A stretch of 59,884 bases of DNA, taken from assembly GCA_028712565.1 (NCBI GenBank), contig JAQTPW010000005.1, positions 1 to 59,884 of the forward strand, given 5' to 3'. The position numbers were made by a program, and so were the translations under genes. The DNA is from Minisyncoccota bacterium. Lineage in GTDB: Bacteria > Patescibacteriota > Minisyncoccia > Minisyncoccales > JAQTPW01. The notes below the pieces were generated by a model that searched no databases, had not been told where the DNA came from, and saw only the letters and a list, made by a program, of their open reading frames with translations. How positions within the stretch are numbered: the first letter of the stretch is position 1; each line of letters starts with the position of its first letter. This document shows positions 1 through 59,884 of this stretch, piece after piece.

Positions 1-81
1 TGTGCTCCAACCCTCGTATTTAACAAGACGAAATGCTTGCATGCGAATCTCGGGAATCTTAGGATGTGTTGTGTAAGGCAT
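1..81 (-). CDS. truncated 5' end of a minus-strand gene (N-terminal HTH-like segment, possibly transposase/integrase-type)
   Basis: The reverse complement of 1-81 reads ATG then MPYTTHPKIPEIRMQAFRLVKYEGWST and stays open to the window edge. It is absent from the ORF track because it is truncated. The product guess rests only on resemblance of RMQAxRLVxxxGWS to IS-type N-terminal HTH segments. Confidence 0.35.
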   Translation of the reverse strand, partial: MPYTTHPKIPEIRMQAFRLVKYEGWST

Positions 82-132
82 GTACATATTTTACATCAGG
101 GTGGTGCAAAGGTATTGAACCACGACAATAGC

Positions 133-161
133 TTGCTTTTTTAAGCAAAATATGGTATAAT
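133..161 (+). promoter_or_regulatory. sigma70-like promoter, TTGCTT-17-TATAAT with extended -10 TG
   Basis: TTGCTT at 133-138, TG at 153-154 and TATAAT at 156-161, 26 nt upstream of the SD-led ORF at 188. Confidence 0.5.
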
Positions 162-187
162 AGATATATTGAAAGGAGGATTTTGAA

Positions 188-394
188 ATGAAGTTCAAAG
201 ACCGAATGAAAATAATCAAGATAAGAAAATATTTTCTAGTTGGAACTGCGATAATTGTTCTTTTCCATTGGTATTTAGCTGGTGCTAAAGAAGACTGGCA
301 CGTTTGGCCAGCCATTGCCTTATACTTGTTTTGTATCCCCATAACGCCATTCCTTGATAGTTGGGTGTTATATGGGACAAAGGAGGCCATTTAG
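188..394 (+). CDS. small membrane protein, unknown function
   Basis: AAGGAGG at 173-179 lies 8 nt before the ATG. There are two hydrophobic stretches. Its own hairpin/T-run terminator overlaps the stop codon. Confidence 0.6.
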   Translation: MKFKDRMKIIKIRKYFLVGTAIIVLFHWYLAGAKEDWHVWPAIALYLFCIPITPFLDSWVLYGTKEAI

Positions 395-415
395 GTCTCC
401 TTTTTGTTTTTCTTT
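379..415 (+). terminator. intrinsic terminator
   Basis: The stem AAAGGAG (379-385) pairs with CTCCTTT (397-403) and is followed by a TTGTTTTTCTTTTTT run. Confidence 0.65.
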
Positions 416-440
416 TTTACTTTTGTTAAAATCTATTAAT

Positions 441-914
441 ATGGAAGGAATAATAAAGATTAAATCGAAACTTATAATTTTTTTGATTTGCCTTACGCTT
501 TTTATATTCCTAATTGGAATGCTTGCGATTTTACTTGGCGGAGCTCCTAAAATGACAGCAGACCTTTTTAAAAAAACCGAGCCGGTGAAACTTCATATTT
601 ACTCATATTTGCGCATCGTTTTTCAGGTGATTTTATACAGTTTCCTATTTTGGCTTCCGGGATTTTCAATTACTTTGGCGATATACCCCAAACTTCCGCT
701 TTCTGAAAGATCGGTAATATCCTTAGCTCTGTCAGCCTTGTTATATGCATTTTATGTCAATGTTTTTATTGCGATTACGAAACTTGATTTTTTTGTGGCC
801 GGGCAAATAGTTTTTGATTTGTCCTACGTTTTTATGGTTTCTTTTCTGGGTTTAGTTTTTTGGAGAATTAGATTAATAAAAAACAAAACAAAAAATGTTT
901 CAGGAGATTTGTAA
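441..914 (+). CDS. polytopic membrane protein, unknown function
   Basis: ORF 354-914 trimmed to the in-frame ATG at 441 (MEGIIKIKSKL), because the upstream part overlaps the previous gene and its terminator. Multiple hydrophobic helices. Confidence 0.55.
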   Translation: MEGIIKIKSKLIIFLICLTLFIFLIGMLAILLGGAPKMTADLFKKTEPVKLHIYSYLRIVFQVILYSFLFWLPGFSITLAIYPKLPLSERSVISLALSALLYAFYVNVFIAITKLDFFVAGQIVFDLSYVFMVSFLGLVFWRIRLIKNKTKNVSGDL

Positions 915-1257
915 ATTAGATCAATTGGTATTGAGAAAAATTTGGCCCTTGGATATCGGCTGTACCTGTTTGCCAGTGGGTTTTTATACAATTTTTCTGA
1001 CCTTTATTTTAATTGGATTTTTGGCATATTTTTTTCGTAAAAAGCCAAGCGCAAAGACAGATCCCTTTTTCATATTTTTATTTTGGGGATTTATTTTAGT
1101 AGGAGTCAGCCAGCTAATGGATTGGCTGCAGAGTTTGATGGTATTGCGCGCCGGCGCCTTGGTTTTCTATCCGCAAATTTACTTAATTCAGGAGATTTTT
1201 AAATTTGCCGGATTTTTAATTATTTTTATAACGATGTTCAGAAGCCAAAAGCTGTAA
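895..1257 (+). CDS. membrane protein, unknown function
   Basis: ORF with 3-4 hydrophobic helices. It overlaps the upstream gene by 20 nt, consistent with operon-style coupling. Confidence 0.5.
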   Translation: MFQEICKLDQLVLRKIWPLDIGCTCLPVGFYTIFLTFILIGFLAYFFRKKPSAKTDPFFIFLFWGFILVGVSQLMDWLQSLMVLRAGALVFYPQIYLIQEIFKFAGFLIIFITMFRSQKL

Positions 1258-1258
1258 T

Positions 1259-1576
1259 ATGAAAACTTTGATTATTGTTTTGCATTCATTTATCATTTTT
1301 CTTTCTTTTGGGAGTTTTGCATTAGCTTTGAGAATTTGGAAAAATTACCAGAAAAAAACAGGAGAGCCGATTTCAGAGTCCTGGAAATTTTTTACTTTTG
1401 GCTTGTTTTTTATTGGTTTGGCAGAAATCTTGGATATTTTTACCCCGATTTATGAACAATTAATTGCCGCCATTAATTTTTACGCCGAGGTCACTGAAAC
1501 TGCAGCTTTGGCATTTTTGTTCTTAGGAATAATTATTTTTTTACGGAAAAGAATAACCAAAGCAGATTCCGTTTAA
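1259..1576 (+). CDS. membrane protein, unknown function
   Basis: ORF starts 1 nt after the previous stop and has three hydrophobic helices. Confidence 0.55.
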   Translation: MKTLIIVLHSFIIFLSFGSFALALRIWKNYQKKTGEPISESWKFFTFGLFFIGLAEILDIFTPIYEQLIAAINFYAEVTETAALAFLFLGIIIFLRKRITKADSV

Positions 1577-1590
1577 AATATTCCATACGT

Positions 1591-1628
1591 AAAAAACCCA
1601 CGGGTTATTTACCGCGTGGGCTATTTTT
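1591..1628. terminator. bidirectional intrinsic terminator between convergent genes
   Basis: An A-run, then CCCACG (1597-1602) pairing with CGTGGG (1615-1620), then a T-run. It lies between the plus-strand gene ending at 1576 and the minus-strand gene ending at 1629. Confidence 0.7.
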
Positions 1629-1907
1629 TTAATTTGCGATATGCGCACCGATGGTGAAACCGGGCATTCGTACTGCGCAGGGAACATAATTTAAATCAAA
1701 CACCTGGTTAATTAAAAGGTCAGTTTCTGGTTTTATGAAAAGGAACTTTACGCAACGGTGGTCTTTTTCAATGTGCGCGCATACACCATTTTTAATTGCT
1801 TCCATTAAATCCTTTAATTCTTTGTATTCTTTGGAGGGAATTTTAATAATGGTATACTCTTCTTTATTTATTCCTAAGTAAAGGATTCTGACTATGGCAT
1901 ATTCCAT
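1629..1907 (-). CDS. hypothetical cytoplasmic protein
   Basis: AAGGAGG (reverse complement of 1912-1918) lies 4 nt before the ATG, and a convergent terminator lies downstream. Confidence 0.6.
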   Translation of the reverse strand: MEYAIVRILYLGINKEEYTIIKIPSKEYKELKDLMEAIKNGVCAHIEKDHRCVKFLFIKPETDLLINQVFDLNYVPCAVRMPGFTIGAHIAN

Positions 1908-2026
1908 ATTAATCCTCCTTTTCCTGATTAAAAATTAGCATATGCATATTTCCCAGTCAAACCCTGCTTTCAAAAAATTGATTAAATTGTTAAAATAAAA
2001 AAGGAAACAATTTTAAAAAATATAAA

Positions 2027-2584
2027 ATGCCAAAAGAAAAAATCCGTAATAAAAATCAAAAAGAAGAATTATTTACGAGTGAAAAAAGGTACGAAACATT
2101 AATTGAAAACCTGCCGCAAAAAATATTTCTAAAAGATAAAAACTTAGTTTATATTTCTTGCAATAATAACTATGCCCGGGATTTAAAAATACCAGCGGGT
2201 GAAATTTCCGGGAAAACCGACTTCGATTTTTATCCCAAAGAATTGGCAGAAAAATACAGGGCTGATGATAAAAAAATTATGGAATTTGGCGAAATGGAAG
2301 AGATAGAAGAAAAATATTTAAAAGACGGCCAAGAAATGTATGTCAATACCATAAAAACTCCAGTCAGGGATGAAAAGGGAAATATTATCGGAATTCTGGG
2401 AATTTTTTGGGATATTACAGAAAGGAAGAGAAAAGAAGAAGAGTTGAAGAACTATATAGATAAAATGGAGAAAATAAACAAATTAATGGTTGGCAGGGAG
2501 CTGAAAATTGATGAATTAAAAAAAGAGGTGGAAGACCTAAAAAATAAAATTGCGGAAATTAACAAAGCAAATAGTAAAAAGTAA
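2027..2584 (+). CDS. PAS-domain protein with C-terminal coiled coil and no output domain
   Basis: PAS S-box-like core (YETLIENLPQKIFLKD...VNTIKTPVRDEKGNIIGILGIFWDITERKRKEEEL) followed by heptad-rich KE sequence. No kinase or GGDEF motifs. Confidence 0.75.
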   Translation: MPKEKIRNKNQKEELFTSEKRYETLIENLPQKIFLKDKNLVYISCNNNYARDLKIPAGEISGKTDFDFYPKELAEKYRADDKKIMEFGEMEEIEEKYLKDGQEMYVNTIKTPVRDEKGNIIGILGIFWDITERKRKEEELKNYIDKMEKINKLMVGRELKIDELKKEVEDLKNKIAEINKANSKK

Positions 2585-2588
2585 ATTT

Positions 2589-3083
2589 ATGATTATAAAA
2601 GAAATTCAAAACAGAAGAAGCGTAAGAAGTTTTAAAGAAAACCCGGTTTCGGAGGATCAAATTTTAGAAATTATAAAAGCCGGCCAGTTTGCTCCTTCGG
2701 CAAAAGGGAATCATAAAATAGAATTTATTGTCGTAAAAAACCAGGAAACTAAAAATAAGATTTGTGATGTTTTGGGCCAAGAATTCGTCAAAGAGGCGCA
2801 GGTTTTAATTGTTCCGGTTGTTGGTAAAAATAATTCTGTATTGCCTGTGCAAGACTTATCCGTGGCTTCAGAAAATATGTTATTGCAGGTTGATGCTTTG
2901 GGCTTGGGAAGCGTTTGGAAAAATGTAAGAGAAGAATTGAGGGGAGAAGTCGGGAAAATTCTAAATCTTCCCGAAGATCATCTTTTGATTAACATGCTTC
3001 CCGTAGGCGTTCCCGCAGAAAAACCTTCTCCACACACAGAAATTGATTTTTCTAAGGAAAAAATCCATTTTGAAAAATGGTAG
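2589..3083 (+). CDS. nitroreductase family protein
   Basis: Trimmed to the ATG at 2589 (MIIKEIQNRRSVRSFKENPVS). RRSVRxF plus the downstream APSAxN pattern is typical of the NADH/FMN nitroreductase fold. Confidence 0.8.
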   Translation: MIIKEIQNRRSVRSFKENPVSEDQILEIIKAGQFAPSAKGNHKIEFIVVKNQETKNKICDVLGQEFVKEAQVLIVPVVGKNNSVLPVQDLSVASENMLLQVDALGLGSVWKNVREELRGEVGKILNLPEDHLLINMLPVGVPAEKPSPHTEIDFSKEKIHFEKW

Positions 3084-3262
3084 CTTAGTCTATCAAGGGT
3101 TTTTGGTACCGCGGTTTTTATGTTGATTTCGGAAATAAGTTATACACAACTTAGTACGTTGCAGACTTAATTTCAAAAAGGTATTCTAAATAAATATATA
3201 AAGCTGACTCAATAAAATAAAGGTCGAAATTGTTGCTCGCATACTAAATATTGTTTAATAAT

Positions 3263-3718
3263 ATGCAAAATAAAAAAATATTATTAGTGTTGTTAATTGT
3301 GGTCGTGGTGGCTGGTTTGGGCGCCGGGGGATATTATTATCTAAAAATGAATGCAAAACCAATTATTTGGGATGGCACTTATCAAATGAGCGGGAATTTA
3401 AATTGTACAGGAAATTACCCAAATCTTACAACGATTCCTATGACCTCAGATGTTACTGTTATTGGGAACAAAGTAGTAGATCAAGTTGCCGGGAACACAA
3501 TGACTTTTGCTATTGATAAAAAAGGTGTAGCAAAAGAAGTTATGCCAGAAATGACAAGCAATGGGATAACTATTAGCGGCGATGTTGACTATCAATTTTA
3601 CCAAGAAGATGGGGCTAATAAGTTTACCGCTAATGGTTCAATGACCATGAGTGTTGTTCAAAGCGGCGTAACTTATAGTTCGGTTTGCGCAGGAACTATT
3701 TTGGGAGTTAAGAAGTAA
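3263..3718 (+). CDS. secreted or membrane-anchored hypothetical protein
   Basis: Trimmed to the ATG at 3263 (MQNKKILLVLLIVVVVAGLGAGG). It has an N-terminal signal/anchor helix. Confidence 0.6.
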   Translation: MQNKKILLVLLIVVVVAGLGAGGYYYLKMNAKPIIWDGTYQMSGNLNCTGNYPNLTTIPMTSDVTVIGNKVVDQVAGNTMTFAIDKKGVAKEVMPEMTSNGITISGDVDYQFYQEDGANKFTANGSMTMSVVQSGVTYSSVCAGTILGVKK

Positions 3719-3763
3719 AAATCTAGAAATTATTCAGCTATTGATAAATATTTTGCTGAATAC

Positions 3764-3803
3764 AAAAAACCGTTCTGGGCTTATAAGCAGCGGTTTTTTG
3801 TTT
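3764..3803 (+). terminator. intrinsic terminator
   Basis: AAAAAACCG (3764-3772) pairs with CGGTTTTTT (3791-3799), and a T-run follows. Confidence 0.6.
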
Positions 3804-3864
3804 GTCATAAATTTTCTGAAGGATTAAAATATATAAAAATATAAATAGGTGTTATAATAAAAAA

Positions 3865-4653
3865 ATGGATAGAAGAAGATTATTAATATTATTGGCGGTC
3901 ATTTTAATTTTGTTAATATTTCTTTTGGTTTGGTTCTTTGGCAGGCAAAATTTAGCGCAATGCCCAACAACTCTTCAGCAATGTGGCAGAGGTTGCATCC
4001 CGCAGAATGCAGATTGTCGCGACAACGGAGTTACTAATAGATATTGTTTGCTGCCTGCCGATAATCCTTATGGCCAGGAAAATTGTTTTGATTGCCCGCA
4101 GGGGCAGGCGTTTTGCGGCCTTTTTTGTTATCCAATAGGCAGAAGATGCTGTTTTGCTGGCGTCTGTCCTAATGATAATAGAAATAATGGCAATAATAAT
4201 GGTAACAATAATGGAAATAACGGAAATGATGATGGAAAAAAAATTGAGGCAAATGCTACAATTTCTTCCGCAGAAGATATTATTTGCACTTTTGAAAAGA
4301 ACGATTTATGGAGTCCTCAAATGCCCTGGGATGGCAGTTATATTTGCAGAGGTTCCGTAACAATTGATTTTCACGGGCTAACATTTCCCGAGAGCCGTAC
4401 TTTGATGCTAAACATAGATCCGAGTCCTGAATTTTCCAGTTTTTCCGAATATGACGCAATAGCTAAAACCCCAATAAATGAAGTGACTTTCAATTATTTC
4501 CAAATAGGAGGGGATTATTTTCAAAAAGGAAAGCCCGAATGTCCAGTTTCTGAATTAAAAGGAAAATTAAAACTTTTTGAAGCAATTCCCGATATAAATC
4601 TTCCTTTTCCTCCCCAATATTTTAATATAGATATAGTTGCGCGTTGTGAATAA
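3865..4653 (+). CDS. Cys-rich secreted/anchored protein with Asn/Gly low-complexity linker
   Basis: N-terminal TM helix, many Cys in the first 90 residues after it, then NDNRNNGNNNGNNNGNNGNDDG. Confidence 0.6.
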   Translation: MDRRRLLILLAVILILLIFLLVWFFGRQNLAQCPTTLQQCGRGCIPQNADCRDNGVTNRYCLLPADNPYGQENCFDCPQGQAFCGLFCYPIGRRCCFAGVCPNDNRNNGNNNGNNNGNNGNDDGKKIEANATISSAEDIICTFEKNDLWSPQMPWDGSYICRGSVTIDFHGLTFPESRTLMLNIDPSPEFSSFSEYDAIAKTPINEVTFNYFQIGGDYFQKGKPECPVSELKGKLKLFEAIPDINLPFPPQYFNIDIVARCE

Positions 4654-4727
4654 GTGCGGGTTTTATATAATTAATTAATAATCTTTAACTAAAGGTCGTT
4701 AATTAATAATTAAACTATTTCAAAAAT

Positions 4728-5192
4728 ATGATTTGTCCAAGCTGTAAAAGGCCAGTGCCAGAGAATTTTGCTTTTTGTCCAGAATGTGGAGGCAAACTTC
4801 CTCCAGTAGAAAAAATGAATGCAAACCCCGATGCAATGACACCAGAACAAGCCAGTGCCGCAGCCAGATCTGGTTTTGATACGGGAAAACCGTTTCTTAC
4901 AAGAGGCGCAACTCAAGTTCCTCCGGTTCAAGGAGCTCCAGTCAAAAAAAAGGCAAACCCTATTGGAACTATAATTTCAATAATAGCTGTTATTATTATT
5001 GGATTTATTTCTTTAAGGGGATTTTTCACTCCAGTAAGAAATTGCATTGGTTCAATTGACGGCGCCCCCGAGTGCAGCGATTGCAGCACAAAACCTATGA
5101 AAACCACCATTAATGGTGAATCTGTTGGCACATGCACTGCTAATCCCGGAACTGGCAATTATGATGACCAGTGTACGCTCAATTGCCCGTAA
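4728..5192 (+). CDS. zinc-ribbon membrane protein with Cys-rich extracytoplasmic tail
   Basis: The N-terminal MICPSCKRPVPENFAFCPECG has a CxxC...CxxC pattern. There is a central TM helix (IGTIISIIAVIIIGFISL) and a Cys-rich C-terminus. Confidence 0.65.
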   Translation: MICPSCKRPVPENFAFCPECGGKLPPVEKMNANPDAMTPEQASAAARSGFDTGKPFLTRGATQVPPVQGAPVKKKANPIGTIISIIAVIIIGFISLRGFFTPVRNCIGSIDGAPECSDCSTKPMKTTINGESVGTCTANPGTGNYDDQCTLNCP

Positions 5193-5219
5193 TAGAAATT
5201 AATTTTTAACCGAATTGGT

Positions 5220-5792
5220 ATGTCCAGAAAAACAAAAATAATCTTTTGGATGATTTTAATTCCGCTAATTTTAATTTTCGCCTGCCTGGCTTATTGGTGG
5301 CTCTTTCACACTTGCTGTAGTCCAGAACCTCAACCCAATGGAAATGAATTGACAAAAACACAACGGCTTGCTGACCCAAATTTGTTGTATTTTTCTTCTT
5401 GGTGGTCAGGACTGTGCAGAAATTCTCACGGCGAAGAAGGGGGATGTTATGGGGAAATGTATTTTTATTCTACGGGAAAGTTTGTTAAAAAATCAGGATG
5501 GGTAGGATTAAATGATAGAAAAGAAATAAATCCTACGGTTGAAAATCAGTTTAGCACGGCGACGGTGAGCGACATTATACAAAAAATAAGAACCTCGGGT
5601 TTAATAATAAAAAATTGCTATCCACAAGAAATTATGGACGCCGGCTGGGATTATCAGATAAATTTAGACGGCGTCAAAAAATCATTTCACAATCCGCCCG
5701 AAGATTGTGAAAGCACGTTTAATTATATTGATGACATAATTGATCCCAACGTTCCAACATTTCAAAAAAATAATATTAATGATTTAAAATGA
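5220..5792 (+). CDS. membrane-anchored hypothetical protein
   Basis: N-terminal TM helix. The 4-nt overlap with the next gene indicates coupling. Confidence 0.55.
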   Translation: MSRKTKIIFWMILIPLILIFACLAYWWLFHTCCSPEPQPNGNELTKTQRLADPNLLYFSSWWSGLCRNSHGEEGGCYGEMYFYSTGKFVKKSGWVGLNDRKEINPTVENQFSTATVSDIIQKIRTSGLIIKNCYPQEIMDAGWDYQINLDGVKKSFHNPPEDCESTFNYIDDIIDPNVPTFQKNNINDLK

Positions 5793-6634
5793 GAAACAAA
5801 ATTATTTTTATTCTATTGGCGCTGGTTTTATTTTTGCCGAGATGTATTTTGGCCGATGCTCCGCCACCCCCGCCGTTTTTGGTTAATTTTACCTATGAAG
5901 GCCAAAAAATTGCTGATGAGAAATTCTACGCCGTAATCCTAGAGTGCGACGAAGGGAAAAATCAAATCGCAGTTCCGATTCCGCAGCTGAATATTAATCA
6001 GCCCAATCTAGATGGCAATTGTAATTGGCTGCCATATTTGTTGCCGTATAATAGCATTTGCGAAAGCAGCCAGTGTAATTTTAGATGGATATTGGGGAGT
6101 TTCAAGATAGCCGTGTATATTCCAAGTTTGGATAAAACCTTTGTTTCTGATGCAATAACAAGAGAATATTTGGGCCATTATGGCTCAAAAACTCAGACGG
6201 TCTATGATGTAAATATTTCAAAAGATGATAGCGTAGTTGTGATTGAAAATAATAATAATGGAGGCAATTCTATTTTTGCAGAAGAGTTCCTTTTGCCTAT
6301 TCTGGCAGCCTTTCTATTAACTTTTATTTCAGAGGCAGTGGTGCTTCTTATTTTTGTCTTAGTGAAAAAATTGCCAAAAATTACATTTTTGGCATTGCTG
6401 ATTGGCAACTTATTGTCCGTTCCTTTTGTCTGGTTTGTAAATATTAAGTTAATATTTCCTTATTTGCTATTGATTACAGAAATTGTAGCGATAGTATTTG
6501 AAGCATGGCTTTTAAAAATCTTTGGTAAAAAAATGTTAAGCTGGAAATTGGTTTTACTAATCAGCTTTTTAATGAACGCCGGCAGTTTTTTTGTCGGTTA
6601 TTGCCTAATTTATTCTAGTAATTTGCTAAAATAA
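5789..6634 (+). CDS. hypothetical protein with signal peptide, Cys-containing ectodomain and C-terminal multi-TM region
   Basis: Signal-like N-terminus, a PPPPP stretch, and about four C-terminal hydrophobic helices. Confidence 0.55.
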   Translation: MRNKIIFILLALVLFLPRCILADAPPPPPFLVNFTYEGQKIADEKFYAVILECDEGKNQIAVPIPQLNINQPNLDGNCNWLPYLLPYNSICESSQCNFRWILGSFKIAVYIPSLDKTFVSDAITREYLGHYGSKTQTVYDVNISKDDSVVVIENNNNGGNSIFAEEFLLPILAAFLLTFISEAVVLLIFVLVKKLPKITFLALLIGNLLSVPFVWFVNIKLIFPYLLLITEIVAIVFEAWLLKIFGKKMLSWKLVLLISFLMNAGSFFVGYCLIYSSNLLK

Positions 6635-6635
6635 A

Positions 6636-7271
6636 ATGAGAAAAAGCGAATTGGCGGCGATTTTAATAATTTTGATTTCTTTTGTCGTCGGAATTTATTT
6701 TTACCCGAAGATGCCTCAAGAAATGGCGTCGCATTGGAATTCTCAAGGCAAAGTTGACGGTTATACTTCAAAATTCTGGGGTCTGTTTCTGATGCCGATT
6801 ATTTCTGCAGGAATGTTTCTGCTATTTGTTTTAATCCCGAGGATAGACCCCTTGAAAGAAAACATTAAAACCTTCAGGAAATACTTTGATTGGTTTATTT
6901 TTTTAATTTTCGTTTTCCTTTTTTATCTTTATGTTTTAACTATAGTTTGGAATTCCGGCTATAAATTTGATCTTGTCCGGTTTTTGGCGCCGGCTTTCGG
7001 CCTGCTTTTTTACTCTGCTGGGGTTTTGGTGGAAAACGCAAAAAGGAATTGGTTTATTGGGATCAGAACTCCCTGGACTTTGAGTAATGACGTGGTTTGG
7101 GATAAAACGCATAAGCTTGGGGGGAGATTGTTTAAAATTTCGGCTGGAATTTCTTTTTTGGGAATTTTCTTTCCGGATTTTGCAATATATTTTGTGATTA
7201 TCCCTGTAATTTTGTTTTCTATTTATCTTTTTGCTTATTCTTATCTTGAATATAAAAAAAATAATAAATAA
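6636..7271 (+). CDS. SdpI/YhfL-family membrane protein (DUF1648 N-terminus)
   Basis: YPKMPxxMASHWNxxGxxDGY at the N-terminus and NWFIGIRTPWTL in the core are the signatures I associate with DUF1648 + SdpI. Confidence 0.75.
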   Translation: MRKSELAAILIILISFVVGIYFYPKMPQEMASHWNSQGKVDGYTSKFWGLFLMPIISAGMFLLFVLIPRIDPLKENIKTFRKYFDWFIFLIFVFLFYLYVLTIVWNSGYKFDLVRFLAPAFGLLFYSAGVLVENAKRNWFIGIRTPWTLSNDVVWDKTHKLGGRLFKISAGISFLGIFFPDFAIYFVIIPVILFSIYLFAYSYLEYKKNNK

Positions 7272-7278
7272 TATTTAT

Positions 7279-7479
7279 ATGGAAGAAGAAATCTTAAAAA
7301 AAATTGAAGCGCAAGATAAAAAATTGGAAGAAATTTATCGCTCCATTGAAAAGACGAGAAAGTATTTTCTTTGGTCGCTAATTATAACGGTGGTAGCAAT
7401 CGTTCTGCCGTTAATCGGGCTCGCCTTTGCGATTCCGGTATTTTTGAAGACGCTCGATATTGGCAGTTTGGGTTTTTAG
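7279..7479 (+). CDS. small coiled-coil plus single-TM protein
   Basis: Trimmed to the ATG at 7279 (MEEEILKKIEAQDKKLEEIY...). It has one TM helix, and a strong terminator lies downstream. Confidence 0.5.
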   Translation: MEEEILKKIEAQDKKLEEIYRSIEKTRKYFLWSLIITVVAIVLPLIGLAFAIPVFLKTLDIGSLGF

Positions 7480-7521
7480 TTTTTAATTAAAATAATAAAC
7501 TTAAAATCTGAAATTGAAAAG

Positions 7522-7551
7522 AAAAAAGCCATCTTATAAGATGGCTTTTTT
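7522..7551 (+). terminator. intrinsic terminator
   Basis: GCCATCTT (7528-7535) pairs with AAGATGGC (7538-7545), flanked by an A-run and TTTTTT. Confidence 0.8.
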
Positions 7552-7758
7552 GTAGGGCAAGAGAGTAACAAAGGAAAGTAAATTTTTTTCTTGTTTCTTT
7601 TGTATTCTTTCTGTTTCTTTCTCTTTATCGTCGAGTAGTGATAAGAACGCTATCGCTTAATTAGTAATATTGCTTGTATCCAAGTAAGACGCAGGCATTT
7701 TATTTTTTATAAGCGTAATAAGTGTAATAATTCAGGTATTTTTGCGTCATTATTATAT

Positions 7759-7833
7759 ATGGCAAATAAAACTAGTTTCTTTTTCTTTTATTTTGACTTC
7801 TTTGAGAAAGAGGCTAGTTTTTACTTGAAATAA
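7759..7833 (+). CDS. Phe/Tyr-rich leader peptide MANKTSFFFFYFDFFEKEASFYLK
   Basis: A 24-codon ORF that is too short for the ORF track. It has 9 Phe and 2 Tyr, with FFFFYFDFF at codons 7-15. It lies 100 nt upstream of the DAHP synthase and is embedded in alternative helices. There is no obvious SD. Confidence 0.6.
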   Translation: MANKTSFFFFYFDFFEKEASFYLK

Positions 7834-7871
7834 TTGATTTAATATAAAGTTTGCCAAAATTAGCCTCTTTC
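7771..7871 (+). promoter_or_regulatory. attenuator segments 1, 2 and 3 (anti-antiterminator / antiterminator)
   Basis: Segment 1 (7771-7785) pairs with segment 2 (7804-7818), giving 15 bp including 3 G-U. Segment 2 (7806-7821) alternatively pairs with segment 3 (7856-7871), giving 16 bp including 1 G-U. Confidence 0.6.
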
Positions 7872-7892
7872 GAAAGAGGTTTTTGTTTTTTT
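7861..7892 (+). terminator. attenuator terminator (segments 3:4)
   Basis: CCTCTT (7864-7869) pairs with AAGAGG (7874-7879) and is followed by TTTTTGTTTTTTT (7880-7892). Confidence 0.6.
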
Positions 7893-7933
7893 GAAAAGTT
7901 AATATTTGGAAAATAAATATAGGAGGAAAAGGA

Positions 7934-8950
7934 ATGATCATCGAAATGCAAAAAGGCGCAACAGAAAAAGACATTAGGCAGGTAGTTAAACGAGTTAAGG
8001 AAAATGGATTCGATATCCAAATGAATCAAGGCAAAGAAAAAACAATTGTCGCCGTTCTTGGAAGTGGGACAGAAAGTATTGAGACCCAGATTTTTGAAGT
8101 TCTGCCCGGAGTAGAAAAAGTAATCAGGATTATGAAGCCGTACAAGCTGGCTTCCCGGGATTTCGAAAAAGAAAACACGATTGTGGAGGTGGGTAATGTT
8201 AAAATTGGAGGAAATGCAGTCGTAATAATGGCAGGTCCCTGTTCGGTAGAAAGCAAAGAACAAATTATTTCCTGCGCAAAAATAGGAAAGTCATTGGGGG
8301 CAAAGATATTAAGAGGCGGCGCTTTCAAGCCGCGAACTTCCCCATTTGCCTTTCAGGGATTAAAAGAAGAAGGGCTTAAATTATTGGCAAAAGCCAAAGA
8401 AGAAACCGGATTGCTGATTATTACCGAGATAGTGGCTCCAGAAGATGTGCCGTTGGTCGCAGAATATTCCGATATTCTTCAAATCGGAACAAGAAATATG
8501 CAAAATTACCGGCTTCTTGAAGCGGCTGGAAAATCTGGAAAGCCAGTTCTTTTGAAAAGAGGATTTTCTGCGACTCTGGAGGAATGGCTTACTGCGGCTG
8601 ATTATTTATTAAGGGAGAATAACCCGAACGTAATTTTATGCGAGAGAGGCATAAGGACATTCAGCAATTCAACCCGTTTTACCTTAGATTTGGGAATAGT
8701 GCCGGTCGTGAAAAAATATACGCATTTGCCGATTATTGTTGATCCCAGCCACGCCGCCGGGCATTGGGAATACGTTCCCTCTCTTTCAAAAGCTGCAATT
8801 GCAGCCGGCGCAGACGGAATTTTAATAGAGATTCATCCGCAGCCCAAAAAAGCTCTTTCTGACGGACCCCAATCGTTAACTTTTTCAGATTTTTCCCGAT
8901 TAATGGCAGAACTTAAACTTCTTGCAAAGGCGGTGGGGCGGGAGATCTGA
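7934..8950 (+). CDS. aroF: 3-deoxy-7-phosphoheptulonate (DAHP) synthase, type I-beta, with N-terminal ferredoxin-like regulatory domain
   Basis: AGGAGG at 7921-7926. At 338 aa it is collinear with the Thermotoga-type enzyme as I recall it (GPCSVES, LRGGAFKPRTSPxxFQG, IQIGxRNxQN, PVLLKRG, VDPSH). An extra ~65-aa N-terminal domain is present. Confidence 0.9.
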   Translation: MIIEMQKGATEKDIRQVVKRVKENGFDIQMNQGKEKTIVAVLGSGTESIETQIFEVLPGVEKVIRIMKPYKLASRDFEKENTIVEVGNVKIGGNAVVIMAGPCSVESKEQIISCAKIGKSLGAKILRGGAFKPRTSPFAFQGLKEEGLKLLAKAKEETGLLIITEIVAPEDVPLVAEYSDILQIGTRNMQNYRLLEAAGKSGKPVLLKRGFSATLEEWLTAADYLLRENNPNVILCERGIRTFSNSTRFTLDLGIVPVVKKYTHLPIIVDPSHAAGHWEYVPSLSKAAIAAGADGILIEIHPQPKKALSDGPQSLTFSDFSRLMAELKLLAKAVGREI

Positions 8951-8992
8951 ATGCGAGAAAAGCAATATCCGCATAAAAGCGGAATTGCAAAT

Positions 8993-9018
8993 GCGGCTTC
9001 AGCTTGAAGCCGCTTTTT
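8993..9018 (+). terminator. intrinsic terminator
   Basis: GCGGCTTCA (8993-9001) pairs with TGAAGCCGC (9005-9013) and is followed by TTTTT. Confidence 0.85.
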
Positions 9019-9111
9019 AATTGGTTTTCTTGCGGTTATGAACCTTGGATTCTTAATTATTATCTGTTTGGGTTAGTTTGATAATAGATTCCCGAAACAA
9101 AAATAATGCAG

Positions 9112-9240
9112 GCGTTCGGAAAAATGATTTTCGGTACACGCTCTGCGCCCCTGCGAGGCGCAGGCTCAATTCCCTCGGCAAATTTTCCGCCTTGGGCGGA
9201 AGCCATGCAATTTGCCTGCGGATGGAACCGAAAATCATTT
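9112..9240. repeat. GC-rich structured repeat, copy A
   Basis: A 13-bp closing stem (9112-9124 with 9228-9240) encloses a core whose 77 nt (9131-9207) are identical to 13154-13230. Internal hairpins are CTGCGC/GCGCAG, GGCAAATT/AATTTGCC and TTCCGCC-TTG-GGCGGAA. Confidence 0.85.
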
Positions 9241-9395
9241 CCCCCTCACTAAAAAAAAGCACAACGCGGAATTTACCATGAAAACTTTATTGCCTCGCTT
9301 AAAAATATGTAAGATACTTTGTTGAAAATTTAATTTATTTTTCATAGAAATTATGGTATAAAAAAGAATAATCTAAGAATTCAAAACAGATTAGC

Positions 9396-9507
9396 CCCGT
9401 AGTAGAACCTGAGGGTTCACTACGGGACAGGCCCCGTAATACATCTTCGACTCGCTTCGCGATTACCCCCGCTTATGAAGCGGGAAGTCGAAGATGCTAT
9501 ACGGGGC
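9396..9507 (+). other. GC-rich nested hairpin island (candidate structured leader or small RNA)
   Basis: H1 (9396-9426) has a 13-bp stem with one bulge. H2 (9431-9507) has 8 bp + 11 bp outer helices (GCCCCGTA/TACGGGGC and CATCTTCGACT/AGTCGAAGATG) and an inner CCCGCTT-ATG-AAGCGGG hairpin. Confidence 0.45.
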
Positions 9508-9523
9508 ACGCGCTCTAAGCAAA

Positions 9524-9550
9524 TTAGCACTCGCAGGTCTTGACTGCTAA
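9524..9550 (+). promoter_or_regulatory. CIRCE (HrcA operator)-like inverted repeat
   Basis: The sequence TTAGCACTC-gcaggtctt-GACTGCTAA compares with the consensus TTAGCACTC-N9-GAGTGCTAA, giving 17 of 18 matches with an exact 9-nt spacer. Confidence 0.75.
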
Positions 9551-9567
9551 TTTCAATATGATAGAAT
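9540..9567 (+). promoter_or_regulatory. sigma70-like promoter of clpB overlapping CIRCE
   Basis: TTGACT at 9540-9545, a 16-nt spacer, TG at 9559-9560, and TAGAAT at 9562-9567. Confidence 0.6.
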
Positions 9568-9596
9568 GAAAGGGTAATTAAAATATATTTATTCCA

Positions 9597-12302
9597 ATGA
9601 ACGGCGCAGGTAATTTTACACATAAAGCTCAAGAAGCAATTTTAGCGGCCCAAGATTTGGCAAGAGGAAAAAACCAGCAGCAAATTGATGCTCTCCATTT
9701 GCTTTATTCGCTTTTGGAGCAAGAAGAAAGCGTTGTTTTGAATTTACTCCAAAGAATCGGGGCTGATGTTGAGGGTTTAAAAAGAAAGACAGTTATATCT
9801 TTAGATCGGCTTCCAATTATTGCCGCGCCTCAAGCGTTCGGCCAGTTTTATTTAACCCAGGATATGGCAAAAGTTTTGGACAGGGCAAGGCAGGAATCAA
9901 TGAAAATGGGAGACGAATATATTTCCATTGAGCATTTGTTTTTGGCTCTTTTGGATACAGATACCAAAGCCAAAGAAGTTTTGGATAAAACTGCTTTTTT
10001 GCAGCCGGGAGGCGGGGCAGCTTCATTGGAATTTGGGAAATTGGATTACAATACATTTTTAAAGCAATTGGCGGAAATCAGGGGCGGCCAAAAAATCACA
10101 GATCCAGAACCCGAATCAAAATATCAGGTGGTTGAAAAATACGCCAGAAATTTAACCACTCAGGCAAGACAAGGGAAATTAGATCCGGTAATTGGCAGAG
10201 AAAATGAAATCAGGAGATTAATGCAGGTTTTATCCAGAAGGACAAAAAATAACCCGGTTTTAATTGGAGAGGCGGGAGTCGGGAAAACAGCGATTGTTGA
10301 AGGTTTGGCCCAGAAAATTGTTTCTGGCGACGTTCCGGAAAGCTTGAAAGACAAAGAAATAATTGGTTTGGATTTGGGTTCTTTGATTGCCGGAACAAAA
10401 TACAGAGGGGAATTTGAAGACAGAGTAAAGGCACTTTTGAAAGAAATAAACAGAGCCGGAGGAAGGTATTTGTTATTTATTGACGAGCTTCACACTTTAG
10501 TGGGAGCCGGCGCCGCCGAGGGCGCAATAGATGCCTCAAACTTGTTAAAGCCGGCTTTGGCAAGAGGAGAATTAAGAGCAATCGGAGCCACTACTTTAAA
10601 AGAATATCAAAAATATATAGAAAGAGATTCAGCGCTGGAAAGAAGATTCCAGCCGATTTATGTTGTAGAACCCACAATTGAAGATACGATTTCAATTTTA
10701 AGAGGAATTAAAGAAAAATATGAGTTGCATCACGGGGTAAGGATAAAAGATGCGGCATTGGTCGCTTGCGCGCAGTTAGCCGCAAGATATATTTCTGACA
10801 GGTTTTTGCCGGATAAAGCCGTGGATTTAATGGATGAGGCAATGAGTTCTTTAAGATTGGAAATTGAATCCCAGCCGCAAGAATTGGAGAATTTAAAAGA
10901 AGAAATCCAAAAATTGGAAATTGAAAATGAAGCCATTAAAAAAGAAAAATCTCCCCAGAGAAAAAAAGTAATTTTAAGGCAATTGGCAGATTTGAAAGAA
11001 AAAGCCAAAGGCCTTGAAGTCAAATGGCAGTCAGAAAGAGAAACTATAACTAAAATGCGAAATCTCAAAAAAGAAATTGAGGATGCTCGTTTTGAAGTAG
11101 AAAGAGGGGAGGCCCAAGGGGAGCTTCAAAAAGTGGCAGAAATAAAATACGGAAAAATGCCCCAGCTGCAAAAAGAATTAAAATCTGTTGAGAGAAAATT
11201 GGAGGTTTTCCAAAAAGCCAGGCCAATTTTAAAAGAGGAAGTTGCAGAGGAAGATGTAGCCAGAGTAGTTTCTAGATGGACAGGGATTCCGGTGATGAGA
11301 TTATTAGAAGGCGAAGCAAAAAAACTGGAAAACATGGAGGAGATTTTGGCAAAAAGAGTAGTGGGCCAAGAAGAAGCGATAAGGGCAATTTCAAACGCAA
11401 TCAGGAGATCCCGGGCAGGTATTTCAGAAGAAAACAGGCCCTTGGGTTCGTTTATGTTTTTGGGGCCTACCGGAGTTGGAAAAACGGAAACTGCTCGGGC
11501 TTTGGCTGAATTTTTATTTAACGATGCGAATTCGTTAGTCCGTCTGGATATGTCAGAATATATGGAAGAGCATACTGTTTCCAAAATGATTGGCTCTCCT
11601 CCGGGTTACGTTGGCTATGAAGAAGGTGGCCAGTTAACTGAAAAAATCAGGAGAAGGCCTTACAGTGTAATTCTATTTGATGAAATTGAAAAGGCTCATC
11701 CCAAAGTTTTTAATATCTTGCTTCAGATTTTGGAAGATGGAAGATTAACCGATGCCAAAGGCAGGACAGCTTCTTTTAAAAATGCGATTTTGATTATGAC
11801 TTCGAATATCGGGTCTGAATACATTGCTAAAATGGGGTCTTTGGGATTTCTGGGGCAAGAAGCAGGCGAGAAAAAAGAATCTTTAAAGGATAAAGTAATG
11901 GATTCCTTGAAGGAAAACTTTAGGCCCGAATTTCTAAACAGAATTGATGAAATAATTATTTTTAACTATTTAGGAAGGCAGGAAATAAAACAAATTGTTG
12001 ATTTGGAGCTTCAGAAAGTGGCAAGCCGGCTTTTGGAAAAAAGGATTGAGATAAAGGTGGCGGATTCGGTTAAAGAATTTTTGGCAAAAGAAGGATTTGA
12101 CCAGAATTTGGGAGCAAGACCCTTGAAAAGAGTAATCCAGAGAGATGTTTTGGATCCTCTTTCTATGAAAATTGTAGCCGGCGAGGTAAACGAAGGGGAC
12201 AGATTGTTTATTGATTTGGAAGGGGACAAAATAAAATTTTCAACACAAAGAGATTTAATGGATTTGGGAAAACGGAAAGAAAAAGTGGGGTCGAAAACGT
12301 AG
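9597..12302 (+). CDS. clpB: ATP-dependent chaperone/disaggregase ClpB
   Basis: Clp N-domain, two AAA modules (GEAGVGKT and GPTGVGKT Walker A motifs), and the long coiled-coil middle domain between them, in 901 aa. Confidence 0.95.
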
Positions 12303-12361
12303 AATTTAGAATTTAGGATTTAGCCCTCCCTAGGCGGGTCCGCCCTGGGCGGAGACTTAGA

Positions 12362-13078
12362 ATGGGGAAAAACATACTGAAAATTGTCGGCATTTTTATC
12401 TTAGGGATAGCTGGCGGCATTTTTGCCGACCAGATTTTGTGGCCTTATTTAATTGAAAGGCCGCTTTTTTATAAATACAAATTGGAAAACGTTCCGGCTT
12501 TTGTGAATGAAACAAAAGAAATTACAATTCAGGAAAATACTGCTTTAGAAAATGCAGTTGAAAAAGTAGCGAAAATAGTAGTCGGGATAAAAACAAGAAC
12601 TGCAAACGGGAAAGTTTTTGAGGGTTCAGGATTAATTATTACTTCAGATGGTTTGGTTGTAACTCTGGCAGAATTGGTTCCGCAGGGTTCAAACTTCACT
12701 TTTTTTGTAGATGGCAAAGCCGTTTCTTTTCAGATTTTAAAAAGGGATCTAAAGCTAAATTTGGCTTTAATAAAAATTGATGAAAATAATTTGGGAACCT
12801 CAGGTTTTGCTGATTTGGAAAAAATAAAATTAGGAGAGAGGGTGTTTCTGGTCGGAGTTATTTTTGAAAATAATGTTCCACAAAAAATAGCAAACGAGGG
12901 TATTATAAAAAGTTTTGATCCAAGCATCATAGAAACAAACATCTTTGAAGAAAAAACCATTTTAGGAAGCCCTTTGTTTGATATTGAAGGAAACGCGTTG
13001 GGGTTGAACAAAATTGATTCAGAAGGAAAAGTTATTACCATTCCTATTTCAAAAATCAAATCATTTTGTGGACTTTAA
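12362..13078 (+). CDS. membrane-anchored trypsin-fold (HtrA/S1C-like) protein with degenerate catalytic triad and no PDZ domain
   Basis: GSGLIITSDGLVVTLAELV aligns with GSGFIIxxDGxILTNxHVV (His to Glu). LNLALIKI aligns with TDLAVLKI (Asp to Asn). IETNIFEEKTILGSPL aligns with IQTDAAINPGNSGGPL (Ser to Leu). Confidence 0.6.
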   Translation: MGKNILKIVGIFILGIAGGIFADQILWPYLIERPLFYKYKLENVPAFVNETKEITIQENTALENAVEKVAKIVVGIKTRTANGKVFEGSGLIITSDGLVVTLAELVPQGSNFTFFVDGKAVSFQILKRDLKLNLALIKIDENNLGTSGFADLEKIKLGERVFLVGVIFENNVPQKIANEGIIKSFDPSIIETNIFEEKTILGSPLFDIEGNALGLNKIDSEGKVITIPISKIKSFCGL

Positions 13079-13131
13079 TCTCAAAAGATGGCGGCGGAAG
13101 CCGTTTTTTGTTTGCATCTTGGTTTTCTCGG

Positions 13132-13254
13132 CAATTAGTTTTTCGGCACACGCCTCTGCGCCCCTGCGAGGCGCAGGCTCAATTCCCTCGGCAAATTTTC
13201 CGCCTTGGGCGGAAGCCATGCAATTTGCCTCGGATGGGTCCGAAAAACTAATTG
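13132..13254. repeat. GC-rich structured repeat, copy B
   Basis: A 15-bp closing stem (13132-13146 with 13240-13254) differs in sequence from copy A but is fully complementary. The core 13154-13230 is identical to 9131-9207. Confidence 0.85.
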
Positions 13255-13457
13255 TCTCGAATTATAATTGAAAATTCTGCGAAAGCTTGCCCCATATAAT
13301 CTCGCAGGATTTGTACGGGGTTACCATGAAAACTTTGTTGACTTGAAATTTTATATACCCGGTCAAAAACGCATTAGATTCTAATTTATTTGACTTTTTT
13401 GGGATTTTAACTAAAAAGAAAGTAGTTTCCTTGAAAAAAGAAAAAGGAGGTAGAGGC

Positions 13458-14309
13458 ATGGCGAAAGTTATTATAGTAACTGACAGCGCGGCTGATTTTG
13501 CCCCCGGCGTTTTGGAGGATTTGGACAATGTGCGGATGGTTCCGTTTACTGTAAGATTTGGCGAAGAAGAATATTTAGATAAGGTCACTTTATTTCAGGA
13601 TGAGTTTTTCGCCAAAATGAAAGCCAAAAAAGAAAAAAAATCAGAATATCCAAAAACTGCCCAGCCGTCGCCAGAAGCCTTTAAGAATGTTTTTGAAGAA
13701 AATGGCAAAAAAAGCAAAGAAATTATTTGTATCAATATTTCAAGCAAGGTAAGCGGTGCATATGATTCGGCTTTGCTTGCCGCAAAAAGTTTGCCGAATT
13801 TGGATATCAGGGTTGTTGATACTTTGTCGCTTCTGCTTTGCCAAGGGTTTTTAGTTGAGAAAGCGGCAAGAATGGCAAAGGATGGGGAGGGGTTAGAGAA
13901 GATAGTTAAAACAATAGAGGACCTTAAGCCAAAAATGAAAATGTTTGGGGTGGTGGGAACGTTAGATTATCTTTCTGAAGGAGGAAGAATCGGGCCGGCA
14001 AAACACTTTATTGGTTCTTTACTGAACGTCAAACCCATTTTGAAATTTGACGAGGGTAAAATTGCCGTGGCGGCAATAGCAAGAACCGAACAAAAAGCAA
14101 TGGAAAAAATGATTGAGCTTTTCAAAAAACAAGGCCAAATGAAGAGAGTTGGTGTTGTTCACGCCGACGCAAAAGAAAAAGCGCAGGAATTAGCAAAAAT
14201 GTTGGAAAAGTATTACAAGGATATAAAAATTTTTATTACCCAAACAGGGACAGCTTTAGGGACTCATTCAGGACCCGGATTTTTTGGTCCTTGTGGCCAG
14301 CTAGAATAG
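13458..14309 (+). CDS. DegV-family fatty-acid-binding protein
   Basis: Trimmed to the ATG at 13458, which follows AAGGAGG (13444-13450). The N-terminus KVIIVTDSAADF and overall layout are typical of DegV. Confidence 0.85.
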   Translation: MAKVIIVTDSAADFAPGVLEDLDNVRMVPFTVRFGEEEYLDKVTLFQDEFFAKMKAKKEKKSEYPKTAQPSPEAFKNVFEENGKKSKEIICINISSKVSGAYDSALLAAKSLPNLDIRVVDTLSLLLCQGFLVEKAARMAKDGEGLEKIVKTIEDLKPKMKMFGVVGTLDYLSEGGRIGPAKHFIGSLLNVKPILKFDEGKIAVAAIARTEQKAMEKMIELFKKQGQMKRVGVVHADAKEKAQELAKMLEKYYKDIKIFITQTGTALGTHSGPGFFGPCGQLE

Positions 14310-14319
14310 GAGGTGAAGC

Positions 14320-14451
14320 ATGGAATGGTTGAGATTAATAATAAGTATTATAGTCGCAATAGTAATAATATATTTTGTATTTTGCTGGGTAATTTCATAT
14401 CTTGTAAGTCGTCTTCCAAATAAGATTATAAAAGAGATTCAAAAACACTAA
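14320..14451 (+). CDS. 43-aa single-TM small protein (not in ORF track)
   Basis: GGAGGTG at 14309-14315 lies 4 nt before the ATG. The product is MEWLRLIISIIVAIVIIYFVFCWVISYLVSRLPNKIIKEIQKH. A terminator lies 25 nt downstream. Confidence 0.5.
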   Translation: MEWLRLIISIIVAIVIIYFVFCWVISYLVSRLPNKIIKEIQKH

Positions 14452-14477
14452 GCAGGATTTTATTATGTATTTTATCT

Positions 14478-14505
14478 AAAAGGCGGAATTTTTCCGCCTT
14501 TTTTG
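14478..14505 (+). terminator. intrinsic terminator
   Basis: AAAAGGCGGA pairs with TCCGCCTTTT around a 5-nt loop, followed by a T-run. Confidence 0.85.
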
Positions 14506-14534
14506 TTGCGTTTTAGGGGTGGAATTTATAGAAT
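14506..14534 (+). promoter_or_regulatory. promoter TTGCGT-17-TAGAAT positioned for a leaderless transcript
   Basis: -35 at 14506-14511 and -10 at 14529-14534. The ATG at 14541 is 7 nt after the -10 and has no SD. Confidence 0.4.
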
Positions 14535-14540
14535 AAAAAA

Positions 14541-23333: not shown

Positions 23334-26300
23334 ATGTCTAATATGAAAAGTAAAATAAAAATTTTAACAATTTTAACTTTTGTTATTTGTTTTTCTTTCT
23401 TAACTTTTAAAGCGGCTTTTGCCTACCCGTCTTTTGACATAGGGCCCACAAAATCAACTACCGCTGAAGTGAAAGTAAAAGCTGGTAGTGATTGGCAGAA
23501 TGTAATTTATTTTGTTGCCCAAGCCAGCAGCACAGATGACTATATCAAGCAGGTTCAATTCACGGTTAACTGGATTGCCGGAACTTTTGGCGGAACTGAA
23601 ATTTCTCAAATCGCACTTTATAAAAGCACTGATTCTACTATGGATACCAGCGGCGATACTTTGGTTGCATCAAAAAATTCAGCATCTATTAATTACGGGG
23701 CCTTAACTACATTTACTTGGTCAGGAACTACAACGGAAAATATGTTTTCAGCAACTGGTACTGATTATTGGTTTTATCTGGTTTTAAAAACTGATGCTTC
23801 TGTATGGAGCGACAACGGCGCCGGGGACGACGATCAGATAACGATAAGCATGGCCGCAGCCGATGTCGTATTAAGAGACGTGGCAGGTTCTGGAGATGTT
23901 AATTCTACAAGCACTCCAACTACTGATGCTTTCACAGCCGATGTTACAGCTCCAACATTGCCGGCAGCAAATATTGATGCCAAAAACAGCGTCCAGCCAA
24001 ACACGGTTACTGTTGAAATGAGTGAAGTCATAACCACAAGCACCGCAGAAACGGCAGGAAATTGGACGGTGACAAATAATGGAGCCACTATTACATATAG
24101 TATAGCTTCTGCTTCTTTGGGAGGCGATGGAAAAACAGTTACTTTGACTTTGGCAGCGCTAGATCCTGATGTTGCTACAACATTTATTACAAATGCTGAA
24201 ATAGACAACCATATTAAAGTAATCCCAAGCACTTCAATTGTTGATAAAGCAGGAAATACTTATGGCGGTTCAACTATTACAGAGTCTGGAGGTTCTCCTA
24301 CAAAAGATACAACAGCTCCAACCCTTGCCGCTGCCAATATTGTTGTTGATAACAGCGTCCAGCCAAACACAATTACTTTAACCTTCTCAGAAAAACTAAA
24401 TACTACCACTGCCCAAACCGCAACCAACTGGACAGTGACAAATAATGCAGGAGACATCACATACTCAATAGCTTCTGCATCTCTAAGCAATACAATAGTT
24501 ACTTTAACCTTGGCAACAGTCAACCCATCTAACGCTACCACCTTTATTACCAATGCCGATGTTGACGCCCATATCAAAGTTACTCCTTCGGCGAATATAA
24601 CCGATGTGGCAGGGAAAACATATGCAGCAGGCGAGATTACAGAAGCTGCAGCTGTCCCGACAAAAGACAGCTCAGCACCAACACTCGCCGCAGACGCCAT
24701 TGTAGTCAACAACAATGTCCAGCCAAACACAATTACTTTAACCTTTAATGAAAAGTTAAATACTACGACTGCAAACGATCTTACTCACTGGACAGTGACT
24801 AACAATGCAGGAGACATCACATACTCAATAGCAACTACATCTTTGAGCAATGCAATAGTTACCTTGACTTTGAGCGCAGTTACCGCCACAGATTCTGCTT
24901 CATTTATTACCAATGCCGACGCCGACGCCCACATCAAAGTTACTCCAAGCGCTCATATAACTGATGTAGCAGGCATTACTTACGCAGCAGGTGAAATCAC
25001 AGAAGCAGGAGCTACTCATACAAAAGATGAGACCGCGCCAACTATTCCAGTTGGAAACATTGATGTTGATAACAGCGTCCAGCCAAACACAATTACTCTT
25101 GAAGCCAGTGAAAAACTAAACACCACAACTGCAGAAACCGCAGCCAACTGGACAGTAACCAGCAATTCAGGAGATGTAACATATAGTATTAATTCTGTGT
25201 CTCTGGGCACAGACAGTAAAACAGTTACTTTAACCTTAGCTGCCGTAAATCCAAATTCAGCTACCACTTTTGTTACAGCTTCCCAAATCGCAGCCCATAT
25301 TAAAGTGGTTTTCTCAGGAAGTTCGGTAACTGATGTGGCAGGCACTGCTTTTGCAGACGAAACTGTTACAGAATCAGGTGGTTCTCATACAGAAGACTCA
25401 ACAGCTCCGACTTTAGCTGCCGCAAACATTGTAATTAACAACAGCGTCCAGCCAAACACAATTACTTTAACCTTCTCAGAAAAACTAAACACCACAACCG
25501 CAGAAGATGCAACCCATTACACAATAATAAATAATGCAGGAGATATCACATACTCAATAGCTTCTGCATCTTTGAGCAACACAATAGTTACTTTAACCTT
25601 GTCTGCTGTCAGCTCTGCAGATCCTACCACCTTTATTACCAATGCCGATGTTGACGCCCACATCAAAGTTACTCCAAGCACTCACTTAACAGATGTTTCA
25701 GGAAAAGCATATGAGGCAGGACAAGTTACAGAAGCTGCAGCTGTCCATACAAAAGATTCAACTGCGCCAACCCTGGCCGCTGCCAATATTGTTGTTGATA
25801 ACAGCGTCCAGCCAAACACAATTACTTTAACCTTCTCAGAAAAACTAAACACCACAACCGCAGAAACTCTAACCAACTGGACAGTGACAAATAATGCAGG
25901 AGACATCACATACTCAATAGCTTCTGCATCTCTAAGCAATACAATAGTTACTTTAACCTTGGCAACAGTCAACCCATCTAACGCTACCACCTTTATTACC
26001 AATGCCGATGTTGACGCCCATATCAAAGTTACTCCTTCGGCGAATATAACCGATGTGGCAGGGAAAACATATGCAGCAGGCGAGATTACAGAAGCTGCAG
26101 CTGTCCCGACAAAAGACAGCTCAGCACCAACACTCGCCGCAGACGCCATTGTAGTCAACAACAATGTCCAGCCAAACACAATTACTTTAACCTTTAATGA
26201 AAAGTTAAATACTACGACTGCAAACGATCTTACTCACTGGACAGTGACTAACAATGCAGGAGACATCACATACTCAATAGCAACTACATCTTTGAGCAAT

Positions 26301-28274
26301 GCAATAGTTACCTTGACTTTGAGCGCAGTAAATCCTTCAAACTCTACAACATTTATTACAAATGCTGCAATAGACGATCACATTAAAGTTACTCCAAGTG
26401 CTCATATAACTGATGTAGCAGGCATTACTTACGCAGCAGGTGAAATCACAGAAGCAGGAGCTACTCATACAAAAGATGAGACATCGCCAACCGTTGTGGA
26501 CGATTGGACTTTAAGCATTAATGCTGGCACCATGACTATTAATTTCAGCGAAGTTATGGATAGCTCCCAGAATGTTGATGAAACAAAAATTACCGTTCAA
26601 GAAAACGCCGATACCGATACTGCCAGCCAAATAAGAACTCTTACTGACAGCACTTCTGCTTGGGCAGACAATAATACTTTAACAGTTACTTTGTCTACAG
26701 AGGATTTGGCAGCGATAAAACTTGATACAGGTTTGGGAGTTTCAACAAGCACTTCTTATCTTGAAATAATTGCTTCCAGCAACATGAAAGATGTCGCCGG
26801 CAATAATGTATCTCTAACAAACGTTACAGACGGAGCTTGCATATATGCGACAACATTTACCGGAGACACCACTGGGCCTGCTTTAAGCTATTGGACATTG
26901 AATATAAACACAGGCCATTTGGTAATGACATTTAACGAGCCAGTTAACACTACTACGTTAACTACAACTGGAATTACTGTTCAGGATGCCGCAACAAAGA
27001 CCTGGCAGAGTTTAACTTTGACGGGAGGTACAACCGGAAGCTCAAATGGCACTTCTGTTGATATAGCATTATCAGCAGCGGATTTGAACTCAATTAAAGC
27101 TAAGAGTTTATTAGCAAAAGCCCAAGGATCTTCTTATCTTGTGATAACTTCTTCTGTAATTGATGACATGGCTTCAAATGCCGTAACCGCTATTACCGAT
27201 GGCTCGGGCGTGAATGCTACCAGTTATGTAGCAGATGCGACAAGCCCATCAATCAGCTCTCAATACCCGACTGACGGCTCTACAAATATTGCAGTAGATG
27301 TTGATCCTTATGTTACCTTCAGCGAAGCAATGGATCCATTAACAATTACTGATTCAACTGTTCTTTTGAAAGTATATGATACAGACGCTTCAGTTTCTTC
27401 AGTTGTTTCTCTGCAAGACGGCAATACGAAAGCCGTAATCAGCCCAGATGCAAACTTGTCTCCCGGCGGACACTATTATATATCAGTTACTGCCGGAGCT
27501 AAAGATTTAGAAGCTAATGCAGTAGCAGCTTATAACACAAAAGCAAGCCAAGAATTTACAGTGATATCAAGCAGTACAGTAATCAGCAGCGTGGCGATTA
27601 GCAATATTGCAATGACAACTGCCTCTACCACCTGGACAACTGATTCTTCTTCAACCAGCAATACAGTAGAATATGGCTTAACTTCAGCTTTGGGATCAAC
27701 ACTTGCTGCTGCAACCGGAGATACTGTAAAATCTCATATAGCCAATTTAACAAGTTTGACAGCTGACAGATTATATTACTACAGAGTGAAATCAACTGCA
27801 GGAGGAGTAGACACTTATTCAGACATTTACACCTTTACTACGGCAGCTGCTACAACCGGAATTACAGTAGAAAGCATTTCTATGGTAAAGTACTATGCTA
27901 CAGCTGATAATACCTATGCCAATGGATGGAAATGGAAGATAAGTATTACTGTTCATAATACAGCAGAAACTAGTTTGAAAATGAAATTTACTGACTGGAC
28001 ATCAGGAACTAATACAATAGCTATTTCTGCATCAACCGCAACCACGACAAGAATTGGCTTAACTAACGAGGAAAGCTCTGCTTCTACCTCTACTGTTGAA
28101 GCCGCAACTTACGGAGTTGGAAATGCCTACACCGATCAGGCAACTGCTTTGACCTTAGTTGATGAAGATACGAGCAAGGGAGGAATTCAAGAAACGGTAT
28201 ATCTCTACGTTAAGATTCCAACCGGAACTGCCGGCGGATCTTATTCTACCACTTACGGAATTTACACCTACTAA
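23334..28274 (+). CDS. giant surface protein (1646 aa) with tandem Ig-like repeats, an SbsA/Big_5-like domain and an FN3-like domain
   Basis: Signal peptide. Seven ~121-aa repeats (APTLAAANIVVDNSVQPNTITLTFSEKLNTTTA...) are followed by two divergent copies. Later segments read SPSISSQYPTDGSTNIAVDVDPYVTFSEAMDP and ISNIAMTTASTTWTTDSSSTSNTVEYG. Confidence 0.85.
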   Translation: MSNMKSKIKILTILTFVICFSFLTFKAAFAYPSFDIGPTKSTTAEVKVKAGSDWQNVIYFVAQASSTDDYIKQVQFTVNWIAGTFGGTEISQIALYKSTDSTMDTSGDTLVASKNSASINYGALTTFTWSGTTTENMFSATGTDYWFYLVLKTDASVWSDNGAGDDDQITISMAAADVVLRDVAGSGDVNSTSTPTTDAFTADVTAPTLPAANIDAKNSVQPNTVTVEMSEVITTSTAETAGNWTVTNNGATITYSIASASLGGDGKTVTLTLAALDPDVATTFITNAEIDNHIKVIPSTSIVDKAGNTYGGSTITESGGSPTKDTTAPTLAAANIVVDNSVQPNTITLTFSEKLNTTTAQTATNWTVTNNAGDITYSIASASLSNTIVTLTLATVNPSNATTFITNADVDAHIKVTPSANITDVAGKTYAAGEITEAAAVPTKDSSAPTLAADAIVVNNNVQPNTITLTFNEKLNTTTANDLTHWTVTNNAGDITYSIATTSLSNAIVTLTLSAVTATDSASFITNADADAHIKVTPSAHITDVAGITYAAGEITEAGATHTKDETAPTIPVGNIDVDNSVQPNTITLEASEKLNTTTAETAANWTVTSNSGDVTYSINSVSLGTDSKTVTLTLAAVNPNSATTFVTASQIAAHIKVVFSGSSVTDVAGTAFADETVTESGGSHTEDSTAPTLAAANIVINNSVQPNTITLTFSEKLNTTTAEDATHYTIINNAGDITYSIASASLSNTIVTLTLSAVSSADPTTFITNADVDAHIKVTPSTHLTDVSGKAYEAGQVTEAAAVHTKDSTAPTLAAANIVVDNSVQPNTITLTFSEKLNTTTAETLTNWTVTNNAGDITYSIASASLSNTIVTLTLATVNPSNATTFITNADVDAHIKVTPSANITDVAGKTYAAGEITEAAAVPTKDSSAPTLAADAIVVNNNVQPNTITLTFNEKLNTTTANDLTHWTVTNNAGDITYSIATTSLSNAIVTLTLSAVNPSNSTTFITNAAIDDHIKVTPSAHITDVAGITYAAGEITEAGATHTKDETSPTVVDDWTLSINAGTMTINFSEVMDSSQNVDETKITVQENADTDTASQIRTLTDSTSAWADNNTLTVTLSTEDLAAIKLDTGLGVSTSTSYLEIIASSNMKDVAGNNVSLTNVTDGACIYATTFTGDTTGPALSYWTLNINTGHLVMTFNEPVNTTTLTTTGITVQDAATKTWQSLTLTGGTTGSSNGTSVDIALSAADLNSIKAKSLLAKAQGSSYLVITSSVIDDMASNAVTAITDGSGVNATSYVADATSPSISSQYPTDGSTNIAVDVDPYVTFSEAMDPLTITDSTVLLKVYDTDASVSSVVSLQDGNTKAVISPDANLSPGGHYYISVTAGAKDLEANAVAAYNTKASQEFTVISSSTVISSVAISNIAMTTASTTWTTDSSSTSNTVEYGLTSALGSTLAAATGDTVKSHIANLTSLTADRLYYYRVKSTAGGVDTYSDIYTFTTAAATTGITVESISMVKYYATADNTYANGWKWKISITVHNTAETSLKMKFTDWTSGTNTIAISASTATTTRIGLTNEESSASTSTVEAATYGVGNAYTDQATALTLVDEDTSKGGIQETVYLYVKIPTGTAGGSYSTTYGIYTY
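24422..24880 (+). repeat. 459-bp segment identical to 25871-26329
   Basis: Base-by-base comparison of the two stretches. The offset of 1449 nt equals 483 codons. Flanks of ~100 bp on each side are near-identical. Confidence 0.9.
25871..26329 (+). repeat. second copy of the 459-bp identical segment
   Basis: See 24422-24880. Confidence 0.9.
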
Positions 28275-28294
28275 TCCAAGCTTATAAGTTAAAA

Positions 28295-28339
28295 CTTTCT
28301 AACGGAGCAAGTAACAAGGTCTTACTTGCTCCGAGAAAG
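28295..28339 (+). other. strong intergenic hairpin (18 bp with a 2-nt bulge) and no T-run
   Basis: CGGAGCAAGTAA (28303-28314) pairs with TTACTTGCTCCG (28322-28333). CTTTCT (28295-28300) pairs with AGAAAG (28334-28339). Confidence 0.5.
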
Positions 28340-28351
28340 AATTTAAGGTTT

Positions 28352-29656
28352 ATGTCTAAAAAAATATTATTAGCATCGCTATTTTTAACTGCGTTAGTGG
28401 GTTTTCTTTTCGTAAGGCCTGTTTTGGGTTCAGAAACAACAGGATCTATTGTTGTTGGGATTGAATCAGGAGCCAATGGCATAGTAAGGGCAGTTCCAAC
28501 AATCACGCCTGCTACGGGGGAGTACCATTCAAATCAGACCGTAACTATATCCTCTTCTGGCGCTACTGCTGTTTGTTATACAACCGGAACTTCTCCATCC
28601 ACTCCAGCTTGCAATACTCCGACAGCCTGCACCACAGGAACAAAATATTCTTCTACCTTTACTGTAGCTTCTACCCAAACCGTAAAAGCCGTTTCTTGTT
28701 ATGGAGACAATTCTTCCAGTTCTGCTTCTTCCAATACCTATACTATGACTTGTACAATAAGCAGTGTTTCTAATGGTTCAGTTTCTGCATATCCTGACTG
28801 TACGATTACTTGCAGTTCTGGCTATACTAAATCTGGCAATTCCTGCGTAGCCGATACTCCGAGCGGAGGAGGCGGCGGGGGAGGCGGCGGAGGAACAGAT
28901 TCAGCTCCGCCTGTTATTTCTCAAATTGTATTAACTGTTTCTGATAATTACGTCACTGTATCTTGGAAAACCGATGAAGGATCTCTTTCTTGGGTTGTTT
29001 ATGGGACTTCAACAGCTTATGGTAGCGAAGTAAAAACCGGTTCTTTTGTTACAACTCATGCGGTAACCCTGCCGAATTTGACTTCTGAAACCACTTTTTA
29101 TTACCAAATTAAATCCAAGGATTTTATCGGAAATACCGGCTCTTACACGGCAAAAACTGTTACAACTTTGACAACAGGGTCCGCGCCCCAACAGCAGGCA
29201 GTGACAACAACCCCATCTACGCCAACAACCCCTTCTACAACAAAACCGCTCTCTCAAATGACAATAGCCGAGTTAAAAGCCAAAATTGCTGAAATACTAG
29301 CATTAATTTATGCTCTGCAAGCTAAACTAGCCCAGCTCCAGGGTACTGCTCCGTCAAATATTGCCGGTTGCACAATCTCCACCTTTGCCAGAAGTTTAAG
29401 GCAAGGCGATACCAATGAAGACGTCAAATGCCTGCAGATTATTTTGAACTCAGATCTAGCAACTCAAATTGCAAGTTCAGGAACAGGTTCTCCGGGAAAA
29501 GAAACTAATTACTTTGGCGCTTTAACTAAGGCCGCAGTAATTCGTTTCCAGGAAAAATACGCCTCAGAAATCCTTACGCCTTCCGGGCTAACTGCCGGAA
29601 CAGGAATGGTAGGAAACGCAACCCGGGAAAAATTAAATAGAATTCTGGGGCAGTAA
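28352..29656 (+). CDS. surface protein: chitobiase/Fn3-associated-like domain, Gly10 linker, FN3-like domain, coiled coil, C-terminal PGBD1 domain
   Basis: Signal peptide, then GEYHSNQTVTISSSGATAVCYTT, GGGGGGGGGG, VSWKTDEGSLSWVVYGTSTAYG...FYYQIKSKD, and DVKCLQIILNSD...YFGALTKAAVIRFQEKY. Confidence 0.8.
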   Translation: MSKKILLASLFLTALVGFLFVRPVLGSETTGSIVVGIESGANGIVRAVPTITPATGEYHSNQTVTISSSGATAVCYTTGTSPSTPACNTPTACTTGTKYSSTFTVASTQTVKAVSCYGDNSSSSASSNTYTMTCTISSVSNGSVSAYPDCTITCSSGYTKSGNSCVADTPSGGGGGGGGGGTDSAPPVISQIVLTVSDNYVTVSWKTDEGSLSWVVYGTSTAYGSEVKTGSFVTTHAVTLPNLTSETTFYYQIKSKDFIGNTGSYTAKTVTTLTTGSAPQQQAVTTTPSTPTTPSTTKPLSQMTIAELKAKIAEILALIYALQAKLAQLQGTAPSNIAGCTISTFARSLRQGDTNEDVKCLQIILNSDLATQIASSGTGSPGKETNYFGALTKAAVIRFQEKYASEILTPSGLTAGTGMVGNATREKLNRILGQ

Positions 29657-29674
29657 CTAGATTAAAATAATATT

Positions 29675-29710
29675 AAAGCCGGCCCCAATGGGGGCCGGCT
29701 TTTATTTTTA
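29675..29710 (+). terminator. intrinsic terminator
   Basis: GCCGGCCCC (29678-29686) pairs with GGGGCCGGC (29691-29699) and is followed by a T-rich run. Confidence 0.9.
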
Positions 29711-29719
29711 ATTTTCTTA

Positions 29720-29728
29720 TGATAAAAT
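29720..29728 (+). promoter_or_regulatory. extended -10 element TGaTAAAAT
   Basis: This is the only promoter-like element between the terminator ending at ~29710 and the gene. It overlaps the ATG at 29727, which favours the ATG at 29739 as the real start. Confidence 0.35.
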
Positions 29729-31448
29729 GGGAAAAGTTATGCAAAAAATTTTTCGGATAAAACTCGGAATTGTTTTTTTTGTCTTTCTCTATTTCTTTTT
29801 TCCTTCTTTAATTTGCGCTGATTCCCAAGGCCAGGTTAAAATTTTTTTTGTTAATTCAGAGTATTCTTTGCAAAGCAAAGATAAAATTCAAACGACTTTG
29901 CTGAAAGTTTCCCAAGAGGGGTATTTTTATGTGGAAGACGAATGGTATAAAAATTTGAGTCAAGATGACAAAAAAATTATAGATCAGAATTTGGAAATTT
30001 TATCTCAGGAATTTGACAAAAAAATCTACCCAAAATTGACCTCTTTTTACGGCCAAGAATGGAAGCCGGGAATTGATAATGACACTAGAATCACAATAGT
30101 ATTTCATCAGATGAAAGAAAACCATATCGGTGGTTATTTTACTAATATTGATGAATACCCGCGGCTCCAAAATCCGGCATCCAATGAGCGGGAAATGGTT
30201 TATTTGAACACTCAAGCTCTTCTTTCGCAGAATTCCAAAAGTTATTTGGCTCATGAATTCGTCCACTTAATAAGTTTTAACCAAAAAGAAAGGTTAAGAG
30301 GAGTTACTGAAGATTTTTGGCTGAACGAATCAAGGGCAGAATATGCGCCGACTTATTTGGGGTACGATGACGAATATCAGGGGAGCAATCTTCAACAAAG
30401 GGTAAAATTATTTCTTTCGGCGCCGTCGGACTCTTTAACCGAATGGAAGAATCAAAAAAACGATTACGGAATAATTAATATTTTTACACAGTATTTAGCT
30501 GACCAGTACGGAAATTCTATTTTGGCAGATTCTTTAAAGTCAGAAAAAACCGGAATTTCTTCTATTAATGCGGCCCTCCTTAAGGCAGGATTTTCACAGG
30601 ATTTCTCAAAAATTTTTACCGACTGGACAATAACTATTTATTTGAATGACTGCAAATTTGGCGAAAAATATTGCTATAAAAACCAGAATTTAAAAAATCT
30701 TAGAATTAACCCATCTTTGATTTTCTTTCCAGCTACTTATAAAACACAATTTTTGCTTGATTATTCTATTTCCCAGTGGTCGGGAAACTGGTATAGGATT
30801 GTCGGGGGAGAAGGAAAACTTACGGTGAGATTTGCCGGGGATTTGAAAGCAAAATTCCAAATTCCCTATGTTCTTTGTCAGGACAGCTCAAACTGCAAGG
30901 CTGATTTCATGATTCTGGATAACTTGCAAAAAGGGGAAATTACCTTTGATAATTTTGGCAAGGATTGGACGAGTTTAACTTTAATTCCTTCAATTGAAAA
31001 CAAAACTTCTGGTTTTGGAAGCGAGGAAGATATTTACAATTTTTCCATTACTGCCTCTATGACGAATACTCCGCAGGAAGAAAAACTTATTCAAGATCTA
31101 AAAGCTCGGATTTTAGAGCTTCAAAAATTAATTTCTGAAACGCAGGCAAGAATAAATGCCATTTTGGCAAAAAAATTAGTTTGTTCGAAAATTGAAAGTA
31201 ATTTGCATTACGGGCTTCAAAACAATCAGGAAGTCCGCTGTCTCCAGCAGTTTTTAAAATCGCAAGGTTCGGAAATTTATCCCGAAGGATTAATCACCGG
31301 AAACTTTTTTTCTTTGACCCAAAAGGCGGTAGTAAAATTTCAGGAAAAATATGCAGCAGAAATTTTGACTCCTTATGGTTTGACACAGGGCTCGGGGGCA
31401 GTTGATTTGGCTACAAGAAATAAAATAAACCAGCTTTTGGCAAAATAA
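29727..31448 (+). CDS. secreted HExxH metallopeptidase-like protein with C-terminal coiled coil and PGBD1 domain
   Basis: Signal peptide, HEFVH within YLAHEFVHLISF, and a C-terminal EVRCLQQFLKSQ...SLTQKAVVKFQEKY. The start may be 29739 (MQKIF). Confidence 0.7.
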   Translation: MGKVMQKIFRIKLGIVFFVFLYFFFPSLICADSQGQVKIFFVNSEYSLQSKDKIQTTLLKVSQEGYFYVEDEWYKNLSQDDKKIIDQNLEILSQEFDKKIYPKLTSFYGQEWKPGIDNDTRITIVFHQMKENHIGGYFTNIDEYPRLQNPASNEREMVYLNTQALLSQNSKSYLAHEFVHLISFNQKERLRGVTEDFWLNESRAEYAPTYLGYDDEYQGSNLQQRVKLFLSAPSDSLTEWKNQKNDYGIINIFTQYLADQYGNSILADSLKSEKTGISSINAALLKAGFSQDFSKIFTDWTITIYLNDCKFGEKYCYKNQNLKNLRINPSLIFFPATYKTQFLLDYSISQWSGNWYRIVGGEGKLTVRFAGDLKAKFQIPYVLCQDSSNCKADFMILDNLQKGEITFDNFGKDWTSLTLIPSIENKTSGFGSEEDIYNFSITASMTNTPQEEKLIQDLKARILELQKLISETQARINAILAKKLVCSKIESNLHYGLQNNQEVRCLQQFLKSQGSEIYPEGLITGNFFSLTQKAVVKFQEKYAAEILTPYGLTQGSGAVDLATRNKINQLLAK

Positions 31449-31653
31449 GACCTTAAGGCATGCTTTTTGCGTCCGCCGGAAACACGGCGGCTGTTAATTT
31501 TCTGTGGAAAATTCAGCATTTTTGAGCTTACTTTACACTTTTTGACACCTCTTGACACCTGCTCCTGCTTTGCTATGCTGAACTTGGAGGCAATCGCTAC
31601 GACCTTTACCCCTTATCGAAAAATAAGGGGAAAATTTTAAACAATTGTAAAAT

Positions 31654-31790
31654 CATGCCCCGTTAGAAGCTTGCCTATTGTGACAGCTACTTTTATTGGG
31701 GCAAAGAAGAATATTTTTAAATAGATTGTCTGAAATTGTGAAAAAATTTTAATTTAAAATTTTTTCGCAAAGGACTTCTAACGGGGCATG
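31654..31790 (+). repeat. 137-nt element bounded by inverted repeats, whose 3' arm contains the HTH-gene start codon (copy 2)
   Basis: CATGCCCCGTTAGAAG (31654-31669) is perfectly complementary to CTTCTAACGGGGCATG (31775-31790). The ATG is at 31788. Confidence 0.6.
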
Positions 31791-32033
31791 TCCCAAATTA
31801 ATCCAAACGAAATTTATACAACCAAAGAAACTCAGGATTTTTTGAAAGTAAGTTCCTCAACTATCAAAAGAATGCTAAAGCGCGGGATAATTAAGGCTTA
31901 TAAAGTTGGCGGGACTTACCGGATTTGGGGCAGCGATATTTTAATTTTGATTTCTCCAAAAATAGAATCTCGGGTTTATAAAATTTACGATAAATTAAGA
32001 TCTAAAACAAAAAAAACTATTGAAAAATGGTAG
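31788..32033 (+). CDS. excisionase-family (MerR-like) helix-turn-helix DNA-binding protein
   Basis: YTTKETQDFLKVSSSTIKRMLKRGIIKAYKVGGTYRI matches the HTH_17/excisionase pattern. Confidence 0.7.
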   Translation: MSQINPNEIYTTKETQDFLKVSSSTIKRMLKRGIIKAYKVGGTYRIWGSDILILISPKIESRVYKIYDKLRSKTKKTIEKW

Positions 32034-32755
32034 ATTTTTCGTCTTATAAAGCAATAATTTTAGCGGGCGGAAGGGGGACAAGGCTATACCCTGTGACATA
32101 CGAAATTCCAAAACCACTTTTGCCCGTAAAAAGAAAACCAATTATCAATTATTTGGTTAATCTTTTTTTGGATCAAGGCATAAAAGATATTGCTGTTTTG
32201 ATAAATAATGATTTTAGAGAGGAATTTGACTGGTGGAAGAAAAGATATTATCCAGAGGATATAAAAAATAATTTCAAAATTAATTTTTTTGAAGAAGCGG
32301 AGCCCTTGGGAACTTTTGGCGGGATCTGGAATTTAAAGCAATGGATTGGAAATAGCCCTTTCTTTTTGACAAATGGAGATGAGCTTAAAAAAATAGATTT
32401 GGGAAAAATGGCAGTATTTCATGCCGAAAATCAAGTTTTGGCAACAATAGCTTTGGTTTCGGTTCCAAACCCCCAAGATTATGGGGTTGCAATTTGCGAA
32501 GGAAACTTTATAAAGGAATTTTTGGAAAAACCGAAAAATCCGCCTTCAAATTATATTAACTCGGGGCTTTATTTGTTTTCCCCAAAAATACTAAATGATT
32601 ATACTAGCCCCAAATTTATAATGGTCGAAAAGGACGTGTTTCCTAACTTAGCAAAAAAACAAAAGTTAGCAGGTTTTAAATTTTCAGGCGCTTGGACGGA
32701 CTGTGGGAATTTTGCCAGATGGGAAAATGCAATAAAAAGCTGGCAAGAAAATTGA
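32027..32755 (+). CDS. sugar-1-phosphate nucleotidyltransferase (context suggests mannose-1-phosphate guanylyltransferase)
   Basis: ILAGGRGTRLYPVTYEIPKPLLPV is a nucleotidyltransferase signature. The gene is followed by GDP-mannose pathway genes. Confidence 0.75.
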   Translation: MVDFSSYKAIILAGGRGTRLYPVTYEIPKPLLPVKRKPIINYLVNLFLDQGIKDIAVLINNDFREEFDWWKKRYYPEDIKNNFKINFFEEAEPLGTFGGIWNLKQWIGNSPFFLTNGDELKKIDLGKMAVFHAENQVLATIALVSVPNPQDYGVAICEGNFIKEFLEKPKNPPSNYINSGLYLFSPKILNDYTSPKFIMVEKDVFPNLAKKQKLAGFKFSGAWTDCGNFARWENAIKSWQEN

Positions 32756-32764
32756 TTATTTAAT

Positions 32765-33490
32765 ATGAATTTAAAAAATAACGCGAAAATAGGAATATTG
32801 GGTTTTGGAGAAGTTGGGAAAGCAATTTCCAAATTTTATAAAAATCCCAAAATAAAGGATTTAAAAAGAAACGATAATTTGGCAGGTGTTGAAATTTTGA
32901 ACATTTGTCTTCCTTGGAGCGGAAACTTTGTAAAAATAGCAAAAGAAGAGATAAGAAAGATAAAACCCGAATTAACCATTATTCATTCGACAGTCGCTCC
33001 CGGCACAACCAAAAATATTGGGGGGAATATAGTTCATAGTCCTATTAGGGGAGTACACCCCAATCTTTTTGAAGGTATTAAAACTTTTGTAAAATATATA
33101 GGAGCTGATAAAAAAGAGGCGGCAGAGATGGCGGAAAGGCATTTTAATTCTTTGGGCATAAAAACAAAAGTTTTTTTTCCGTCTGTAACCACCGAAATCG
33201 GAAAACTTTTGGACACAACTTATTACGGCCTTTGCATTGCTTGGCACGGAGAAATGAAAAAAATCTGCGACAAATTCGGAATAGATTTTGAAAAAGCCGT
33301 TACCGATTTTAACAAAACTTATAACGAAGGCTACAAAAAAATGGGAAAGAAAAATGTCATCCGGCCTGTTTTATATCCGCCAAAAGGCGGAATTGGAGGC
33401 CATTGTGTAATACAAAATGCTGAAATTCTTAAAAAATATTTTAAAAGCAATTTTGTTGATTTTGTTTTAAATTACAAACCAAAGAAATGA
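32765..33490 (+). CDS. short NAD-binding protein resembling the UDP-glucose/GDP-mannose dehydrogenase family
   Basis: [10 protein letters not shown] Rossmann motif and a GGHC segment reminiscent of the GGSC catalytic-Cys motif. It is much shorter than canonical enzymes. Confidence 0.4.
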
Positions 33491-34584
33491 AAAAAGCTCT
33501 AATTACCGGCATTGCCGGCCAAGACGGTTCTTATCTAACAGAACTTTTATTAAGCAAGGGTTATGAAGTCCATGGGACAATAAGATGGGACAGCATATTT
33601 ACCACAGAAAGGATAGACCATCTTTATCATGATCCGCATGTAAATGGAGTAAATTTATTTTTGCATTACAGCGACATGATTGACACCGGAAACCTTGAGA
33701 AACTAATTAATGAGATAAAGCCGGACGAAATTTATCATTTGGCGGCTATGTCCCATGTCAGGGTCAGTTTTGATATGCCAGAATACACGGTAAATACTGA
33801 TGCGCTTGGCACTCTTAGGATACTCGAAGCAATTAAAAATTCAAAATACCCGACAAAATTTTACATGGCGGCAAGTTCAGAAATGTTTGGAGGAGTAAAC
33901 CCGCCACAAAATGAAAATACTCCCTTCCATCCAAAAAGCCCCTATGCCTGTGCCAAAGTCTTTTCTTATCACATAACTCGCCTTTACAGAGAAGCTTATG
34001 GCCTTTTTGCTGCAAACGGCATGCTTTTTAACCATGAAAGCCCAAGAAGGGGCCCTACATTTGTTACTAGAAAAATTACCCGGGCAGTTTCAAGAATTAA
34101 AAAGGGCCTGGAAAAAACTATTTATTTGGGCAACTTAGATGCCAAACGCGACTGGGGTTTTGCTCCAGAATATATGGAAATAATGCATAAAATTCTCCAA
34201 CATGAAAAGCCCGATGATTTTGTAACTGCAACAGGAGAAACTCATTCTGTCAGGGAATTTTTAGAAGAGGCTTTCAAATACGCCGGTTTTGAAATTGAAT
34301 CAAACGGAAAACAAGGTATTGAAGAAGAATACATTGATAAAAAAACAGGGGAGGCATTGGTAAAAATTGACCCGAGATATTTTAGGCCGGCAGAGGTAGA
34401 ACTTTTAGTCGGCGATCCAAAGAAAGCAAGAGAAAAACTAAATTGGCAGCCAAAAATTAAATTTTCAGATTTGGTAAAAGTTATGGTTGACGCCGATTTC
34501 CGGGAGATTGGGATGGCCGCCCCCGGCCAAGGAGATAAAATTTTAAAAGAAAGATTTCCTGATCGTTGGTGGACAGTGGATTAG
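33487..34584 (+). CDS. gmd: GDP-mannose 4,6-dehydratase
   Basis: [35 protein letters not shown] and NHESPRRG motifs. 365 aa. Confidence 0.93.
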
Positions 34585-34605
34585 AAAAAATTTAAAAGCA
34601 AATCA

Positions 34606-35550
34606 ATGATCGATCTCAAAAAAAAGAAAATTTTAGTCACTGGAGCCCATGGTTTTTTGGGAAAACATTTAATTAAAAATTTATTAGAGAAAAGGCAGGT
34701 CCCAAAAGAAAATTTATATACGCCGACAGCTAATGAGTTAGATCTAAGAAATTTTGAAAACTGTAAAAAAGCTGCCAAAGGCCAAAATATTATTATTCAT
34801 TTGGCGGCAATTGTGGGAGGAATCGGTTTCAACCTTGAGCATCCGGGCATTGCTTTTTATGACAATGCAGCTATGGCTTTAAATTTATTAGAAGCTGCAA
34901 GGCAAGAAGGTATTGAAAAGTTCACAGGAATCGGCTCTGTTTGCGAATATCCAAAAGAAATTCCCATGCCTTATCAAGAAGAAGATTTATGGTCAGGCTA
35001 TCCCGAAGAAACCAATGCCCCTTACGGTCTGGCAAAAAAATTTATGCTGGTCCAATCCCAAGCCTACAGAAAAGAATATAATTTAAACGCGATTCATTTA
35101 TTAATGCTAAATCTATATGGGCCAGGAGATAATTTTGATCCAAAATCAAGCCATGTAATTCCAGCTTTGATTAAAAAAATTGAGGATGCAAAGAAAGAAG
35201 GGAAAAACTATATTGAAGCTTGGGGCACGGGAAAGCCAACCAGAGAATTTTTTTACGTAGAAGATGCGGCAGAAGGAATTATTTTAGCTACAGAAAAATA
35301 TGACAAAGTTGATCCTATAAATTTAGGTTCTGGGAAGGAAATCTCCATTACGGAATTACTGGAATTGCTTTGCGAATTGATGTCTTTTAAGGGCGAAATC
35401 CGTTGGGACGCGACAAAGCCAGATGGCCAGCCGAGAAGGTTTTTTGAAACATCAAAAGCGCAAAAAGAATTTGGATTCTTCGCCAAGACCGATTTAAAAG
35501 AAGGTTTGCAAAAAACTATTGAGGATTATAAAAATAGAAATAAAATCTAA
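34606..35550 (+). CDS. GDP-L-fucose synthase family reductase/epimerase (Fcl, or ColC-type GDP-colitose synthase)
   Basis: ILVTGAHGFLG, PYGLAKK, NLYGPGDNFDPKSSHVIPALI. Fcl and ColC cannot be told apart by eye. Confidence 0.85.
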   Translation: MIDLKKKKILVTGAHGFLGKHLIKNLLEKRQVPKENLYTPTANELDLRNFENCKKAAKGQNIIIHLAAIVGGIGFNLEHPGIAFYDNAAMALNLLEAARQEGIEKFTGIGSVCEYPKEIPMPYQEEDLWSGYPEETNAPYGLAKKFMLVQSQAYRKEYNLNAIHLLMLNLYGPGDNFDPKSSHVIPALIKKIEDAKKEGKNYIEAWGTGKPTREFFYVEDAAEGIILATEKYDKVDPINLGSGKEISITELLELLCELMSFKGEIRWDATKPDGQPRRFFETSKAQKEFGFFAKTDLKEGLQKTIEDYKNRNKI

Positions 35551-35554
35551 AAAT

Positions 35555-36838
35555 ATGCAAAAGAAAAAAGAAATAATCCAAAAGAAAATAAATAACTTGG
35601 TAAAAGAATACTTTTCTTTGCCTAAAGAAGAAATTGTTTCAAATAAACTAAAAATTCCTTTAAATATCCCGACTTTCGGAGCAGATGAAGTAAATGAGGC
35701 AATTGATTCTTTGCTTTCTACCTATGTGACAATGAATGAAAAGGTTTATAAATTTGAAGAAATGTTTGCTAGTTATCTGGGGGTAAAATATGCAGTCATG
35801 GTAAATTCAGGATCTAGCGCAAACTTAATCGCTCTTTCTGTTTTAAGCAATCCAATTACTAAAAATCACATAAAACCCGGAGATGAAGTAATAATCCCGG
35901 CAGTTACCTGGTCTACAACTGCTTTCCCAATAATTAATATTGGAGCAGTGCCGGTTTTGGTTGATATAAATTTAAACAATTTTAATATAAATGCGGATTT
36001 AATTGAGAAAGCCATTACCAAAAAAACAAAAGCAATAATGCCTGTCCATCTTTTGGGAAATCCGGCTAATATGCCAAAAATTCTAAAAATTGCAAAAAAA
36101 CACAACCTGTTCGTTATTGAAGATTCCTGTGAATCTCATGGGGCTGAAATTTCTGGAAAAAAAGTCGGGACATTTGGAGATATGGGAACATTTTCATTTT
36201 TCTTTTCCCATCATATCAGCACAATGGAAGGAGGAATGGTAGTAACTAATAATGAAAAATATGCGGAACTTGCAAAAACGCTAAGGGCTCATGGCTGGAT
36301 TCGCGAATTAAAAGACAGAGGTAAGATTGCCAAAAAATATCCAAAATTTGATAAAAGCTATTTATTCGTAAACATGGGCTACAACTTGCGGCCTACTGCT
36401 CTTCAGGGCGGCTTTGGCATTCATCAGATTGGAAAATTGGAAAATATTATAAAAATTAGAAGAAAAAATGCTGATTTTTGGATAAACAAACTTTCAAAAT
36501 ACAATAAATACTTGATATTGCCAGAAAAAAAAGAAAAGACAGGGGAAAGACGAGTTTGGTTTGGGTTTCCTTTGATAATAAAAGAAACTTCCGGTTTTTC
36601 GACAAAAGAAATGACTGATTTTCTAAGGCAAAAAGGTATCGAAAATCGGCCGATTATGGCAGGAAACTTAGACGAACAGCCGGGCATGAAATTATTTAAA
36701 TATAAAGTTTCGGGAAATCTAAAAAATTCTGAATTTGTTATGGATTCGGCCTTCTTTTTTGCCAACCATCAGGGAATTGGGGATAAAGAAAGAAGATATG
36801 TTGTAGATTGCATTGATAAATTTTTTAAATCCAAATAA
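35555..36838 (+). CDS. ColD-like GDP-4-keto-6-deoxy-D-mannose 3-dehydratase (DegT fold with His replacing the PLP lysine)
   Basis: Trimmed to the ATG at 35555. GTFSFFFSHHISTMEGG has His where PseC here has Lys (SFHPVKTITTGEGG). RAHGWIREL, GYNLRP and WFGFPLIIK resemble ColD as I recall it. Only two Cys, so an E1-type Fe-S cluster is unlikely. Confidence 0.75.
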   Translation: MQKKKEIIQKKINNLVKEYFSLPKEEIVSNKLKIPLNIPTFGADEVNEAIDSLLSTYVTMNEKVYKFEEMFASYLGVKYAVMVNSGSSANLIALSVLSNPITKNHIKPGDEVIIPAVTWSTTAFPIINIGAVPVLVDINLNNFNINADLIEKAITKKTKAIMPVHLLGNPANMPKILKIAKKHNLFVIEDSCESHGAEISGKKVGTFGDMGTFSFFFSHHISTMEGGMVVTNNEKYAELAKTLRAHGWIRELKDRGKIAKKYPKFDKSYLFVNMGYNLRPTALQGGFGIHQIGKLENIIKIRRKNADFWINKLSKYNKYLILPEKKEKTGERRVWFGFPLIIKETSGFSTKEMTDFLRQKGIENRPIMAGNLDEQPGMKLFKYKVSGNLKNSEFVMDSAFFFANHQGIGDKERRYVVDCIDKFFKSK

Positions 36839-37590
36839 TGGGAAGAAAAGAATATTGGGAAAATAATTATTTAAAATATTGGCAGGAAAGAACAAGGGGT
36901 AAAAAAGAAATCATAAAGAATGATGCTAGCCCCGCTGACGAAAAGATCTTTAATTTTTATTTTAAAAAATTGAATCCAAAGCCAGGAGAAAAATTATTGG
37001 ATTTAGGCTGCGGATTCGGCAGATTTTTTCCAATTTTTAAAAAAAAGAAAGTTAAAATTTTCGGAATAGATATTTCAGAGTCAATGATTAAAAAAGCAAA
37101 GAAAGATTACGAAAAAATTTGTGAAGAATTGGTTGTGTCCGAAGCGGAAAAATTGCCCTTTCAAAGTAATTATTTTGACAAAATAGTTTGCTGGGCGATT
37201 TTTGATGCGCTCTTCCAAGATAAAGCGCTTCGCGAAATAAACAGAGTTCTTAAAAAAGGAGGGATGGCCTTAATTACCGGAAAGAACGATAATTTCAGAG
37301 ATGACGACCAAAAAGCAAGAATTGCTGAAATTAATGCCAGAAAAAAGGGGCACCCAAATTATTTTACTGATTTTAAAAAATTAATAGAAAATTTGGATAA
37401 ATTCGGCTTTAAGATACAGGGTGAACATTATTTTGAAAAGCGGGGATATTTTTCTAAGAACAAATATTCCAAAAAAATACCCGGGTTTTTCTATGAATAC
37501 TTAATTTTTTTAAAAAAAGAGGGGAATCCTAAAAATTTTTATGTCAAAATCAGCGATAAATTCAGCAAAACTTTCAAAAGGGGAATCTGA
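36838..37590 (+). CDS. class I SAM-dependent methyltransferase
   Basis: LLDLGCGFGRFF motif I and the downstream ESMIKKA and FDKIVCW motifs. Confidence 0.8.
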   Translation: MGRKEYWENNYLKYWQERTRGKKEIIKNDASPADEKIFNFYFKKLNPKPGEKLLDLGCGFGRFFPIFKKKKVKIFGIDISESMIKKAKKDYEKICEELVVSEAEKLPFQSNYFDKIVCWAIFDALFQDKALREINRVLKKGGMALITGKNDNFRDDDQKARIAEINARKKGHPNYFTDFKKLIENLDKFGFKIQGEHYFEKRGYFSKNKYSKKIPGFFYEYLIFLKKEGNPKNFYVKISDKFSKTFKRGI

Positions 37591-38782
37591 AAAAAGAGGA
37601 ACGGTTTTTGTGGTTTTTGCCATGGACACAGAAGGGCCGGTAACTGATAAAAAAAACAAAAACCTATTGGGAAGCTGGGGAAAAGTGGATTTTGCAATGG
37701 GAAAACTCTTTGATAGAAAATTTCGCAATCAATATAAAGATAGTTTTGGGGGAGCATTTAAAATCAGCTGGTTTTTTTTGAACTGGACAGGATTTAAAAC
37801 AAATCCTGTAAAACGGGATTTTGGATATCATAAAATCCAGGATCATTATATTAAAAAATGGGGAGATAAAATAAGACAATATGGAGACGGAATATATTGG
37901 CATTATCATCATCCTTCTAAAAACGGCGTTGGGAATGAATGGAATATTGATTGGTTTTCAAATAACGAATATTTTAACATTTTGAACAGAATGGTAATTG
38001 ACAGAAAATATTTTCCGTCTGTTTTCCGGGCAGGCGGAACAATTGAAAATAATGATAGTTCGTTATGGCTTGAACAATGGATTCCTTTTGATTATTCGAG
38101 CAGGGCAAGTAAAAATATAAATTGGCAAAAAAAAGAGGCAGACGGCAGATTGTTAAAAGAGGTTTGCGATTGGACAGAAGCTCCGAGAAAATGGGGGTTT
38201 TATAATCCAAGCTCTAAGAATTATCAAAAAGAAGGATGTCTTAAAAGAAAGATATTTAGGTGCTTGGATTTTAATTCTTCCGTTCATTCAATCCAAGATT
38301 CGGAGATAGGGGAAGCTTTTTTGGAGGCAGAAAAAGGAAAAGATGTTGTTTTGGCTTTTTTTGACCATGATTTTCGGGACATTGCAAAAAATATAGCTTT
38401 TTTATTTTTCCCAAAACTAAAAAAAATAGCCAGTATGCATCCTAAAATAAAATTTAAATACGAGAATGCCAAAAATGCGGCAACATCAATTATCAATGAG
38501 AACAAAAAAGAAAAAATAAATTTTAAAGTAAAAATTTTAAATTTAAAATTAATAATTAGCTCCAATTCAGAAATATTCGGAAGCCAACCATATTTGGCTA
38601 TAAAATTTGGCGAGAATAATTATAAGCATTATTCCTTGGATGTTATTGGAAAAAATATCTGGCAGCATGCCTTGGAATATCCCAAAAAGAAAATTATTTT
38701 TGGAATTGCCGCGAATAATAATTTAGGAGAAAATAAAGTTTTATTATATAAATATGAAAATTCTAGGATTAATCCCCGCTAG
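37541..38782 (+). CDS. hypothetical protein (no family recognised)
   Basis: Long ORF in operon context. The start is uncertain because it overlaps the upstream gene by 50 nt. Confidence 0.5.
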   Translation: MSKSAINSAKLSKGESEKRGTVFVVFAMDTEGPVTDKKNKNLLGSWGKVDFAMGKLFDRKFRNQYKDSFGGAFKISWFFLNWTGFKTNPVKRDFGYHKIQDHYIKKWGDKIRQYGDGIYWHYHHPSKNGVGNEWNIDWFSNNEYFNILNRMVIDRKYFPSVFRAGGTIENNDSSLWLEQWIPFDYSSRASKNINWQKKEADGRLLKEVCDWTEAPRKWGFYNPSSKNYQKEGCLKRKIFRCLDFNSSVHSIQDSEIGEAFLEAEKGKDVVLAFFDHDFRDIAKNIAFLFFPKLKKIASMHPKIKFKYENAKNAATSIINENKKEKINFKVKILNLKLIISSNSEIFGSQPYLAIKFGENNYKHYSLDVIGKNIWQHALEYPKKKIIFGIAANNNLGENKVLLYKYENSRINPR

Positions 38783-39482
38783 AGGGGGATCAAAAGGAAT
38801 ACCGAAAAAGAATATTTATCCGCTTTGCGGAAAGCCCATGATAGGGTACGTGATAGAAAAAGCGCTCAAATCCAAATATATTAATAGGTTGGTTGTTTCT
38901 ACTGACGATACAGAAATTTCTAGGATTTCAAAGAAATTTGGAGCAGAAGTCCCTTTTATGAGGCTCAAAAATTTGGCGCAAGATAGTTCCCCGACCGTGC
39001 CAGTAGTAAAACATGCTTTAGATTGGCTAAAAAAAAATGAAAATTATTTTCCCGACATTATCGTTTTGCTTCAAGCCAATTCTCCTTTAATGAAAACAGA
39101 AGATATAGATAAGGTCGTGGAAAAGCAAATAAAAACAAAAGCCGATGTTGCTTATACTTTAATGGAAATTTCCCATCCTTCCCAATGGCTGCAGAAACTG
39201 AGAAAAGATGAGCCGTATTTTATTTTTCCAGAAAAAAATATAGAAAGCTTTAAAAACCGGCAGTCAATAAAAGAAAAGACTTACCGTTCAACGGGAGTAA
39301 TATCTGCAATAAAAACAGAATATTTTCTTAAAAATTATAATAAAAATCCCCGGCTCTGCCTTCCTAAAAAAGGCCAGAAAACAAAAGCTATTGTTTTGGA
39401 TCCTGTTTCTTCTGTTGATATAGATAATTTTTTGGACTTATATTTTACTGAGACCTTAATTAAAAAGTATAATTTAAAATAA
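38754..39482 (+). CDS. acylneuraminate cytidylyltransferase family (CMP-nonulosonate synthetase, NeuA/LegF-like)
   Basis: MKILGLIPARGGSKGIPKKNI and LVVSTDD motifs. Confidence 0.85.
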   Translation: MKILGLIPARGGSKGIPKKNIYPLCGKPMIGYVIEKALKSKYINRLVVSTDDTEISRISKKFGAEVPFMRLKNLAQDSSPTVPVVKHALDWLKKNENYFPDIIVLLQANSPLMKTEDIDKVVEKQIKTKADVAYTLMEISHPSQWLQKLRKDEPYFIFPEKNIESFKNRQSIKEKTYRSTGVISAIKTEYFLKNYNKNPRLCLPKKGQKTKAIVLDPVSSVDIDNFLDLYFTETLIKKYNLK

Positions 39483-40787
39483 ATGGAAAAAGTTTTATTA
39501 ATCAATCCTTTGGTTACCGATAAAGAAAAATTTAGCAATACGGCTAAAGTTACTCCTCATCATCTGCCTCCTCAAGGGCTTTGTTTTTTGGCGGCGGTTT
39601 TACGGGAAAAAGGATATGCGGTTAAAATTATTGATGCCGAAGCTACTGGTGAAGGAGATGCAATTATTTTAAATATGGTTAGGGCGGAAAACCCGGATTA
39701 TATTGGAATTTCTGCAACTATTTTATCAATATTCCGGGCGGCAGAATACGTGAAGATGTTCCGAGAGAATTTTCCTGATAAAAAAATTATTTTAGGAGGT
39801 CCTCAAATTACAGCTTCTCCTGAAGAAACTATGAAAATTGTTCCGGGAATTGATGCCGGAATTTTAGGAGAAGGAGAAATAACCATCTTGGAATTATTAA
39901 ATGCTTTTAAAAATAAGGGAGATTTAAATTCAGTTAAAGGTTTGATTTTAAAAGAAGGGGATGTTTTAAAAAGAACTGCGCCTCGAGAATTTATTCAAAA
40001 CTTAGATGATCTGCCGCTTCCTGCCTGGGATTTATTGCCAAGTTTAACTCAATATTATAGTACTTCAGCAATTACTTATAAAAGGACTCCCGCCATTAAT
40101 TTGGTTACTTCACGGGGGTGTCCTAATCAATGCATATTTTGCGACAGATCAGTTTTTGGCAGAAAATGGAGGGCTTTTTCACCGAATAGAATTATTGAAA
40201 TGGTAAAGGTTTTAGTTAATAAATACGGCATAAAAGATATCTATTTTGACGATGACCATTTCTTAGTCAGCAAAGAAAGAGTTAAAGAATTTTGCAGATT
40301 ATTGAAAGAAGAAAAAATCGACCTTACTTGGTCGGCAGTTGGCAGGATAGATTCAGTAGATGAAGAACTTATTTCTATTATAAAATCGGTTGGCTGCCAT
40401 CAGTTGGAATTTGGGTTGGAATCCGGTTCCCAAAAAATACTAGATATCTTAAAGAAGAATGTCAAAGTAGAAAATGTTGAGAGAAATTTAAAAATGGTAA
40501 AAGCCGCAGGGTTAAGTATAAAAGGGCTTTTTATGGTAGGCAGCCCCGGGGAAACCGAAGAAACCTTAAAAGAAACAGAAGATTTTATAAAAAGAGTGGG
40601 CATCACCCGTCTTTCAGTAGCTTCCTTTACGCCCCTTCCTGGTTCTGAGGTTTATTCAAAAGCAAAGGAATACGGTTTATTTGATGATGATTGGAGAAAA
40701 ATGAATTTAAGAAATACGCTTTTTGTGCCGTGGGGAGTGACAAAAGAAATGCTAAGCAAATATATAGGAATATATGAGAGAAAATAA
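39483..40787 (+). CDS. cobalamin-binding-domain radical SAM enzyme (paralog 1)
   Basis: N-terminal B12-binding-like Rossmann region (IGISATI...ILGGPQIT) and a CPNQCIFC CxxxCxxC motif. Confidence 0.85.
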   Translation: MEKVLLINPLVTDKEKFSNTAKVTPHHLPPQGLCFLAAVLREKGYAVKIIDAEATGEGDAIILNMVRAENPDYIGISATILSIFRAAEYVKMFRENFPDKKIILGGPQITASPEETMKIVPGIDAGILGEGEITILELLNAFKNKGDLNSVKGLILKEGDVLKRTAPREFIQNLDDLPLPAWDLLPSLTQYYSTSAITYKRTPAINLVTSRGCPNQCIFCDRSVFGRKWRAFSPNRIIEMVKVLVNKYGIKDIYFDDDHFLVSKERVKEFCRLLKEEKIDLTWSAVGRIDSVDEELISIIKSVGCHQLEFGLESGSQKILDILKKNVKVENVERNLKMVKAAGLSIKGLFMVGSPGETEETLKETEDFIKRVGITRLSVASFTPLPGSEVYSKAKEYGLFDDDWRKMNLRNTLFVPWGVTKEMLSKYIGIYERK

Positions 40788-40789
40788 AA

Positions 40790-41890
40790 ATGAAAATAAA
40801 AATAGGAAAAAATTTAATAGGTAAAAATGAGCCATGCTTTATAATAGCTGAAGCTGGAGTTAATCACAACGGCGATTTAAAGCTTGCTAAAAAATTAATT
40901 GATAAAGCCAGAGAAGCCGGAGTTGATGCTGTAAAATTCCAGACATTTAAAGCAGAAAAAATTGTAACCCTTAATGCCAAACAAGCAAAATACCAGACAA
41001 AGAACACCGATAAAAAAGAATCGCAGTACGAAATGTTAAAAAGATTGGAATTATCCTATCCTGATTTTGAGGAATTAAAAAGGTATTGCAAAAGAAAGAA
41101 AATAATCTTTCTTTCCACAGCCCATTCCTGCAAAGAAGATGTAGATTTAGTCGCAAGATTATGCCCGGCAATTAAAATAGCTTCCGGAGATCTGACTAAT
41201 TTGCCATTCTTGGAATATGCCGCCAAAAAAGATCTGCCGATTATTTTATCCACTGGCATGGGAAATTTGGAAGAAGTGAAAGAAGCAGTAAAAACAATTT
41301 TGCCTGTTAATGAAAAACTTATTTTGTTGCACTGCACAACCAATTATCCGACACCTTTTAATGAAGTTAATTTACTGGCAATGAAAACCATGGAAAAAGA
41401 ATTTTCTTTGCCAGTCGGATATTCAGACCATACAGAAGGAATAAAAATTTCTTTGGCAGCCGCGGCTTTGGGAGCTTGTATTATTGAAAAACATTTTACT
41501 TTAGATAAAAAATTACCCGGCCCTGACCATAAAGCATCTTTGGAGCCGGAAGAATTAAAAGAAATGGTTTTGGGAATAAGGAAAATTGAGAAAAGATTAA
41601 AAAACGGAGAAAAATCAAGTGATTTAATAAAGGAGCTTAAAGTTGAAGAATCTTTAGGAAATGGCGTCAAAAAACCGACTAAAAGCGAATTAGAAGTGGC
41701 AAAAGTTGCCAGAAAAAGCATTGTGTCGGCGCAAAATATAAAAAAAGGCAAAATAATAGAAGAAAAAATGCTGGCAATTAAACGACCGGGAACGGGGTTG
41801 GAACCTAAATTTATTGATAAATTAATTGGGAAGAAAGCTAAATTTGATATTAAAAAAGATAAATTAATTAAATTTGGAGATTTATCATAA
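40790..41890 (+). CDS. N-acetylneuraminate synthase family (NeuB/LegI-like) with C-terminal SAF domain
   Basis: EPCFIIAEAGVNHNGDLKLAKKLIDKAREAGVDAVKFQTF and a PGPDHKASLEP motif. Confidence 0.9.
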   Translation: MKIKIGKNLIGKNEPCFIIAEAGVNHNGDLKLAKKLIDKAREAGVDAVKFQTFKAEKIVTLNAKQAKYQTKNTDKKESQYEMLKRLELSYPDFEELKRYCKRKKIIFLSTAHSCKEDVDLVARLCPAIKIASGDLTNLPFLEYAAKKDLPIILSTGMGNLEEVKEAVKTILPVNEKLILLHCTTNYPTPFNEVNLLAMKTMEKEFSLPVGYSDHTEGIKISLAAAALGACIIEKHFTLDKKLPGPDHKASLEPEELKEMVLGIRKIEKRLKNGEKSSDLIKELKVEESLGNGVKKPTKSELEVAKVARKSIVSAQNIKKGKIIEEKMLAIKRPGTGLEPKFIDKLIGKKAKFDIKKDKLIKFGDLS

Positions 41891-43032
41891 TGAGAAAAAT
41901 TTTGTACATATCTGGAACAAGAGCAGATTACGGATTAATGCGAGAAACATTGTTTCAGATTAAAAAAAACCCAAAACTGAAAATTGAAATAGCCGCAACT
42001 GGCATGCATTTAATGCCAGAATTTGGATTGACGATCGACGAAATAAAAAAAGATGGTTTTAAAATTCATAAAGTAAATGCAATTTATAAAAAAGACGATA
42101 AGGAATCAATGGCTTCTTTTATTGGAGAATTGATCCAATTATTGACAAAAGAAATTAAAAAAATAAAGCCGGATATTGTTTTATTATTAGGAGACAGGGG
42201 AGAAATGTTATCTGGAGCCATTGCGGGTTCTTATTTAACAATACCGGTTGCGCATATTGGAGGAGGAGATATAAGCGGAACTATTGATGAGCTGGCCCGT
42301 CACGCGATAACTAAATTATCCCATATTCATTTTCCCGTAACTGAAAATTCAGCAAAAAGGATTCAAAAAATGGGAGAAGAGTCCTGGAGAATATTTAAGG
42401 TTTCAGCTCCCGGATTGGACGATATTTTAAATGAAAAATTATTTTCTGAAAAAGAAATTTCAAAAAAATATAAATTGAATCTTTCAAAGCCAATTTTATT
42501 AGTTGTTCAGCATGCTGTAACTACTGAAATTAATGAGGCCGCAAAACAAATTAAAGAAACCTTGGAAGCAATTAGAGAATTGGGATTTCAAACAATTTTA
42601 ATCTATCCCAACGCTGATGCGGGAGGAAGAGAAATGATAAAAGTTATTAACGAATACAAAAAATACCCATTTATTAAAATTTATAAAAGTATTCCCCGGA
42701 AAGATTATCTCAGTTTGATGAAAATTTCCTCTGTTTTAATAGGAAATTCTAGTTCTGGAGTGATTGAGGCTCCTTCATTTCATTTGCCCATGGTAAATAT
42801 TGGAAAAAGAGAAATAGGCAGGGAAAGGACAAGAAATGTAATTGATACAAATTATAATAAAGAAGAAATAAAAAAAGCCATCGAGAGAGCCATCCACGAT
42901 AAAAAATTTAAAGAATCATTAAAAAAAATAAAAAATCCTTATGGCAATGGAAATGGCGGGAAAAAAATTGCTGATATTTTAGCTAAAATAAAAATTGATA
43001 AAAAATTATTAGAAAAGAAAATAATTTATTAA
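41890..43032 (+). CDS. hydrolysing UDP-N-acetylglucosamine 2-epimerase family (NeuC/LegG-like)
   Basis: ILYISGTRADYGLM, LLGDRGEML and HIGGGD motifs. Confidence 0.88.
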   Translation: MRKILYISGTRADYGLMRETLFQIKKNPKLKIEIAATGMHLMPEFGLTIDEIKKDGFKIHKVNAIYKKDDKESMASFIGELIQLLTKEIKKIKPDIVLLLGDRGEMLSGAIAGSYLTIPVAHIGGGDISGTIDELARHAITKLSHIHFPVTENSAKRIQKMGEESWRIFKVSAPGLDDILNEKLFSEKEISKKYKLNLSKPILLVVQHAVTTEINEAAKQIKETLEAIRELGFQTILIYPNADAGGREMIKVINEYKKYPFIKIYKSIPRKDYLSLMKISSVLIGNSSSGVIEAPSFHLPMVNIGKREIGRERTRNVIDTNYNKEEIKKAIERAIHDKKFKESLKKIKNPYGNGNGGKKIADILAKIKIDKKLLEKKIIY

Positions 43033-43042
43033 AATTATTCTT

Positions 43043-43447
43043 ATGGAAAATCGATTTAAAAATTGGAAACATCCAAAAATTAAGGAAGGAAAGCTGACAA
43101 AATATTATTGGCTTGTCCAGAATAATAAAAATCTAAAGCTCGGCAAAAAAACTGATATTGGCGCATTTACCTATATTAATGCAAAAAATGGAGTGGAAAT
43201 TAAAGATAATGTCCAAATCGGCTCACACTGTTCAATTTATTCTATTTCAACAATAGATAATAAAGAAGGAAAAATTATTCTTGAGAAAAATTGCAAAATA
43301 GGTTCGCATTGCACAATTATGCCCGGCGTCATGGTTGGGGAAAATTCCGTTATCGGGGCTTTTAGCTTTATAAACAAGGACATTCCAGCTAATACTTTAG
43401 CTTATGGGATACCGGTGAAAATAATTAAAAAAATAAACGAAAAATAG
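43043..43447 (+). CDS. hexapeptide-repeat (LbH) acetyltransferase
   Basis: Repeated [LIV]G-x4 hexapeptides (IGSHCSI, IGSHCTI, VGENSVIGA). Confidence 0.8.
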   Translation: MENRFKNWKHPKIKEGKLTKYYWLVQNNKNLKLGKKTDIGAFTYINAKNGVEIKDNVQIGSHCSIYSISTIDNKEGKIILEKNCKIGSHCTIMPGVMVGENSVIGAFSFINKDIPANTLAYGIPVKIIKKINEK

Positions 43448-43461
43448 GTATTTTCATAAAT

Positions 43462-44925
43462 ATGGATAAAAAAATAGACTCTATAGTTTTAAAAGAAAAC
43501 AATAACGTAAAAGCGGCGATGGAGCGCATAGAAAAGAGCGGGGTACGAATAGTTTTAATAGTTGATGATGGCAGAAAGCTTCTTGGCGTAGTAACCGATG
43601 GGAATATTCGCAGGTCGCTTTTATCTGGGAAAAATTTTAATACTTCTTTGGGTGAAATTATGACAAAAAATCCCATTGTCGCAAAAGAACTTGATTCAGC
43701 CGCAGAATTATTGGAAACAATGAACAAAAGAGGCATTCAGGAAATTCCAATAGTTAATGATCAAGGGATATTGGTTGATATTGCTTTGTTATCGGATTTG
43801 AAAAATATTCCTCTTTCTAGCCCGGACATTACTAAAAAAGAAGTTGAATTGATAAACCAGGTTCTGTCCACGCCTTTTTTGAGCATAGGGCCAAAAATAA
43901 AAGAATTTGAAAAAAAGATTGCGAACTTTGTCGGAACAAAATATGCCATAGCGATAAACAGCGGGACTAGCGGGCTCCATCTTTGCGTCAGATCTTTAGA
44001 TATAAAAGACGGCGACGAAGTGATTACCACCCCTTTTAGTTTTATTGCTTCATCGAATTGCATACTTTTTGAAAGAGCAAAGCCGGTATTCGTTGATATA
44101 GATGAAAACACTTTATGTATAGATCCAAATAAAATAGAAGAAAAAATTACAAAAAAAACAAAAGCTATTCTGCCAGTCCATATATTTGGTCATTCTTGTG
44201 AAATGGAAAAGATAATGGAAATTGCAAAAAGATATAATTTGGCAGTTTTAGAAGATGCCTGCGAAGCTTTGGGGGGAGAATATAAAGGTAGAAAAGTTGG
44301 AACTTTTGGGAATGCAGCAGTTTTTGCTTTTTATCCAAACAAACAAATAACTACCGGTGAGGGCGGTGTTATTGTTACGGATGATGAAAGGATTGCAAAA
44401 TTATGCCAAAGTATGCGAAATCAAGGAAGAGATGAGGGTGATTCCTGGCTGTCCCATTCAAGGCTGGGATACAATTATCGGATGACTGAAATAAGCGCGG
44501 CTCTGGGAATAACTCAATTGAGCAGAATTGAAGAAATTTTAGAGAAAAGGCAGAAAGTTGCTGAAAACTACAATAAGAAATTAGAAAAAATAGATGGAGT
44601 AAAAATTCCCTATGTGAGTCCGGAGGTTAAAATAAGCTGGTTTGTTTATGTTATAAGATTAGATGGCAGATTTTCTTTGGAAGATAAAAATGCAATTTTG
44701 CAGAAATTGACGCAAAAGGGGATTAATTGTGGAAATTATTTTCCGTCCATTCACCTGGAACCCTTTTATGTTAAAATGTTTGGATATAAAAATGGGGACT
44801 TTCCAATTACGGAAAGGGTTTCAAATTCAACCATAGCACTGCCTTTCTATAACAATTTAACTGAAAAGCAGATTGACTATGTCTGCGATAATTTAAATTC
44901 AGCAATAAGAGAATTGAAAAAATAA
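43462..44925 (+). CDS. CBS-pair domain fused to a DegT/DnrJ/EryC1 aminotransferase (LegC-like)
   Basis: The first ~115 aa form a CBS pair (GVVTDGNIRR...IQEIPIVNDQGILVDIA). The rest is a PLP aminotransferase with the lysine retained (FYPNKQITTGEGG). Confidence 0.85.
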   Translation: MDKKIDSIVLKENNNVKAAMERIEKSGVRIVLIVDDGRKLLGVVTDGNIRRSLLSGKNFNTSLGEIMTKNPIVAKELDSAAELLETMNKRGIQEIPIVNDQGILVDIALLSDLKNIPLSSPDITKKEVELINQVLSTPFLSIGPKIKEFEKKIANFVGTKYAIAINSGTSGLHLCVRSLDIKDGDEVITTPFSFIASSNCILFERAKPVFVDIDENTLCIDPNKIEEKITKKTKAILPVHIFGHSCEMEKIMEIAKRYNLAVLEDACEALGGEYKGRKVGTFGNAAVFAFYPNKQITTGEGGVIVTDDERIAKLCQSMRNQGRDEGDSWLSHSRLGYNYRMTEISAALGITQLSRIEEILEKRQKVAENYNKKLEKIDGVKIPYVSPEVKISWFVYVIRLDGRFSLEDKNAILQKLTQKGINCGNYFPSIHLEPFYVKMFGYKNGDFPITERVSNSTIALPFYNNLTEKQIDYVCDNLNSAIRELKK

Positions 44926-46470
44926 ATGAAAATTAGAAATTTTACTGAAATAAAATCAATATTCTTTGAAAATCTTGGGACAAAACAAACCATCTTTAAA
45001 AATACGGTCTGGTTGACTTTTGGGAATATTGCCAGCCGGCTTTTAAAAGTGATTTTGGTAATTTATGTCGCTAGGATTCTAGGAGCTACAGAATATGGAA
45101 AATTTTCTTTTGCCCTGTCTTTTGTTTCTCTATTTATTGTTTTTTCAAATTTAGGATTGCCAATTATTATTATCCGAGAATTCGCCAAGGAAAAGGGAGA
45201 TGGAAATGAATTTTACTCAGTTCTTTCTCTAAAAGCTCTTTTAAGCGTGGGCGCTTTAATATTAATATTAATTGGTTCTTTTTTTATTACTCCCGATCCA
45301 AAAATACGCCAAATAATTTTTGTTTTGGCTTTATACGTTCTATTTAATAGTTTTTATTCTATTATAAACTGCTTTTTTAATGCTTATCAGCGTATGGAAT
45401 ACGAAGCGTTCGGGGTAATTTTTGACGCCGCAGTAACAACAGCTGTTGGCCTCTTTATTCTTTTTTATTTTCCTTCAGCATTAAATCTGGGCTACGCTTA
45501 TCTTGTCGGCAGTATTTCCGTTTTGTTTTTTAGCTTAATTATTTTTCAGTGGAAGTTTTTCCCATTGAAAATTAATTGGGAAAAAAGAGTTTGGCGGAAA
45601 TTTTTGTCTATGTCGTGGCCTTTGGCTTTGGTGGGATTATTGGGTTCGATTTTTAACTATACAGATTCAACAATGCTTGGTTATTTTGGCCAACTTGCCG
45701 CGACTGGCTGGTATAATGCAGCTTATAGAATAATAAACGTTTCTTTGCTTCCAATGGGGCTAGTTGCCGGCAGTTTTTTTCCAGCCTTGAGCAAATACGC
45801 AAATGCCCCAAAAGATGCGACTACAGAGGATTTGGAGAATTCCAAAAAAAATCTCCAGAAGGTTTGGGATTATGAAATGATGTTGATGATTCTTATTGCA
45901 ATTCCTCTTGTGGTAGGAGGAATTGTTTTTGCCCCTAAAATTATTTTATTTCTTTATGGAGAAGGATTTTTACAGTCCATTTTGGCTTTTCAAATTTTAA
46001 TAATAATGGCGGGAATTACTTTTTTATACATACCTTTTTACGATCTTTTAATCGCCTCAGGAGAACAAAAAAGAATATTTTGGGGAACTTTGGCAGCAGC
46101 TTTCTTTAATGTTATTACAAATTTAATTTTTATTCCCAAATTCAGCTTGTATGGAGCAGCTGCAACTTCAGTCGTATCTTATTTTTTGATGTTTATTTTG
46201 TTTTTCCGGTTTGCGCATAAATACACCTCTATTAATCCATTTAAAATAAAATTTATAATTTATTTGGCAGGAGCCTTTCTTTCCAGTGTTGTGATGTATT
46301 TTGCCATATCCCGGCCGCAAATTTATAATCTTCATATTGCTTTTCCCGGCAACATTATACCATCTGTTTTGGATATTATTTTCCCGATTTTAACTGGCGT
46401 AATAGTATATGGCGTATCTTTATTTATTTTAAAAATTTTTGCTGGAAAAATAAATAAAAACTTAGTTTAA
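44926..46470 (+). CDS. Wzx-like polysaccharide flippase (MOP superfamily)
   Basis: About 12-14 hydrophobic helices in a glycan operon context. Confidence 0.75.
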   Translation: MKIRNFTEIKSIFFENLGTKQTIFKNTVWLTFGNIASRLLKVILVIYVARILGATEYGKFSFALSFVSLFIVFSNLGLPIIIIREFAKEKGDGNEFYSVLSLKALLSVGALILILIGSFFITPDPKIRQIIFVLALYVLFNSFYSIINCFFNAYQRMEYEAFGVIFDAAVTTAVGLFILFYFPSALNLGYAYLVGSISVLFFSLIIFQWKFFPLKINWEKRVWRKFLSMSWPLALVGLLGSIFNYTDSTMLGYFGQLAATGWYNAAYRIINVSLLPMGLVAGSFFPALSKYANAPKDATTEDLENSKKNLQKVWDYEMMLMILIAIPLVVGGIVFAPKIILFLYGEGFLQSILAFQILIIMAGITFLYIPFYDLLIASGEQKRIFWGTLAAAFFNVITNLIFIPKFSLYGAAATSVVSYFLMFILFFRFAHKYTSINPFKIKFIIYLAGAFLSSVVMYFAISRPQIYNLHIAFPGNIIPSVLDIIFPILTGVIVYGVSLFILKIFAGKINKNLV

Positions 46471-46477
46471 TAAAAAA

Positions 46478-48151
46478 TTGCCGAAACTAATAATAAAAAA
46501 ATTAAAAAATTTTGTTAAGGGGCATGATAATGTCTACAAAATTGTTTTAATTTTCTGGGGTTTCTTCTGGATAACTCGGGCAAGAATTATATTTAGTAAA
46601 ATTAAAAGAATTGCCAAACAAGAAGCTTTGCCAAAAAACAGCCATAAGGTTTTAATTTTAGCGATTAGATCAATACCGACAACAAACTTAGTTTATTTTG
46701 ATGCAGTTTTTGGCCACGCTTTTAAAAAGTTAGGTTGTGCGGTTAAGATGCTATACTGCGATGGGTTTTTAAACTCCTGTGATGCGAACACCGTTTTTTA
46801 CAATCAAAAGCCTCAATGTTTTGTTTGCAAAACTTTAGGGCCGCAAGTCAGAAATTCTTTGGGATTGGATTGTATTTTTTATCGCCAATATGTCTCTGAC
46901 TCCGATATTAAAGATATAAAAGAAAAAGTGGCCAAATTAAATACTGCAGAGATGCTAAATTACGAGTACCTAGGCGTAAATGTTGGCATTCATGCCCAGT
47001 CGTCGGCAGTAAGATATTTTCTTTTTGGTAGTTTAAATTTAGATAATCCAAAAGAAGTAGAAATGCTAAAAGAAAAACTTATTCTTGCAATGATAGCTAC
47101 AAAAGTGGCCAGCAATATAGTTGAAAAAGAAAAACCAGATCGTCTTTTTTTGCTTCACGGGGTTTATAGCACTTGGGCTCCTTTTCTCGATTATTTTCGG
47201 AAAGAAGGTATTGATACTATTGTATATATGAATATGTCACAAAGAATTGGAAATTTCCTTTTCAGGCGGAATAATAGGGCAAACGACATAATGGATGTGA
47301 AAGACAAATGGCTAGATTTTAGCCGCATTCCCTTAACCGCAAGAGAAGAGGAAAAAGTGGATTCTTATTTTAAACAGCGTCTTTTGGGGATAACTCCGGA
47401 CCAAGGCATGTATGCAAAGAATTTTGACAATACCGACAAAGAAAAATCTCTGCAAAAATTAGCGCCCGAAAATAAGTATTCCAGAAGATATGTTCTTTAT
47501 GCCAATGTTGCCTGGGATTGCGCTATCGAGGGACAAATATCAAATATATTTAAAGACGTTTTTTCTTGGATCGACACAACGATAGAATTTTTCAAAAAAA
47601 ATAAAAATTACCAGCTTATTATAAAATCACATCCGGCAGAACTTATCTGGGAAGGTTCGAGCAAAACCATGGCTGATTATATTTTTGAAAAACACGGTTC
47701 TTTGCCAGACAATATAACTATTTTAAAGCCAGACGCGCCCTTTAGCGCCTATAATCTTGTAACTTCTGACACAGTGGGCCTGGTATTTAATGGAACCGCC
47801 GGATTAGAATTAGCGGTTTTAGGGATGCCTGTATTGGTAGTTGCAGATGTGGTACATTATAAAAATGCGGGCGTGGTTTACCAAATAAGCACCCCGAAAG
47901 AGTATTTGGATTTGCTTGAGAACCCCGGTCCCGCAATTTCTTTTGCCAAAGAAAACATAAAGCTGGCAAAAAAATACGCGTATTTCTTCCTTTTTAAATC
48001 AATGATCCGGATACCTTTTTACCGTGAAGACCAATGGTCTGTAATCGACTGGCGGGCATTGTCGGATCCAAAAAAATTATTAGATAGAGAAGGCTACATA
48101 ATGCAAATTTGCAAAAAAATCGTAAACGGAGAAGATATTATAATTTCTTAA
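46478..48151 (+). CDS. hypothetical protein, possible KpsS/KpsC-type (capsule-synthesis family) glycosyltransferase
   Basis: IIKSHPAE HP motif followed by TVGLVFNGTAGLELAVLGMPVLVV. TTG start, so the start is uncertain. The family call is tentative. Confidence 0.4.
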   Translation: MPKLIIKKLKNFVKGHDNVYKIVLIFWGFFWITRARIIFSKIKRIAKQEALPKNSHKVLILAIRSIPTTNLVYFDAVFGHAFKKLGCAVKMLYCDGFLNSCDANTVFYNQKPQCFVCKTLGPQVRNSLGLDCIFYRQYVSDSDIKDIKEKVAKLNTAEMLNYEYLGVNVGIHAQSSAVRYFLFGSLNLDNPKEVEMLKEKLILAMIATKVASNIVEKEKPDRLFLLHGVYSTWAPFLDYFRKEGIDTIVYMNMSQRIGNFLFRRNNRANDIMDVKDKWLDFSRIPLTAREEEKVDSYFKQRLLGITPDQGMYAKNFDNTDKEKSLQKLAPENKYSRRYVLYANVAWDCAIEGQISNIFKDVFSWIDTTIEFFKKNKNYQLIIKSHPAELIWEGSSKTMADYIFEKHGSLPDNITILKPDAPFSAYNLVTSDTVGLVFNGTAGLELAVLGMPVLVVADVVHYKNAGVVYQISTPKEYLDLLENPGPAISFAKENIKLAKKYAYFFLFKSMIRIPFYREDQWSVIDWRALSDPKKLLDREGYIMQICKKIVNGEDIIIS

Positions 48152-48173
48152 CAATAAACAATAATTAAAAACT

Positions 48174-49160
48174 ATGATTTTAAAAGACAAAACTATATTA
48201 ATAACAGGCGGCACAGGCTCTTTTGGCCAGAAATTTGCCGAAATTATATTAAAGGACCAGAACCCTAAGACTGTACGTATTTACGATCATGATGAGTTAT
48301 CCGAAGTTGAAATGGAGCGAAAATTTAACAATCCAAGATTGAGATTTTTTATCGGCGACGTTCGGGATAAAAGCCGGCTTTACCGGGCAATGAGCGGAGT
48401 TGATGTTTTGGTTCATGCTGCTGCCTTAAAACACGTACCCATTTGCGAATACAACCCGATAGAAGCAGTAAAAACAAATATTGAAGGAACCATAAATGTC
48501 ATTGATGCCGCCATTGATAATTCAGTGGAAAGGGCAATAGTAATTAGCACAGATAAGGCAGTGTATCCGGTTAACTTGTACGGCGCAACTAAAATGGTGG
48601 CTGAAAAACTTTTTATCCAGGCAAATTCTTATGTTGGCGGGCAAAGAAAAACTATATTTTCAGCGGCAAGATACGGAAACGTTCTGGGAAGCTCAGGAAG
48701 CGTAGTCCCTTTATTCGAAGAGCAGAAAAAAAATGGGGAAATTACCATTACTGACGAACGGATGACCAGGTTTTGGGTTACTTTGGAAGAGGGGATTCGT
48801 TTTGTCGCAAATTGCATTGAGATTATGAAAGGTGGGGAAGTATTTATTCCTAAAATTCCGAGCATGAAAATTATAGATTTGGCCGAAGTTATGGCGCCCA
48901 ATGCGCGCAAAAAAATTGTGGGCATTAGACCTGGAGAAAAATTGCACGAGATTCTTTTGACAGAAGAAGAGGCAAAACACGCCAAGGAATTTAATGAATA
49001 TTTCGTAATTGAGCCAGAGTTTCCTTTTTGGGACAATAACAATTTTAAAGAAGGAAAAAACCTTTTAGATGGCTTTGAATATACCAGCGATAAGAATACC
49101 AAATGGATTACAAAGGAAAAAATGCAGGAAATTTTAAAAAATCTAAAAATAGAAAAATGA
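48174..49160 (+). CDS. pseB: UDP-N-acetylglucosamine 4,6-dehydratase (PseB/FlaA1-like)
   Basis: ILITGGTGSFG, RFFIGDVRD, HAAALKHVP, STDKAVYPVNLYGATK. Confidence 0.88.
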   Translation: MILKDKTILITGGTGSFGQKFAEIILKDQNPKTVRIYDHDELSEVEMERKFNNPRLRFFIGDVRDKSRLYRAMSGVDVLVHAAALKHVPICEYNPIEAVKTNIEGTINVIDAAIDNSVERAIVISTDKAVYPVNLYGATKMVAEKLFIQANSYVGGQRKTIFSAARYGNVLGSSGSVVPLFEEQKKNGEITITDERMTRFWVTLEEGIRFVANCIEIMKGGEVFIPKIPSMKIIDLAEVMAPNARKKIVGIRPGEKLHEILLTEEEAKHAKEFNEYFVIEPEFPFWDNNNFKEGKNLLDGFEYTSDKNTKWITKEKMQEILKNLKIEK

Positions 49161-50305
49161 AAAAATTAATTCCTTACGGCCATCAATGGATAGACGAAAA
49201 AGACATAAAAGAAGTGGTGAAGATATTAAAAAGCGATTGGGTGACCCAAGGCCCTAAAATTGAAGAATTCGAGAATGCGATTGCGAAGTACTGCAAGGCA
49301 AAATATGCCGTAGCGGTTTCTTCAGGAACTGCGGCTTTGTACGCAGCTTATGCTGTGGCAGGGATTTTGCCTGGAAATGAAATTATTACCACTCCGTTAA
49401 CCTTTGCTGCAACCTCTTACGCCGCCCTTTTTTTCGGGGCAAAACCTGTTTTTGCAGATATTCAAGAGGATACTTTAAATATCGATCCCGTAGAAATAGA
49501 AAAGAAAATTACAAAAAAAACAAAAATAATATCTCCGGTTGATTTTGCCGGCCACCCCTGCGACTATGACCTGATCCAAAAAATAGCTAAAAAACACAAA
49601 CTTTTAGTAATCGAAGACGCCGCCCATGCTTTGGGCGCTAAATATAGAGGCAAAAAAATAGGCAGCTTTTCTGACATGACAATTTTAAGCTTCCATCCGG
49701 TAAAAACCATAACTACCGGTGAAGGGGGAATGATTTTAACAAACGATAAAAAACTTTACGAGAAATTAAAAATTTTCCGAAACCATGGGATAATAAAAAA
49801 TCCCAAAATTGGCGGCTGGTATTACGATATAAAAAATCCGGGCTTCAATTTGCGGCTTACTGATTTTCAAAGCGCTCTAGGAATCAGCCAGTTAAAGAAA
49901 GTAGATAAATTTATAAAAAGGAGAAGGGAAATTGTAGCAAGATATAATAGCGCATTTAAAAACATAAAAGAAATTAAAATTCCGGTTGAAAGGGATTATG
50001 TGAAGTCTTCTTGGCATATTTATATTATCCGGCTCCAGTTGGATAAATTGAAGGCAAGCCGAAAAGAAATATTTGAATCAATGCAAAAAGAAGGTTTGGG
50101 GGTTCAGGTCCATTATGTATTATTGAATCTGCAACCTTTCTGTCAGGAGGGTTTTGGGATGTCTTATGGGGCTGGAGATTTTCCGGTAGCTGAAAAATAT
50201 TATTCAGAAGCAATTACAATACCACTATTTCCTAAGATGACGGATAAAGAAGTGGAATACGTTATTAAGACTGTAAAAAAGGTAATTAATCGTTACAAGA
50301 AATAA
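49157..50305 (+). CDS. pseC: UDP-4-amino-4,6-dideoxy-N-acetyl-beta-L-altrosamine transaminase (PseC-like)
   Basis: Trimmed to the ATG at 49157, which forms an ATGA overlap with the pseB stop. MKKLIPYGHQWIDEKDI and the SFHPVKTITTGEGG lysine motif. Confidence 0.85.
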   Translation: MKKLIPYGHQWIDEKDIKEVVKILKSDWVTQGPKIEEFENAIAKYCKAKYAVAVSSGTAALYAAYAVAGILPGNEIITTPLTFAATSYAALFFGAKPVFADIQEDTLNIDPVEIEKKITKKTKIISPVDFAGHPCDYDLIQKIAKKHKLLVIEDAAHALGAKYRGKKIGSFSDMTILSFHPVKTITTGEGGMILTNDKKLYEKLKIFRNHGIIKNPKIGGWYYDIKNPGFNLRLTDFQSALGISQLKKVDKFIKRRREIVARYNSAFKNIKEIKIPVERDYVKSSWHIYIIRLQLDKLKASRKEIFESMQKEGLGVQVHYVLLNLQPFCQEGFGMSYGAGDFPVAEKYYSEAITIPLFPKMTDKEVEYVIKTVKKVINRYKK

Positions 50306-50307
50306 AT

Positions 50308-50904
50308 ATGAAAAAAACAAAACAAATTAAAATTTGGGAAAATAAATTTGGCAGAGATTATACAGACCGCAACGTTGTTGACCCAAAAACTCGGATTAAA
50401 ATGTTTAAAAAAATGATAGGGAATTTGGATATTAAAACGATTCTTGAAGTGGGCTGCAATAAAGGCCATAATTTGGCGGCCTTATCAAAAATTGGCAAAT
50501 ATCAATTAATCGGAATGGAGCCGTCCGAATATGCTATTGTAAAAGGAAAAGAGGTAAGCCAATTCCCAATAATAAGAGGAAATTGCTTTGGAATTCCGTT
50601 TATTGATTCCTATTTTGATTTAGTTTTTACTTGCGGAGTTTTAATCCATATCGAAGTCCAGGATTTGCCAAAAGCCATAAATGAAATTTACCGAGTAAGC
50701 AAAAAATATATTTTAGCAATTGAATATTTTTCTCCAGAAAATACAACTATTCATTACCGGGGGCATAATGACCTGCTTTGGAAAAGGGATTTTAAAAAAT
50801 ATTTTTTAAAGCAAAAGCCAAATTTAAAATATTTAGGCGGCGGGCATTTGGAAAAAGAAGACGGATTCGATAATTGCAATTGGTGGCTATTTGAAAAAAG
50901 ATGA
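50308..50904 (+). CDS. pseudaminic-acid-biosynthesis-associated methylase-like class I methyltransferase
   Basis: WENKFGRDYTDRN at the N-terminus and an ILEVGCNKGHNL motif I. Confidence 0.7.
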   Translation: MKKTKQIKIWENKFGRDYTDRNVVDPKTRIKMFKKMIGNLDIKTILEVGCNKGHNLAALSKIGKYQLIGMEPSEYAIVKGKEVSQFPIIRGNCFGIPFIDSYFDLVFTCGVLIHIEVQDLPKAINEIYRVSKKYILAIEYFSPENTTIHYRGHNDLLWKRDFKKYFLKQKPNLKYLGGGHLEKEDGFDNCNWWLFEKR

Positions 50905-52307
50905 AAATACTAATTATTAATATTTCTTTAAGGCCAAACAGCGAAAAAATGATGTTTCCTATTGGGTTAGGATATATTTCAACTGCTATTGAAAAGGCAG
51001 GTTTTAACTTTGAAATTTTTGATTTGGATGCCCTTCGGCCATCGGATTTAGAAATTGAAGAATATATTAAAAAAACGGATTTTGACGTGGCAGCTTTTGG
51101 ATGCATAGTGACCGGTTACAAATACGTAAAAAAATTAGCAGAATTAATTAAAAAATATAAAAATGTGCCGATTATTGTAGGAAATTCGGTTGCCACTTCG
51201 ATTCCAGAATTATTATTAACAAAAACCAAAGTTGATATTGCAGTTATGGGAGAAGGAGATATAACAATCATCGAATTATTAAAAGCCATTGAAAATAAAA
51301 ATCCTTTGGATGATGTAAAGGGGATTGTTTTTCTAAAAGACAATAAAGTATTTTTTACTCCTGAAAGAGAGCTTATTTTGAATTTAGACGAGCTCCCCTT
51401 TATAAATTACGATCTGTTTGATATGGAAACTTATTTGGCGCACTGTAAATTTAACGTTGGCGAACCCTACCCAATGGAATTTGATCTATTAAAGGCATTG
51501 CCGATAAATACCGCTCGAGGCTGCCCAAATAATTGCACTTTTTGTTATCATGTTTTTAAAAGAAAAAGATATCGCATACGTTCAATAGAAAATATTGGTC
51601 GAGAAATAAAACATTTGAAAGAGAAATACGGATTAAATTATATTCAATTTTCCGACGAGCTTACGCTCTTTTCAAAAGAACAGGCTAATAAATTTGCAGA
51701 TTATTTTTTGAAAGAAAATCTTGGAGTCTTTTGGCAAGCAGATTGCCGAGCTGGTTTATTCGGAAATACCGATCTAGACCTTGCTTTAAAATTACAAAAA
51801 GCTGGTTGCGTTGAGTTAGGATATTCCTTAGAATCTGCCGATGAAGAAATTTTAAAGGCAATGGATAAAAAAATTACTGTTCAGGATTTTGTAATTCAAA
51901 CAAAAATTCTTCAGAAAGCGGGAATTTCTACTTCAACAAGCGTTGTGATTGGGTATCCGCAAGAAACAGAAGAAACCATAAAGAAAACATTGAATTGCTG
52001 TTTAGAAAACAATATTTATCCTAGCACGGGGTATTTGCTTCCTCAGCCCGGAACTCCGATGTATGATTATGCGAGAACTGAAGGAATAATAAAAGACGAA
52101 GAAGAATATTTATTAAAAATGGGAGACAGACAGGATTTCACGATTAATTTGACGAAAATGCCCCAGGAAAGAATGGAGGAGCTTGTAAAGGAATATTTAA
52201 AAAAAATTGCAGAAAAAATGGAATTAAACTTAAAGGAAGAAAGTCTTATTAAAACAGGTCATTACAGACAAAAAATATTTTTAGAAAATAAAAATGAAAA
52301 AAGTTAA
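50901..52307 (+). CDS. cobalamin-binding-domain radical SAM enzyme (paralog 2)
   Basis: A B12-binding-like N-terminus and a CPNNCTFC motif. It overlaps the upstream gene by 4 nt. Confidence 0.85.
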   Translation: MKILIINISLRPNSEKMMFPIGLGYISTAIEKAGFNFEIFDLDALRPSDLEIEEYIKKTDFDVAAFGCIVTGYKYVKKLAELIKKYKNVPIIVGNSVATSIPELLLTKTKVDIAVMGEGDITIIELLKAIENKNPLDDVKGIVFLKDNKVFFTPERELILNLDELPFINYDLFDMETYLAHCKFNVGEPYPMEFDLLKALPINTARGCPNNCTFCYHVFKRKRYRIRSIENIGREIKHLKEKYGLNYIQFSDELTLFSKEQANKFADYFLKENLGVFWQADCRAGLFGNTDLDLALKLQKAGCVELGYSLESADEEILKAMDKKITVQDFVIQTKILQKAGISTSTSVVIGYPQETEETIKKTLNCCLENNIYPSTGYLLPQPGTPMYDYARTEGIIKDEEEYLLKMGDRQDFTINLTKMPQERMEELVKEYLKKIAEKMELNLKEESLIKTGHYRQKIFLENKNEKS

Positions 52308-53406
52308 AATTAAAAATAAAGTTATTGGTAACGGTAGCCCATGCTTTGTTATTGCCGAAGCCGGCTCTAATCATGACGGAAAATTCGAACAGGCAAAAAA
52401 ATTAATAGATGTTGCCGCTTTTGCTGGAGCTGACGCGGTAAAATTTCAATTATTCCGAGCCGCAAAAATTTATCCTAAAACTTCAGGCAAAGTTGACACG
52501 CCTGCGGGAAAGATCGATTTATATAAATTTTTTGAACAAGTTGAGCTTCCTTCAAAATGGCTTTTCCCTTTAAAAAAGTATTCAGAGAAAAAGGGGCTAA
52601 TTTTTATTGTCTCTCCCTTTGACGAAGAAAGCGCGGATCTTCTTGAGAAAATTAAAGTAGAGGTTTATAAAATTGCTTCTCCCGAATTAAACCACATACC
52701 TTTGATCAGGCATATCGCCAAAAAGAAAAAACCCATGATTCTCGCCGAAGGATTGAGCACCTTGAGCGATATCGAGGAGGCCTTAAATACTGCCTATAAG
52801 GAAAATAATTTTCAGACAATACTTTTGCATTGCGTAAGCTCCTATCCGGCTCCGCCCGAAGATTATAATTTAAATGTAATTGAAACATTAAGACGGGTCT
52901 TCCAGGTCCTGGTAGGAATTTCTGACCATACTTTAGACCCCGTCCTTATTCCAAAACTAGGAGCGGCCTTGGGAATTTCTGCGATCGAGAAGCATTTTAC
53001 GATAAGCAGAAAATTAGAAGGACCAGATCATCCTTTTGCGATAGAGCCTGAAGAATTAAAATTAATGGTAAAAGAAATTAGAGAGACAGAAAAATGGAGC
53101 AATGAAAAGAAAAGTAAATTTCTTAAAAGCAAACCCCTTTACGAGAAAATTTTGGGAACTAGCCAGAAAGTTATTGCGCCTTCTGAAAAAGTACTTTATC
53201 CCGGTGACAAAAGAAGTATTTTTACAATAAAAGACGTAAAGAAAGGTGAAAAATTGGGAAAAAACAATATAGCAGTTTTGAGGGCAGAAAGATATCTAAA
53301 GCCCGGAATTCATCCCAGATATTTCAATTTAGTTTTGGGGAAAAAAGCTACGAAGCTAATCAAGAAGTTTTCAGGTTTGCAATGGGATAATTTACTGACA
53401 ATTTAA
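52294..53406 (+). CDS. NeuB-family nonulosonate synthase (PseI-like) with SAF domain
   Basis: SPCFVIAEAGSNHDGKFEQAKKLIDVAAFAGADAVKFQLF and a GPDHPFAIEP motif. Confidence 0.85.
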   Translation: MKKVKIKNKVIGNGSPCFVIAEAGSNHDGKFEQAKKLIDVAAFAGADAVKFQLFRAAKIYPKTSGKVDTPAGKIDLYKFFEQVELPSKWLFPLKKYSEKKGLIFIVSPFDEESADLLEKIKVEVYKIASPELNHIPLIRHIAKKKKPMILAEGLSTLSDIEEALNTAYKENNFQTILLHCVSSYPAPPEDYNLNVIETLRRVFQVLVGISDHTLDPVLIPKLGAALGISAIEKHFTISRKLEGPDHPFAIEPEELKLMVKEIRETEKWSNEKKSKFLKSKPLYEKILGTSQKVIAPSEKVLYPGDKRSIFTIKDVKKGEKLGKNNIAVLRAERYLKPGIHPRYFNLVLGKKATKLIKKFSGLQWDNLLTI

Positions 53407-53419
53407 TTTAAAAAATATT

Positions 53420-54157
53420 ATGAATATAGTTGCAATTATTCAGGCAAGAATGGGATCTACTCGTTTACCTCAGAAAGTTCTGCGTGCGATTGGCGGAAAA
53501 CCTATGTTGCAATGGGTTGTTGAAAGAGCAAAAAGGTCGCGGATGGTAAATGACGTAATTGTTGCTACTTCAGATAAGAAACAAGATGATTTAATTGAAA
53601 AATTGTGTAAAAAATTAAAAATTGGCTATTTCCGGGGTTCTGAAAACGATGTTTTAAATAGGTTTTATCAGGCAGCGAAAAAATATAAGGCAGATAAAGT
53701 GGTAAGAATCACCGGAGATTGTCCTTTTATAGAGCCCGAAATTATAGACGAGGTAATTAGAACACATCTTAAAAATAAAAACGATTATACGTCAAATGAC
53801 GCAGGTGTGGGATATCCCAGAGGCCTGGATGTTGAAGTTTTTAATTTCGGCTCTTTAGAAAAGGCAAATTTTAAAGCAAAAAAAATTTACGAAAGAGAGC
53901 ACGTTACCCCATATTTTTACGAGAATCCGAGAATTTTTAAAGTACAAATATTAAAAGCAAAGGGAATTTTAAAGAGGCCAAAATTCAGGCTCTGCGTAGA
54001 TAAAAAAGAAGATTTAAAATTAGTAAGGGAAATTTATAAAATTTTAAGTAAAAGGAAAAAAGGCATTAGTATATTCGATATAATTCATTTGTTGGATTCG
54101 GATAAAAAATTGGCCAGGGTCAATGAAAATATCAGGCAAAAGAAGCTGGGTGAATAA
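53420..54157 (+). CDS. SpsF/PseF-type cytidylyltransferase
   Basis: MNIVAIIQARMGSTRLPQKVL, VIVATSD and RITGDCPF motifs. Confidence 0.8.
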   Translation: MNIVAIIQARMGSTRLPQKVLRAIGGKPMLQWVVERAKRSRMVNDVIVATSDKKQDDLIEKLCKKLKIGYFRGSENDVLNRFYQAAKKYKADKVVRITGDCPFIEPEIIDEVIRTHLKNKNDYTSNDAGVGYPRGLDVEVFNFGSLEKANFKAKKIYEREHVTPYFYENPRIFKVQILKAKGILKRPKFRLCVDKKEDLKLVREIYKILSKRKKGISIFDIIHLLDSDKKLARVNENIRQKKLGE

Positions 54158-54158
54158 T

Positions 54159-55139
54159 ATGAAAAATAAGAAACTTAGAATTGTTTTCCGCGTTGACGGC
54201 AATAAAAAAATCGGCATGGGTCATGTAATGCGATGCCTTGCTTTGGCTGATGAGTTGAAAGAAAGAATTGGCTGCAAAATTTTTTTTGTGATGAAAAATT
54301 CCGCAGATTCCGAAAAAGAAGTTTTAAAATGCGGTTACGATATAACTGCTAATTTCCCAAAAAGTTTTTTGGATATAGCAATAGTCAGTGTTCCCGACAT
54401 TGGAAACAAATATTTATCAACAATAAAAAAACAGGTAAAATTACTTGTTGTTATCGATGATTCTGCAAAAACACAATATTGCGCCGATATTGTCGTAAAA
54501 TGCAGTTGCGTGCCGGAGCTATCAAGATTTGATAGAAAAGCAAAAGGGAAATTCTTAATAGGTTTGGATTATGTGATTTTGAATAAAGAATTTCAAATTA
54601 TTAACCTAAGAAAAAAAATAATAAATCCGAAGGCAAAATCTGTTTTGATAACCATGGGAGGAAGCGACATAAACAATCTTACTCCAAAAATAATGGAAGC
54701 TTTGAAAAAAATCTCTGATATCAAAAAAACTGTTGTAGTGGGGCCAGCTTTTAAAAACAAATTAAAGCCAAATAAGGAATATGATTCAAAATACGGAGTT
54801 TCAAATATGGCTTCCCTTATGTTTTCTTCGGATTTGGCAATTGTGGGCGGCGGGATAACTTTGTATGAAGTAGCTTGTGTCGGGACTCCGGGAATTGTCC
54901 TTTGCCAGACTGATTATCAAAAGATGGAAGCAGAATGTTTTGAAAAAGCAGGAGCTATTTTAAATTTGGGTTTTGGGAAGAATTTGGGTGAAGAAAAAAT
55001 CGCCGCAAGCGTTAAGGTCCTCCTAAAGGATAAAGAAATGCGGAAAAAAATGAGCAACATCGGAAAAAAAATAATTGACGGAAAAGGGGCAAAAAGAGTC
55101 GTTGATAAAATTTTAGATAAAATAAGAAAATATGAATAA
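54159..55139 (+). CDS. pseG: PseG-like UDP-sugar hydrolase (GT28-type fold)
   Basis: Trimmed to the ATG at 54159. RIVFRVDGNKKIGMGHVMRCLALADEL is typical of PseG/SpsG. Confidence 0.8.
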   Translation: MKNKKLRIVFRVDGNKKIGMGHVMRCLALADELKERIGCKIFFVMKNSADSEKEVLKCGYDITANFPKSFLDIAIVSVPDIGNKYLSTIKKQVKLLVVIDDSAKTQYCADIVVKCSCVPELSRFDRKAKGKFLIGLDYVILNKEFQIINLRKKIINPKAKSVLITMGGSDINNLTPKIMEALKKISDIKKTVVVGPAFKNKLKPNKEYDSKYGVSNMASLMFSSDLAIVGGGITLYEVACVGTPGIVLCQTDYQKMEAECFEKAGAILNLGFGKNLGEEKIAASVKVLLKDKEMRKKMSNIGKKIIDGKGAKRVVDKILDKIRKYE

Positions 55140-56490
55140 TAAAATACTTCTAATTAATCCGCCAATGACCTATTTGACTTCGGTAGAACCAATAAGATTG
55201 GCCCAACCGATGGGCATTTGTTATATTGCCGGAGTTTTAGAAAGAGCAGGTTATGATATCAAATTGCTTGACGCCCATGCGGAAGGATATTATGGCCGGC
55301 AAAAATTAGGAGATAGGACGCAGGTCGGGTTGAGTGAAAAAGAAATCAGAGATAAAATAATGGATTTTAATCCGGCAATAGTTGGTGTGTCTTCAATGTT
55401 TACTGATCAGTATCATAACGCTAAAATGGTTTGCAAAGCTGCAAAAGAAGCAAATCCTGAAATTATAACTTGCATGGGCGGAGTTCATCCGACTTTGGTT
55501 CCAGAAGAAGTTTTAAAAGATCCGAATGTAAATTATATTTTGAGGAGTGAAGCAGAATATAGCTTTTTGGATTTTTGCGATTGGCAAATAAAGGAAAAGA
55601 ATATTTCCCCTGAAAAAATTGACGGGCTTAATCTAAATCCAAAAGAGCAATGGATTAAAAATTTGGATGATTTACCCTTTCCGGCTCGGCATCTTTTACC
55701 CTTGCAAAAATATTTTGAAGCAGGAAAGGCCTATAGGGAGCCGTCAAAAAGAGAGCCCGCTTTTCCGATAATTACTTCGAGGTGCTGCCCGGCCTCTTGT
55801 AGGTTTTGCGCCACTCATCTCATGCAAGGTTATTATAGGGAAAGAAGCGTAGATAATGTTATTGCCGAAATGGAATATCTTATTGATAATTACGGGATGA
55901 AGGAAATATATTTTTTAGATGACGCTTTGGCCCATGGAAATTTTCGCCAAATTTTAAAAAAAATGATTGAAAAAAAATTTGATGTGGTATGGCATGGGGC
56001 AAATGGTATTGCGGTTTACAGTATGGACGATGAAATTATTGAATTATTTGCAAAATCGGGATGTTATAAAGTATTATTGGCTATTGAATCGGGGGTTCAG
56101 GAAACCTTGGCTTATATGAGAAAGCCAGTCAGGTTGGAAAAGGTGAGGGCTGTTGTAGAGAAAATTAAAAGCTATGGCATGAAAACAGAAAGTTTGTTCA
56201 TGATAGGCCTTCCCTGCGAAACTAAAGAAAGCATGCAAAACACGGTGAAATTCGCAGAAAGTTTGAATTTAGATTATGCCACTTTTCCCATTGCCACTCC
56301 TTTTCCCGGAACCGATCTCTATAAAGATTGCCTAGAAAAAGGGTATTTGGTCAAAGATTATAAATACGAAAATCTCAAATTCGGGATTGGAAATATCCAA
56401 ACAGAAGAATGGGGTCCGGAATTTGTTGAGAACTTGAGAAAAGAGGCTTGGTTAAGAATAAATAAAATTGATTCCGCAAATCTAGATTAA
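55132..56490 (+). CDS. cobalamin-binding-domain radical SAM enzyme (paralog 3)
   Basis: A B12-binding-like N-terminus (ILLINPPMTY...VGVSSMFT) and a CPASCRFC motif. It overlaps pseG by 8 nt. Confidence 0.85.
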   Translation: MNNKILLINPPMTYLTSVEPIRLAQPMGICYIAGVLERAGYDIKLLDAHAEGYYGRQKLGDRTQVGLSEKEIRDKIMDFNPAIVGVSSMFTDQYHNAKMVCKAAKEANPEIITCMGGVHPTLVPEEVLKDPNVNYILRSEAEYSFLDFCDWQIKEKNISPEKIDGLNLNPKEQWIKNLDDLPFPARHLLPLQKYFEAGKAYREPSKREPAFPIITSRCCPASCRFCATHLMQGYYRERSVDNVIAEMEYLIDNYGMKEIYFLDDALAHGNFRQILKKMIEKKFDVVWHGANGIAVYSMDDEIIELFAKSGCYKVLLAIESGVQETLAYMRKPVRLEKVRAVVEKIKSYGMKTESLFMIGLPCETKESMQNTVKFAESLNLDYATFPIATPFPGTDLYKDCLEKGYLVKDYKYENLKFGIGNIQTEEWGPEFVENLRKEAWLRINKIDSANLD

Positions 56491-56494
56491 AAAA

Positions 56495-57184
56495 ATGAAA
56501 GCGACAATTATGCAGCCAACTTATTTGCCTTGGTTGGGATATTTTGATCTGATGGATCAAAGCGATATTTTCATTTTTTTGGACAATGTTCAGTTTGAAA
56601 AGCAAAGCTGGCAGCAGAGAAATAGAATAAAGAGCCCAAAGGGGGAATTATTGCTTACAATACCTGTTATTAGAAAGTATCCACAAGAAATTCGGGAAGT
56701 TCAGATTAATAATAATCTGCCTTGGCAATCCGAACATTTAAAAGCCATCCAGTATAATTATTCAAAAGCAAAATATTTTAATGAATATCTCTCTTTTTTT
56801 GAGATTTTTTATTCTGAAAAAAAAGAAAAACTAATCGATTTTACAATTCCTATAATTTTAAAAATTAAAGATTTCTTAGGAATTAATTGTAAAATTATAA
56901 AATCTTCTGAATTAGATGTAAAAGGGAAAAGAGTAGAATTATTAATTGATATTTGCAAAAAAGTCGGGGCGAATGAATATTTGTCGCCTCTGGGATCAAA
57001 AGAATATATCGATGAAAATAATCTCTTTGAAAAAGAAAATATAAAATTAGAATATCAGCAATTTGAACATCCTGAATACCTCCAATTATGGGGAAAGTTT
57101 GTGCCTTATCTTTCTACGATTGATTTATTATTTAATTGCGGGGCAGATTCTATTAAATATATTAGGCAGGGCAGGAAAATTTAA
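56495..57184 (+). CDS. WbqC-family protein
   Basis: IMQPTYLPWLGYFDLMDQSDIFIFLDNVQFEKQSWQQRNRI is the WbqC signature as I know it. Confidence 0.8.
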   Translation: MKATIMQPTYLPWLGYFDLMDQSDIFIFLDNVQFEKQSWQQRNRIKSPKGELLLTIPVIRKYPQEIREVQINNNLPWQSEHLKAIQYNYSKAKYFNEYLSFFEIFYSEKKEKLIDFTIPIILKIKDFLGINCKIIKSSELDVKGKRVELLIDICKKVGANEYLSPLGSKEYIDENNLFEKENIKLEYQQFEHPEYLQLWGKFVPYLSTIDLLFNCGADSIKYIRQGRKI

Positions 57185-57199
57185 GTAATTAATATCTGT

Positions 57200-58588
57200 A
57201 TGATAAAAGAAAAAAAGACAAAAATTGGAAGAAAATCTCATCCCAAAATACTCCTTTACGCAAGCTCTTTGCGAAATTTTCGTTCCTCTGTCATAGAATA
57301 TTTATATGAGATTTCGCAGGTCTATCCCACGGTTTTGCTATCCGAAGAGCTTGATTCAGAAACAAAAAAAATTCTTTCCGATAAAAAAATATTTCCATAT
57401 CTGGAAGAAATCTTTCCAGTTCGGCAATACGGGGGAGAAAAAATTGGATTAGTCAAAAAACATAGATATTTTTGCAAGCTTGCAAAAAATATTATCAAAC
57501 AGTATCAACCAGATATCGTTATAGCCAACGGCAGTAATTTTTTTGAAGCATATCTCAGAAGGTTTGCCAGAAAACTGGGAGTAACGAATGTTTGTTTCAT
57601 GGAATCTATTCCCGGGCCCAAAAAACAAATGATGGAGGAATATATATTAAGAATTGCCTATTTTAAAGCGCCGAAATTTTTACCGTTTTTTTTCAAATTA
57701 TTATTCGCAAAAGCAAGAACATACGTTGGCCATTTTCTTTATTATGTTGTCGGCCCCATGTTAATTTTACAAAAGCCTTTTCTGGGAGAGCCAAGCAGTG
57801 TATTGATAGCGGATTATTCCAGATTCAAGGGAATTGATTATTTTATAGTTTTTTCAAAGAGAGATCATAATATTCTTTTAAACGATGGTTTATGGCCCGA
57901 AAAAATTTATATAGTGAATCATCCATTGAAAAAAGAAAGCAGTCTCAGAAGGTTTTTTAAAAAAATTAATTTTCCGAAAATTCTTCGAGCGAATAAAAAA
58001 ACATTAATTATTTTGTGGCCACCCGAACAAGTCGGAATTAGCCGGGCAGACCGCTCTTTAATTTCTAAAAATGAAATATGGGAGAATAGGGCAAAAACCG
58101 TGAATTCTATAGCAAATATTCTTAAAAAATGGAAAATTATTATAAAACCCCATCCTTTGGCTGAAAATTTTTCAGAGATAAGCGGATATTTTAAACCTAT
58201 TAGCAATATTGAAGTTAAAAACCCAACCGATTTTGCCGAAAAGTATATTGAAATTAGCAATGTTGTTGTTGGGCTGTCTCCGGCAAGTTCTATTCTTTTT
58301 AATTCCTTTTTACGAAATTCTAAAAGACCAACACTGTCTTTAGATTTTCAGCAAGAATTTTGCGGCGATGCTTACAAGGGTTTTGAAGGAATTGAGTATA
58401 TTGATAGCGAAGAAAAACTTTTTAAGATTATTGAATTAATTCGAGATCAAAAATATCAAAAATCAAAAAAAACAAAAGAAGAGCAGGTCGATTTTAAAAA
58501 TATTACTGAGCTGATAAAATATTTATTAAATAAAAAATTTCTGCCCAAGGCGGACTCGCCTCGAGTTGGAAAAACGCAAAGTCTGTAA
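57200..58588 (+). CDS. hypothetical protein, second HP-motif putative glycosyltransferase
   Basis: IIKPHPLAE followed by VVVGLSPASSILFNSFL, the same layout as in the 46478 product. Confidence 0.4.
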   Translation: MIKEKKTKIGRKSHPKILLYASSLRNFRSSVIEYLYEISQVYPTVLLSEELDSETKKILSDKKIFPYLEEIFPVRQYGGEKIGLVKKHRYFCKLAKNIIKQYQPDIVIANGSNFFEAYLRRFARKLGVTNVCFMESIPGPKKQMMEEYILRIAYFKAPKFLPFFFKLLFAKARTYVGHFLYYVVGPMLILQKPFLGEPSSVLIADYSRFKGIDYFIVFSKRDHNILLNDGLWPEKIYIVNHPLKKESSLRRFFKKINFPKILRANKKTLIILWPPEQVGISRADRSLISKNEIWENRAKTVNSIANILKKWKIIIKPHPLAENFSEISGYFKPISNIEVKNPTDFAEKYIEISNVVVGLSPASSILFNSFLRNSKRPTLSLDFQQEFCGDAYKGFEGIEYIDSEEKLFKIIELIRDQKYQKSKKTKEEQVDFKNITELIKYLLNKKFLPKADSPRVGKTQSL

Positions 58589-58593
58589 AAATT

Positions 58594-59442
58594 ATGCTTA
58601 CTATAGCCACCGTCCCAAAACCATTCTTAGATCCGCATATAAATATTACCCAAAGAAATGCAATTCAGAGTTGGCTTAAATTGAAGCCGAAACCCCAAAT
58701 AATTTTATTTGGAAACGATCCAGGGATAGCTGAAGCCGCAAAAGAGTTTGGGGTTTTACATGTCCCAGAAATAAAGTGCGAATTTAACGTTCCTGTTTTA
58801 AGTCTGGTTTTTGATGAAGCAAAAAAACTATCAAATAATCCATTTGTTTCCTTTATTAATACCGATATTATTTTGCTGTCTGATTTTATGGAGGCCTTAA
58901 AAATAGAAAAACCAGAATTATTTTTAATGGCTGGCAGGAGATGGGACATGAATATTACAGAATCGATTAATTTTGATAACCCTGATTGGGAAAAAAATCT
59001 TTTGGAAAAAGTTAAAAGCGAGGCAAAATTACACGGTTTGGCTGGCATGGATTATTTTGTTTTTCCAAAAAATTTGGAACTTAATATGCCGCCTTTCGTT
59101 GCCGGTCGTCCAGGATATGACAGCTGGTTAGTTTATAGGGCCCGAACCCTAGGTATTCCCGTAATAGATGCGACTTTGGTAGCTACAATTTTACACCAAA
59201 ACCATGGTTATAAGCATCGGGCTGGAGGAATAAAAGTTCTAAAGAAGGCAGAGGGTAAAAGAAATATCATTTTGGCCGGAGGTTTCAATAAGATGTTAAC
59301 CTTGAGAGATGCCGATTGGATTTTAACAAAAGAAGGACTAAAGAAACCGGAATTCCCGCGGAGAATTTTTAGCATGCTTTCTTTGTTTTATCCTTGGAGA
59401 GTTTTATTATCAATAAGGAGAAAAATAAAAAGTATAATTTAA
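58594..59442 (+). CDS. hypothetical protein, possibly a GT-A-fold glycosyltransferase
   Basis: Operon context and an FINTDIILLSDF (DxD-like) segment. The call is weak. Confidence 0.4.
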   Translation: MLTIATVPKPFLDPHINITQRNAIQSWLKLKPKPQIILFGNDPGIAEAAKEFGVLHVPEIKCEFNVPVLSLVFDEAKKLSNNPFVSFINTDIILLSDFMEALKIEKPELFLMAGRRWDMNITESINFDNPDWEKNLLEKVKSEAKLHGLAGMDYFVFPKNLELNMPPFVAGRPGYDSWLVYRARTLGIPVIDATLVATILHQNHGYKHRAGGIKVLKKAEGKRNIILAGGFNKMLTLRDADWILTKEGLKKPEFPRRIFSMLSLFYPWRVLLSIRRKIKSII

Positions 59443-59445
59443 AAC

Positions 59446-59884
59446 ATGAAGTGTTTAGTTGCCGGTGGAGCCGGGTTCATAGGCAGCCATCTTGCAGATA
59501 CGTTAATAAAAGGGGGAAAAAAGGTAGTAATTATTGATAACCTGTCCACCGGAAAAAAGGAAAACTTAAATAAGGGAGCAAAATTCTACAAAATAGATAT
59601 TTGCAATCCCAAAATTTCTGAAATTTTTAAAAAGGAAAAACCTGAAATAGTTTTTCATTATGCCGCTCAAATCGATGTTCGGAAGTCAGTGAATGATCCT
59701 GTGGGTGACGCCAAAATTAATATTCTTGGAAGCCTTAACATCTTGGAAAACTGCAAAAAATTTAAAATAAAAAAAATAATTTTTGTCTCTTCGATAGGAA
59801 TATACGGCGAGCCAAAAATTTTGCCCGTAAAAGAAAACCATTTAAAAAATCCGATTTCTCCTTATTCTATAAATAAATTAGCAG
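59446..59884 (+). CDS. NAD-dependent sugar epimerase/dehydratase (SDR), 3'-truncated by the window edge
   Basis: ATG at 59446, product MKCLVAGGAGFIGSHLADTLIKGG...FHYAAQIDVRKS...PYSINK, open to the window end. It is not in the ORF track. Confidence 0.8.
   Translation, partial: MKCLVAGGAGFIGSHLADTLIKGGKKVVIIDNLSTGKKENLNKGAKFYKIDICNPKISEIFKKEKPEIVFHYAAQIDVRKSVNDPVGDAKINILGSLNILENCKKFKIKKIIFVSSIGIYGEPKILPVKENHLKNPISPYSINKLA

Follow-up and report, generated by a model that had tools for sequence, protein, structure and literature searches.

Attenuators of the kind found at E. coli pheL-pheA and trpL-trpEDCBA (RF01859 and RF00513) combine a short leader ORF, which carries a run of regulatory codons, with 1:2, 2:3, and 3:4 hairpins, the last of them an intrinsic terminator, and a stalled ribosome favors the antiterminator. 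The element that we describe here, upstream of a DAHP synthase (DAHPS) gene, shares this layout, and its closest functional precedent is, judged by analogy, the C. glutamicum aroR-aroF attenuator. Predicted in PMC4046766, that attenuator has a leader with Phe-Tyr-Phe before the DAHP synthase operon, and ribosome stalling under Phe limitation raises transcription (Neshat et al. 2014, as related in PMC11802643). Sensory leaders can also do without a ribosome-binding site (RBS): the C. glutamicum ilvB leader is translated without one (Morbach et al. 2000, as cited in PMC4046766), and mycobacterial polycysteine leaderless small ORFs (sORFs) act on translation via RBS sequestration, with no terminator (bioRxiv 10.1101/834739). 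In the literature that we searched, we found no report of leader-peptide attenuation in Patescibacteria or the candidate phyla radiation (CPR). These bacteria are generally portrayed as having a reduced metabolism, few regulators, and little capacity to make amino acids.

How does a DAHPS locus from a Patescibacteria-type genome compare with these systems? In the window (the whole 59,884-nt stretch of DNA analyzed here), the DAHPS gene and its Shine–Dalgarno sequence (SD) span 7921-8950 on the forward strand, with the SD, AGGAGG, at 7921-7926 and the coding sequence at 7934-8950. The product is a type-Ibeta DAHP synthase with an N-terminal ferredoxin-like (FXD) regulatory domain (PF18152); its PF00793 domain confirms what an earlier, sequence-only reading of this DNA had proposed, namely that the gene encodes the first enzyme of the aromatic/shikimate pathway. 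That reading had also taken the genome for CPR-like, which is supported by the nearest DAHPS relatives: they come from Patescibacteria and Ca. Nealsonbacteria MAGs and share the DAHPS-ClpB-trypsin-like protease synteny. A bidirectional intrinsic terminator (7522-7551), belonging to the upstream gene 7231-7479, delimits the DAHPS transcription unit on its 5' side, and the unit is monocistronic, given its own terminator at 8993-9013; intrinsic termination is used at these two other sites in the organism. No further aromatic-pathway genes were found in the window. We put the probability at roughly 85% that the element before this gene is a ribosome-mediated leader-peptide transcription attenuator, by which DAHPS expression would be set by how much charged tRNA-Phe and tRNA-Tyr is available; many relatives would sense tRNA-Trp as well. 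It is most likely a known mechanism newly seen in CPR/Patescibacteria, where it would form a lineage-specific family.

The window element differs from E. coli pheL and trpL in its host, in its target (DAHP synthase, not pheA or trpE), in a codon run that mixes Phe and Tyr, with Trp added in relatives, and in a leader without an SD, and it has no sequence or covariance model (CM) similarity to either. With gathering thresholds applied to the whole window, no Rfam family reached its cutoff, and when 7450-8000 was searched in E-value mode, no match to Phe_leader, Thr_leader, or T-box fell on the element. The Phe_leader and Thr_leader matches that did appear (28-29 bits, gathering score 55) were rejected as terminator look-alikes at 7453-7629, off the leader; those to Phe_leader (RF01859), at 29.0 and 28.3 bits, map to 7453-7584, the upstream terminator. 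C. glutamicum aroR-aroF likewise places an aromatic-codon leader peptide before a DAHP synthase gene, but it belongs to an unrelated phylum (Actinomycetota) and has another leader sequence, the two systems being compared here by description rather than by sequence. It has three regulatory codons, whereas leaders of the CPR family carry 5-8 aromatic codons, often with Trp among them.

The leader ORF, MANKTSFFFFYFDFFEKEASFYLK (7759-7833, forward strand), runs from ATG to TAA over 24 codons plus the stop and has homologous ORFs at 16 other loci. Its regulatory codon run (7777-7803, forward strand) reads TTC TTT TTC TTT TAT TTT GAC TTC TTT, or F F F F Y F D F F. The 24 codons, the two Tyr codons, and the eight aromatic codons in nine are as first described; the nine Phe codons once counted are not, and a recount of 7759-7833 gives 8 Phe and 2 Tyr. 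Eight aromatics in nine codons occur in no other of the ~1,190 small ORFs in the window (10-60 codons, both strands), and an aromatic clustering scan ranked this ORF first among them. As expected of an attenuator, the clustered codons precede a gene of the aromatic pathway.

The three alternative pairings are all on the forward strand. Segment 1 (7768-7785), the putative 5' strand of an anti-antiterminator as judged from the minimum free energy (MFE) fold and family covariation, shares its sequence with codons 4-9, the first three Phe codons among them. Segment 2 (7804-7821), also inside the ORF, can pair with segment 1 or with segment 3 (7856-7871), and segment 3 can in turn form a 16-bp antiterminator with segment 2 or, via 7862-7869, pair with segment 4. 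Each helix proposed by the sequence-only reading was recovered. The 1:2 helix joins 7771-7785 with 7804-7818 base by base over 15 bp (3 G-U included) and grows to 18 bp in the MFE fold (7768-7785 with 7804-7821); 2:3 joins 7806-7821 with 7856-7871 over 16 bp (1 G-U); and the CCTCTT/AAGAGG 3:4 helix and T-tract lie where they had been placed. The latter two make up the intrinsic terminator (7862-7892), a hairpin at 7862-7881 with stem 7862-7869/7874-7881 and loop TCGA, running into the T-tract TTTTTGTTTTTTT at 7880-7892. The 2:3 antiterminator and the 3:4 terminator are mutually exclusive. Folding 7755-7895 gives an MFE of -35.6 kcal/mol, against which dinucleotide shuffles reach -22.1 ± 3.3 (z = -4.06; 0/200 shuffles as good). 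An energy comparison of the two states, suggested earlier as a check, gives -35.6 kcal/mol for 1:2+3:4 and -31.4 for a forced 2:3.

How might this switch operate? Transcription would start at the leader ATG (7759) or a short way before it, and a ribosome would translate the 24-codon leader as RNA polymerase advances. With aromatic aminoacyl-tRNAs plentiful, the ribosome would pass the F/Y run and segment 2; once it had departed, segment 1 could re-pair with segment 2, and with segment 2 either occupied or paired, segment 3 would be free for segment 4, so that the hairpin and U-tract at 7862-7892 would end transcription ~40 nt before the DAHPS start. With Phe-tRNA or Tyr-tRNA scarce, the ribosome would stall at the first aromatic codons (7777-7789) and hide segment 1, segment 2 would stay free to form the antiterminator with segment 3, and, the terminator being blocked, DAHPS would be transcribed.

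Footprint-masked folding of the window leader bears out the expectation that a ribosome stalled on the Phe codons favors 2:3: when the A-site sits on any of the first five aromatic codons (7777-7789), the predicted fold is the 2:3 antiterminator, and with footprints placed further downstream the terminator returns. It had also been proposed that segment 2 is masked, and the terminator favored, once a ribosome arrives at the stop codon (7831). That account needs correcting. The stop lies 10 nt past segment 2, not before it as in pheL and trpL, and a ribosome parked there reaches no more than roughly the final 6 nt of the segment and, in a static model, still allows a 10-bp partial 2:3 helix. 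Termination is better explained by traversal of segment 2 or by re-formation of 1:2. Switching by footprint masking was assessed on the window leader, and for the relatives geometry was used; a per-codon footprint scan of the relatives told little about the ribosome-free state, the equilibrium MFE being the antiterminator in many of them and the terminator-pair definition too loose. In many relatives 2:3 is far more stable than 1:2 (e.g., -18.9 vs. -5.3 kcal/mol), so the ribosome-free default there may be read-through.

Is the element conserved in related genomes? The family comprises 17 distinct leaders located before orthologous type-Ibeta DAHPS or pheA-DAHPS genes on Patescibacteria/Ca. Nealsonbacteria metagenome contigs, and the DAHPS orthologues behind them are 66-78% identical. 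Pathway context recurs around them: in L087 the leader stands before pheA-DAHPS, and neighboring genes in relatives include prephenate dehydratase, prephenate dehydrogenase, and TyrRS. Every leader (17 loci) keeps the ATG, an in-frame stop, and a run of 5-8 Phe/Tyr/Trp codons, within which F, Y, and W vary freely in number and order. ATG and segment 2 lie 53-71 nt apart, a spacing that equals 2 mod 3, and so preserves the frame, in 15/16. F/Y/W make up 0.65 of the leader frame, which has 0 stops; the other frames have fractions of 0.22 and 0.29, with 3-8 stops. Codons vary synonymously (TTT/TTC 69/23, TAT/TAC 23/7).

The helices are kept as well. Pairing is 88.6% for the conserved core of 1:2 (6/11 pairs compensatory; slid controls 20-51%), 92.6% for 2:3 (9/16 compensatory; slid controls 36-61%), and 95.4% for the 3:4 terminator helix (5/8 compensatory, in a CM-fitted alignment), while RNAalifold on an un-fitted MAFFT alignment predicts 2:3 with 13/22 pairs compensatory. 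A terminator hairpin was found in 16/16 relatives. The comparison with regions upstream of aroF/DAHPS in relatives, which the sequence-only reading had named as a check, thus returns an in-frame aromatic ORF and three alternative pairings with compensatory changes, and what is shown comprises the ORF, three mutually exclusive helices with their conservation and covariation, the kept frame, and the pheL/trpL-type geometry. Covariance model R1, trained on 16 sequences including the window leader, scores window 7759-7889 at 96.7 bits (E = 1e-15), as a training sequence. It also finds three non-training matches at E <= 8e-7, namely L099 (65 bits) and paralogous copies in L102 (the second copy there, 55 bits) and L081, and a weaker one at L096 2654-2797 (E = 2e-4). 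In about four relatives (L137, L174, L176, and L177) the aromatic run begins 12-13 codons in, so a stalled ribosome would miss the conserved segment-1 core (nt 10-20).

Could the leader be translated but respond to something other than charged tRNA? Nascent-peptide arrest sensing free aromatic amino acids (TnaC-like), or a hydrophobic peptide that is functional itself, would suit the leader positions outside the run that look conserved, the N-terminal M-x-N-Q-T-S and the F-F-G-K-E/G after the run. Those positions, however, fall exactly on segments 1 and 2, where they covary as RNA (CTAG/CTAG, CCAG/CTGG, TCAG/CTGA, TAAC/GTTA), and the freedom of F/Y/W number and order is what codon counting predicts, not what a specific arrest motif would show. 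We regard this alternative, in either form, as improbable.

The earlier caveat that no SD precedes the leader ATG holds for the window, and its absence is a family trait: the SD is missing from 15/17 leaders, and the downstream gene has a strong SD in 16/17. In 12/17, a TTGACA-N16-17-TAnAAn promoter (10/12-match sigma-70) ends 8-15 nt before the ATG, a spacing that suggests leaderless or near-leaderless translation with a very short 5' UTR. The leaders in this respect resemble the leaderless or RBS-less sensory sORFs of Actinobacteria, with no SD, a putative start close to the 5' terminus of the transcript or right at it, and predicted stalling on a codon run that would reshape downstream RNA structure. 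Unlike the mycobacterial Cys sORFs, the system here is terminator-based, and its leaderless start is suggested by promoter spacing in those 12/17 relatives.

Upstream of the window leader itself, a promoter scan found neither a canonical -35 nor a canonical promoter. The putative promoter/5' region (7723-7756, forward strand) holds an extended -10-like box, TGtAATAAT (7723-7731), and the motif TTTTTGCGTCATTAT (7740-7754), within which CATTAT (7748-7753) is an alternative -10 candidate. This motif is common to the window, L081, L088, L094, and L096; with a single occurrence in the 60-kb window, it was rejected as a general promoter motif of the genome. Canonical TTGACn-N16-18-TAnnAn promoters precede clpB, degV, and the 23334 gene in the window.

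A leader with no canonical promoter upstream might be a relic, its hairpin and T-tract a constitutive terminator or insulator that remains from an upstream unit, its ORF and pairings nonfunctional, and the DAHPS promoter located downstream of 7892. Decay does occur in the family: the L099 copy has lost the start codon and segment 1, and the element is absent upstream of DAHPS in the close relative L091 (69% DAHPS identity). The window copy is nevertheless intact in every feature, with 96.7 bits under model R1; no promoter-like site was found in the 41 AT-rich nt (7893-7933) between the T-tract and the DAHPS start; and the upstream gene has its own terminator, as noted above, all of which leaves the relic explanation little chance. 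Weakest is a real switch whose sensor is a protein, tRNA, or small ligand acting on the leader RNA (in the style of T-box, TRAP, PyrR, or a riboswitch) with an ORF incidental to a U-rich tract: an ATG without an SD, the conserved noncoding TTTTTGCGTCATTAT just upstream in the window's subgroup, and a weak PyrR-site match (7795-7890; 23.8 bits, E = 0.5, gathering score 54) speak for it, but it is very improbable against a frame that survives indels in 15/16, a frame-specific aromatic bias with zero in-frame stops, synonymous codon variation, an ATG and stop kept at 17 loci, no Rfam family at threshold in the window, and, on our reading of the sequence, no T-box specifier, T-box sequence, or GAG/UAG repeat array.

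If the attenuator reading is correct, it suggests that this Nealsonbacteria-like clade, at least, makes aromatic amino acids de novo and regulates entry into the pathway by charged-tRNA sensing, and the clade would therefore rely on coupled transcription-translation and intrinsic termination. The leader family lends itself to testing SD-independent or leaderless initiation in CPR, and model R1 is a ready annotation aid for an RNA element missing from Rfam. The sequence-only reading had called such attenuation unusual in CPR. As a matter of documentation it is, with none in Rfam or the searched literature; as a matter of biology it is not: comparable aromatic leader ORFs are present ahead of DAHPS operons in several further uncultivated lineages. 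Such ORFs before type-Ibeta DAHPS operons are far more common in uncultivated lineages than current annotation suggests.

How far does aromatic sensing extend? A contig scan with the full DAHPS protein was swamped by universal motifs, and only L001 was close; the other 79 scan loci, from Chloroflexota, Dormibacterota, and similar groups, served as out-groups and controls. At ~170 DAHPS loci, ORFs with at least 7 aromatic codons in 9 were found in the upstream regions on the forward (gene) strand only, with none on the reverse. The second leader copy in L102 is aromatic and located after DAHPS, and in L081 and L096 a Val/Leu-rich leader lies directly upstream of a tRNA-Val(AAC) gene. Aromatic uORFs also stand behind archaeal TATA boxes (Methanofastidiosa and others). 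One could combine these into a ribosome-sensed Patescibacteria regulon (a "ribulon") of leaderless, SD-free leaders with a common 5' module, M-x-N-Q-T-S, as segment 1 and the same switch, with paralogs at the L102, L081, and L096 loci and the archaeal uORFs extending aromatic sensing to Archaea; we consider this wider scheme doubtful. Were it true, attenuation by a leader peptide would, in the tRNA-Val case, feed back on a tRNA gene. As to the window's own setting, its sequence was met solely in landfill DNA metagenomes, no RNA run was listed for L083, and the stretch at 32-59 kb is taken up by a nonulosonic-acid and polysaccharide cluster.

Is the element at 7759-7892 a leader-peptide attenuator controlling the DAHP synthase (DAHPS) gene downstream? 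Classical ribosome-mediated transcription attenuation is its best-supported mechanism, with covarying helices and a conserved in-frame ORF bearing out the pheL/trpL-type geometry proposed in the sequence-only reading; the transcription start, coupling, and starvation response are what we infer. The leader ORF runs from ATG to TAA (7759-7833; 24 codons, peptide MANKTSFFFFYFDFFEKEASFYLK) and contains 8 Phe and 2 Tyr codons; the earlier count was right about the ORF and the two Tyr and one too high for Phe (9). Eight aromatic codons do fall within nine positions (7777-7803), and this ORF alone among ~1190 small ORFs on the window's two strands packs 8 aromatic residues into a span of 9. The DAHPS gene (7934-8950) begins 41 nt past the leader's T-tract, behind a strong SD (AGGAGG, 7921-7926), and encodes a type-Ibeta enzyme (PF00793 plus PF18152, an N-terminal ferredoxin-like regulatory domain). 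This domain is of the allosteric type; in Thermotoga-type DAHPS it mediates Tyr/Phe feedback. Because a bidirectional terminator ends the upstream gene (7522-7551) and another terminator follows DAHPS (8993-9013), leader and DAHPS form a self-contained unit. Rfam Phe_leader and Thr_leader matches at 7453-7629 (28-29 and 24 bits; gathering score 55) are look-alike artefacts on the upstream bidirectional terminator, off the real leader. Between that terminator and the leader lies a 50-nt polypyrimidine tract (tttttttcttgtttcttttgtattctttctgtttctttctctttatc, 7580-7632), for which the relatives, with htrA as their upstream gene, showed no conserved counterpart.

Can this stretch adopt alternative folds? 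Reading base by base confirmed every pairing that had been listed: 7771-7785 with 7804-7818 (helix 1:2; 15 bp including 3 G-U), 7806-7821 with 7856-7871 (helix 2:3; 16 bp including 1 G-U), and the 3:4 core CCTCTT/AAGAGG (7864-7869 with 7874-7879), which sits within a terminator-scanner hairpin (7862-7881) and is followed by the T-tract TTTTTGTTTTTTT (7880-7892). Folding 7755-7895 with RNAfold, as had been proposed, gave -35.6 kcal/mol for the state combining 1:2 (extended to 18 bp) with 3:4 versus -31.4 for the forced 2:3 state; no dinucleotide shuffle was equally stable (0/200; z = -4.06). The isolated hairpins have energies of -19.6 (1:2), -20.7 (2:3), and -8.5 kcal/mol (3:4).

We then masked a ribosome footprint reaching 15 nt upstream of the A-site codon and, on the 3' side, 14 nt beyond the first base of that codon. 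When one of the first five aromatic codons (7777-7789) occupies the A-site, folding predicts 2:3 and the terminator is absent, in line with the claim that stalling on Phe codons favors the antiterminator; at 7792-7801 the footprint touches segment 2 and the terminator is regained. The companion claim, that a ribosome at the stop codon masks segment 2 and so favors 3:4, is only partly right, since such a ribosome spans 7816-7845 only. Termination is better attributed to a ribosome that sits on segment 2 during synthesis of segments 3 and 4, or to 1:2 re-forming behind or after the ribosome.

How well is the element conserved? Metagenomes supplied the nearest DAHPS proteins (66-78% identity), the named ones being "Patescibacteria group bacterium" or "Candidatus Nealsonbacteria," and several are encoded in the order DAHPS, ClpB, trypsin-like protease, as in the window. 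Loci retrieved by exact-protein look-up and by a single metagenome scan with an N-terminal-domain alignment yielded 17 distinct leaders, including those of loci L001 (MDNQISKTFFWFYAFFKEGADLEFRN), L081 (MVKRTSSSFYFYFYFAFFGKGAGLFLKT), L083 (MMTQTNQKGYYFFFFFAFSGKEVSLRLTS), L088 (MANQINRNFWGYYYAFFGKEVSLSCFS), L093 (MDNQTRKTYTFWFFYFFKKERLV), and L176 (MEKQISLNSTNWFYFYFTFFGREASLDFE); ten further relatives show the same pattern. Each family leader is followed by a hairpin, a U-tract, and the SD of DAHPS, and in L087 pheA (PDT-ACT) precedes DAHPS downstream of the leader. The element was absent from the more distant DAHPS loci of the same scan and is thus specific to one clade. Two natural loss variants occur: a close relative (L091, 2100-2500; DAHPS 69% identical) has no leader, and in a decayed copy (L099, 88-210) the start codon and segment 1 are gone but segments 2-4 and the Phe run survive. 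A promoter in the latter (TTGACT-N17-TTTAAT) would begin transcription within the former leader.

Four observations across this family argue that the leader ORF is coding. The ATG and in-frame stop are kept in 17/17 loci; the ATG lies 53 to 71 nt from the conserved segment-2 core, yet this spacing equals 2 mod 3 in 15/16; between segments 1 and 2, 65% of codons in the ORF frame are F/Y/W, with 0 stops, versus 22% (3 stops) and 29% (8 stops) in the other two frames; and both synonyms are used (TTT 69, TTC 23, TAT 23, TAC 7, with TGG 8). An ORF with at least 7/9 aromatic residues is present on the forward strand of every family member; as a control, the reverse complements of the upstream regions of ~170 loci contained none.

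The helices covary as well, so that a comparison of relatives proposed in the sequence-only reading came out in favor of both ORF and pairings. In gap-free concatenated blocks of a structure-blind MAFFT alignment, 88.6% of cells are paired in helix 1:2 (6/11 compensatory; slid-partner controls 20-51%) and 92.6% in helix 2:3 (9/16; controls 36-61%), and 0/500 shuffles reached the covariation score of either. Variable positions co-change across segments 1, 2, and 3: CTAG/CTAG/TTAG in the window, CCAG/CTGG/CCAG in L081, and TAAC/GTTA/TAAC in L088, with TCAG/CTGA in L001. In an alignment of 20 matches fitted to structure by the family covariance model (R1), 95.4% of terminator-helix cells pair, and 5/8 pairs are compensatory. 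On the un-fitted MAFFT alignment, RNAalifold independently gives the 2:3 helix (13/22 pairs compensatory), extended by pairing of the last Phe codons with the terminator 3' arm. Per-sequence duplex energies range from -4.7 to -19.4 (1:2), -15.1 to -27.1 (2:3), and -7.6 to -14.4 kcal/mol (3:4).

What would the leader sense? It would respond to Phe-tRNA and Tyr-tRNA and, in the 8/17 relatives with a TGG codon, to Trp-tRNA too, which is biologically sensible because DAHPS commits carbon to the synthesis of Phe, Tyr, and Trp alike. The switch may differ in detail among relatives. In L137, L174, L176, and L177 the aromatic run starts at codon 12-13, so that a stalled ribosome would lie in the 1:2 loop and not on segment 1. 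Duplex energies make 2:3 far stabler than 1:2 in many relatives; there, RNA that is not being translated may read through by default, and a ribosome's occupancy of segment 2 may decide the outcome.

How are the leaders translated? As noted earlier for the window, there is no SD ahead of the leader ATG; an SD-like sequence is absent from 15/17 leaders, and an AAGGAG-type SD is present in 16/17 downstream genes, so its lack is a family property rather than a window defect. In 12/17 relatives a promoter (TTGACA-N16-17-TAnAAn, 10/12 match) ends 8-15 nt before the ATG; the 5' UTR would therefore be ~1-8 nt, a spacing that suggests leaderless or near-leaderless translation. SD-less sensory leaders have precedents in Actinobacteria: the Corynebacterium glutamicum ilvB leader, as cited in PMC4046766, and the polycysteine leaderless sORFs of mycobacteria (bioRxiv 10.1101/834739). 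The TTGACA box is absent from the window's subgroup (window, L081, L088, L094, and L096), which has a TGtAATAAT-like box 27-31 nt upstream (window 7723-7731) and a conserved motif, TTTTnnCGTCAT(A/T/C)AT, directly 5' of the ATG (window 7740-7756, TTTTTGCGTCATTAT). This motif has a single occurrence in the 60-kb window and may serve as a promoter, a 5'-UTR element, or a binding site for a protein. If CATTAT (7748-7753) within it acts as a -10, transcription would start at the ATG; a start near 7738 is the alternative.

The element shares its working principle with pheL/trpL attenuators and, in the Rfam search, belongs by sequence to none of the leader families there. Functionally closest is the C. 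glutamicum aroR-aroF attenuator, predicted in PMC4046766, in which, according to PMC11802643, a Phe-Tyr-Phe leader precedes a DAHPS operon induced by Phe limitation. No paper linking CPR/Patescibacteria with leader-peptide attenuation was found in the literature searched; we therefore regard the element as a lineage-specific attenuator family in CPR, the mechanism itself not being new.

Do similar leaders precede other genes? These paralogous, bacterial, and archaeal-type leaders could exceed the main finding in novelty. In two loci (L081:5103-5340 and L096:2654-2896), R1 matches Val/Leu-rich leaders (MGKQMNLTSVLLLLVLSKGRLVRFIE and MGKQMNLILVVLLLVVLRQRLGWVHQ), each lying just 5' of a tRNA-Val(AAC) gene, with 1:2, 2:3, and 3:4-like pairings and the terminator AATCTGGCCAAGCGGCCAGATTTTTT; that of L081 also carries the TTTTTGCGTCATTAT motif. 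These may be leader-peptide attenuators controlling a tRNA gene. A related element at L088:1682-1853 (MTNQTNYQPNLVTVFTLGLFVKWTGDYLAGFIGNK; 33.5 bits against R1) precedes a 70-aa ORF and has an identical terminator. A second aromatic leader at L102:1900-2035 (MKNRTSPISVNNFFFYFFTFLKKG; 55 bits) lies downstream of DAHPS with its own TTGACA promoter, suggesting that the family may control more than DAHPS; the contig stops short of the regulated gene. Unrelated in sequence to the CPR family are an aromatic leader ORF and terminator before aroH-type chorismate mutase and DAHPS in Anaerolineales (L035, ~2444-2530, and L036; MKHTAFNAFYFYFYFYGFQKRKPLAAFN, TTGACA promoter 12 nt before the ATG) and before DAHPS in Smithella (L057, ~2788-2920; MMDRKLTANNNAYYYWFYTYFASVCPSLRMTC). 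Archaeal-looking small ORFs with terminal aromatic runs (MGKIRSFEVVSKELYYYFSFRY, MVNLTKAGNSIWFELNTPAFFFYFM, MINLTYNKNFADFWFVYFAFFFYFR, MSYITNVRSVRSKLDWFIYFFYFN, MVNIGFAFYNWFSNFNYFFFYFKY) occur ahead of chorismate mutase and DAHPS in MAGs of Methanofastidiosa (L041, ~2590-2660; L042; L049, ~176-246) and further contigs (L003, ~2827-2900; L163, L164, L166, and L168, ~175-200 nt upstream of DAHPS). With TTTAAATA-type archaeal TATA boxes ~20-25 nt upstream of their ATG, they may represent leader-peptide sensing in Archaea. A different, Tyr-rich small ORF (…SAESYYYSHLYTR…) with a terminator lies at L175:1-330, upstream of a 376-aa gene preceding DAHPS.

Two other features of the window stand apart from the leader. 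The ~400 GC-rich nt (9100-9540) that separate the DAHPS terminator from the clpB promoter (TTGACT-16-TAGAAT, 9540-9567) show long inverted repeats by reading at 9390-9540, match no Rfam family even at E = 0.1, and contain neither a tRNA nor a tmRNA; they may encode a structured RNA that has escaped annotation. A long co-directional cluster at 32027-59442 for nucleotide-sugar/nonulosonic-acid, GDP-fucose, and polysaccharide biosynthesis contains NeuB, NeuC, PseB, PseC, a PseF-like protein, and a B12-binding radical SAM enzyme; for a small genome, the outlay on glycans is notably large.

Follow-up and report, generated by a model that had tools for sequence, protein, structure and literature searches.

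ERIC/IRU sequences of Enterobacteria and Vibrio are imperfect palindromes of about 127 nt that contain no ORF and are found in transcribed intergenic spacers and untranslated regions. They are present or absent at orthologous sites, occur in both orientations and are unusually conserved in sequence between genera; in mRNA they form a long hairpin which can alter mRNA decay, and a TA duplication has been reported. Correia/NEMIS elements of Neisseria (about 100-155 bp) are interspersed, variably present and co-transcribed with their neighbours. They carry fixed-sequence 26-bp terminal inverted repeats and TA duplications, and their paired ends form double-stranded RNA that is cut by RNase III. 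REP, BIME and REPIN sequences are GC-rich extragenic palindromes, often located near stop codons and inside operons, for which roles in mRNA stabilisation have been proposed, and are mobilised by RAYT (Y1) transposases; REPs include a GTAG or CGTC tag, usually number hundreds of copies and are linked to a RAYT gene. The intervening sequences (IVS) of 23S rRNA are sporadic structured inserts of about 90-150 nt with a long closing stem, removed by RNase III. Finally, integron attC sites are structured and strand-specific sequences of 57-141 nt, positioned directly after the stop codon of the upstream ORF, whose stems vary while the structure is conserved.

The window analysed here, a stretch of 59,884 nucleotides from a Minisyncoccota bacterium (contig JAQTPW010000005.1), a member of the Parcubacteria related to Nealsonbacteria, includes two copies of an apparently undescribed element: no published description was found in the literature searched, literal sequence strings included. 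Both are members of a conserved, GC-rich, non-coding element family of CPR/Patescibacteria, about 130-150 nt in length, which also occurs in at least one Omnitrophota MAG. Copy 1 (GCGTTCGG ... CCCTCACT) spans positions 9112-9250 of the + strand and is composed of an outer 2-bp helix, a symmetric U.C/C.U loop, a closing stem (P1) and a three-way junction; copy 2 (TTCTCGGC ... GTCTCGAA) spans 13124-13261 of the same strand. Homologs were searched for by pattern scans and with two covariance models, R1 and R2. R1 matches 9106-9256 (137.3 bits, E 7.5e-40) and 13118-13269 (117.8 bits, E 7.3e-34), and the corresponding R2 scores are 136.6 and 119.6 bits. By blastn and by both models, also with filters off, the window contains exactly these two copies. 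Their GC content is 54-55% against 36% for the whole window, in agreement with the enrichment noted in the original prediction. The + strands fold with energies of -54.7 and -60.0 kcal/mol for copies 1 and 2 (z of -5.2 and -5.3 against shuffles), and the - strands of both fold about as well.

The two copies share a 77-nt core which, as first observed, is an exact repeat, although its first occurrence is at 9141-9217 and not at 9131-9207, a displacement of 10 nt; the second is at 13154-13230 (both on the + strand) and comprises P2 and most of P3. Similarity reaches over 108 nt at 95.4% identity (9128-9234 and 13140-13246). In copy 1, the predicted fold places the P2 hairpin at 9140-9165 (+ strand; stem CUCUGCGCC / GGCGCAGG, 7-nt loop CCUGCGA) and the P3 hairpin at 9171-9222 (+ strand; base CUCGGC...GCCUGCGG, a conserved CCAUGC bulge and the tip UCCGCC-UUG-GGCGGA). 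The P1 arms of copy 1, GGAAAAATGATTTTCGGTAC (9118-9137) and GGAACCGAAAATCATTTCC (9224-9242), are defined on the + strand by inverted repeat, MFE fold and covariance-model alignment, and those of copy 2, GGCAATTAGTTTTTCGG (13130-13146) and CCGAAAAACTAATTGTC (13240-13256), by inverted repeat and fold. Within copy 1 the closing stem AAATGATTTTCGGT / ACCGAAAATCATTT (9122-9135 / 9227-9240) is paired at 14 of 14 positions, and the 22-nt arms of copy 2 (13125-13146 / 13240-13261) are 86% paired, the stem amounting to 17-20 bp in both. Its inner part, TTTTCGG / CCGAAAA, is common to the two copies; its outer part differs (AAATGA / TCATTT in copy 1, CAATTAG / CTAATTG in copy 2) and is complementary in each, as had been described. 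The inner hairpin had also been thought to recur at 12339-12353. A hairpin (TCCGCCCTGGGCGGA) does exist there, but its likeness is at chance level (blastn E = 1.7) and it is reported neither by R1 (E up to 10) nor by R2 (E up to 1).

The surroundings of the window copies are atypical of the family, since their distances from the preceding stop codons are 49 and 165 nt and they are located past canonical terminators that a terminator scan places on the + strand at 8993-9013 (DAHP synthase gene, upstream of copy 1) and 13090-13105 (trypsin-like peptidase gene, upstream of copy 2). A 5'-truncated remnant of a further copy (GCGGAATTTACCATGAAAACTTTATTGCCTCGCTT, 9266-9300, + strand) matches the segment from J3/1 through the P1 3' arm, and the 12-mer ATTGCCTCGCTT within it (9289-9300) is the 3' end of copies L008 and L053. 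Such remnants also lie 3' of full copies in L005, L023 and L034, and a second, more decayed one in the window (13303-13348, + strand) repeats the first at 91% identity. The 'promoter-like block' that had been read at 9275-9295 and 13323-13343, a 21-nt pattern matching at these two sites only with 0 expected, is better interpreted as this 3'-arm remnant of the same family. A separate promoter-like sequence, TTGATA-18-AATAAT, is located just 5' of copy 1; copy 2 has no promoter match.

About 50 homologs were found; apart from one Saccharibacteria and one Omnitrophota MAG, they lie in low-GC metagenome contigs. The true homologs number 47 from metagenome contigs and two from 185,579 species genomes. 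R1 added three divergent copies missed by the search patterns (L034 6830-6977, L053 142-299 and L047 6339-6429). A private segmental duplication or chance palindrome of no wider meaning, which the presence of just two copies in a 60-kb window might suggest, is already refuted by these homologs in unrelated contigs and two phyla and by their covariation; its probability is vanishingly small, and the initial exclusion of a plain duplicated segment stands.

All homologs form, on the + strand, a three-way junction of P1, P2 and P3. P1 has about 20-25 bp, with a conserved inner part and a freely variable middle (3 bp and a bulge), and at its base a conserved two-fold symmetric motif, 5'-YUCR/5'-YUCR, sets tandem U.C mismatches between two pairs, the outer of which covary (CUCG/CUCG to UUCA/UUCA). 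P2 is a hairpin of 9-10 bp with the 7-nt loop CCAGCGA in most copies, and P3 a hairpin whose tip varies in length and which has the conserved CCAUGC bulge. Across subfamilies and two phyla, the nucleotides of the junction and loops show very high conservation. In 37 aligned homologs, 96.6% of cells are paired compared with 84.8% in shuffles, and 31 of the 44 pairs have two-sided changes. Covariation reaches a score of 0.315 as against 0.099, with none of 500 shuffles reaching the observed value and slid controls at 33-49%. In the P3 helices (4 and 5) both partners have changed in ten pairs. In L034b and L053b, compensatory pairs replace the P2 stem in full; CUGCGCC/GGCGCAG has become AAAUUUC/GAAAUUU with the loop still CCA.CGA, as kept in L034b. 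Two-sided compensatory changes in the closing stem, P2 and P3 bear out the proposal of selection on structure. Conservation of the structure goes beyond both shuffled and slid controls, and the covariation fits RNA and single-stranded DNA alike.

The score of R1 is 137 bits on the + strand and 8 bits on the - strand. Strand-specific loops on covarying stems would suit recognition of a single-stranded DNA hairpin by structure plus sequence, of which IS608 and RAYT are examples. This raises the possibility of a DNA-level element, folded as ssDNA or cruciform and recognised by a trans-acting HUH/Y1 transposase or similar, with transcription incidental, a reading that we consider quite unlikely. 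It would be in keeping with the absence of both a target-site duplication and a strict terminal inverted repeat, with the conserved tetranucleotide YTCR at both borders, with the similar numbers of G.T and A.C cells overall and with the occurrence of Y1 transposases in related genomes (L082). However, the border motif is accounted for structurally, as a symmetric internal loop with covarying outer pairs. The sole Y1_Tnp gene seen (L082 16321-17031, in a relative) carries unrelated ATTGATTTCGTAAATCAAT hairpins at its ends, and no Y1 gene adjoins any copy. One published account describes REP units as simple hairpins of 20-40 nt (PMC3733652), against a 135-nt three-way junction here. The orientation of the copies also weighs against a DNA-level element: 37 of 38 are sense to the upstream gene, the exception being antisense to its neighbours in L053. 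Nevertheless, since almost all flanking genes point the same way, the sense orientation might just as well follow the lagging-strand template; within the window, every ORF of at least 130 aa that does not overlap a larger one is on the + strand.

Among the 36 non-window copies tabulated, 27 have their start 1-8 nt past the stop codon of an ORF on the same strand, and the next same-strand gene begins 2-72 nt downstream of the element. It is with respect to the upstream stop codon, not the downstream start, that the position is constant. The upstream genes (by Pfam) encode S8, S7, L14, L23, S9, RRF, SecA, RNase III, a CCA-adding/HD enzyme and GrpE, and the downstream ones L6, EF-G, L24, L2, S16 and LysRS; RseP-like, NUDIX, PD-(D/E)XK and glycosyltransferase genes, clpB and degV are further downstream genes. 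Occupied junctions thus include S7/EF-G, L23/L2, L14/L24 and S8/L6, and no rRNA gene contains a copy in any context found. In assembled metatranscriptome contigs, for which DNA carry-over is possible and read ends are absent, the element is contiguous with the S8 coding sequence, and one such contig spans L14-L24 with an unaligned 172-nt insert (letters not inspected) where L027 has a copy. The sequencing runs for the organism of the window are all of DNA.

These contexts could point to a host-beneficial, cis-acting mRNA element, an intercistronic 'punctuation' module kept by selection at each locus. It might direct endonucleolytic processing (for example cleavage of P1 by RNase III, or a cut within the symmetric U.C loop), protect the 3' end of the upstream mRNA or tune termination-reinitiation between coupled cistrons. 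A helix starting 1-8 nt past a stop codon is at the mRNA entrance of the ribosome during termination. Several junction types are occupied in more than one organism (S8-L6 five times, S7-EF-G three, S9 three, CCA-enzyme/tRNA-Pro four), which could mean long vertical retention, and therefore a host function, and not repeated insertion. The core is 84-98% identical between organisms and more conserved than neighbouring synonymous sites (adjacent third codon positions: about 40-50% in S8, 66-89% in S7). Between copies 1 and 2, P1 has four compensated double changes and the 77-nt core none. In the core helices G.U cells exceed A.C cells by 12 to 5, which hints at selection on + strand pairing in single copies. 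Moreover, some downstream starts lie merely 2-14 nt after P1 and are devoid of a Shine-Dalgarno sequence, and a subgroup of Parcubacteria has no anti-SD motif (PMC9297842). Against such a module, a different subset of junctions is occupied in each genome and the empty sites of close relatives evidently work; decayed remnants, truncated copies and the antisense copy in L053 exist, the window copies lie behind terminators and the flanking genes have no common function. A host-beneficial role at each locus is possible but doubtful in our view.

Patchy occupancy is better accommodated by a non-autonomous mobile element with an ERIC/Correia-like lifestyle, co-transcribed as a self-contained RNA hairpin, the explanation that we favour and to which we give about an even chance of being correct. 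Copies are present at the L23-L2 junction in L034 and L033 and missing there in L005, L021, L038 and L027. L027 also lacks a copy at S8-L6, a junction filled in five lineages, and carries one at L14-L24, where L021 and L023 have none; a relative's contig at about 90-99% identity has merely 38 nt at L14-L24. At empty sites of close relatives stop and start codons overlap and the arrangement is evidently functional. The DAHP-synthase/clpB/peptidase loci are syntenic in relatives of the window (Nealsonbacteria-like, 74-78% protein identity) and contain no copy, but their spacers are too diverged for the insertion points to be fixed. In the source metagenome, Logan contigs break inside the repeat and no joint skipping the element was detected. 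Copies within one genome are near-identical and share a lineage-specific core sequence (copies 1 and 2; L025/L027). The high identity of cores between organisms, set against the third codon positions of the adjacent S8 and S7 genes, is a further sign of mobility. Decay and rearrangement are visible: remnants truncated at the 5' end occur, L044 carries an internal insertion of 35 nt, L068 has tandem duplications and in L041 an ORF runs into P1. The near equality of G.U and A.C cells over all helices (23 and 21) is as expected if daughter copies decay neutrally.

We suggest that such an invasive element would settle in transcribed spacers in sense orientation, with a preference for sites 1-8 nt past a stop codon and including junctions of ribosomal-protein genes whose translation is coupled, and would be co-transcribed with its host genes. 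In RNA, P1 could zip the two ends of the insert into a closed side-branch, which would keep the upstream stop codon beside the downstream start region; the insert might therefore be tolerated inside essential operons. Perfect double-stranded RNA of the length of P1 would be a plausible RNase III or stability determinant, and the conserved core may be the part recognised by the machinery that copies the element. The family, its covarying structure, its gene context and its patchy occupancy are observed; mobility itself, folding of the RNA in vivo, and RNase III processing or preservation of translational coupling are inferred.

A phage vector received no support: three scans of viral contigs yielded 0, 0 and 117 matches, the last by chance (the 80 of these loci scanned with R1 score nothing), and no genuine copy. 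Several observations fit a mobile element less well. An autonomous parent was looked for in about 350 kb of loci and in the window and not found; nor did a transposase or reverse transcriptase turn up, the annotated part of the window included, and the ends of the L082 Y1 gene are unrelated. The original prediction named numerous copies that share the same ends and carry target-site duplications as the mark of a mobile element; here the termini are conserved, but inspection of 35 flank pairs revealed no consistent duplication, and TAA/TAG flanks some copies on both sides inconsistently. YTCR...YTCR does not qualify as a duplication because it is part of the element, as the symmetric loop with covarying outer pairs. 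The outermost GCYCGGGAA / UUCCCUCGC are conserved and mostly complementary but include a non-inverted UC/UC dinucleotide, and the middle of the arms is variable; the termini are not strict inverted repeats. The four compensated changes in P1 beside an invariant core make simple copy-and-decay insufficient and call for core homogenisation, core replacement or per-locus selection on P1. The excess of G.U in core helices, the assembled contigs as sole RNA evidence (with possible DNA carry-over) and the location of the window copies beyond terminators likewise count against mobility.

A further explanation is that of a trans-acting small RNA gene or self-cleaving ribozyme, whose core of about 100 nt would be excised via P1 as a processing stem while its copies hitch-hike on operons. 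We regard this as very unlikely. The conservation of junction and loops across two phyla, a variable P1 resembling an rRNA-type processing stem, preferential linkage to highly expressed genes and the promoter-like sequence 5' of copy 1 would be consistent with it. However, copy 2 has no promoter match, the element is followed by neither a terminator nor a defined 3' end, no single locus requires its copy, and decayed copies are common. The only tertiary pairing that could be proposed, a pseudoknot of the CCAU bulge with AUGG in J3/1, has one compensatory change (L003) and is reached by 82 of 500 shuffles. The comparison with Rfam that had also been suggested was negative: Rfam 15, including riboswitches, ribozymes, sRNAs, leaders, OMEGA/HEARO, Y RNA and others, gave no gathering-level match in the window, nothing overlapping the element at E <= 10 in 8900-13500 and no match at E <= 10 on a typical (L005 3690-3880) or a divergent copy (L034 6810-6990). 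ARAGORN found no tRNA or tmRNA. The small-RNA option of the original prediction, as a stand-alone gene between terminator and promoter, is not supported: in most relatives the element adjoins an upstream stop codon, lies inside operons and lacks its own promoter.

The element could also be either a new bacterial 'punctuation' RNA, self-processed or excised by an enzyme, or a SINE-like retro-mobile RNA, a pair of options that we judge unlikely. The former may be cut out of operon mRNAs at the two-fold symmetric U.C loops, perhaps with release of a three-way-junction RNA that is stable or circular; the latter may insert itself immediately 3' of the stop codon in abundant mRNAs. With either, the extreme conservation of the core, the 5'-truncated remnants, the sense orientation and the bias towards highly expressed genes would be accounted for.

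Other known classes were considered and set aside. The terminator scan flags 8993-9013 and 13090-13105 and not the elements; the elements are not terminators because they lie inside operons with no U-tract after P1, the sequence there being A-rich (consensus ...CUCGCUUaaaaa). A riboswitch or 5' leader is at odds with functionally incoherent downstream genes and a position tied to the upstream stop codon. Coding potential was rejected as well. ORFs overlap both copies, and in copy 1 a frame of 15 codons starts at a conserved AUG within the P3 bulge, but this frame is shifted by a 1-nt indel in copy 2 (GCCTGCGG vs GCCT-CGG), the AUG varies to GUG, CUG and AUA, and the substitution pattern is RNA-like. 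A classical MITE is not supported, as there is no consistent target-site duplication in the 35 flank pairs and no autonomous parent with the same ends and a transposase gene was found in the loci and window. Insertion into pre-existing small or terminator-like hairpins, another of the options first put forward, receives no support: core-less YUCG-stem-loop-stem-YUCGC forms number 31 against 41 in shuffles, and the window terminators are upstream of the elements, not flanking them. The core-less short forms seen in L034, L068 and one RNA contig are probably deletion derivatives, because they are not enriched. Of the three options in the original prediction, the REP/BIME-like one comes closest, in an interspersed, intergenic and patchy lifestyle.

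CPR/Patescibacteria represent a large share of bacterial diversity, and their non-coding RNA and mobile DNA are almost unknown. Here, a compact and highly conserved three-way-junction module occupies spacers between genes whose translation is normally coupled, in operons that are the most conserved of the cell. If mobile, it would provide a tractable example of harmless parasite invasion of essential operons and, for uncultured lineages, a marker of genome dynamics at the level of strains. If functional, it would represent lineage-specific processing or coupling of polycistronic mRNA in organisms with reduced ribosomes, partly devoid of the anti-Shine-Dalgarno. The element is at present probably left unannotated or mis-called as short ORFs, for example 9078-9281 and 13014-13271 in the window, and the covariance model now allows its annotation across thousands of metagenome-assembled genomes.

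Among the known systems, the element shares with integron attC sites a strand-specific structure right after a stop codon and a conserved fold with variable stems. However, its ends are CGCUCGGGAA ... UUCCCUCGCUU and not RYYYAAC ... GTTRRRY, so that the R''/R' core sites are absent, no integrase is nearby and the upstream genes are housekeeping genes in normal, often ribosomal-protein, operons, not cassettes. The 23S rRNA IVS are similar in length and in a long closing stem that lets the host RNA tolerate the insert, but they occupy rRNA helices, whereas the present copies follow mRNA stop codons and none is in an rRNA gene. With REP/BIME/REPIN sequences it has in common its GC-richness, several copies, location near stop codons and in operons, and a conserved border tetranucleotide; it differs as a three-helix unit of about 135 nt that occurs at a density of about two per 60 kb and for which no RAYT partner was found, and was not assigned to REP/REPIN-RAYT for these reasons. 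Correia/NEMIS elements resemble it in size, co-transcription, paired ends and patchy presence, although here the middle of the closing stem is freely variable, there is no duplication and the interior is a conserved three-way junction. Finally, whereas ERIC is a simple long hairpin, the present element is a three-way junction with conserved loop, bulge and junction, nearly always sense and 1-8 nt after a stop codon, with no duplication and, to our knowledge, no sequence similarity to ERIC; in length, lack of an ORF, location in transcribed spacers, patchy orthologous presence and strong conservation, the two are alike.

The two copies in the window of a GC-rich, folded, non-coding repeat of about 135 nt (copy 1, 9112-9250; copy 2, 13124-13261; both on the + strand) share an exact 77-nt core at 9141-9217 and 13154-13230. 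The original prediction had reported this identity correctly while placing the first core at 9131-9207, 10 nt off. Similarity between the copies spans 108 nt at 95.4% identity (blastn), and blastn and covariance models detect only these two in the window. As proposed, each core is closed by a long stem, P1, seen as inverted repeats at 9122-9135/9227-9240 (14/14 bp) and 13125-13146/13240-13261 (22 nt, 86%); its inner part, TTTTCGG/CCGAAAA, is common to both copies and its outer part differs yet stays complementary (AAATGA/TCATTT versus CAATTAG/CTAATTG). The GC content of the elements (54-55%) is above that of the window (59,884 nt, 36%), also as first described, and both copies fold, on either strand, far beyond dinucleotide shuffles (z -4.7 to -6.0). 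The inner hairpin said to recur at 12339-12353 does exist, but it resembles the element no more than expected by chance (E = 1.7), and at the thresholds searched the site gives no hit with either covariance model. What had been read as a promoter-like block beyond each copy is better seen as a 5'-truncated remnant of the element (9266-9300 and 13303-13348 after copies 1 and 2, respectively) keeping only the 3' arm of P1.

A private duplication was ruled out by homologs in other genomes and metagenome contigs. A first scan of 185,579 species, with a pattern demanding two hairpin stems only, yielded two true homologs, each closed by a different stem: L001, from a MAG of Saccharibacteria, and L003, from one of Omnitrophota. 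A metagenome scan with a pattern of loop and junction nucleotides, positions unconstrained in the first scan, gave 72 loci: 47, in low-GC contigs (33-43%), are true homologs and the others are chance matches in GC-rich coding DNA. The covariance-model search suggested initially did find further covarying homologs outside the window: the model R1 (33 distinct copies) recovered three divergent ones that no pattern had picked (L034 6830-6977, L053 142-299 and L047 6339-6429). The comparison with Rfam 15, suggested likewise, gave nothing similar even at E <= 10, and no description of the element turned up in the literature, which was also searched by literal sequence string.

The consensus starts, after a stop codon and 0-5 nt, with CGCUCGGGAA and a variable 4-nt segment, followed by the inner 5' side of P1, AUUUU(CGGG or UAGG)AC, and AC. 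Two hairpins of the three-way junction come next: P2 (GCUCUGCGCC-CCAGCGA-GGCGCAAGC), then UCAGUU, and P3 (CCUCGGCAAAUUUU, a variable tip, AAA-CCAUGC-AAUUUGCCUGCGG), then AUG. The 3' end reads GUCC(CGAAAAU or AUAAAAAU), a variable 3-nt segment and UUCCCUCGCUU. In an alignment of 37 copies (A3), with 500 shuffles and slid partners as controls, 96.6% of cells are in a standard pair, against 84.8% (shuffles) and 33-49% (slid partners); 31 of the 44 pairs are altered on both sides (shuffle mean 11.4), and none of the 500 shuffles matches the observed covariation values. Compensatory change far beyond shuffles thus bears out the original view that structure is under selection. Divergent copies have the P2 stem wholly swapped (CUGCGCC/GGCGCAG to AAAUUUC/GAAAUUU) and keep the junction motifs CUCGGC, ACCAUG and GCCUGCG(G/A)A; in one of them, L034b, the P2 loop is still CCA.CGA. 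At its base, P1 has a motif of two-fold symmetry in which 5'-YUCR pairs with 5'-YUCR, that is, tandem U.C mismatches between two covarying pairs (CUCG/CUCG to UUCA/UUCA), and the 2-bp helix beyond it is weakly supported. Since the motif is symmetric, an apparent 4-nt direct repeat appears at the element borders, which is therefore not a target-site duplication; the latter, named at the outset as a sign of mobility, was not found at the flanks of the copies. A bulge-junction pseudoknot was not supported by the covariation test. Strand specificity is strong (137 bits on the + versus 8 bits on the - strand with the covariance model).

The position relative to genes is equally characteristic. Among 36 tabulated non-window copies, 27 start 1-8 nt past the stop of an ORF on their own strand; 2-72 nt past the element comes the start of the next gene on that strand. 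Pfam assigns the upstream genes to S8, S7, L14, L23, S9, RRF, SecA, RNase III, a CCA-adding/HD enzyme and GrpE, and the downstream genes to L6, EF-G, L24, L2, S16, LysRS and others, so that the element lies inside operons co-transcribed in bacteria generally. It is not a terminator, since no U-tract stands behind it, nor a riboswitch, since the downstream genes have no function in common. Copies behind the CCA-enzyme gene are followed by tRNA-Pro/tRNA-Ala genes: in four contigs (L010, L018, L044, L049) this gene, the element and tRNA-Pro(CGG) succeed one another on one strand, the tRNA starting 9-110 nt past the element, and tRNA-Ala(CGC) comes next wherever the contig extends far enough (three of the four). 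There are exceptions. The upstream ORF of L041 runs into P1 and ends at the UAG of AUUUUUAGG, and L053 has two copies tail to tail, the second antisense to its neighbours. Short tandem ATTCGTA/TATTCGTAA repeats separate the element from the next start codon in L025 (~9085-9130), L027 (~4245-4282) and L062 (~1505-1530), with TCTAATA repeats instead in L005; they may be secondary spacer expansions restoring the initiation region.

The window copies are exceptions too, lying 165 and 49 nt past stop codons, beyond canonical terminators. Copy 1 follows the DAHP synthase gene (7934-8950, +; terminator 8993-9013, +), as in L001 and L013 (read from the conserved C-terminus), and precedes clpB (9597-12302, +); copy 2 stands between a trypsin-like peptidase gene (12362-13078, +; terminator 13090-13105, +) and degV (13431-14309, +). 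Their spacers, of 647 and 353 nt, belong to the largest of the window, where genes are tightly packed and all ORFs of at least 130 aa, setting aside those that overlap a larger ORF, run on the + strand. A promoter-like site at 9540-9567 belongs to clpB itself, which puts copy 1 outside the leader of this gene. This site, the best sigma-70-like match (TTGACT-16-TAGAAT with TG extension), overlaps a CIRCE-like operator at 9524-9550 (TTAGCACTC-N9-GACTGCTAA), ~30 nt upstream of clpB, which suggests that in this CPR genome the gene is under HrcA-type heat-shock control. Two more GC-rich hairpins, between copy 1 and clpB at 9393-9510 (CCCCGTAGTAGAACC...GGTTCACTACGGG and GGCCCCGTAATACATCTTCGACT...AGTCGAAGATGCTATACGGGGC), both opening with GCCCCGTA, have a predicted fold of -65.8 kcal/mol over 136 nt and no Rfam match. 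Downstream of degV, an 897-aa LTD/PKD protein (14541-17234) and a 1646-aa ORF (23334-28274) with Big_5 and other Ig-like domains and a 360-nt unit in six tandem copies (24299-26476, 71% matches) look like large repetitive surface proteins.

The source sample is a landfill metagenome (DNA runs only). The closest DAHP synthases (76% identity, conserved gene order) are annotated Candidatus Nealsonbacteria, placing the window in Parcubacteria/CPR. The syntenic loci of these relatives have no copy of the element. The DAHP synthase-clpB spacer is an insertion hot spot across the lineage; one relative (L077, 11264-11340) has a tRNA-Val(AAC) and a DUF2283 gene there. In the spacer equivalent to that of copy 2, between peptidase and LTD genes, a Nealsonbacteria contig (L079, ~14780-14960) has tandem ~47-nt repeats (ATAATTGCTCCGCGAAAGCGGAGCAAATATTTGCGAAGCTC), each with a small hairpin. 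Another relative (L082) has at the position of copy 2, after the peptidase gene, a gene for a 236-aa Y1_Tnp (IS200/RAYT-like; 16321-17031) with the hairpin ATTGATTTCGTAAATCAAT on both sides (~16290-16320 and ~17085-17115); this is the one Y1 transposase seen in a relative, and its ends are unrelated to the element. Neither an autonomous parent nor an adjacent transposase was found among the loci and window examined.

Signs of turnover appear at ribosomal-protein junctions. L23-L2 is occupied in L034 and L033 and empty in L005, L021 and L038 (TAAAAATTATG) and in L027 (TAATATG); S8-L6 is occupied in L011, L016, L023, L066 and L075 and empty in L027; L14-L24 is occupied in L027 and empty in L021 (overlapping ATATGA) and L023, and a related strain's contig has a mere 38 nt there. 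Copies within a genome have a lineage-specific core sequence in common (copies 1 and 2; L025 and L027), except for two very different subfamilies in L034. Core identity between organisms is 84-98%; that of adjacent-gene third codon positions ranges from ~40-50% (S8) to 66-89% (S7). Behind full copies in L005, L023 and L034 lie remnants truncated from the 5' end down to the P1 3' arm (two of them in L023). The segment between P3 and P1 has a 35-nt insertion in L044, and directly upstream of the full element of L068 are three tandem ~47-nt repeats (1319-1465), each joining the final rpsI (S9) codons and their stop to a small hairpin and CGCTCGG. Short forms without the core, mini-hairpins of the type YUCG-GC..GC-CUCGCUU that retain the P1 base only, occur at L034 1167-1190, L068 1444-1462 and in an RNA contig of run X4 aligned to L011 at 805; they show no statistical enrichment and are probably internal-deletion derivatives.

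The best-supported reading, to which we give about an even chance, is that of a non-autonomous mobile element of transcribed spacers directly behind stop codons, present in mRNA as a closed hairpin module. P1 would hold the insert clear of the flanking cistrons and could be an RNase III substrate, and the conserved core might be a recognition module for the copying machinery. In metatranscriptome contigs the element is joined directly to S8 coding sequence (these are assemblies that give no read ends and may include DNA carry-over), and one contig across L14-L24 has an unaligned 172-nt insert there, known by length alone; the contigs fit co-transcription without complete removal of the element. 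A host-selected processing, stability or coupling element is a less probable reading. Two observations favour it: the same types of junction are occupied recurrently, and P1 changes in a compensated way while the core inside it does not vary. Copies 1 and 2 differ by four compensated double changes in P1 and none in the 77-nt core, a pattern beyond simple copy-and-decay; it calls for a core that was homogenised or replaced, or for selection acting locally on P1. That 37 of 38 copies are sense-oriented agrees with a link to transcription; nearly all flanking genes being co-oriented, a link to the replication strand is possible too, and an HUH-type element acting at the ssDNA level is improbable. 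Wobble usage (G.U 23 and A.C 21 cells in all helices; 12 and 5 in core helices) decides neither strand nor molecule. A processed trans-acting RNA or ribozyme is improbable too.

That the element is an RNA-level entity of a categorically new kind seems unlikely. ERIC/IRU and Correia elements seem closest to it in lifestyle, and REP/BIME elements, rRNA intervening sequences and attC sites show a looser likeness. It lacks the defining features that were tested, namely the combination of TIR and TSD, a partner RAYT gene, the core sites of attC and the U-tract of a terminator. We rate the element as belonging with the interspersed structured intergenic repeats, as a variant set apart from known systems by its conserved three-way-junction core, near-strict sense orientation and stop-codon adjacency, and by residing, across CPR and Omnitrophota, in operons of ribosomal proteins.

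Follow-up and report, generated by a model that had tools for sequence, protein, structure and literature searches.

A bacterial gene block with two probable nonulosonic acid pathways

The window analysed here, a 59,884-nucleotide stretch of DNA, comes from the metagenome-assembled genome (MAG, 867 kb) of an uncultured CPR/Patescibacteria bacterium, and it carries a gene block that probably specifies the synthesis of CMP-activated 5,7-diamino nonulosonic acids (NulOs) by two separate routes, one legionaminic (Leg)-type and one pseudaminic (Pse)-type, together with machinery for a surface glycan. What was observed are the identities of the genes, their family scores and catalytic motifs, the placement of the synthases in clades, and the conservation of gene neighbourhoods.

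On the forward strand, the block begins at about 32.0 kb, extends up to the end of the contig and contains 27 genes in 27.9 kb. Because neighbouring genes are nowhere more than 22 bp apart between 32027 and 59884, where the contig ends, and no strong terminators were found inside the block, it can be regarded as a single operon-like unit. Strong terminator-like hairpins were present only upstream (29675-29702 and 31473-31490), and a promoter-like site (31552-31579) lies 3' of the second of them. The contig ends within a GalE-like SDR gene (59446..59883; 127 bits against the galE model over 146 aa), which truncates the cluster, and neither another contig joining the cluster end nor the remainder of this gene was found in the assembly.

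All genes named in a preliminary description of this DNA were recovered at their positions on the forward strand, and its central claim of two distinct CMP-nonulosonate pathways in one co-directional unit was borne out. Its gene list, however, omitted three radical SAM enzymes, a Wzx flippase and a KpsS/LipB-like protein, and the block is longer than the roughly 16 kb assigned to it. It had also considered two NulO pathways a large investment for a small genome; the investment is indeed unusually large, and the three NeuB homologs in this genome are the highest count in a sample of 401 genomes from the phylum. A small contig (C4) encodes the third of these, together with a KdsC-type phosphatase.

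Upstream sugar module

The block starts with a module of six genes (32027..37590): a ManC-like nucleotidyltransferase, a short UDPG_MGDP_dh-like ORF, a GDP-mannose 4,6-dehydratase, an Fcl-like reductase/epimerase, an RfbH/ColD-like PLP 3-dehydrase and a class I methyltransferase. The dehydratase passed the gmd model (TIGR01472, 511 bits; cut-off 415), and matches to the Fcl and RfbH models (259 and 366 bits, respectively) were below cut-off. On the basis of these assignments, the module looks like a GDP-colitose-type 3,6-dideoxyhexose route. It is followed by a 413-aa soluble protein (37541..38782) that had no Pfam or NCBIfam match even at E<=5, and weak homologs of it (31-33%) were found in two other Leg-type loci.

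Leg-type gene set

The first set includes a CMP-nonulosonate synthetase of the NeuA/LegF type (38754..39482; CTP_transf_3 98.8 bits), which scored 154 bits against the PseF model (cut-off 205.7). The LegI/NeuB-type synthase NeuB1 (40790..41890) passed TIGR03569 (460.9 bits; cut-off 399.65), and a NeuC/LegG-type hydrolysing NDP-sugar 2-epimerase (41890..43032) passed TIGR03568 (446 bits; cut-off 235.9). Next are a short LbH acetyltransferase of 134 aa (43043..43447; Hexapep) and an aminotransferase in which two N-terminal CBS domains are fused to a DegT domain (43462..44925; DegT 424.6 bits), which are candidates for LegH and LegC, respectively. The LbH enzyme scored 58 bits against the NeuD/PglB/VioB model (cut-off 160.8), and its nearest solved relatives, the LacA/Maa O-acetyltransferases (62 bits) followed by sugar N-acetyltransferases, suggest that it could be an O-acetyltransferase. 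CBS-DegT matched the PseC and LegC models at 350 and 315 bits, both below cut-off, and its PLP lysine (K294) is kept.

The arrangement NeuB1-NeuC-LbH-CBS-DegT recurs in the nearest relatives (loci L083, L099, L052, L079, L210 and L139), often with a dehydratase nearby; L210, for example, keeps the NeuC-LbH-CBS-DegT order (77% identity) and also has the CBS-DegT fusion. A PglF-type dehydratase of 613 aa with a Met-type (retaining) triad is encoded on contig C30 next to PglE-like and PglC-like genes, and the same triad was present in all five long PglF-like genes from NeuC contexts. This enzyme would most simply be the dehydratase of the Leg set, and the sharing of PseB between both sets, suggested previously, is not needed. 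It should be noted that the candidate dehydratase gene of this route is thus located on another contig of the MAG and not in the block.

Pse-type gene set

In the second set, PseB, an inverting UDP-GlcNAc 4,6-dehydratase (48174..49160), passed TIGR03589 (483.6 bits; cut-off 407.75) and has a Tyr-type triad (T126-x9-Y136-x3-K140). The aminotransferase PseC (49103..50305) passed TIGR03588 (475.5 bits; cut-off 423.5) and keeps its PLP lysine K201; its real start may lie 3' of 49103, because the model match starts at residue 23. A Pse-associated class I SAM methyltransferase (50308..50904) passed TIGR03587 (170.3 bits; cut-off 112), and the PseG-type UDP-sugar hydrolase (54123..55139) passed TIGR03590 (155.6 bits; cut-off 153.55). 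The synthase NeuB2 (52294..53406; NeuB Pfam 257 bits) is SpsE-like and matched TIGR03569 and TIGR03586 below cut-off (294 and 279 bits), whereas the cytidylyltransferase (53420..54157; CTP_transf_3 167.5 bits) is of the SpsF type and reached only 41.6 bits against the PseF model. Thus, the view of this set as a Pse complement holds for PseB, PseC, the methylase and PseG, but the synthase and the cytidylyltransferase are not canonical, and it is PseB with its Tyr triad, PseC and PseG that point to Pse stereochemistry. Among PseG-type contexts, Tyr-type dehydratases outnumbered Met-type ones by 18 to 5, which implies that both subtypes exist and that the present locus belongs to the Tyr subtype.

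The absence of a GNAT PseH had been pointed out before, and a genome-wide search at the family level agreed with it (best match 24.9 bits; cut-off 93.1). PseG lacks the GNAT domain that other loci fuse to it, as in the 521-aa homolog of locus L150, where this domain is C-terminal. PglD was also absent, and no recognised N-acetyltransferase for this route was found in the genome. A shared LbH enzyme, as proposed earlier, is still a candidate for the PseH step, but not the only one. The other is a WbqC-family protein (56495..57184; PF08889 269 bits), whose AF2 model (pLDDT 93) best matched BshC (4wbd; Z 13.8, 220 residues, rmsd 3.4), followed by class I LysRS (Z 11.2) and MshC (Z 7.0); Foldseek alone gave no significant match. 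With its predicted BshC-like ligase fold, WbqC may be an ATP-dependent amino-acid:amino-sugar ligase and could stand in for PseH.

Synthase phylogeny and enzyme integrity

In a tree of 118 NeuB homologs, whose clades were labelled by gene neighbourhood only, without experimentally characterised NeuB, LegI or PseI sequences, NeuB1 and NeuB2 fall in different clades, as the preliminary description would predict. NeuB1 belongs to a clade of NeuC/LbH/DegT context (support 88), and NeuB2 to a clade of nine members (support 97) in which all eight others have a PseB/PseC/PseG/SpsF context. These labels were far more clustered on the tree than shuffled ones (25 changes versus a shuffled mean of 54).

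The enzymes also appeared intact: no key enzyme departs non-conservatively from positions conserved in homologs, and inactivating substitutions were not found. NeuB1 keeps all 51 positions that are at least 90% conserved, including H214 and H235, the NeuC-type enzyme keeps 29 of 31 conserved positions, and NeuB2 keeps H212 and H234; the set-1 cytidylyltransferase deviates at 4 of 22, as judged against a heterogeneous homolog set. Scores were at the equivalog level for NeuB1, NeuC, PseB, PseC, PseG and the Pse-methylase, and below cut-off, hence at the family level only, for the set-1 cytidylyltransferase, CBS-DegT and LbH, as well as for two set-2 enzymes, NeuB2 against the PseI model and the SpsF-type enzyme against the PseF model.

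B12-binding radical SAM enzymes

Three B12-binding radical SAM enzymes (PF02310 and PF04055) are encoded within the block. rSAM1 (39483..40787; cluster motif CPNQCIFC) is packed between the set-1 cytidylyltransferase and NeuB1. Its closest relatives in a representative library are 41-47% identical, and some of them carry a fused class I methyltransferase, YdjC, GT4 or DegT domain. rSAM2 (50901..52307; CPNNCTFC) has relatives across phyla at 56-84% identity, including fused, read-through or contiguous forms with PseB, SpsF-type and Pse-methylase domains. Core NulO genes accompany its orthologs (47-74% identity) in 39 of 42 metagenome loci of at least 8 kb, and Pse-methylase homologs adjoin them in 18 of 80 metagenome loci, with one such homolog fused to an rSAM2 relative (P0132). 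rSAM2 belongs to a conserved family whose members accompany Pse-type clusters. Close relatives of rSAM3 (55132..56490; CPASCRFC) are mostly from Patescibacteria (57-83%), beyond which identity falls to at most 44%; the closest share contigs of 45,082 bp and 25,277 bp with rSAM2 relatives, and a NeuB2 relative is present on the former as well.

Among solved structures, AprD4 is closest to both rSAM1 (6fd2, 100.6 bits) and rSAM3, and it is no methylase; for rSAM2, an unnamed radical SAM protein (9ccb) scored slightly above AprD4. C-methylation and AprD4-like deoxygenation are the leading options for the putative chemistry of these enzymes.

Transfer, export and candidate acceptors

A Wzx-type flippase of the MOP family with many hydrophobic segments (44926..46470; Polysacc_synt 137.5 bits) precedes a 557-aa KpsS/LipB-like protein, unk557 (46478..48151; Capsule_synth PF05159, E=0.002). 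The latter resembles KpsS/LipB-family clusters (ESM Atlas feature score 0.97, structure TM 0.90/0.85), has an H385-P386 pair that is invariant in seven homologs, and has paralogs on C20 and C21, the C21 copy adjoining a CMP-synthetase paralog; it is a putative CMP-nonulosonate (CMP-ulosonate) glycosyltransferase. Another protein, unk462 (57200..58588), had no Pfam match, and it resembles GT-B clusters (feature scores 0.96-0.98, TM 0.61-0.65) in a TagB/Glyphos_transf, polysialyltransferase and epimerase neighbourhood. The Pse/Leg transferases of T. forsythia are TagB-like GT-B enzymes (PMC5420450), and unk462 is possibly a second nonulosonate transferase. No family match was found in a profile search for the 282-aa unk282 (58594..59442), which has homologs at 35-50% in three other NulO loci (L115, L135 and L210).

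Ser/Thr-rich proteins adjacent to the block, singled out as acceptors in the preliminary description, are plausible candidates for this role, because they are secreted, contain 26-29% Ser+Thr, and the genome has two PglL/Wzy_C-type enzymes and lacks Maf and STT3.

Alternative readings

The equivalog models passed by NeuB1 and NeuC (NeuB_NnaB and NeuC_NnaA) take their names from the sialic acid pathway, which raises the question whether set 1 makes ordinary N-acetylneuraminic acid, with NeuC, NeuB and NeuA acting on UDP-GlcNAc. The LbH enzyme would then be a NeuD/NeuO-like O-acetyltransferase, consistent with its nearest solved relatives, CBS-DegT would act in the synthesis of a different sugar, for instance a bacillosamine-type primer, and the locus would specify Neu5Ac plus Pse. 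The lack of an adjoining dehydratase fits such a pathway. However, the recurrence of NeuB1-NeuC-LbH-CBS-DegT as a unit, often near a dehydratase, the presence of the Met-triad enzyme in the genome and the synthesis of legionaminic acid by the same enzyme types in Halorubrum (PMC6137143) make it unlikely.

It is rather improbable that set 2 is a B. subtilis Sps-type system (SpsE/SpsF/SpsG) leading to a Leg-configured sugar or another non-Pse isomer, so that the cell would make two Leg-family isomers. SpsE, the only characterised close relative of NeuB2, is tied to Leg, not Pse, in B. subtilis, where Leg requires the sps genes (PMC7439481), and NeuB2 scored 308 bits against SpsE (1vli) and 171 bits against C. 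jejuni PseI (8h2c), falling below the PseI cut-off beside an SpsF-type partner. In contrast, the B. subtilis dehydratase SpsM is a retaining, Met-triad enzyme whose loss is complemented by PglF, and by PseB not or only partly (PMC7439481), whereas the dehydratase of the block has a Tyr triad, passes the PseB equivalog together with PseC, and agrees with the prevailing subtype in PseG-type contexts. Very improbable is an interdependence of the two sets, through one heavily modified nonulosonate or common intermediates, in which the single PseB (with a slow C5 epimerase side activity) and the single acetyltransferase would serve both. The block does have only a single short-chain dehydratase and a single LbH enzyme, and PseH and PglD are missing from the genome, but the other enzymes come in pairs, namely synthases of distinct clades, cytidylyltransferases of distinct types, aminotransferases, and one NeuC-type and one PseG-type hydrolase, which speaks for two end products, and a suitable separate dehydratase is available on C30.

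Proposed pathways and comparison with known systems

For the favoured reading of separate Leg-type and Pse-type routes, we infer the step order, sugar stereochemistry, tailoring chemistry and acceptor. In route 1, judged by its enzyme types, the C30 PglF-like retaining dehydratase would convert UDP-GlcNAc to a 4-keto sugar, which would be aminated by CBS-DegT, probably N-acetylated by the short LbH enzyme, hydrolysed and 2-epimerised by the NeuC-type enzyme, condensed with PEP by NeuB1 and activated with CMP by the NeuA-type enzyme. In route 2, PseB and PseC would yield UDP-4-amino-4,6-dideoxy-L-AltNAc; after N-acylation, perhaps by WbqC or LbH, PseG would release the hexose, the SpsE-like NeuB2 would condense it with PEP, and the SpsF-type enzyme would add CMP. 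Each route may draw on one or two of the cobalamin-type radical SAM enzymes, which, along with the class I methyltransferase, would modify an intermediate or product. The KpsS-like unk557 and unk462 might then move the CMP-sugars onto a lipid-linked glycan, which would be flipped by Wzx and polymerised or transferred to the cell surface by a Wzy_C/PglL-type enzyme (C30 or C6), possibly with the Ser/Thr-rich secreted proteins as final acceptors.

We found no description in print of radical SAM additions to NulO pathways; the pairing of Leg and Pse is known in other bacteria, whereas neither the B12-type radical enzymes nor a cluster of this scale in such a small genome has been described. Set 2 differs from the B. 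subtilis sps system in having a Tyr-triad PseB in place of the Met-triad SpsM, and set 1 resembles the Leg pathway of Halorubrum sp. PV6 in its enzyme types (PMC6137143). A combined locus for Leg and Pse is documented for both C. butyricum and C. jejuni (PMC13317340), and the present block is probably another.

Organization and integrity of the gene block

The assembly that holds the window comprises 866,941 bp in 32 contigs and is rated 98.7% complete, and one of these contigs (C1) is the entire window. Nearly all of its genes lie on the same strand, and the surface-protein types encoded include DUF5667, LTD/PKD and PG_binding. This gene content, together with the best database relatives of its proteins (Patescibacteria, Staskawiczbacteria and Pacebacteria), identifies the organism as a CPR/Patescibacteria bacterium. 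The preliminary description had proposed two gene sets for nonulosonic acid (NulO) synthesis, a legionaminic (Leg)-type set 1 and a pseudaminic (Pse)-type set 2. Both were identified by ORF calling and Pfam/NCBIfam scans just where they had been placed (38754-55139), within an unbroken array of plus-strand genes. Set 1 opens with a cytidylyltransferase (CTP_transf_3; 38754-39482), which is followed by the B12-binding radical SAM gene rSAM1 (PF02310 and PF04055; 39483-40787), the synthase NeuB1 (40790-41890; TIGR03569, 460.9 bits, cut-off 399.65), a NeuC-type enzyme (41890-43032; TIGR03568, 446 bits, cut-off 235.9), a 134-aa LbH acetyltransferase (Hexapep; 43043-43447) and a CBS-CBS-DegT aminotransferase (DegT, 424.6 bits; 43462-44925). 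A Wzx flippase (Polysacc_synt, 137.5 bits; 44926-46470) and unk557, a 557-aa protein without a family match at E<=0.001 (46478-48151), separate it from set 2. The latter consists of PseB (48174-49160; TIGR03589, 483.6 bits, cut-off 407.75), PseC (49103-50305; TIGR03588, 475.5 bits, cut-off 423.5), a Pse-associated methylase (50308-50904; 170 bits, cut-off 112), rSAM2 (PF02310 and PF04055; 50901-52307), the second synthase NeuB2 (52294-53406; under both the NeuB and the PseI cut-offs), an SpsF-type cytidylyltransferase (CTP_transf_3, 167.5 bits; 53420-54157) and PseG (54123-55139), which passed TIGR03590 marginally (155.6 bits, cut-off 153.55). Farther downstream are rSAM3 (PF02310 and PF04055; 55132-56490), WbqC (PF08889, 269 bits; 56495-57184), two genes without a family match, unk462 and then unk282 (57200-59442), and a GalE-like gene that is truncated at the contig end (59446-59883; galE, 127 bits over 146 aa). 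Thus, all genes named in the earlier inventory of the span were recovered, but that inventory lacked unk557, the flippase gene and all three radical SAM genes.

The block, described previously as one operon, starts earlier than had been proposed, at a GDP-mannose-derived colitose-type module (32027-37590). This head of the block contains ManC-like, GMD, Fcl-like and RfbH/ColD-like genes together with a methyltransferase gene, that is, a module of the GDP-colitose type for a 3,6-dideoxyhexose. Intergenic gaps from 32027 to the contig end do not exceed 22 bp. The only strong terminator-like hairpins found, at 29675-29702 and at 31473-31490, lie upstream of the block; a promoter-like site (31552-31579) comes after them, and promoter and terminator scans within the block gave signals at chance level that were little informative. 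It is a reasonable inference that the 27 genes, spanning 27.9 kb (3.2% of the assembly), form one predicted transcription unit. The GC-rich hairpin at 29675-29702 is perfect over 12 bp and, with T-tracts on both strands, resembles a bidirectional terminator; it is located 3' of a gene for a 434-aa Ser/Thr-rich protein. At the other end of the contig, no terminal overlap with other contigs of the assembly could be detected, and the continuation of the GalE-like gene was not found there.

To check the integrity of the pathway enzymes, homologs gathered for each of them were aligned, and the columns in which 90% or more of the sequences agree were compared. NeuB1 retained all 51 conserved positions and NeuB2 49 of 51, both changes being conservative; in both synthases the His pair is intact, as are the Glu/Lys/Ser positions at which the three NeuB paralogs of the genome do not vary. 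The PLP lysines of PseC and of the CBS-DegT enzyme were retained, and NeuC, PseB, PseG and SpsF each had one or two deviating positions. For the set 1 cytidylyltransferase, 4 of the 22 conserved positions deviated within a homolog set that was itself mixed. No sign of pseudogenes was observed in these alignments.

Phylogenetic placement of the synthases

A tree was built by maximum likelihood (IQ-TREE quick search, LG+G4) from 118 NeuB-family sequences, drawn from 80 loci with 10-kb flanks obtained by a scan of species-representative genomes, 29 sequences from a sample of 401 genomes of the phylum and the three synthases of this genome. Sequences were labeled by the gene content within 8 kb of each NeuB, using the window's own enzymes as BLAST probes. 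It should be noted that the tree contains no experimentally characterized sequences (none of the 80 loci stems from a species with a characterized NeuB, LegI or PseI) and that its anchors are indirect, namely gene neighborhood, NCBIfam cut-offs, PDB bit scores and published pathways. The context labels were strongly clustered on the tree (25 changes versus a shuffled mean of 54). NeuC contexts predominated in the clade of NeuB1 (support 88), whose closest neighbors share the NeuC-LbH-CBS-DegT block, and NeuB2 belonged to a clade of nine (97*) in which all 8 other members had PseB/PseC/PseG/SpsF neighbors. The two synthases of the block therefore fall into separate clades of this neighborhood-labeled tree, as the proposal of two distinct pathways implies. 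The third synthase (NeuB3, on the 3.2-kb contig C4) was placed in another clade (96*) without NeuC or PseG neighbors, and a KdsC/KDN-9-phosphatase-type gene adjoins both NeuB3 and one other member of this clade. Among solved structures, NeuB2 best matched SpsE (1vli; 308 bits, E=9e-91), followed by PseI (8h2c; 171) and NmNeuB (143), and the corresponding scores of NeuB1 were 222 bits for SpsE, 183 for NmNeuB and 170 for PseI.

Assignment of the two pathways

NeuB1 behaved as a NeuB/LegI-type synthase by both TIGR03569 and its clade with NeuC/LbH/DegT contexts, and the NeuC-type enzyme qualified as a LegG/NeuC hydrolysing 2-epimerase by TIGR03568. The CBS-DegT enzyme scored 315 bits with the LegC model (cut-off 420) and 350 with the PseC model (cut-off 423.5). 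The LbH enzyme scored 58 bits with the NeuD/PglB/VioB model (cut-off 160.8), its closest solved relatives were LacA/Maa O-acetyltransferases, and no full-length PglD/NeuD-type gene was found in the genome. The acetyltransferase and the sub-threshold aminotransferase and cytidylyltransferase are the weak points of set 1. CBS pairs were common in other Leg-type loci, on proteins of ~350-390 aa (PtmE-like size); in the window (43462-43800) and in one comparison locus, L210, they are fused to the aminotransferase.

The probable retaining 4,6-dehydratase (LegB or PglF) that the Leg pathway requires is encoded outside the window. On another contig of the metagenome-assembled genome, C30, we identified a 613-aa PglF-type protein (Polysacc_synt_2, 388.5 bits) with a Met-type triad (TDK...M...K), whose gene adjoins those for a PglE-like aminotransferase, a PglC-like phosphoglycosyltransferase and a Wzy_C-family protein. 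Met occupied the triad position in all five long PglF-like genes of NeuC-type loci, whereas the PseB of the window has Tyr (T126-x9-Y136-x3-K140). Sharing of PseB between the two sets, as had been suggested, is thus not needed. The surrounding region of C30 (~11000-19300; 5060-13232 of locus L012) encodes the PglC-like enzyme, a split transketolase (254 and 156 aa), the PglE-like and Met-triad PglF-like enzymes and a 684-aa Wzy_C-family protein, and thus forms a bacillosamine-type module for priming and transfer.

With regard to set 2, PseB, PseC, PseG and the Pse-methylase passed their equivalog cut-offs, and the synthase and the cytidylyltransferase, which are SpsE/SpsF-like, failed: NeuB2 scored 279.3 bits with the PseI model TIGR03586 (cut-off 340.25) and the SpsF-type enzyme 41.6 bits with the PseF model TIGR03584 (cut-off 205.7). 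Based on the PseB/PseC/PseG neighbors in its clade, NeuB2 probably works like PseI.

Both assignments have to be weighed against other readings. For set 1, a plain Neu5Ac pathway remains a rival, and the conserved four-gene block argues against it. In Halorubrum sp. PV6, 5-N-formyl-legionaminic acid is made via LegB, LegC and LegH together with NeuC, NeuB and NeuA homologs (PMC6137143); these are also the enzyme types of set 1, which we read as Leg-type. For set 2, the scores of NeuB2 and of the cytidylyltransferase raise the question of an Sps-type route. In Bacillus subtilis, the sps genes are needed for legionaminic acid, and the pathway starts with SpsM, a retaining enzyme whose triad is of the Met type; its function could be complemented by PglF, and by PseB not or only partly (PMC7439481). 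The SpsE-like synthase and its SpsF/SpsG-type partners would fit such a route, but the cluster has no Met-triad first enzyme. Both dehydratase subtypes exist in the PseG-type loci sampled (Tyr in 18, Met in 5), and that of the window is of the Tyr (PseB) subtype, for which reason set 2 is read as Pse-like despite its SpsE/SpsF-like partners. However, since PseH is missing and both the synthase and the cytidylyltransferase fall below the PseI and PseF cut-offs, we do not file it as canonical Pse. The initial view of set 2 as a Pse-type complement is therefore retained for its likely mode of working but not for membership in the canonical pathway.

Radical SAM genes associated with nonulosonate loci

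All three radical SAM proteins of the block combine an N-terminal B12-binding domain with a CxxxCxxC motif, which lies at residues 213, 208 and 219. This is the domain architecture of cobalamin-dependent (class B) radical SAM methyltransferases. The mutual identity of the three proteins is 25-30%. The rSAM2 family was tightly conserved (56-84% identity) in Patescibacteria, Bacillota, Verrucomicrobiota and many metagenomes. In some database forms, rSAM2 continues in the same reading frame into PseB (65% identical to that of the window), an SpsF-type cytidylyltransferase or a Pse-methylase; such extended forms are either true fusions or adjoining genes read through. Among 42 metagenome loci of at least 8 kb with rSAM2 orthologs (47-74%), NulO core genes were present in 39 and a NeuB homolog in 32, and the context was nearly always Pse-type. 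Locus L210 mirrors the window: it contains NeuB1, NeuC, LbH (77%), CBS-DegT (66%), unk557 (47%), a radical SAM gene and unk282, and then an rSAM2 ortholog (67%). Close relatives of rSAM3 were mostly found in Patescibacteria, and the closest ones share contigs of 45,082 bp and 25,277 bp with rSAM2 relatives; on the 45-kb sister contig, which also carries a NeuB2 relative, the NeuB2, rSAM2 and rSAM3 relatives are 81-83% identical to their counterparts.

rSAM1 was more isolated, with nearest relatives at 41-47%. Ten of its longer relatives were scanned, among which fusions to a class I methyltransferase (four), a YdjC deacetylase (three) and GT4, DegT and LPG_synthase_TM domains (one each) were observed, and some relatives were polyproteins with two to five radical SAM modules. 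Four database proteins of 2,000-2,300 aa (P0361, P0366, P0397 and P0458) contain four or five consecutive B12-radical SAM modules that are 23-29% identical to rSAM1/rSAM2, and may be real polyproteins or gene-calling artefacts.

The closest solved structure was AprD4 (6fd2) for both rSAM1 (100.6 bits) and rSAM3 (63.2 bits), and rSAM2 matched another radical SAM protein (9ccb, 49.4 bits) slightly better than AprD4 (46.9 bits). TokK and CysS gave lower scores with the three proteins, where they matched at all, and no NCBIfam equivalog cut-off was reached by any of them. Judged from such similarities, deoxygenation appears as open a possibility as C-methylation.

At the genome level, about a dozen B12-radical SAM genes were identified (three on C1, three on C8, one on C15, two on C20, a partial one on C24 and two on C30). 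Approximately nine of them are paralogs outside the window, located at C8:2588-7695 (three in tandem), C15:718-2187, C20:1712-6343, C24:1-765 and C30:2106-4915. The number of B12-binding domains (10 at E<=1e-8) was the highest among the 401 sampled Patescibacteria; the next counts were 9, 6 and 6, and 329 genomes had none. None of the 20 other Patescibacteria NulO loci examined carries such a radical SAM gene, so that these genes do not characterize NulO loci throughout the phylum. Many small low-GC contigs of the assembly resemble pieces of a single large glycan island that assembled poorly. In the searched literature, no papers linking radical SAM enzymes with nonulosonic acids were found.

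The N-acylation step and a possible modified nonulosonate

The lack of a GNAT-type PseH, pointed out previously, was verified: no such gene is present in the block, and the best TIGR03585 match of the genome, on C13, reached 24.9 bits (cut-off 93.1). In other rSAM2-ortholog loci a GNAT is retained, either fused to PseG (521 aa; L150) or standalone (L143), which indicates that its absence is specific to this locus; the same retention rules out rSAM2 as a substitute for PseH. Two further features of rSAM2-ortholog loci are absent from the window: a formyltransferase and PIG-L deacetylase pair in the Pse-type locus L149 (15519-16917), and a recurrent ORF of ~382 aa (about 382-402 aa) without a Pfam match, located between rSAM2 and the methylase in L150, L149, L143 and L189.

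WbqC is encoded two genes downstream of PseG, and its structure was predicted with a pLDDT of 93. Foldseek searches with this model gave no match below E 0.05, and an exhaustive structural aligner revealed BshC (Z 13.8, 220 of 229 residues, rmsd 3.4), followed by the cores of class I aminoacyl-tRNA synthetases (Z 11.2 and about 8-9) and then by MshC (Z 7.0). In the reactions of BshC and MshC, cysteine is joined to a glucosamine derivative at its amine. Considering this known ligation and the similarity in fold, it is a reasonable lead that WbqC is a candidate amino-acid:amino-sugar ligase, which would give an N-aminoacyl rather than an N-acetyl nonulosonate. The WbqC family (PF08889) recurs in other nonulosonate loci (for example, L017/L125, L088, L207 and L208), and nothing informative on WbqC was found in the literature. 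From the modeled fold, the family as a whole may be one of amino-acid:amino-sugar ligases.

We tentatively propose, as a possibility that is itself rather doubtful, that the Pse branch makes, in two steps, an undescribed derivative instead of Pse5Ac7Ac. In the first, the rSAM2-family enzyme and the Pse-methylase would alkylate or deoxygenate the carbon skeleton or the N-acyl group, and the substrate of rSAM2 could perhaps be a CMP- or UDP-linked intermediate, as Fom3 acts on a CMP-conjugate. In the second, WbqC, as a BshC-like ligase, would couple the 4-amino group to an amino acid, whereas PseH transfers an acetyl group. In such a case, an 867-kb organism of the B12-auxotroph type, with its dozen or so B12-radical SAM paralogs distributed over glycan contigs, would use scavenged cobalamin chiefly for diversifying its surface sugars. 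'Higher carbon variants' of nonulosonic acids have been seen by mass spectrometry (PMC8157484), and tailoring by rSAM2, if true, would be a possible source of them.

Transfer and export

Although unk557 has no family match at the threshold used, it appears to be KpsS/LipB-like: it gave 18.1 bits with Capsule_synth PF05159 (cut-off 20; E=0.002), and comparison with KpsS/LipB-family clusters gave an Atlas feature score of 0.97 and structural TM values of 0.90/0.85. An invariant His-Pro is common to unk557 and six homologs. This HP motif, familiar from bacterial sialyltransferases, also occurs in the Pse/Leg transferases of Tannerella forsythia, which also show homology to TagB (PMC5420450). Paralogs of unk557 were found on C20, between two radical SAM genes, and on C21, downstream of another cytidylyltransferase. 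On these similarities, unk557 is a putative KpsS/KpsC-like CMP-ulosonate transferase. In addition, unk462 has a GT-B fold in the neighborhood of TagB, polysialyltransferase and epimerase.

Neither Maf nor STT3 was found in the genome, which encodes two Wzy_C/PglL-family proteins. Together with Wzx and the PglC-like priming enzyme, this favors the flipping of a lipid-linked glycan with subsequent polymerization or en bloc transfer. Three secreted proteins encoded at 19379-29656 contain 26-29% Ser+Thr, and such Ser/Thr-rich proteins, already proposed as acceptors, are plausible candidates.

Rarity and significance

A strong NeuB match was present in 60 of 401 genomes of the phylum; 11 had two, and three were found only here, the third being counted as binned. 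The unusually large investment noted from the sequence was borne out in that the genome is the sole one of the 401 with three NeuB genes. On C4 (L003, 402-1971, minus strand), the 367-aa NeuB3, which reaches neither the NeuB nor the PseI cut-off, is immediately upstream of the KdsC/KDN-9-P-phosphatase-type gene, and a Wzz-like gene lies on its other side. This gene content suggests a third route to a nonulosonate, one dependent on a phosphatase (Kdn- or Neu-9-P-type). No papers on nonulosonic acids in CPR bacteria were found in the searched literature.

Pathogens and their flagella are the best-known settings of nonulosonic acids. In the present case, two full pathways, and perhaps a third, take 3% or more of a bacterial genome that is of one of the smallest kinds, which points to a central role of acidic surface glycans in CPR episymbiosis (for example, host attachment or phage evasion). 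To our knowledge, very few Leg/Pse transferases are known. Within compact and well-defined bounds, the locus exemplifies radical SAM families that accompany Pse genes across phyla, a candidate replacement for PseH and candidate Leg/Pse transferases.

Comparison with known systems

Set 1 resembles known Leg pathways (LegB/C/H/G/I/F of Campylobacter jejuni, that of Legionella pneumophila and HrrPV6_1046-1053 of Halorubrum sp. PV6) in its synthase, 2-epimerase and cytidylyltransferase, and contains an aminotransferase and an LbH enzyme as candidates for LegC and LegH. It differs in that the dehydratase gene lies outside the cluster, on C30, a CBS pair is attached to the aminotransferase, the acetyltransferase is short (134 aa) and a B12-radical SAM gene is inserted between the cytidylyltransferase and the synthase. 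Set 2 shares with canonical Pse pathways (Helicobacter pylori and C. jejuni) PseB, PseC and PseG at the equivalog level and the Tyr triad, whereas it lacks PseH, has an SpsE/SpsF-like synthase and cytidylyltransferase, and contains an extra methylase, two B12-radical SAM genes and WbqC. In contrast to the B. subtilis sps system (SpsM, SpsC, SpsD, SpsG, SpsE, SpsF; PMC7439481), with which it shares SpsE-like, SpsF-type and PseG/SpsG-type enzymes and UDP-linked intermediates, set 2 begins with a Tyr-triad PseB rather than a Met-triad SpsM and has no SpsD-type acetyltransferase.

The radical SAM proteins share the B12-binding-type N-terminal domain and the CxxxCxxC radical SAM core with AprD4, GenK, GenD1 and Fom3, likewise in a sugar pathway, but at low similarity (47-101 bits). 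AprD4 is a non-methylating aminosugar diol dehydratase, GenK and GenD1 carry out C-methylation of gentamicin sugars, and Fom3 that of CMP-linked hydroxyethylphosphonate; we know of no cobalamin radical SAM sugar enzyme that acts on nonulosonates.

In the O-glycosylation system of T. forsythia, a GT-B TagB-like transferase with the HP motif adds a terminal Pse/Leg derivative to a lipid-linked oligosaccharide, and the glycan is exported and then attached to abundant surface (S-layer) proteins (PMC5420450). Similar predicted components here are the GT-B protein unk462, unk557 with its HP motif, Wzx, the Wzy_C-family proteins and the adjacent Ser/Thr-rich secreted proteins. However, T. forsythia has one nonulosonate per strain, compared with two in one strain here, and belongs to another phylum with another cell envelope.

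Finally, combined CMP-Leg and CMP-Pse loci are known from the flagellar glycosylation islands of C. jejuni NCTC 11168 and Clostridium butyricum CDC_51208, and clostridial loci have sps-like PseC/F/G and an unexplained methyltransferase conserved next to the cytidylyltransferase (PMC13317340). The window has the same side-by-side arrangement of two nonulosonate pathways and, like Clostridium, combines sps-like Pse genes with a methyltransferase. As a known arrangement in an unexpected host, the locus is in itself of modest novelty. C. jejuni and C. butyricum use Maf on flagellins and a GNAT PseH, both of which this genome lacks, whereas the window, in an 867-kb CPR host, adds Wzx, candidate transferases of the KpsS-like and GT-B types, and its three B12-radical SAM genes. 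The rSAM2 family, WbqC and the putative KpsS-like transferases would add an undescribed tailoring layer to this arrangement.

Follow-up and report, generated by a model that had tools for sequence, protein, structure and literature searches.

Class B radical SAM enzymes characterised so far are mostly methyltransferases. Fom3, of fosfomycin biosynthesis, methylates a CMP-linked substrate that is produced by a cytidylyltransferase (the Fom1 domain), and GenK and GenD1 methylate unactivated carbons of amino sugars in gentamicin. AprD4 of apramycin biosynthesis is a radical SAM 1,2-diol dehydratase reported to work without cobalamin, whilst the presumed role of the hopanoid-associated class B enzyme HpnJ is the remodelling of a sugar derived from GlcN. 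The canonical Pse pathway (PseB-PseC-PseH-PseG-PseI-PseF plus the TIGR03587 methylase) contains no radical SAM enzyme, and our literature search found no paper linking such enzymes to Pse/Leg-type nonulosonates.

Gene content of the operon and its likeness to described systems

We analyzed a Patescibacteria contig of 59,884 nucleotides (the window), in which all three class B radical SAM genes (rSAM1, rSAM2 and rSAM3) abut or overlap nonulosonate genes within one operon. This operon comprises 26 genes at 32027-59442, all on the + strand, with intergenic gaps of -58 to +22 nt. A GDP-colitose-like pathway is encoded upstream in the same operon, and the genes relevant here are as follows (bits are model scores).

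36838..37590, +: class I SAM methyltransferase (Methyltransf_11, Pfam 74 bits), partner in the rSAM1 module
37541..38782, +: conserved 413-aa protein co-travelling with rSAM1, no family assigned (homologues in L090 and L091)
38754..39482, +: CMP-nonulosonate synthetase-like cytidylyltransferase (CTP_transf_3, Pfam 98.8 bits), directly 5' of rSAM1
39483..40787, +: rSAM1, radical SAM enzyme with a B12-binding domain (class B) in the Neu/Leg-type module (Pfam, NCBIfam, alignment)
40790..41890, +: NeuB1, NeuB-type nonulosonate synthase (TIGR03569, 460.9 bits; exceeds its cut-off of 399.65)
41890..43032, +: NeuC-type hydrolysing UDP-GlcNAc 2-epimerase (TIGR03568, 446 bits; exceeds its cut-off of 235.9)
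43043..43447, +: short hexapeptide-repeat acetyltransferase, NeuD/LegH-like (Hexapep 53.9 bits)
43462..44925, +: CBS-domain and DegT aminotransferase (PseC/LegC-like, sub-threshold)
48174..49160, +: PseB, inverting UDP-GlcNAc 4,6-dehydratase (TIGR03589, 483.6 bits; exceeds its cut-off of 407.75)
49103..50305, +: PseC aminotransferase (TIGR03588, 475.5 bits; exceeds its cut-off of 423.5)
50308..50904, +: Pse-associated methylase, a class I SAM methyltransferase and rSAM2 partner (TIGR03587, 170.3 bits; exceeds its cut-off of 112.05)
50901..52307, +: rSAM2, the class B enzyme in the Pse module (Pfam, NCBIfam, structure model, loci)
52294..53406, +: NeuB2, non-canonical NeuB/PseI-like nonulosonate synthase (below the cut-offs of the PseI and NeuB models)
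53420..54157, +: KdsB-like cytidylyltransferase, presumed CMP-Pse-derivative synthetase (CTP_transf_3, Pfam 167.5 bits)
54123..55139, +: PseG-like UDP-sugar hydrolase (TIGR03590, 155.6 bits, barely above the 153.55 cut-off)
55132..56490, +: rSAM3, class B radical SAM enzyme preceding WbqC (Pfam, NCBIfam, PDB, synteny)
56495..57184, +: WbqC-family protein, no function assigned (PF08889, 269.4 bits)
57200..59442, +: two conserved proteins (462 and 282 aa) after WbqC, no family assigned

The first-pass annotation had placed three reading frames at 39483-40787, 50901-52307 and 55132-56490 and described them as translationally coupled to nonulosonate genes, and both the frames and their junctions were found as it gave them. 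The CMP-synthetase-like gene ends at 39482, one position before rSAM1 begins (TAAATG), and NeuB1 starts 2 nt after the rSAM1 stop. Overlaps of 4 nt (ATGA) join the Pse-associated methylase to rSAM2, of 14 nt rSAM2 to NeuB2 and of 8 nt PseG to rSAM3; WbqC begins 4 nt after the end of rSAM3.

Compared with the canonical Pse pathway, the window encodes PseB, PseC, PseG and the methylase above their cut-offs, but lacks PseH, has two class B radical SAM genes and WbqC as extra members, and carries non-canonical relatives in place of PseI and PseF. NeuB2 reached 279.3 bits with the PseI model (cut-off 340.25) and 294.2 bits with the NeuB model (cut-off 399.65), and the cytidylyltransferase at 53420..54157 merely 41.6 bits with the PseF model (cut-off 205.7); its counterpart 5' of rSAM1 reached 154 bits with that model. 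The pairing of a class B radical SAM enzyme with a cytidylyltransferase, with a CMP ester as substrate handle, resembles Fom3/Fom1: both rSAM1 and rSAM2 have a CTP_transf_3 gene next to them, and some rSAM2 orthologues occur as fusions with one. However, the substrate of Fom3, an enzyme that we compared by description only, is a two-carbon phosphonate rather than a nine-carbon keto-acid sugar, the cytidylyltransferases here belong to the KdsB/NeuA family, and neither PEP mutase nor other phosphonate or phosphinate genes were found in the window. GenK and GenD1, likewise compared by description only, are also class B enzymes that have amino sugars as substrates, but these substrates are the aminoglycoside pseudo-oligosaccharides of secondary metabolism in actinomycetes and not nucleotide-activated cell-surface sugars.

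Three families of class B radical SAM enzymes

All three proteins have an N-terminal B12-binding domain (PF02310) followed by a radical SAM core (PF04055) with a CxxxCxxC motif, the architecture proposed for them at first pass. Pfam scores for the two domains were 70.3 and 97 bits in rSAM1, 60.4 and 81.2 bits in rSAM2, and 76.5 and 73.9 bits in rSAM3 (cut-offs 32.1 and 29.5 bits). The N-termini align as M-EKVLLINP, M-KILIIN and MNNKILLINP and the cluster motifs as CPNQCIFC, CPNNCTFC and CPASCRFC; proper alignments show the B12-binding domain and the cluster motif to be conserved. On the B12-binding domain alone, the three enzymes are predicted to use cobalamin. The annotation had also called them paralogous, which holds at the superfamily level but no further. 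They share 31-32% identity with one another, whilst each has its own orthologues in other organisms at 50-84%. Since median identity is 25-32% between the families and 58-70% within them, they are three distinct, old families and not recent duplicates.

None of the three reached the cut-off of any curated class B family in NCBIfam. The best curated matches of rSAM1 were HpnJ (190.6 bits, cut-off 577.6) and BchE (188 bits), both far below their cut-offs, and the hopanoid context of HpnJ is absent here. The Sden_1168/PhpK P-methyltransferases (NF038361, TIGR04479) were the nearest curated family to rSAM3, at 240.9 bits, and to rSAM2, at 158.4 bits, but these scores are far below the cut-off of 575. 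Among solved structures AprD4 (PDB 6fd2), which has an amino-sugar substrate and the same two-domain layout, was the best or second-best relative by sequence and fold; it was the top PDB sequence match of rSAM1 (1e-27) and of rSAM3 (1.8e-16). An AF2 model of rSAM2 (pLDDT 89.2) superposed on TsrM, CysS, OxsB, MgmA, AprD4 and TokK with TM 0.63-0.71. However, the NCBIfam AprD4 model gave only 124, 51 and 76 bits for rSAM1, rSAM2 and rSAM3 (cut-off 500), and no gene here corresponds to AprD3, the reductase with which AprD4 works.

Conserved gene partners of each family

The conserved partners of rSAM1 are a class I methyltransferase, the 413-aa protein, a cytidylyltransferase and adjoining NeuB/NeuC. 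A CTP_transf_3 gene lay immediately 5' of the rSAM1 homologue, with NeuB close by, in all five contexts (the window, L003, L004/5, L090 and L091), and a Methyltransf_11-type homologue lay 1-2 genes 5' in L090, L091 and L004. The more distant family members P0131 and P0159 are themselves fused to a class I methyltransferase domain. The 413-aa protein had no match in Pfam, NCBIfam or PDB, but homologues sit beside rSAM1 homologues in L090 (59% identity) and L091 (32%), where acetyltransferases of the same size as here (134-138 aa) also come after NeuC.

rSAM2 is the most widespread family and is common in anaerobes, cultured ones included, with loci in Bacillota, Desulfobacterota, Nitrospirota, Planctomycetota, Omnitrophota and archaea. 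We surveyed 80 loci from species genomes, 41 of which had at least 5 kb on both sides. Within 10 kb, at least one Pse/NulO gene was present at 38 of these 41 and NeuB at 31. The Pse-associated methylase directly adjoined the rSAM2 orthologue in 13/80 loci, and natural fusions join orthologues to a methyltransferase (Methyltransf_11; P0252), to a cytidylyltransferase (CTP_transf_3; P0305, P0309 and P0313) and to PseB (Polysacc_synt_2 domain). In Acetivibrio mesophilus the locus is a flagellin glycosylation island with two flagellins, two Maf proteins, PseB, rSAM2, the Pse-associated methylase, a cytidylyltransferase, PseI, PseH, PseG and PseC; that of Desulfosudis oleivorans holds PseB, PseC, the methylase, rSAM2, WbuX/HisH/HisF-like genes, a cytidylyltransferase, PseG-PseH and PseI. 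In these cultured carriers PseI (498.7 and 491.6 bits), PseC, PseG and PseH are canonical and above cut-off, the cytidylyltransferase next to rSAM2 had no PseF match at E <= 1e-20, and the Acetivibrio PseB beside rSAM2 scored 333 bits, below the 407.75 cut-off. The Pse-associated methylase and a KdsB-like cytidylyltransferase, inside PseB/C/G/I clusters, are the conserved partners of rSAM2.

For rSAM3 the conserved arrangement is (PseG)-rSAM3-WbqC, 5' of a NeuB-type synthase. WbqC directly followed rSAM3 in all ten loci having downstream DNA, with CTP_transf_3 and/or PseG on the 5' side, and the PseH profile found no match in the window or in any rSAM3-WbqC locus. Mutual exclusion of WbqC and PseH is weakly indicated (p = 0.037, for non-independent loci), with a GNAT gene adjoining WbqC in 2/11 WbqC loci. 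The 462-aa and 282-aa proteins after WbqC had no family or PDB match; their homologues in L087 (63% and 71% identity) keep the same order.

Each family is linked to nonulosonate genes in other genomes, and the system is not peculiar to this Patescibacteria organism. The earlier reading, of radical tailoring tied to nonulosonate genes, is supported, and its description of an undescribed tailoring system outside the standard Pse/Leg pathways seems fair, since we found neither a curated family nor a paper on such enzymes.

Proposed chemistry and alternative readings

As relatives sit in or are fused to nonulosonate genes across many phyla, we propose an undescribed radical tailoring step for surface sugars. 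Judged from sequence, we give about an even chance to the three enzymes being dedicated to Pse and Neu/Leg-type sugars, most likely in cobalamin-dependent C-methylation. Each would cleave SAM reductively on the [4Fe-4S] cluster bound by CxxxCxxC and take a hydrogen from an unactivated carbon, either in the sugar itself or in one of the N-acyl groups on it. Most likely, methylcobalamin would then donate a methyl group, and the class I methyltransferases encoded alongside would introduce another methyl at O or N. rSAM2 most likely acts late, after PseI, on Pse5Ac7Ac or its CMP ester, with CMP as a possible handle as in Fom3, because cultured carriers combine canonical PseC, PseH, PseG and PseI with a non-canonical cytidylyltransferase adjacent or fused to rSAM2 and a sub-cut-off PseB beside it. 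rSAM1 probably does the same on a Neu/Leg-type sugar. A step before the synthase is more likely for rSAM3 with WbqC, given the position of the pair between PseG and synthase, the lack of a PseH-type acetyltransferase in its loci and the non-canonical synthase here. The end product would be a modified CMP-nonulosonate that decorates surface glycoproteins or glycans (flagellin in Acetivibrio). Because the rSAM2 fusions mirror gene order they leave the pathway stage unfixed, and the sub-cut-off Acetivibrio PseB would equally fit an early step.

To our knowledge no nonulosonic acid has a C-methyl group, which counts against C-methylation, and the constant class I methyltransferase partner is unexplained by it, as a methylase of class B works without the help of a second one. 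It is possible, if somewhat doubtful, that the enzymes tailor the nonulosonate pathway through radical reactions that transfer no methyl group: dehydration or deamination of an amino-deoxy sugar in the manner of AprD4/DesII, epimerisation at an unactivated carbon to give new stereoisomers, or an HpnJ/OxsB-like rearrangement. The adjacent class I methyltransferases would in that case supply every methyl group, and the B12-like domain would be otherwise used or vestigial. That a methyltransferase is always nearby or fused fits this reading, since methylation would have its own catalyst. So do the PDB matches of rSAM1 and rSAM3 to AprD4 and the TM of 0.71 of the rSAM2 model against it; as AprD4 is a dehydratase reported to be cobalamin-free, these would also count against the assumed cobalamin use. 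HpnJ and BchE, the top NCBIfam matches of rSAM1, are both non-methylases, and rSAM3 sits at a step whose substrate, a UDP-4-amino-4,6-dideoxyhexose, is of the class used by DesII. However, the scores for non-methylase families all fall far short of the cut-offs and barely exceed those for methylase families, a predicted P-methyltransferase family scores highest for rSAM2 and rSAM3, the B12-binding domain is two-fold above its cut-off and kept across each family, and known class B enzymes mostly methylate.

An unlikely reading is that the substrate is not a nine-carbon sugar and that co-location reflects only the packing of many pathways into glycan islands; candidates would be another sugar of the glycan (e.g., a colitose-type deoxyhexose, whose GDP-linked pathway is in this operon), an acceptor protein or lipid, or an acyl donor. 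Glycan clusters without nonulosonate genes commonly contain class B radical SAM genes (L006, L092/L093, the Lawsonia plasmid L107), and 10/41 well-flanked rSAM2 loci have no NeuB within 10 kb. Against this, the nonulosonate neighbours specific to each family recur from phylum to phylum regardless of what else the island holds, natural fusions tie rSAM2 to PseB and the CMP-transferase, and in Acetivibrio rSAM2 is surrounded by Pse genes, Maf proteins and flagellins only. We regard as hardly credible that the genes are decaying or non-functional paralogues in a meaningless arrangement, a reading for which we found no supporting point and which the conservation data contradict: the frames are intact, catalytic motifs are retained, orthologue alignments have 97 (rSAM2) and 126 (rSAM3) invariant columns, translational coupling is tight and synteny is held across phyla.

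If dedicated tailoring of nonulosonates by these enzymes is true, it would be a previously undescribed radical step for sialic-acid-like surface sugars, spread over many phyla.

Three radical SAM genes in a nonulosonate operon

The first-pass annotation had picked out three paralogous ORFs with B12-binding-like and radical SAM regions among nonulosonate genes. All three were found (rSAM1, 39483-40787; rSAM2, 50901-52307; rSAM3, 55132-56490), and HMM searches placed both domains above cut-off in each. The N-terminal Rossmann-type B12-binding domain (PF02310, cut-off 32.1 bits) scored 70.3, 60.4 and 76.5 bits in rSAM1, rSAM2 and rSAM3, and the Radical_SAM core (PF04055, cut-off 29.5) 97, 81.2 and 73.9 bits. 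Alignment of the three proteins bore out the shared (I/L)L(L/I)IN start and gave the [4Fe-4S] cluster motifs as CPNQCIFC (rSAM1), CPNNCTFC (rSAM2) and CPASCRFC (rSAM3). The CxxxCxxC pattern was invariant in this alignment and in those of the rSAM2 and rSAM3 orthologues.

The tight gene junctions also held as first described. The cytidylyltransferase and rSAM1 meet at TAAATG, and rSAM1 is followed by the synthase gene neuB1 after 2 nt. The Pse-associated methylase overlaps rSAM2 at ATGA, rSAM2 overlaps the second synthase, neuB2, by 14 nt, pseG overlaps rSAM3 by 8 nt, and 4 nt separate rSAM3 from wbqC. Positions 32027-59442 hold 26 genes, all on the + strand, with intergenic gaps of -58 to +22 nt, arranged as follows.

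Glycan operon of the window, in gene order
32027-36838, + strand: part 1, GDP-colitose-like set of ManC-like NTP_transferase, gmd (511 bits), fcl/ColC-like reductase and RfbH/ColD-like PLP enzyme
32765-33490, + strand: NDP-sugar dehydrogenase fragment, 241 aa
Part 2, + strand: Neu/Leg-type genes, namely methyltransferase, 413-aa protein (37541-38782), CTP_transf_3 cytidylyltransferase, rSAM1, NeuB1 (40790-41890), NeuC, short hexapeptide acetyltransferase, CBS-DegT aminotransferase (43462-44925)
Part 3, + strand: Wzx flippase and Capsule_synth-like protein
Part 4, + strand: Pse module of PseB, PseC, Pse-associated methylase (50308-50904), rSAM2, NeuB2 (52294-53406), KdsB-like cytidylyltransferase (53420-54157), PseG (54123-55139), rSAM3, WbqC (56495-57184) and two unknowns

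Part 1 resembles a pathway to a 3,6-dideoxyhexose of the GDP-colitose type. In part 2, the synthase NeuB1 (460.9 bits, cut-off 399.65) and the hydrolysing 2-epimerase NeuC (446 bits, cut-off 235.9) scored above threshold. The Pse module passed the equivalog tests for PseB (483.6 bits, cut-off 407.75), PseC (475.5 bits, cut-off 423.5) and, at the borderline, PseG (155.6 bits, cut-off 153.55), and its methylase matched TIGR03587 with 170.3 bits (cut-off 112.05). NeuB2 reached 279.3 bits against the PseI cut-off of 340.25, making it a non-canonical NeuB/PseI-like synthase, and the cytidylyltransferase at 53420 gave 41.6 bits against the PseF cut-off of 205.7. The latter protein weakly matches the N-terminal part of the 'spiro-SPASM' family TIGR04321 (42 bits), which may reflect another cytidylyltransferase-radical SAM pairing in spirochaetes. 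A PseH profile derived from 19 loci detected no PseH-type GNAT in the window or in any locus with an rSAM3-WbqC pair. The partner proteins of unknown function at 37541 and 57200 had no meaningful PDB or family match.

The DegT-family aminotransferase is an unusual fusion with an N-terminal pair of CBS domains; its homologues in loci L091 and L004 have no CBS part. Just upstream of the operon lie genes for very large predicted surface proteins (14541-17234, 19379-22909 and 23334-28274), one with LTD and PKD domains, one of 1176 aa with no Pfam match and one of 1646 aa with a Big_5 domain. These are plausible glycosylation targets.

The closest relatives of the three radical SAM proteins were found in Patescibacteria (CPR) MAGs, at 81-84% identity. 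The three share 31-32% pairwise identity, and median identity is 25-32% between their families and 58-70% within them; the low between-family identity rules out recent triplication of one gene. Against some 30 class B families curated in NCBIfam (including HpnJ, BchE, PhpK, Sden_1168, ApyD, AprD4, MgmA/TIGR04014, BzaD, HpnR and KedN5), none of the 36 matches of rSAM1, 28 of rSAM2 or 29 of rSAM3 reached its cut-off. The best were HpnJ (190.6 bits, cut-off 577.6) and BchE (188 bits) for rSAM1, and the Sden_1168 family (cut-off 575) for both rSAM2 (158.4 bits) and rSAM3 (240.9 bits). Solved relatives of the three are AprD4, MgmA (9ccb), OxsB, TokK, CysS and TsrM. The fold comparison covered rSAM2, whose AF2 model (pLDDT 89.2, pTM 0.87) superposed on all six with TM 0.63-0.71 and Foldseek E-values of 1e-18 to 4e-23. 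The modelled structure thus confirms a class B architecture, and the predicted fold does not single out one reaction type. Plasmid and phage collections held no orthologues; plasmids gave only class B relatives of 26-30% identity, and phages nothing.

The B12-binding domain is clearly present, and use of cobalamin is predicted from it. We know of no diagnostic sequence motif for cobalamin binding in class B enzymes, and AprD4 is a counter-example to such binding within the class. No cobalamin uptake or salvage genes were detected within the 59,884-nt window, a small part of the genome.

Genomic contexts of the three families

The rSAM2 family is the largest and best conserved, with more than 120 protein clusters at 56-84% identity. 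In a scan limited to a single genome for each species, 84 relatives were found, and 80 loci were kept from these. Hosts include Patescibacteria, Woesearchaeota, Nitrospirota, Omnitrophota, Planctomycetota (Scalindua) and Methanocorpusculum, together with Bacillota (Acetivibrio straminisolvens, A. mesophilus, a Clostridiaceae isolate and Pelosinus) and Desulfobacterota (Desulfosudis oleivorans, Geomonas limicola and Desulfobulbus propionicus); the majority of carriers are anaerobes. The loci were queried by tblastn with the window proteins, and 41 had at least 5 kb of flanking DNA on both sides. A NeuB-family synthase was present in 31 of these; in 38/41, one or more of NeuB, CTP_transf_3, PseB, PseG and the Pse methylase lay no further than 10 kb away. 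The proposed linkage to nonulosonate genes is therefore kept well beyond the window. The Pse methylase was the commonest immediate neighbor (13 of the 80 loci).

In A. mesophilus, rSAM2 lies in a flagellin glycosylation island with two flagellins, two Maf proteins, PseB, Pse_Me-ase, a cytidylyltransferase, a methyltransferase, PseI, PseH, PseG and PseC; flagellin is evidently the glycosylation target in Acetivibrio. The Pse cluster of D. oleivorans that carries rSAM2 also holds WbuX/HisH/HisF-type acetamidino genes. Two IMG/VR contigs classed as viral (L094 and L095) encode rSAM2 orthologues of about 50% identity beside PseB-, cytidylyltransferase- and NeuB-like genes.

Natural fusions join the N-terminal rSAM2 part to a methyltransferase (protein P0252), a PseB-type dehydratase (P0254, P0308) or a cytidylyltransferase (P0305, P0309, P0313). 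Reading the pathway stage from these partners was rejected, because the fusions simply mirror gene order. The cytidylyltransferase associated with rSAM2 is KdsB-like and no PseF equivalog (window, 53420-54157; locus L017, 12090-12830; locus L049, 14128-14877), even where PseC, PseG, PseH and PseI are all canonical.

For rSAM1, homologues were close (54-64% identical) or broader (48-49%, in Woesearchaeota and Omnitrophota), and the survey again upheld the nonulosonate context: in 5/5 contexts they lay directly downstream of CTP_transf_3 with NeuB nearby. A class I methyltransferase stood one or two genes upstream in four of the five, and the 413-aa unknown protein accompanied rSAM1 in three. 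More distant members, in archaeal AglB-type glycan clusters, are fused to methyltransferase domains. In locus L003 (9200-11587), a 795-aa protein directly downstream of the rSAM1 orthologue fuses an amine-oxidase/GLF-like flavoprotein domain to NeuB+SAF.

The rSAM3 clade is narrow, with 27 clusters at 57-83% identity before a drop to 43%. Its loci likewise kept the nonulosonate context, with CTP_transf_3 and/or PseG upstream and usually a NeuB-type synthase downstream. WbqC followed directly in 10/10 loci with downstream DNA (the window, L001, L002, L087, L088, L089, L096, L097, L100 and L101). Homologues one step further out, at about 41% identity, occur in glycan clusters without nonulosonate genes, and the link is therefore a property of the rSAM3 clade, not of the wider branch.

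The window WbqC matches PF08889 with 269.4 bits (gathering cut-off 21.3), a family that is functionally uncharacterised according to the literature found. Neither its single sequence nor a 13-sequence profile matched PDB sequences, and its single-sequence AF2 model (pLDDT 35.6) was left unused. In a first tblastn pass, WbqC and PseH never occurred together (0/50, p = 0.005). The exclusion weakened (p = 0.037) once a PseH profile of higher sensitivity was used, as two loci (L025 and L026) proved to have a GNAT immediately upstream of WbqC. That WbqC loci tend to be without a PseH-type GNAT, and that WbqC may replace PseH, is thus a weak lead.

One rSAM3 locus, L089 (1-17246), combines a CTP_transf_3-rSAM3-WbqC cassette with three MptE/Maf-like genes, a formyltransferase and a methyltransferase, beside ParA, a NUMOD3 protein, an N6/N4 DNA methyltransferase and many small ORFs. 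Its PHROG matches were only ParA and the DNA methylase, and phage structural genes were not found in it. A mobile element with sugar-tailoring cargo is one possible interpretation.

Stage of action and chemistry

In the A. mesophilus and D. oleivorans clusters, PseC, PseG and PseH are canonical equivalogs and PseI scores 498.7 and 491.6 bits (cut-off 340), and the cytidylyltransferase beside rSAM2 had no PseF match at E <= 1e-20 in either. This combination fits a route in which ordinary Pse5Ac7Ac would be made first and then tailored around the CMP-activation step. The rSAM2-cytidylyltransferase fusions match such a step, as does the Fom1/Fom3 precedent, in which the substrate methylated by the class B enzyme is CMP-linked. 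A late step fits less well with the PseB next to rSAM2 in Acetivibrio, which falls short of its cut-off (333 bits, cut-off 407.75) and makes an early step possible. For rSAM3-WbqC, the position between PseG and the synthase, the absence of a PseH-type GNAT and the non-canonical window synthase suggest a step that would precede condensation with PEP.

Characterised class B enzymes are mostly C- or P-methyltransferases, and GenK and GenD1 are precedents for C-methylation of sugars. Because of both, our preferred reading by analogy is radical C-methylation, a reading we hold as quite possible but short of probable; the adjacent class I methyltransferases would then supply O- or N-methyl groups. 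The ever-present separate methyltransferase would be accounted for if the radical chemistry involved no methyl transfer, through AprD4/DesII-type dehydration or deamination, epimerisation or rearrangement; we consider this main rival unlikely, though it deserves serious weight. It is distinctly improbable, in our estimate, that the enzymes act on another glycan component, a reading favored by the recurrence of class B radical SAM and methyltransferase pairs in glycan clusters without nonulosonate genes.

Archaeal and bacterial clusters of the latter kind (L006, L092/L093) each contain between two and four radical SAM genes of class B, next to AglB/STT3, GT9, PMT_2 and carbamoyltransferase genes. 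A 27-kb plasmid of Lawsonia intracellularis (L107, NZ_CP107057.1) has a glycan cluster with two radical SAM and six class I methyltransferase genes, along with GT2 glycosyltransferases, SIS, HAD and GHMP-kinase genes; a cultured pathogen thus has the pairing in a surface-sugar locus too. Many uncultured anaerobes may tailor their surface glycans with radical SAM enzymes.

Extending radical C-methylation to the products, we arrive at a speculative picture that we regard as rather doubtful. Methylation of CMP-linked or free Pse and Leg/Neu-type acids would yield unseen C-alkylated sialic-like sugars, branched or chain-extended to ten carbons, coating both flagella and surface proteins in many anaerobes, CPR and DPANN, and rSAM3-WbqC would be a second new step, reshaping the 4-amino-hexose before PEP is added.

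Novelty and implications

The first-pass annotation knew of no such enzymes as standard parts of Leg/Pse pathways. Our full-text literature search agreed, with nothing linking radical SAM/B12-binding enzymes to pseudaminic, legionaminic, nonulosonic or sialic acid biosynthesis or to flagellin glycosylation. Of the Pse-associated methylase and its radical SAM neighbor, only the methylase is covered by an NCBIfam model. The novelty lies not in the enzyme superfamily, which is known, but in three uncurated families with an undescribed conserved role in a well-studied sugar pathway.

Flagella, capsules and S-layers carry nonulosonic acids (sialic, pseudaminic and legionaminic), which influence motility, recognition by phages and interaction with hosts. 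The variety known among these sugars arises from stereochemistry and from N- or O-substituents that conventional enzymes attach. With a conserved radical SAM step, a new kind of chemistry would enter the family, and class B radical SAM enzymology would gain nucleotide-activated nine-carbon sugars as a new class of substrate. The rSAM2 orthologues in cultured Acetivibrio mesophilus, A. straminisolvens, Pelosinus and Geomonas limicola make the question directly testable. Such a step would also imply that reduced-genome CPR bacteria and DPANN archaea invest iron-sulfur and probably scavenged cobalamin cofactors in the tailoring of their surface sugars.
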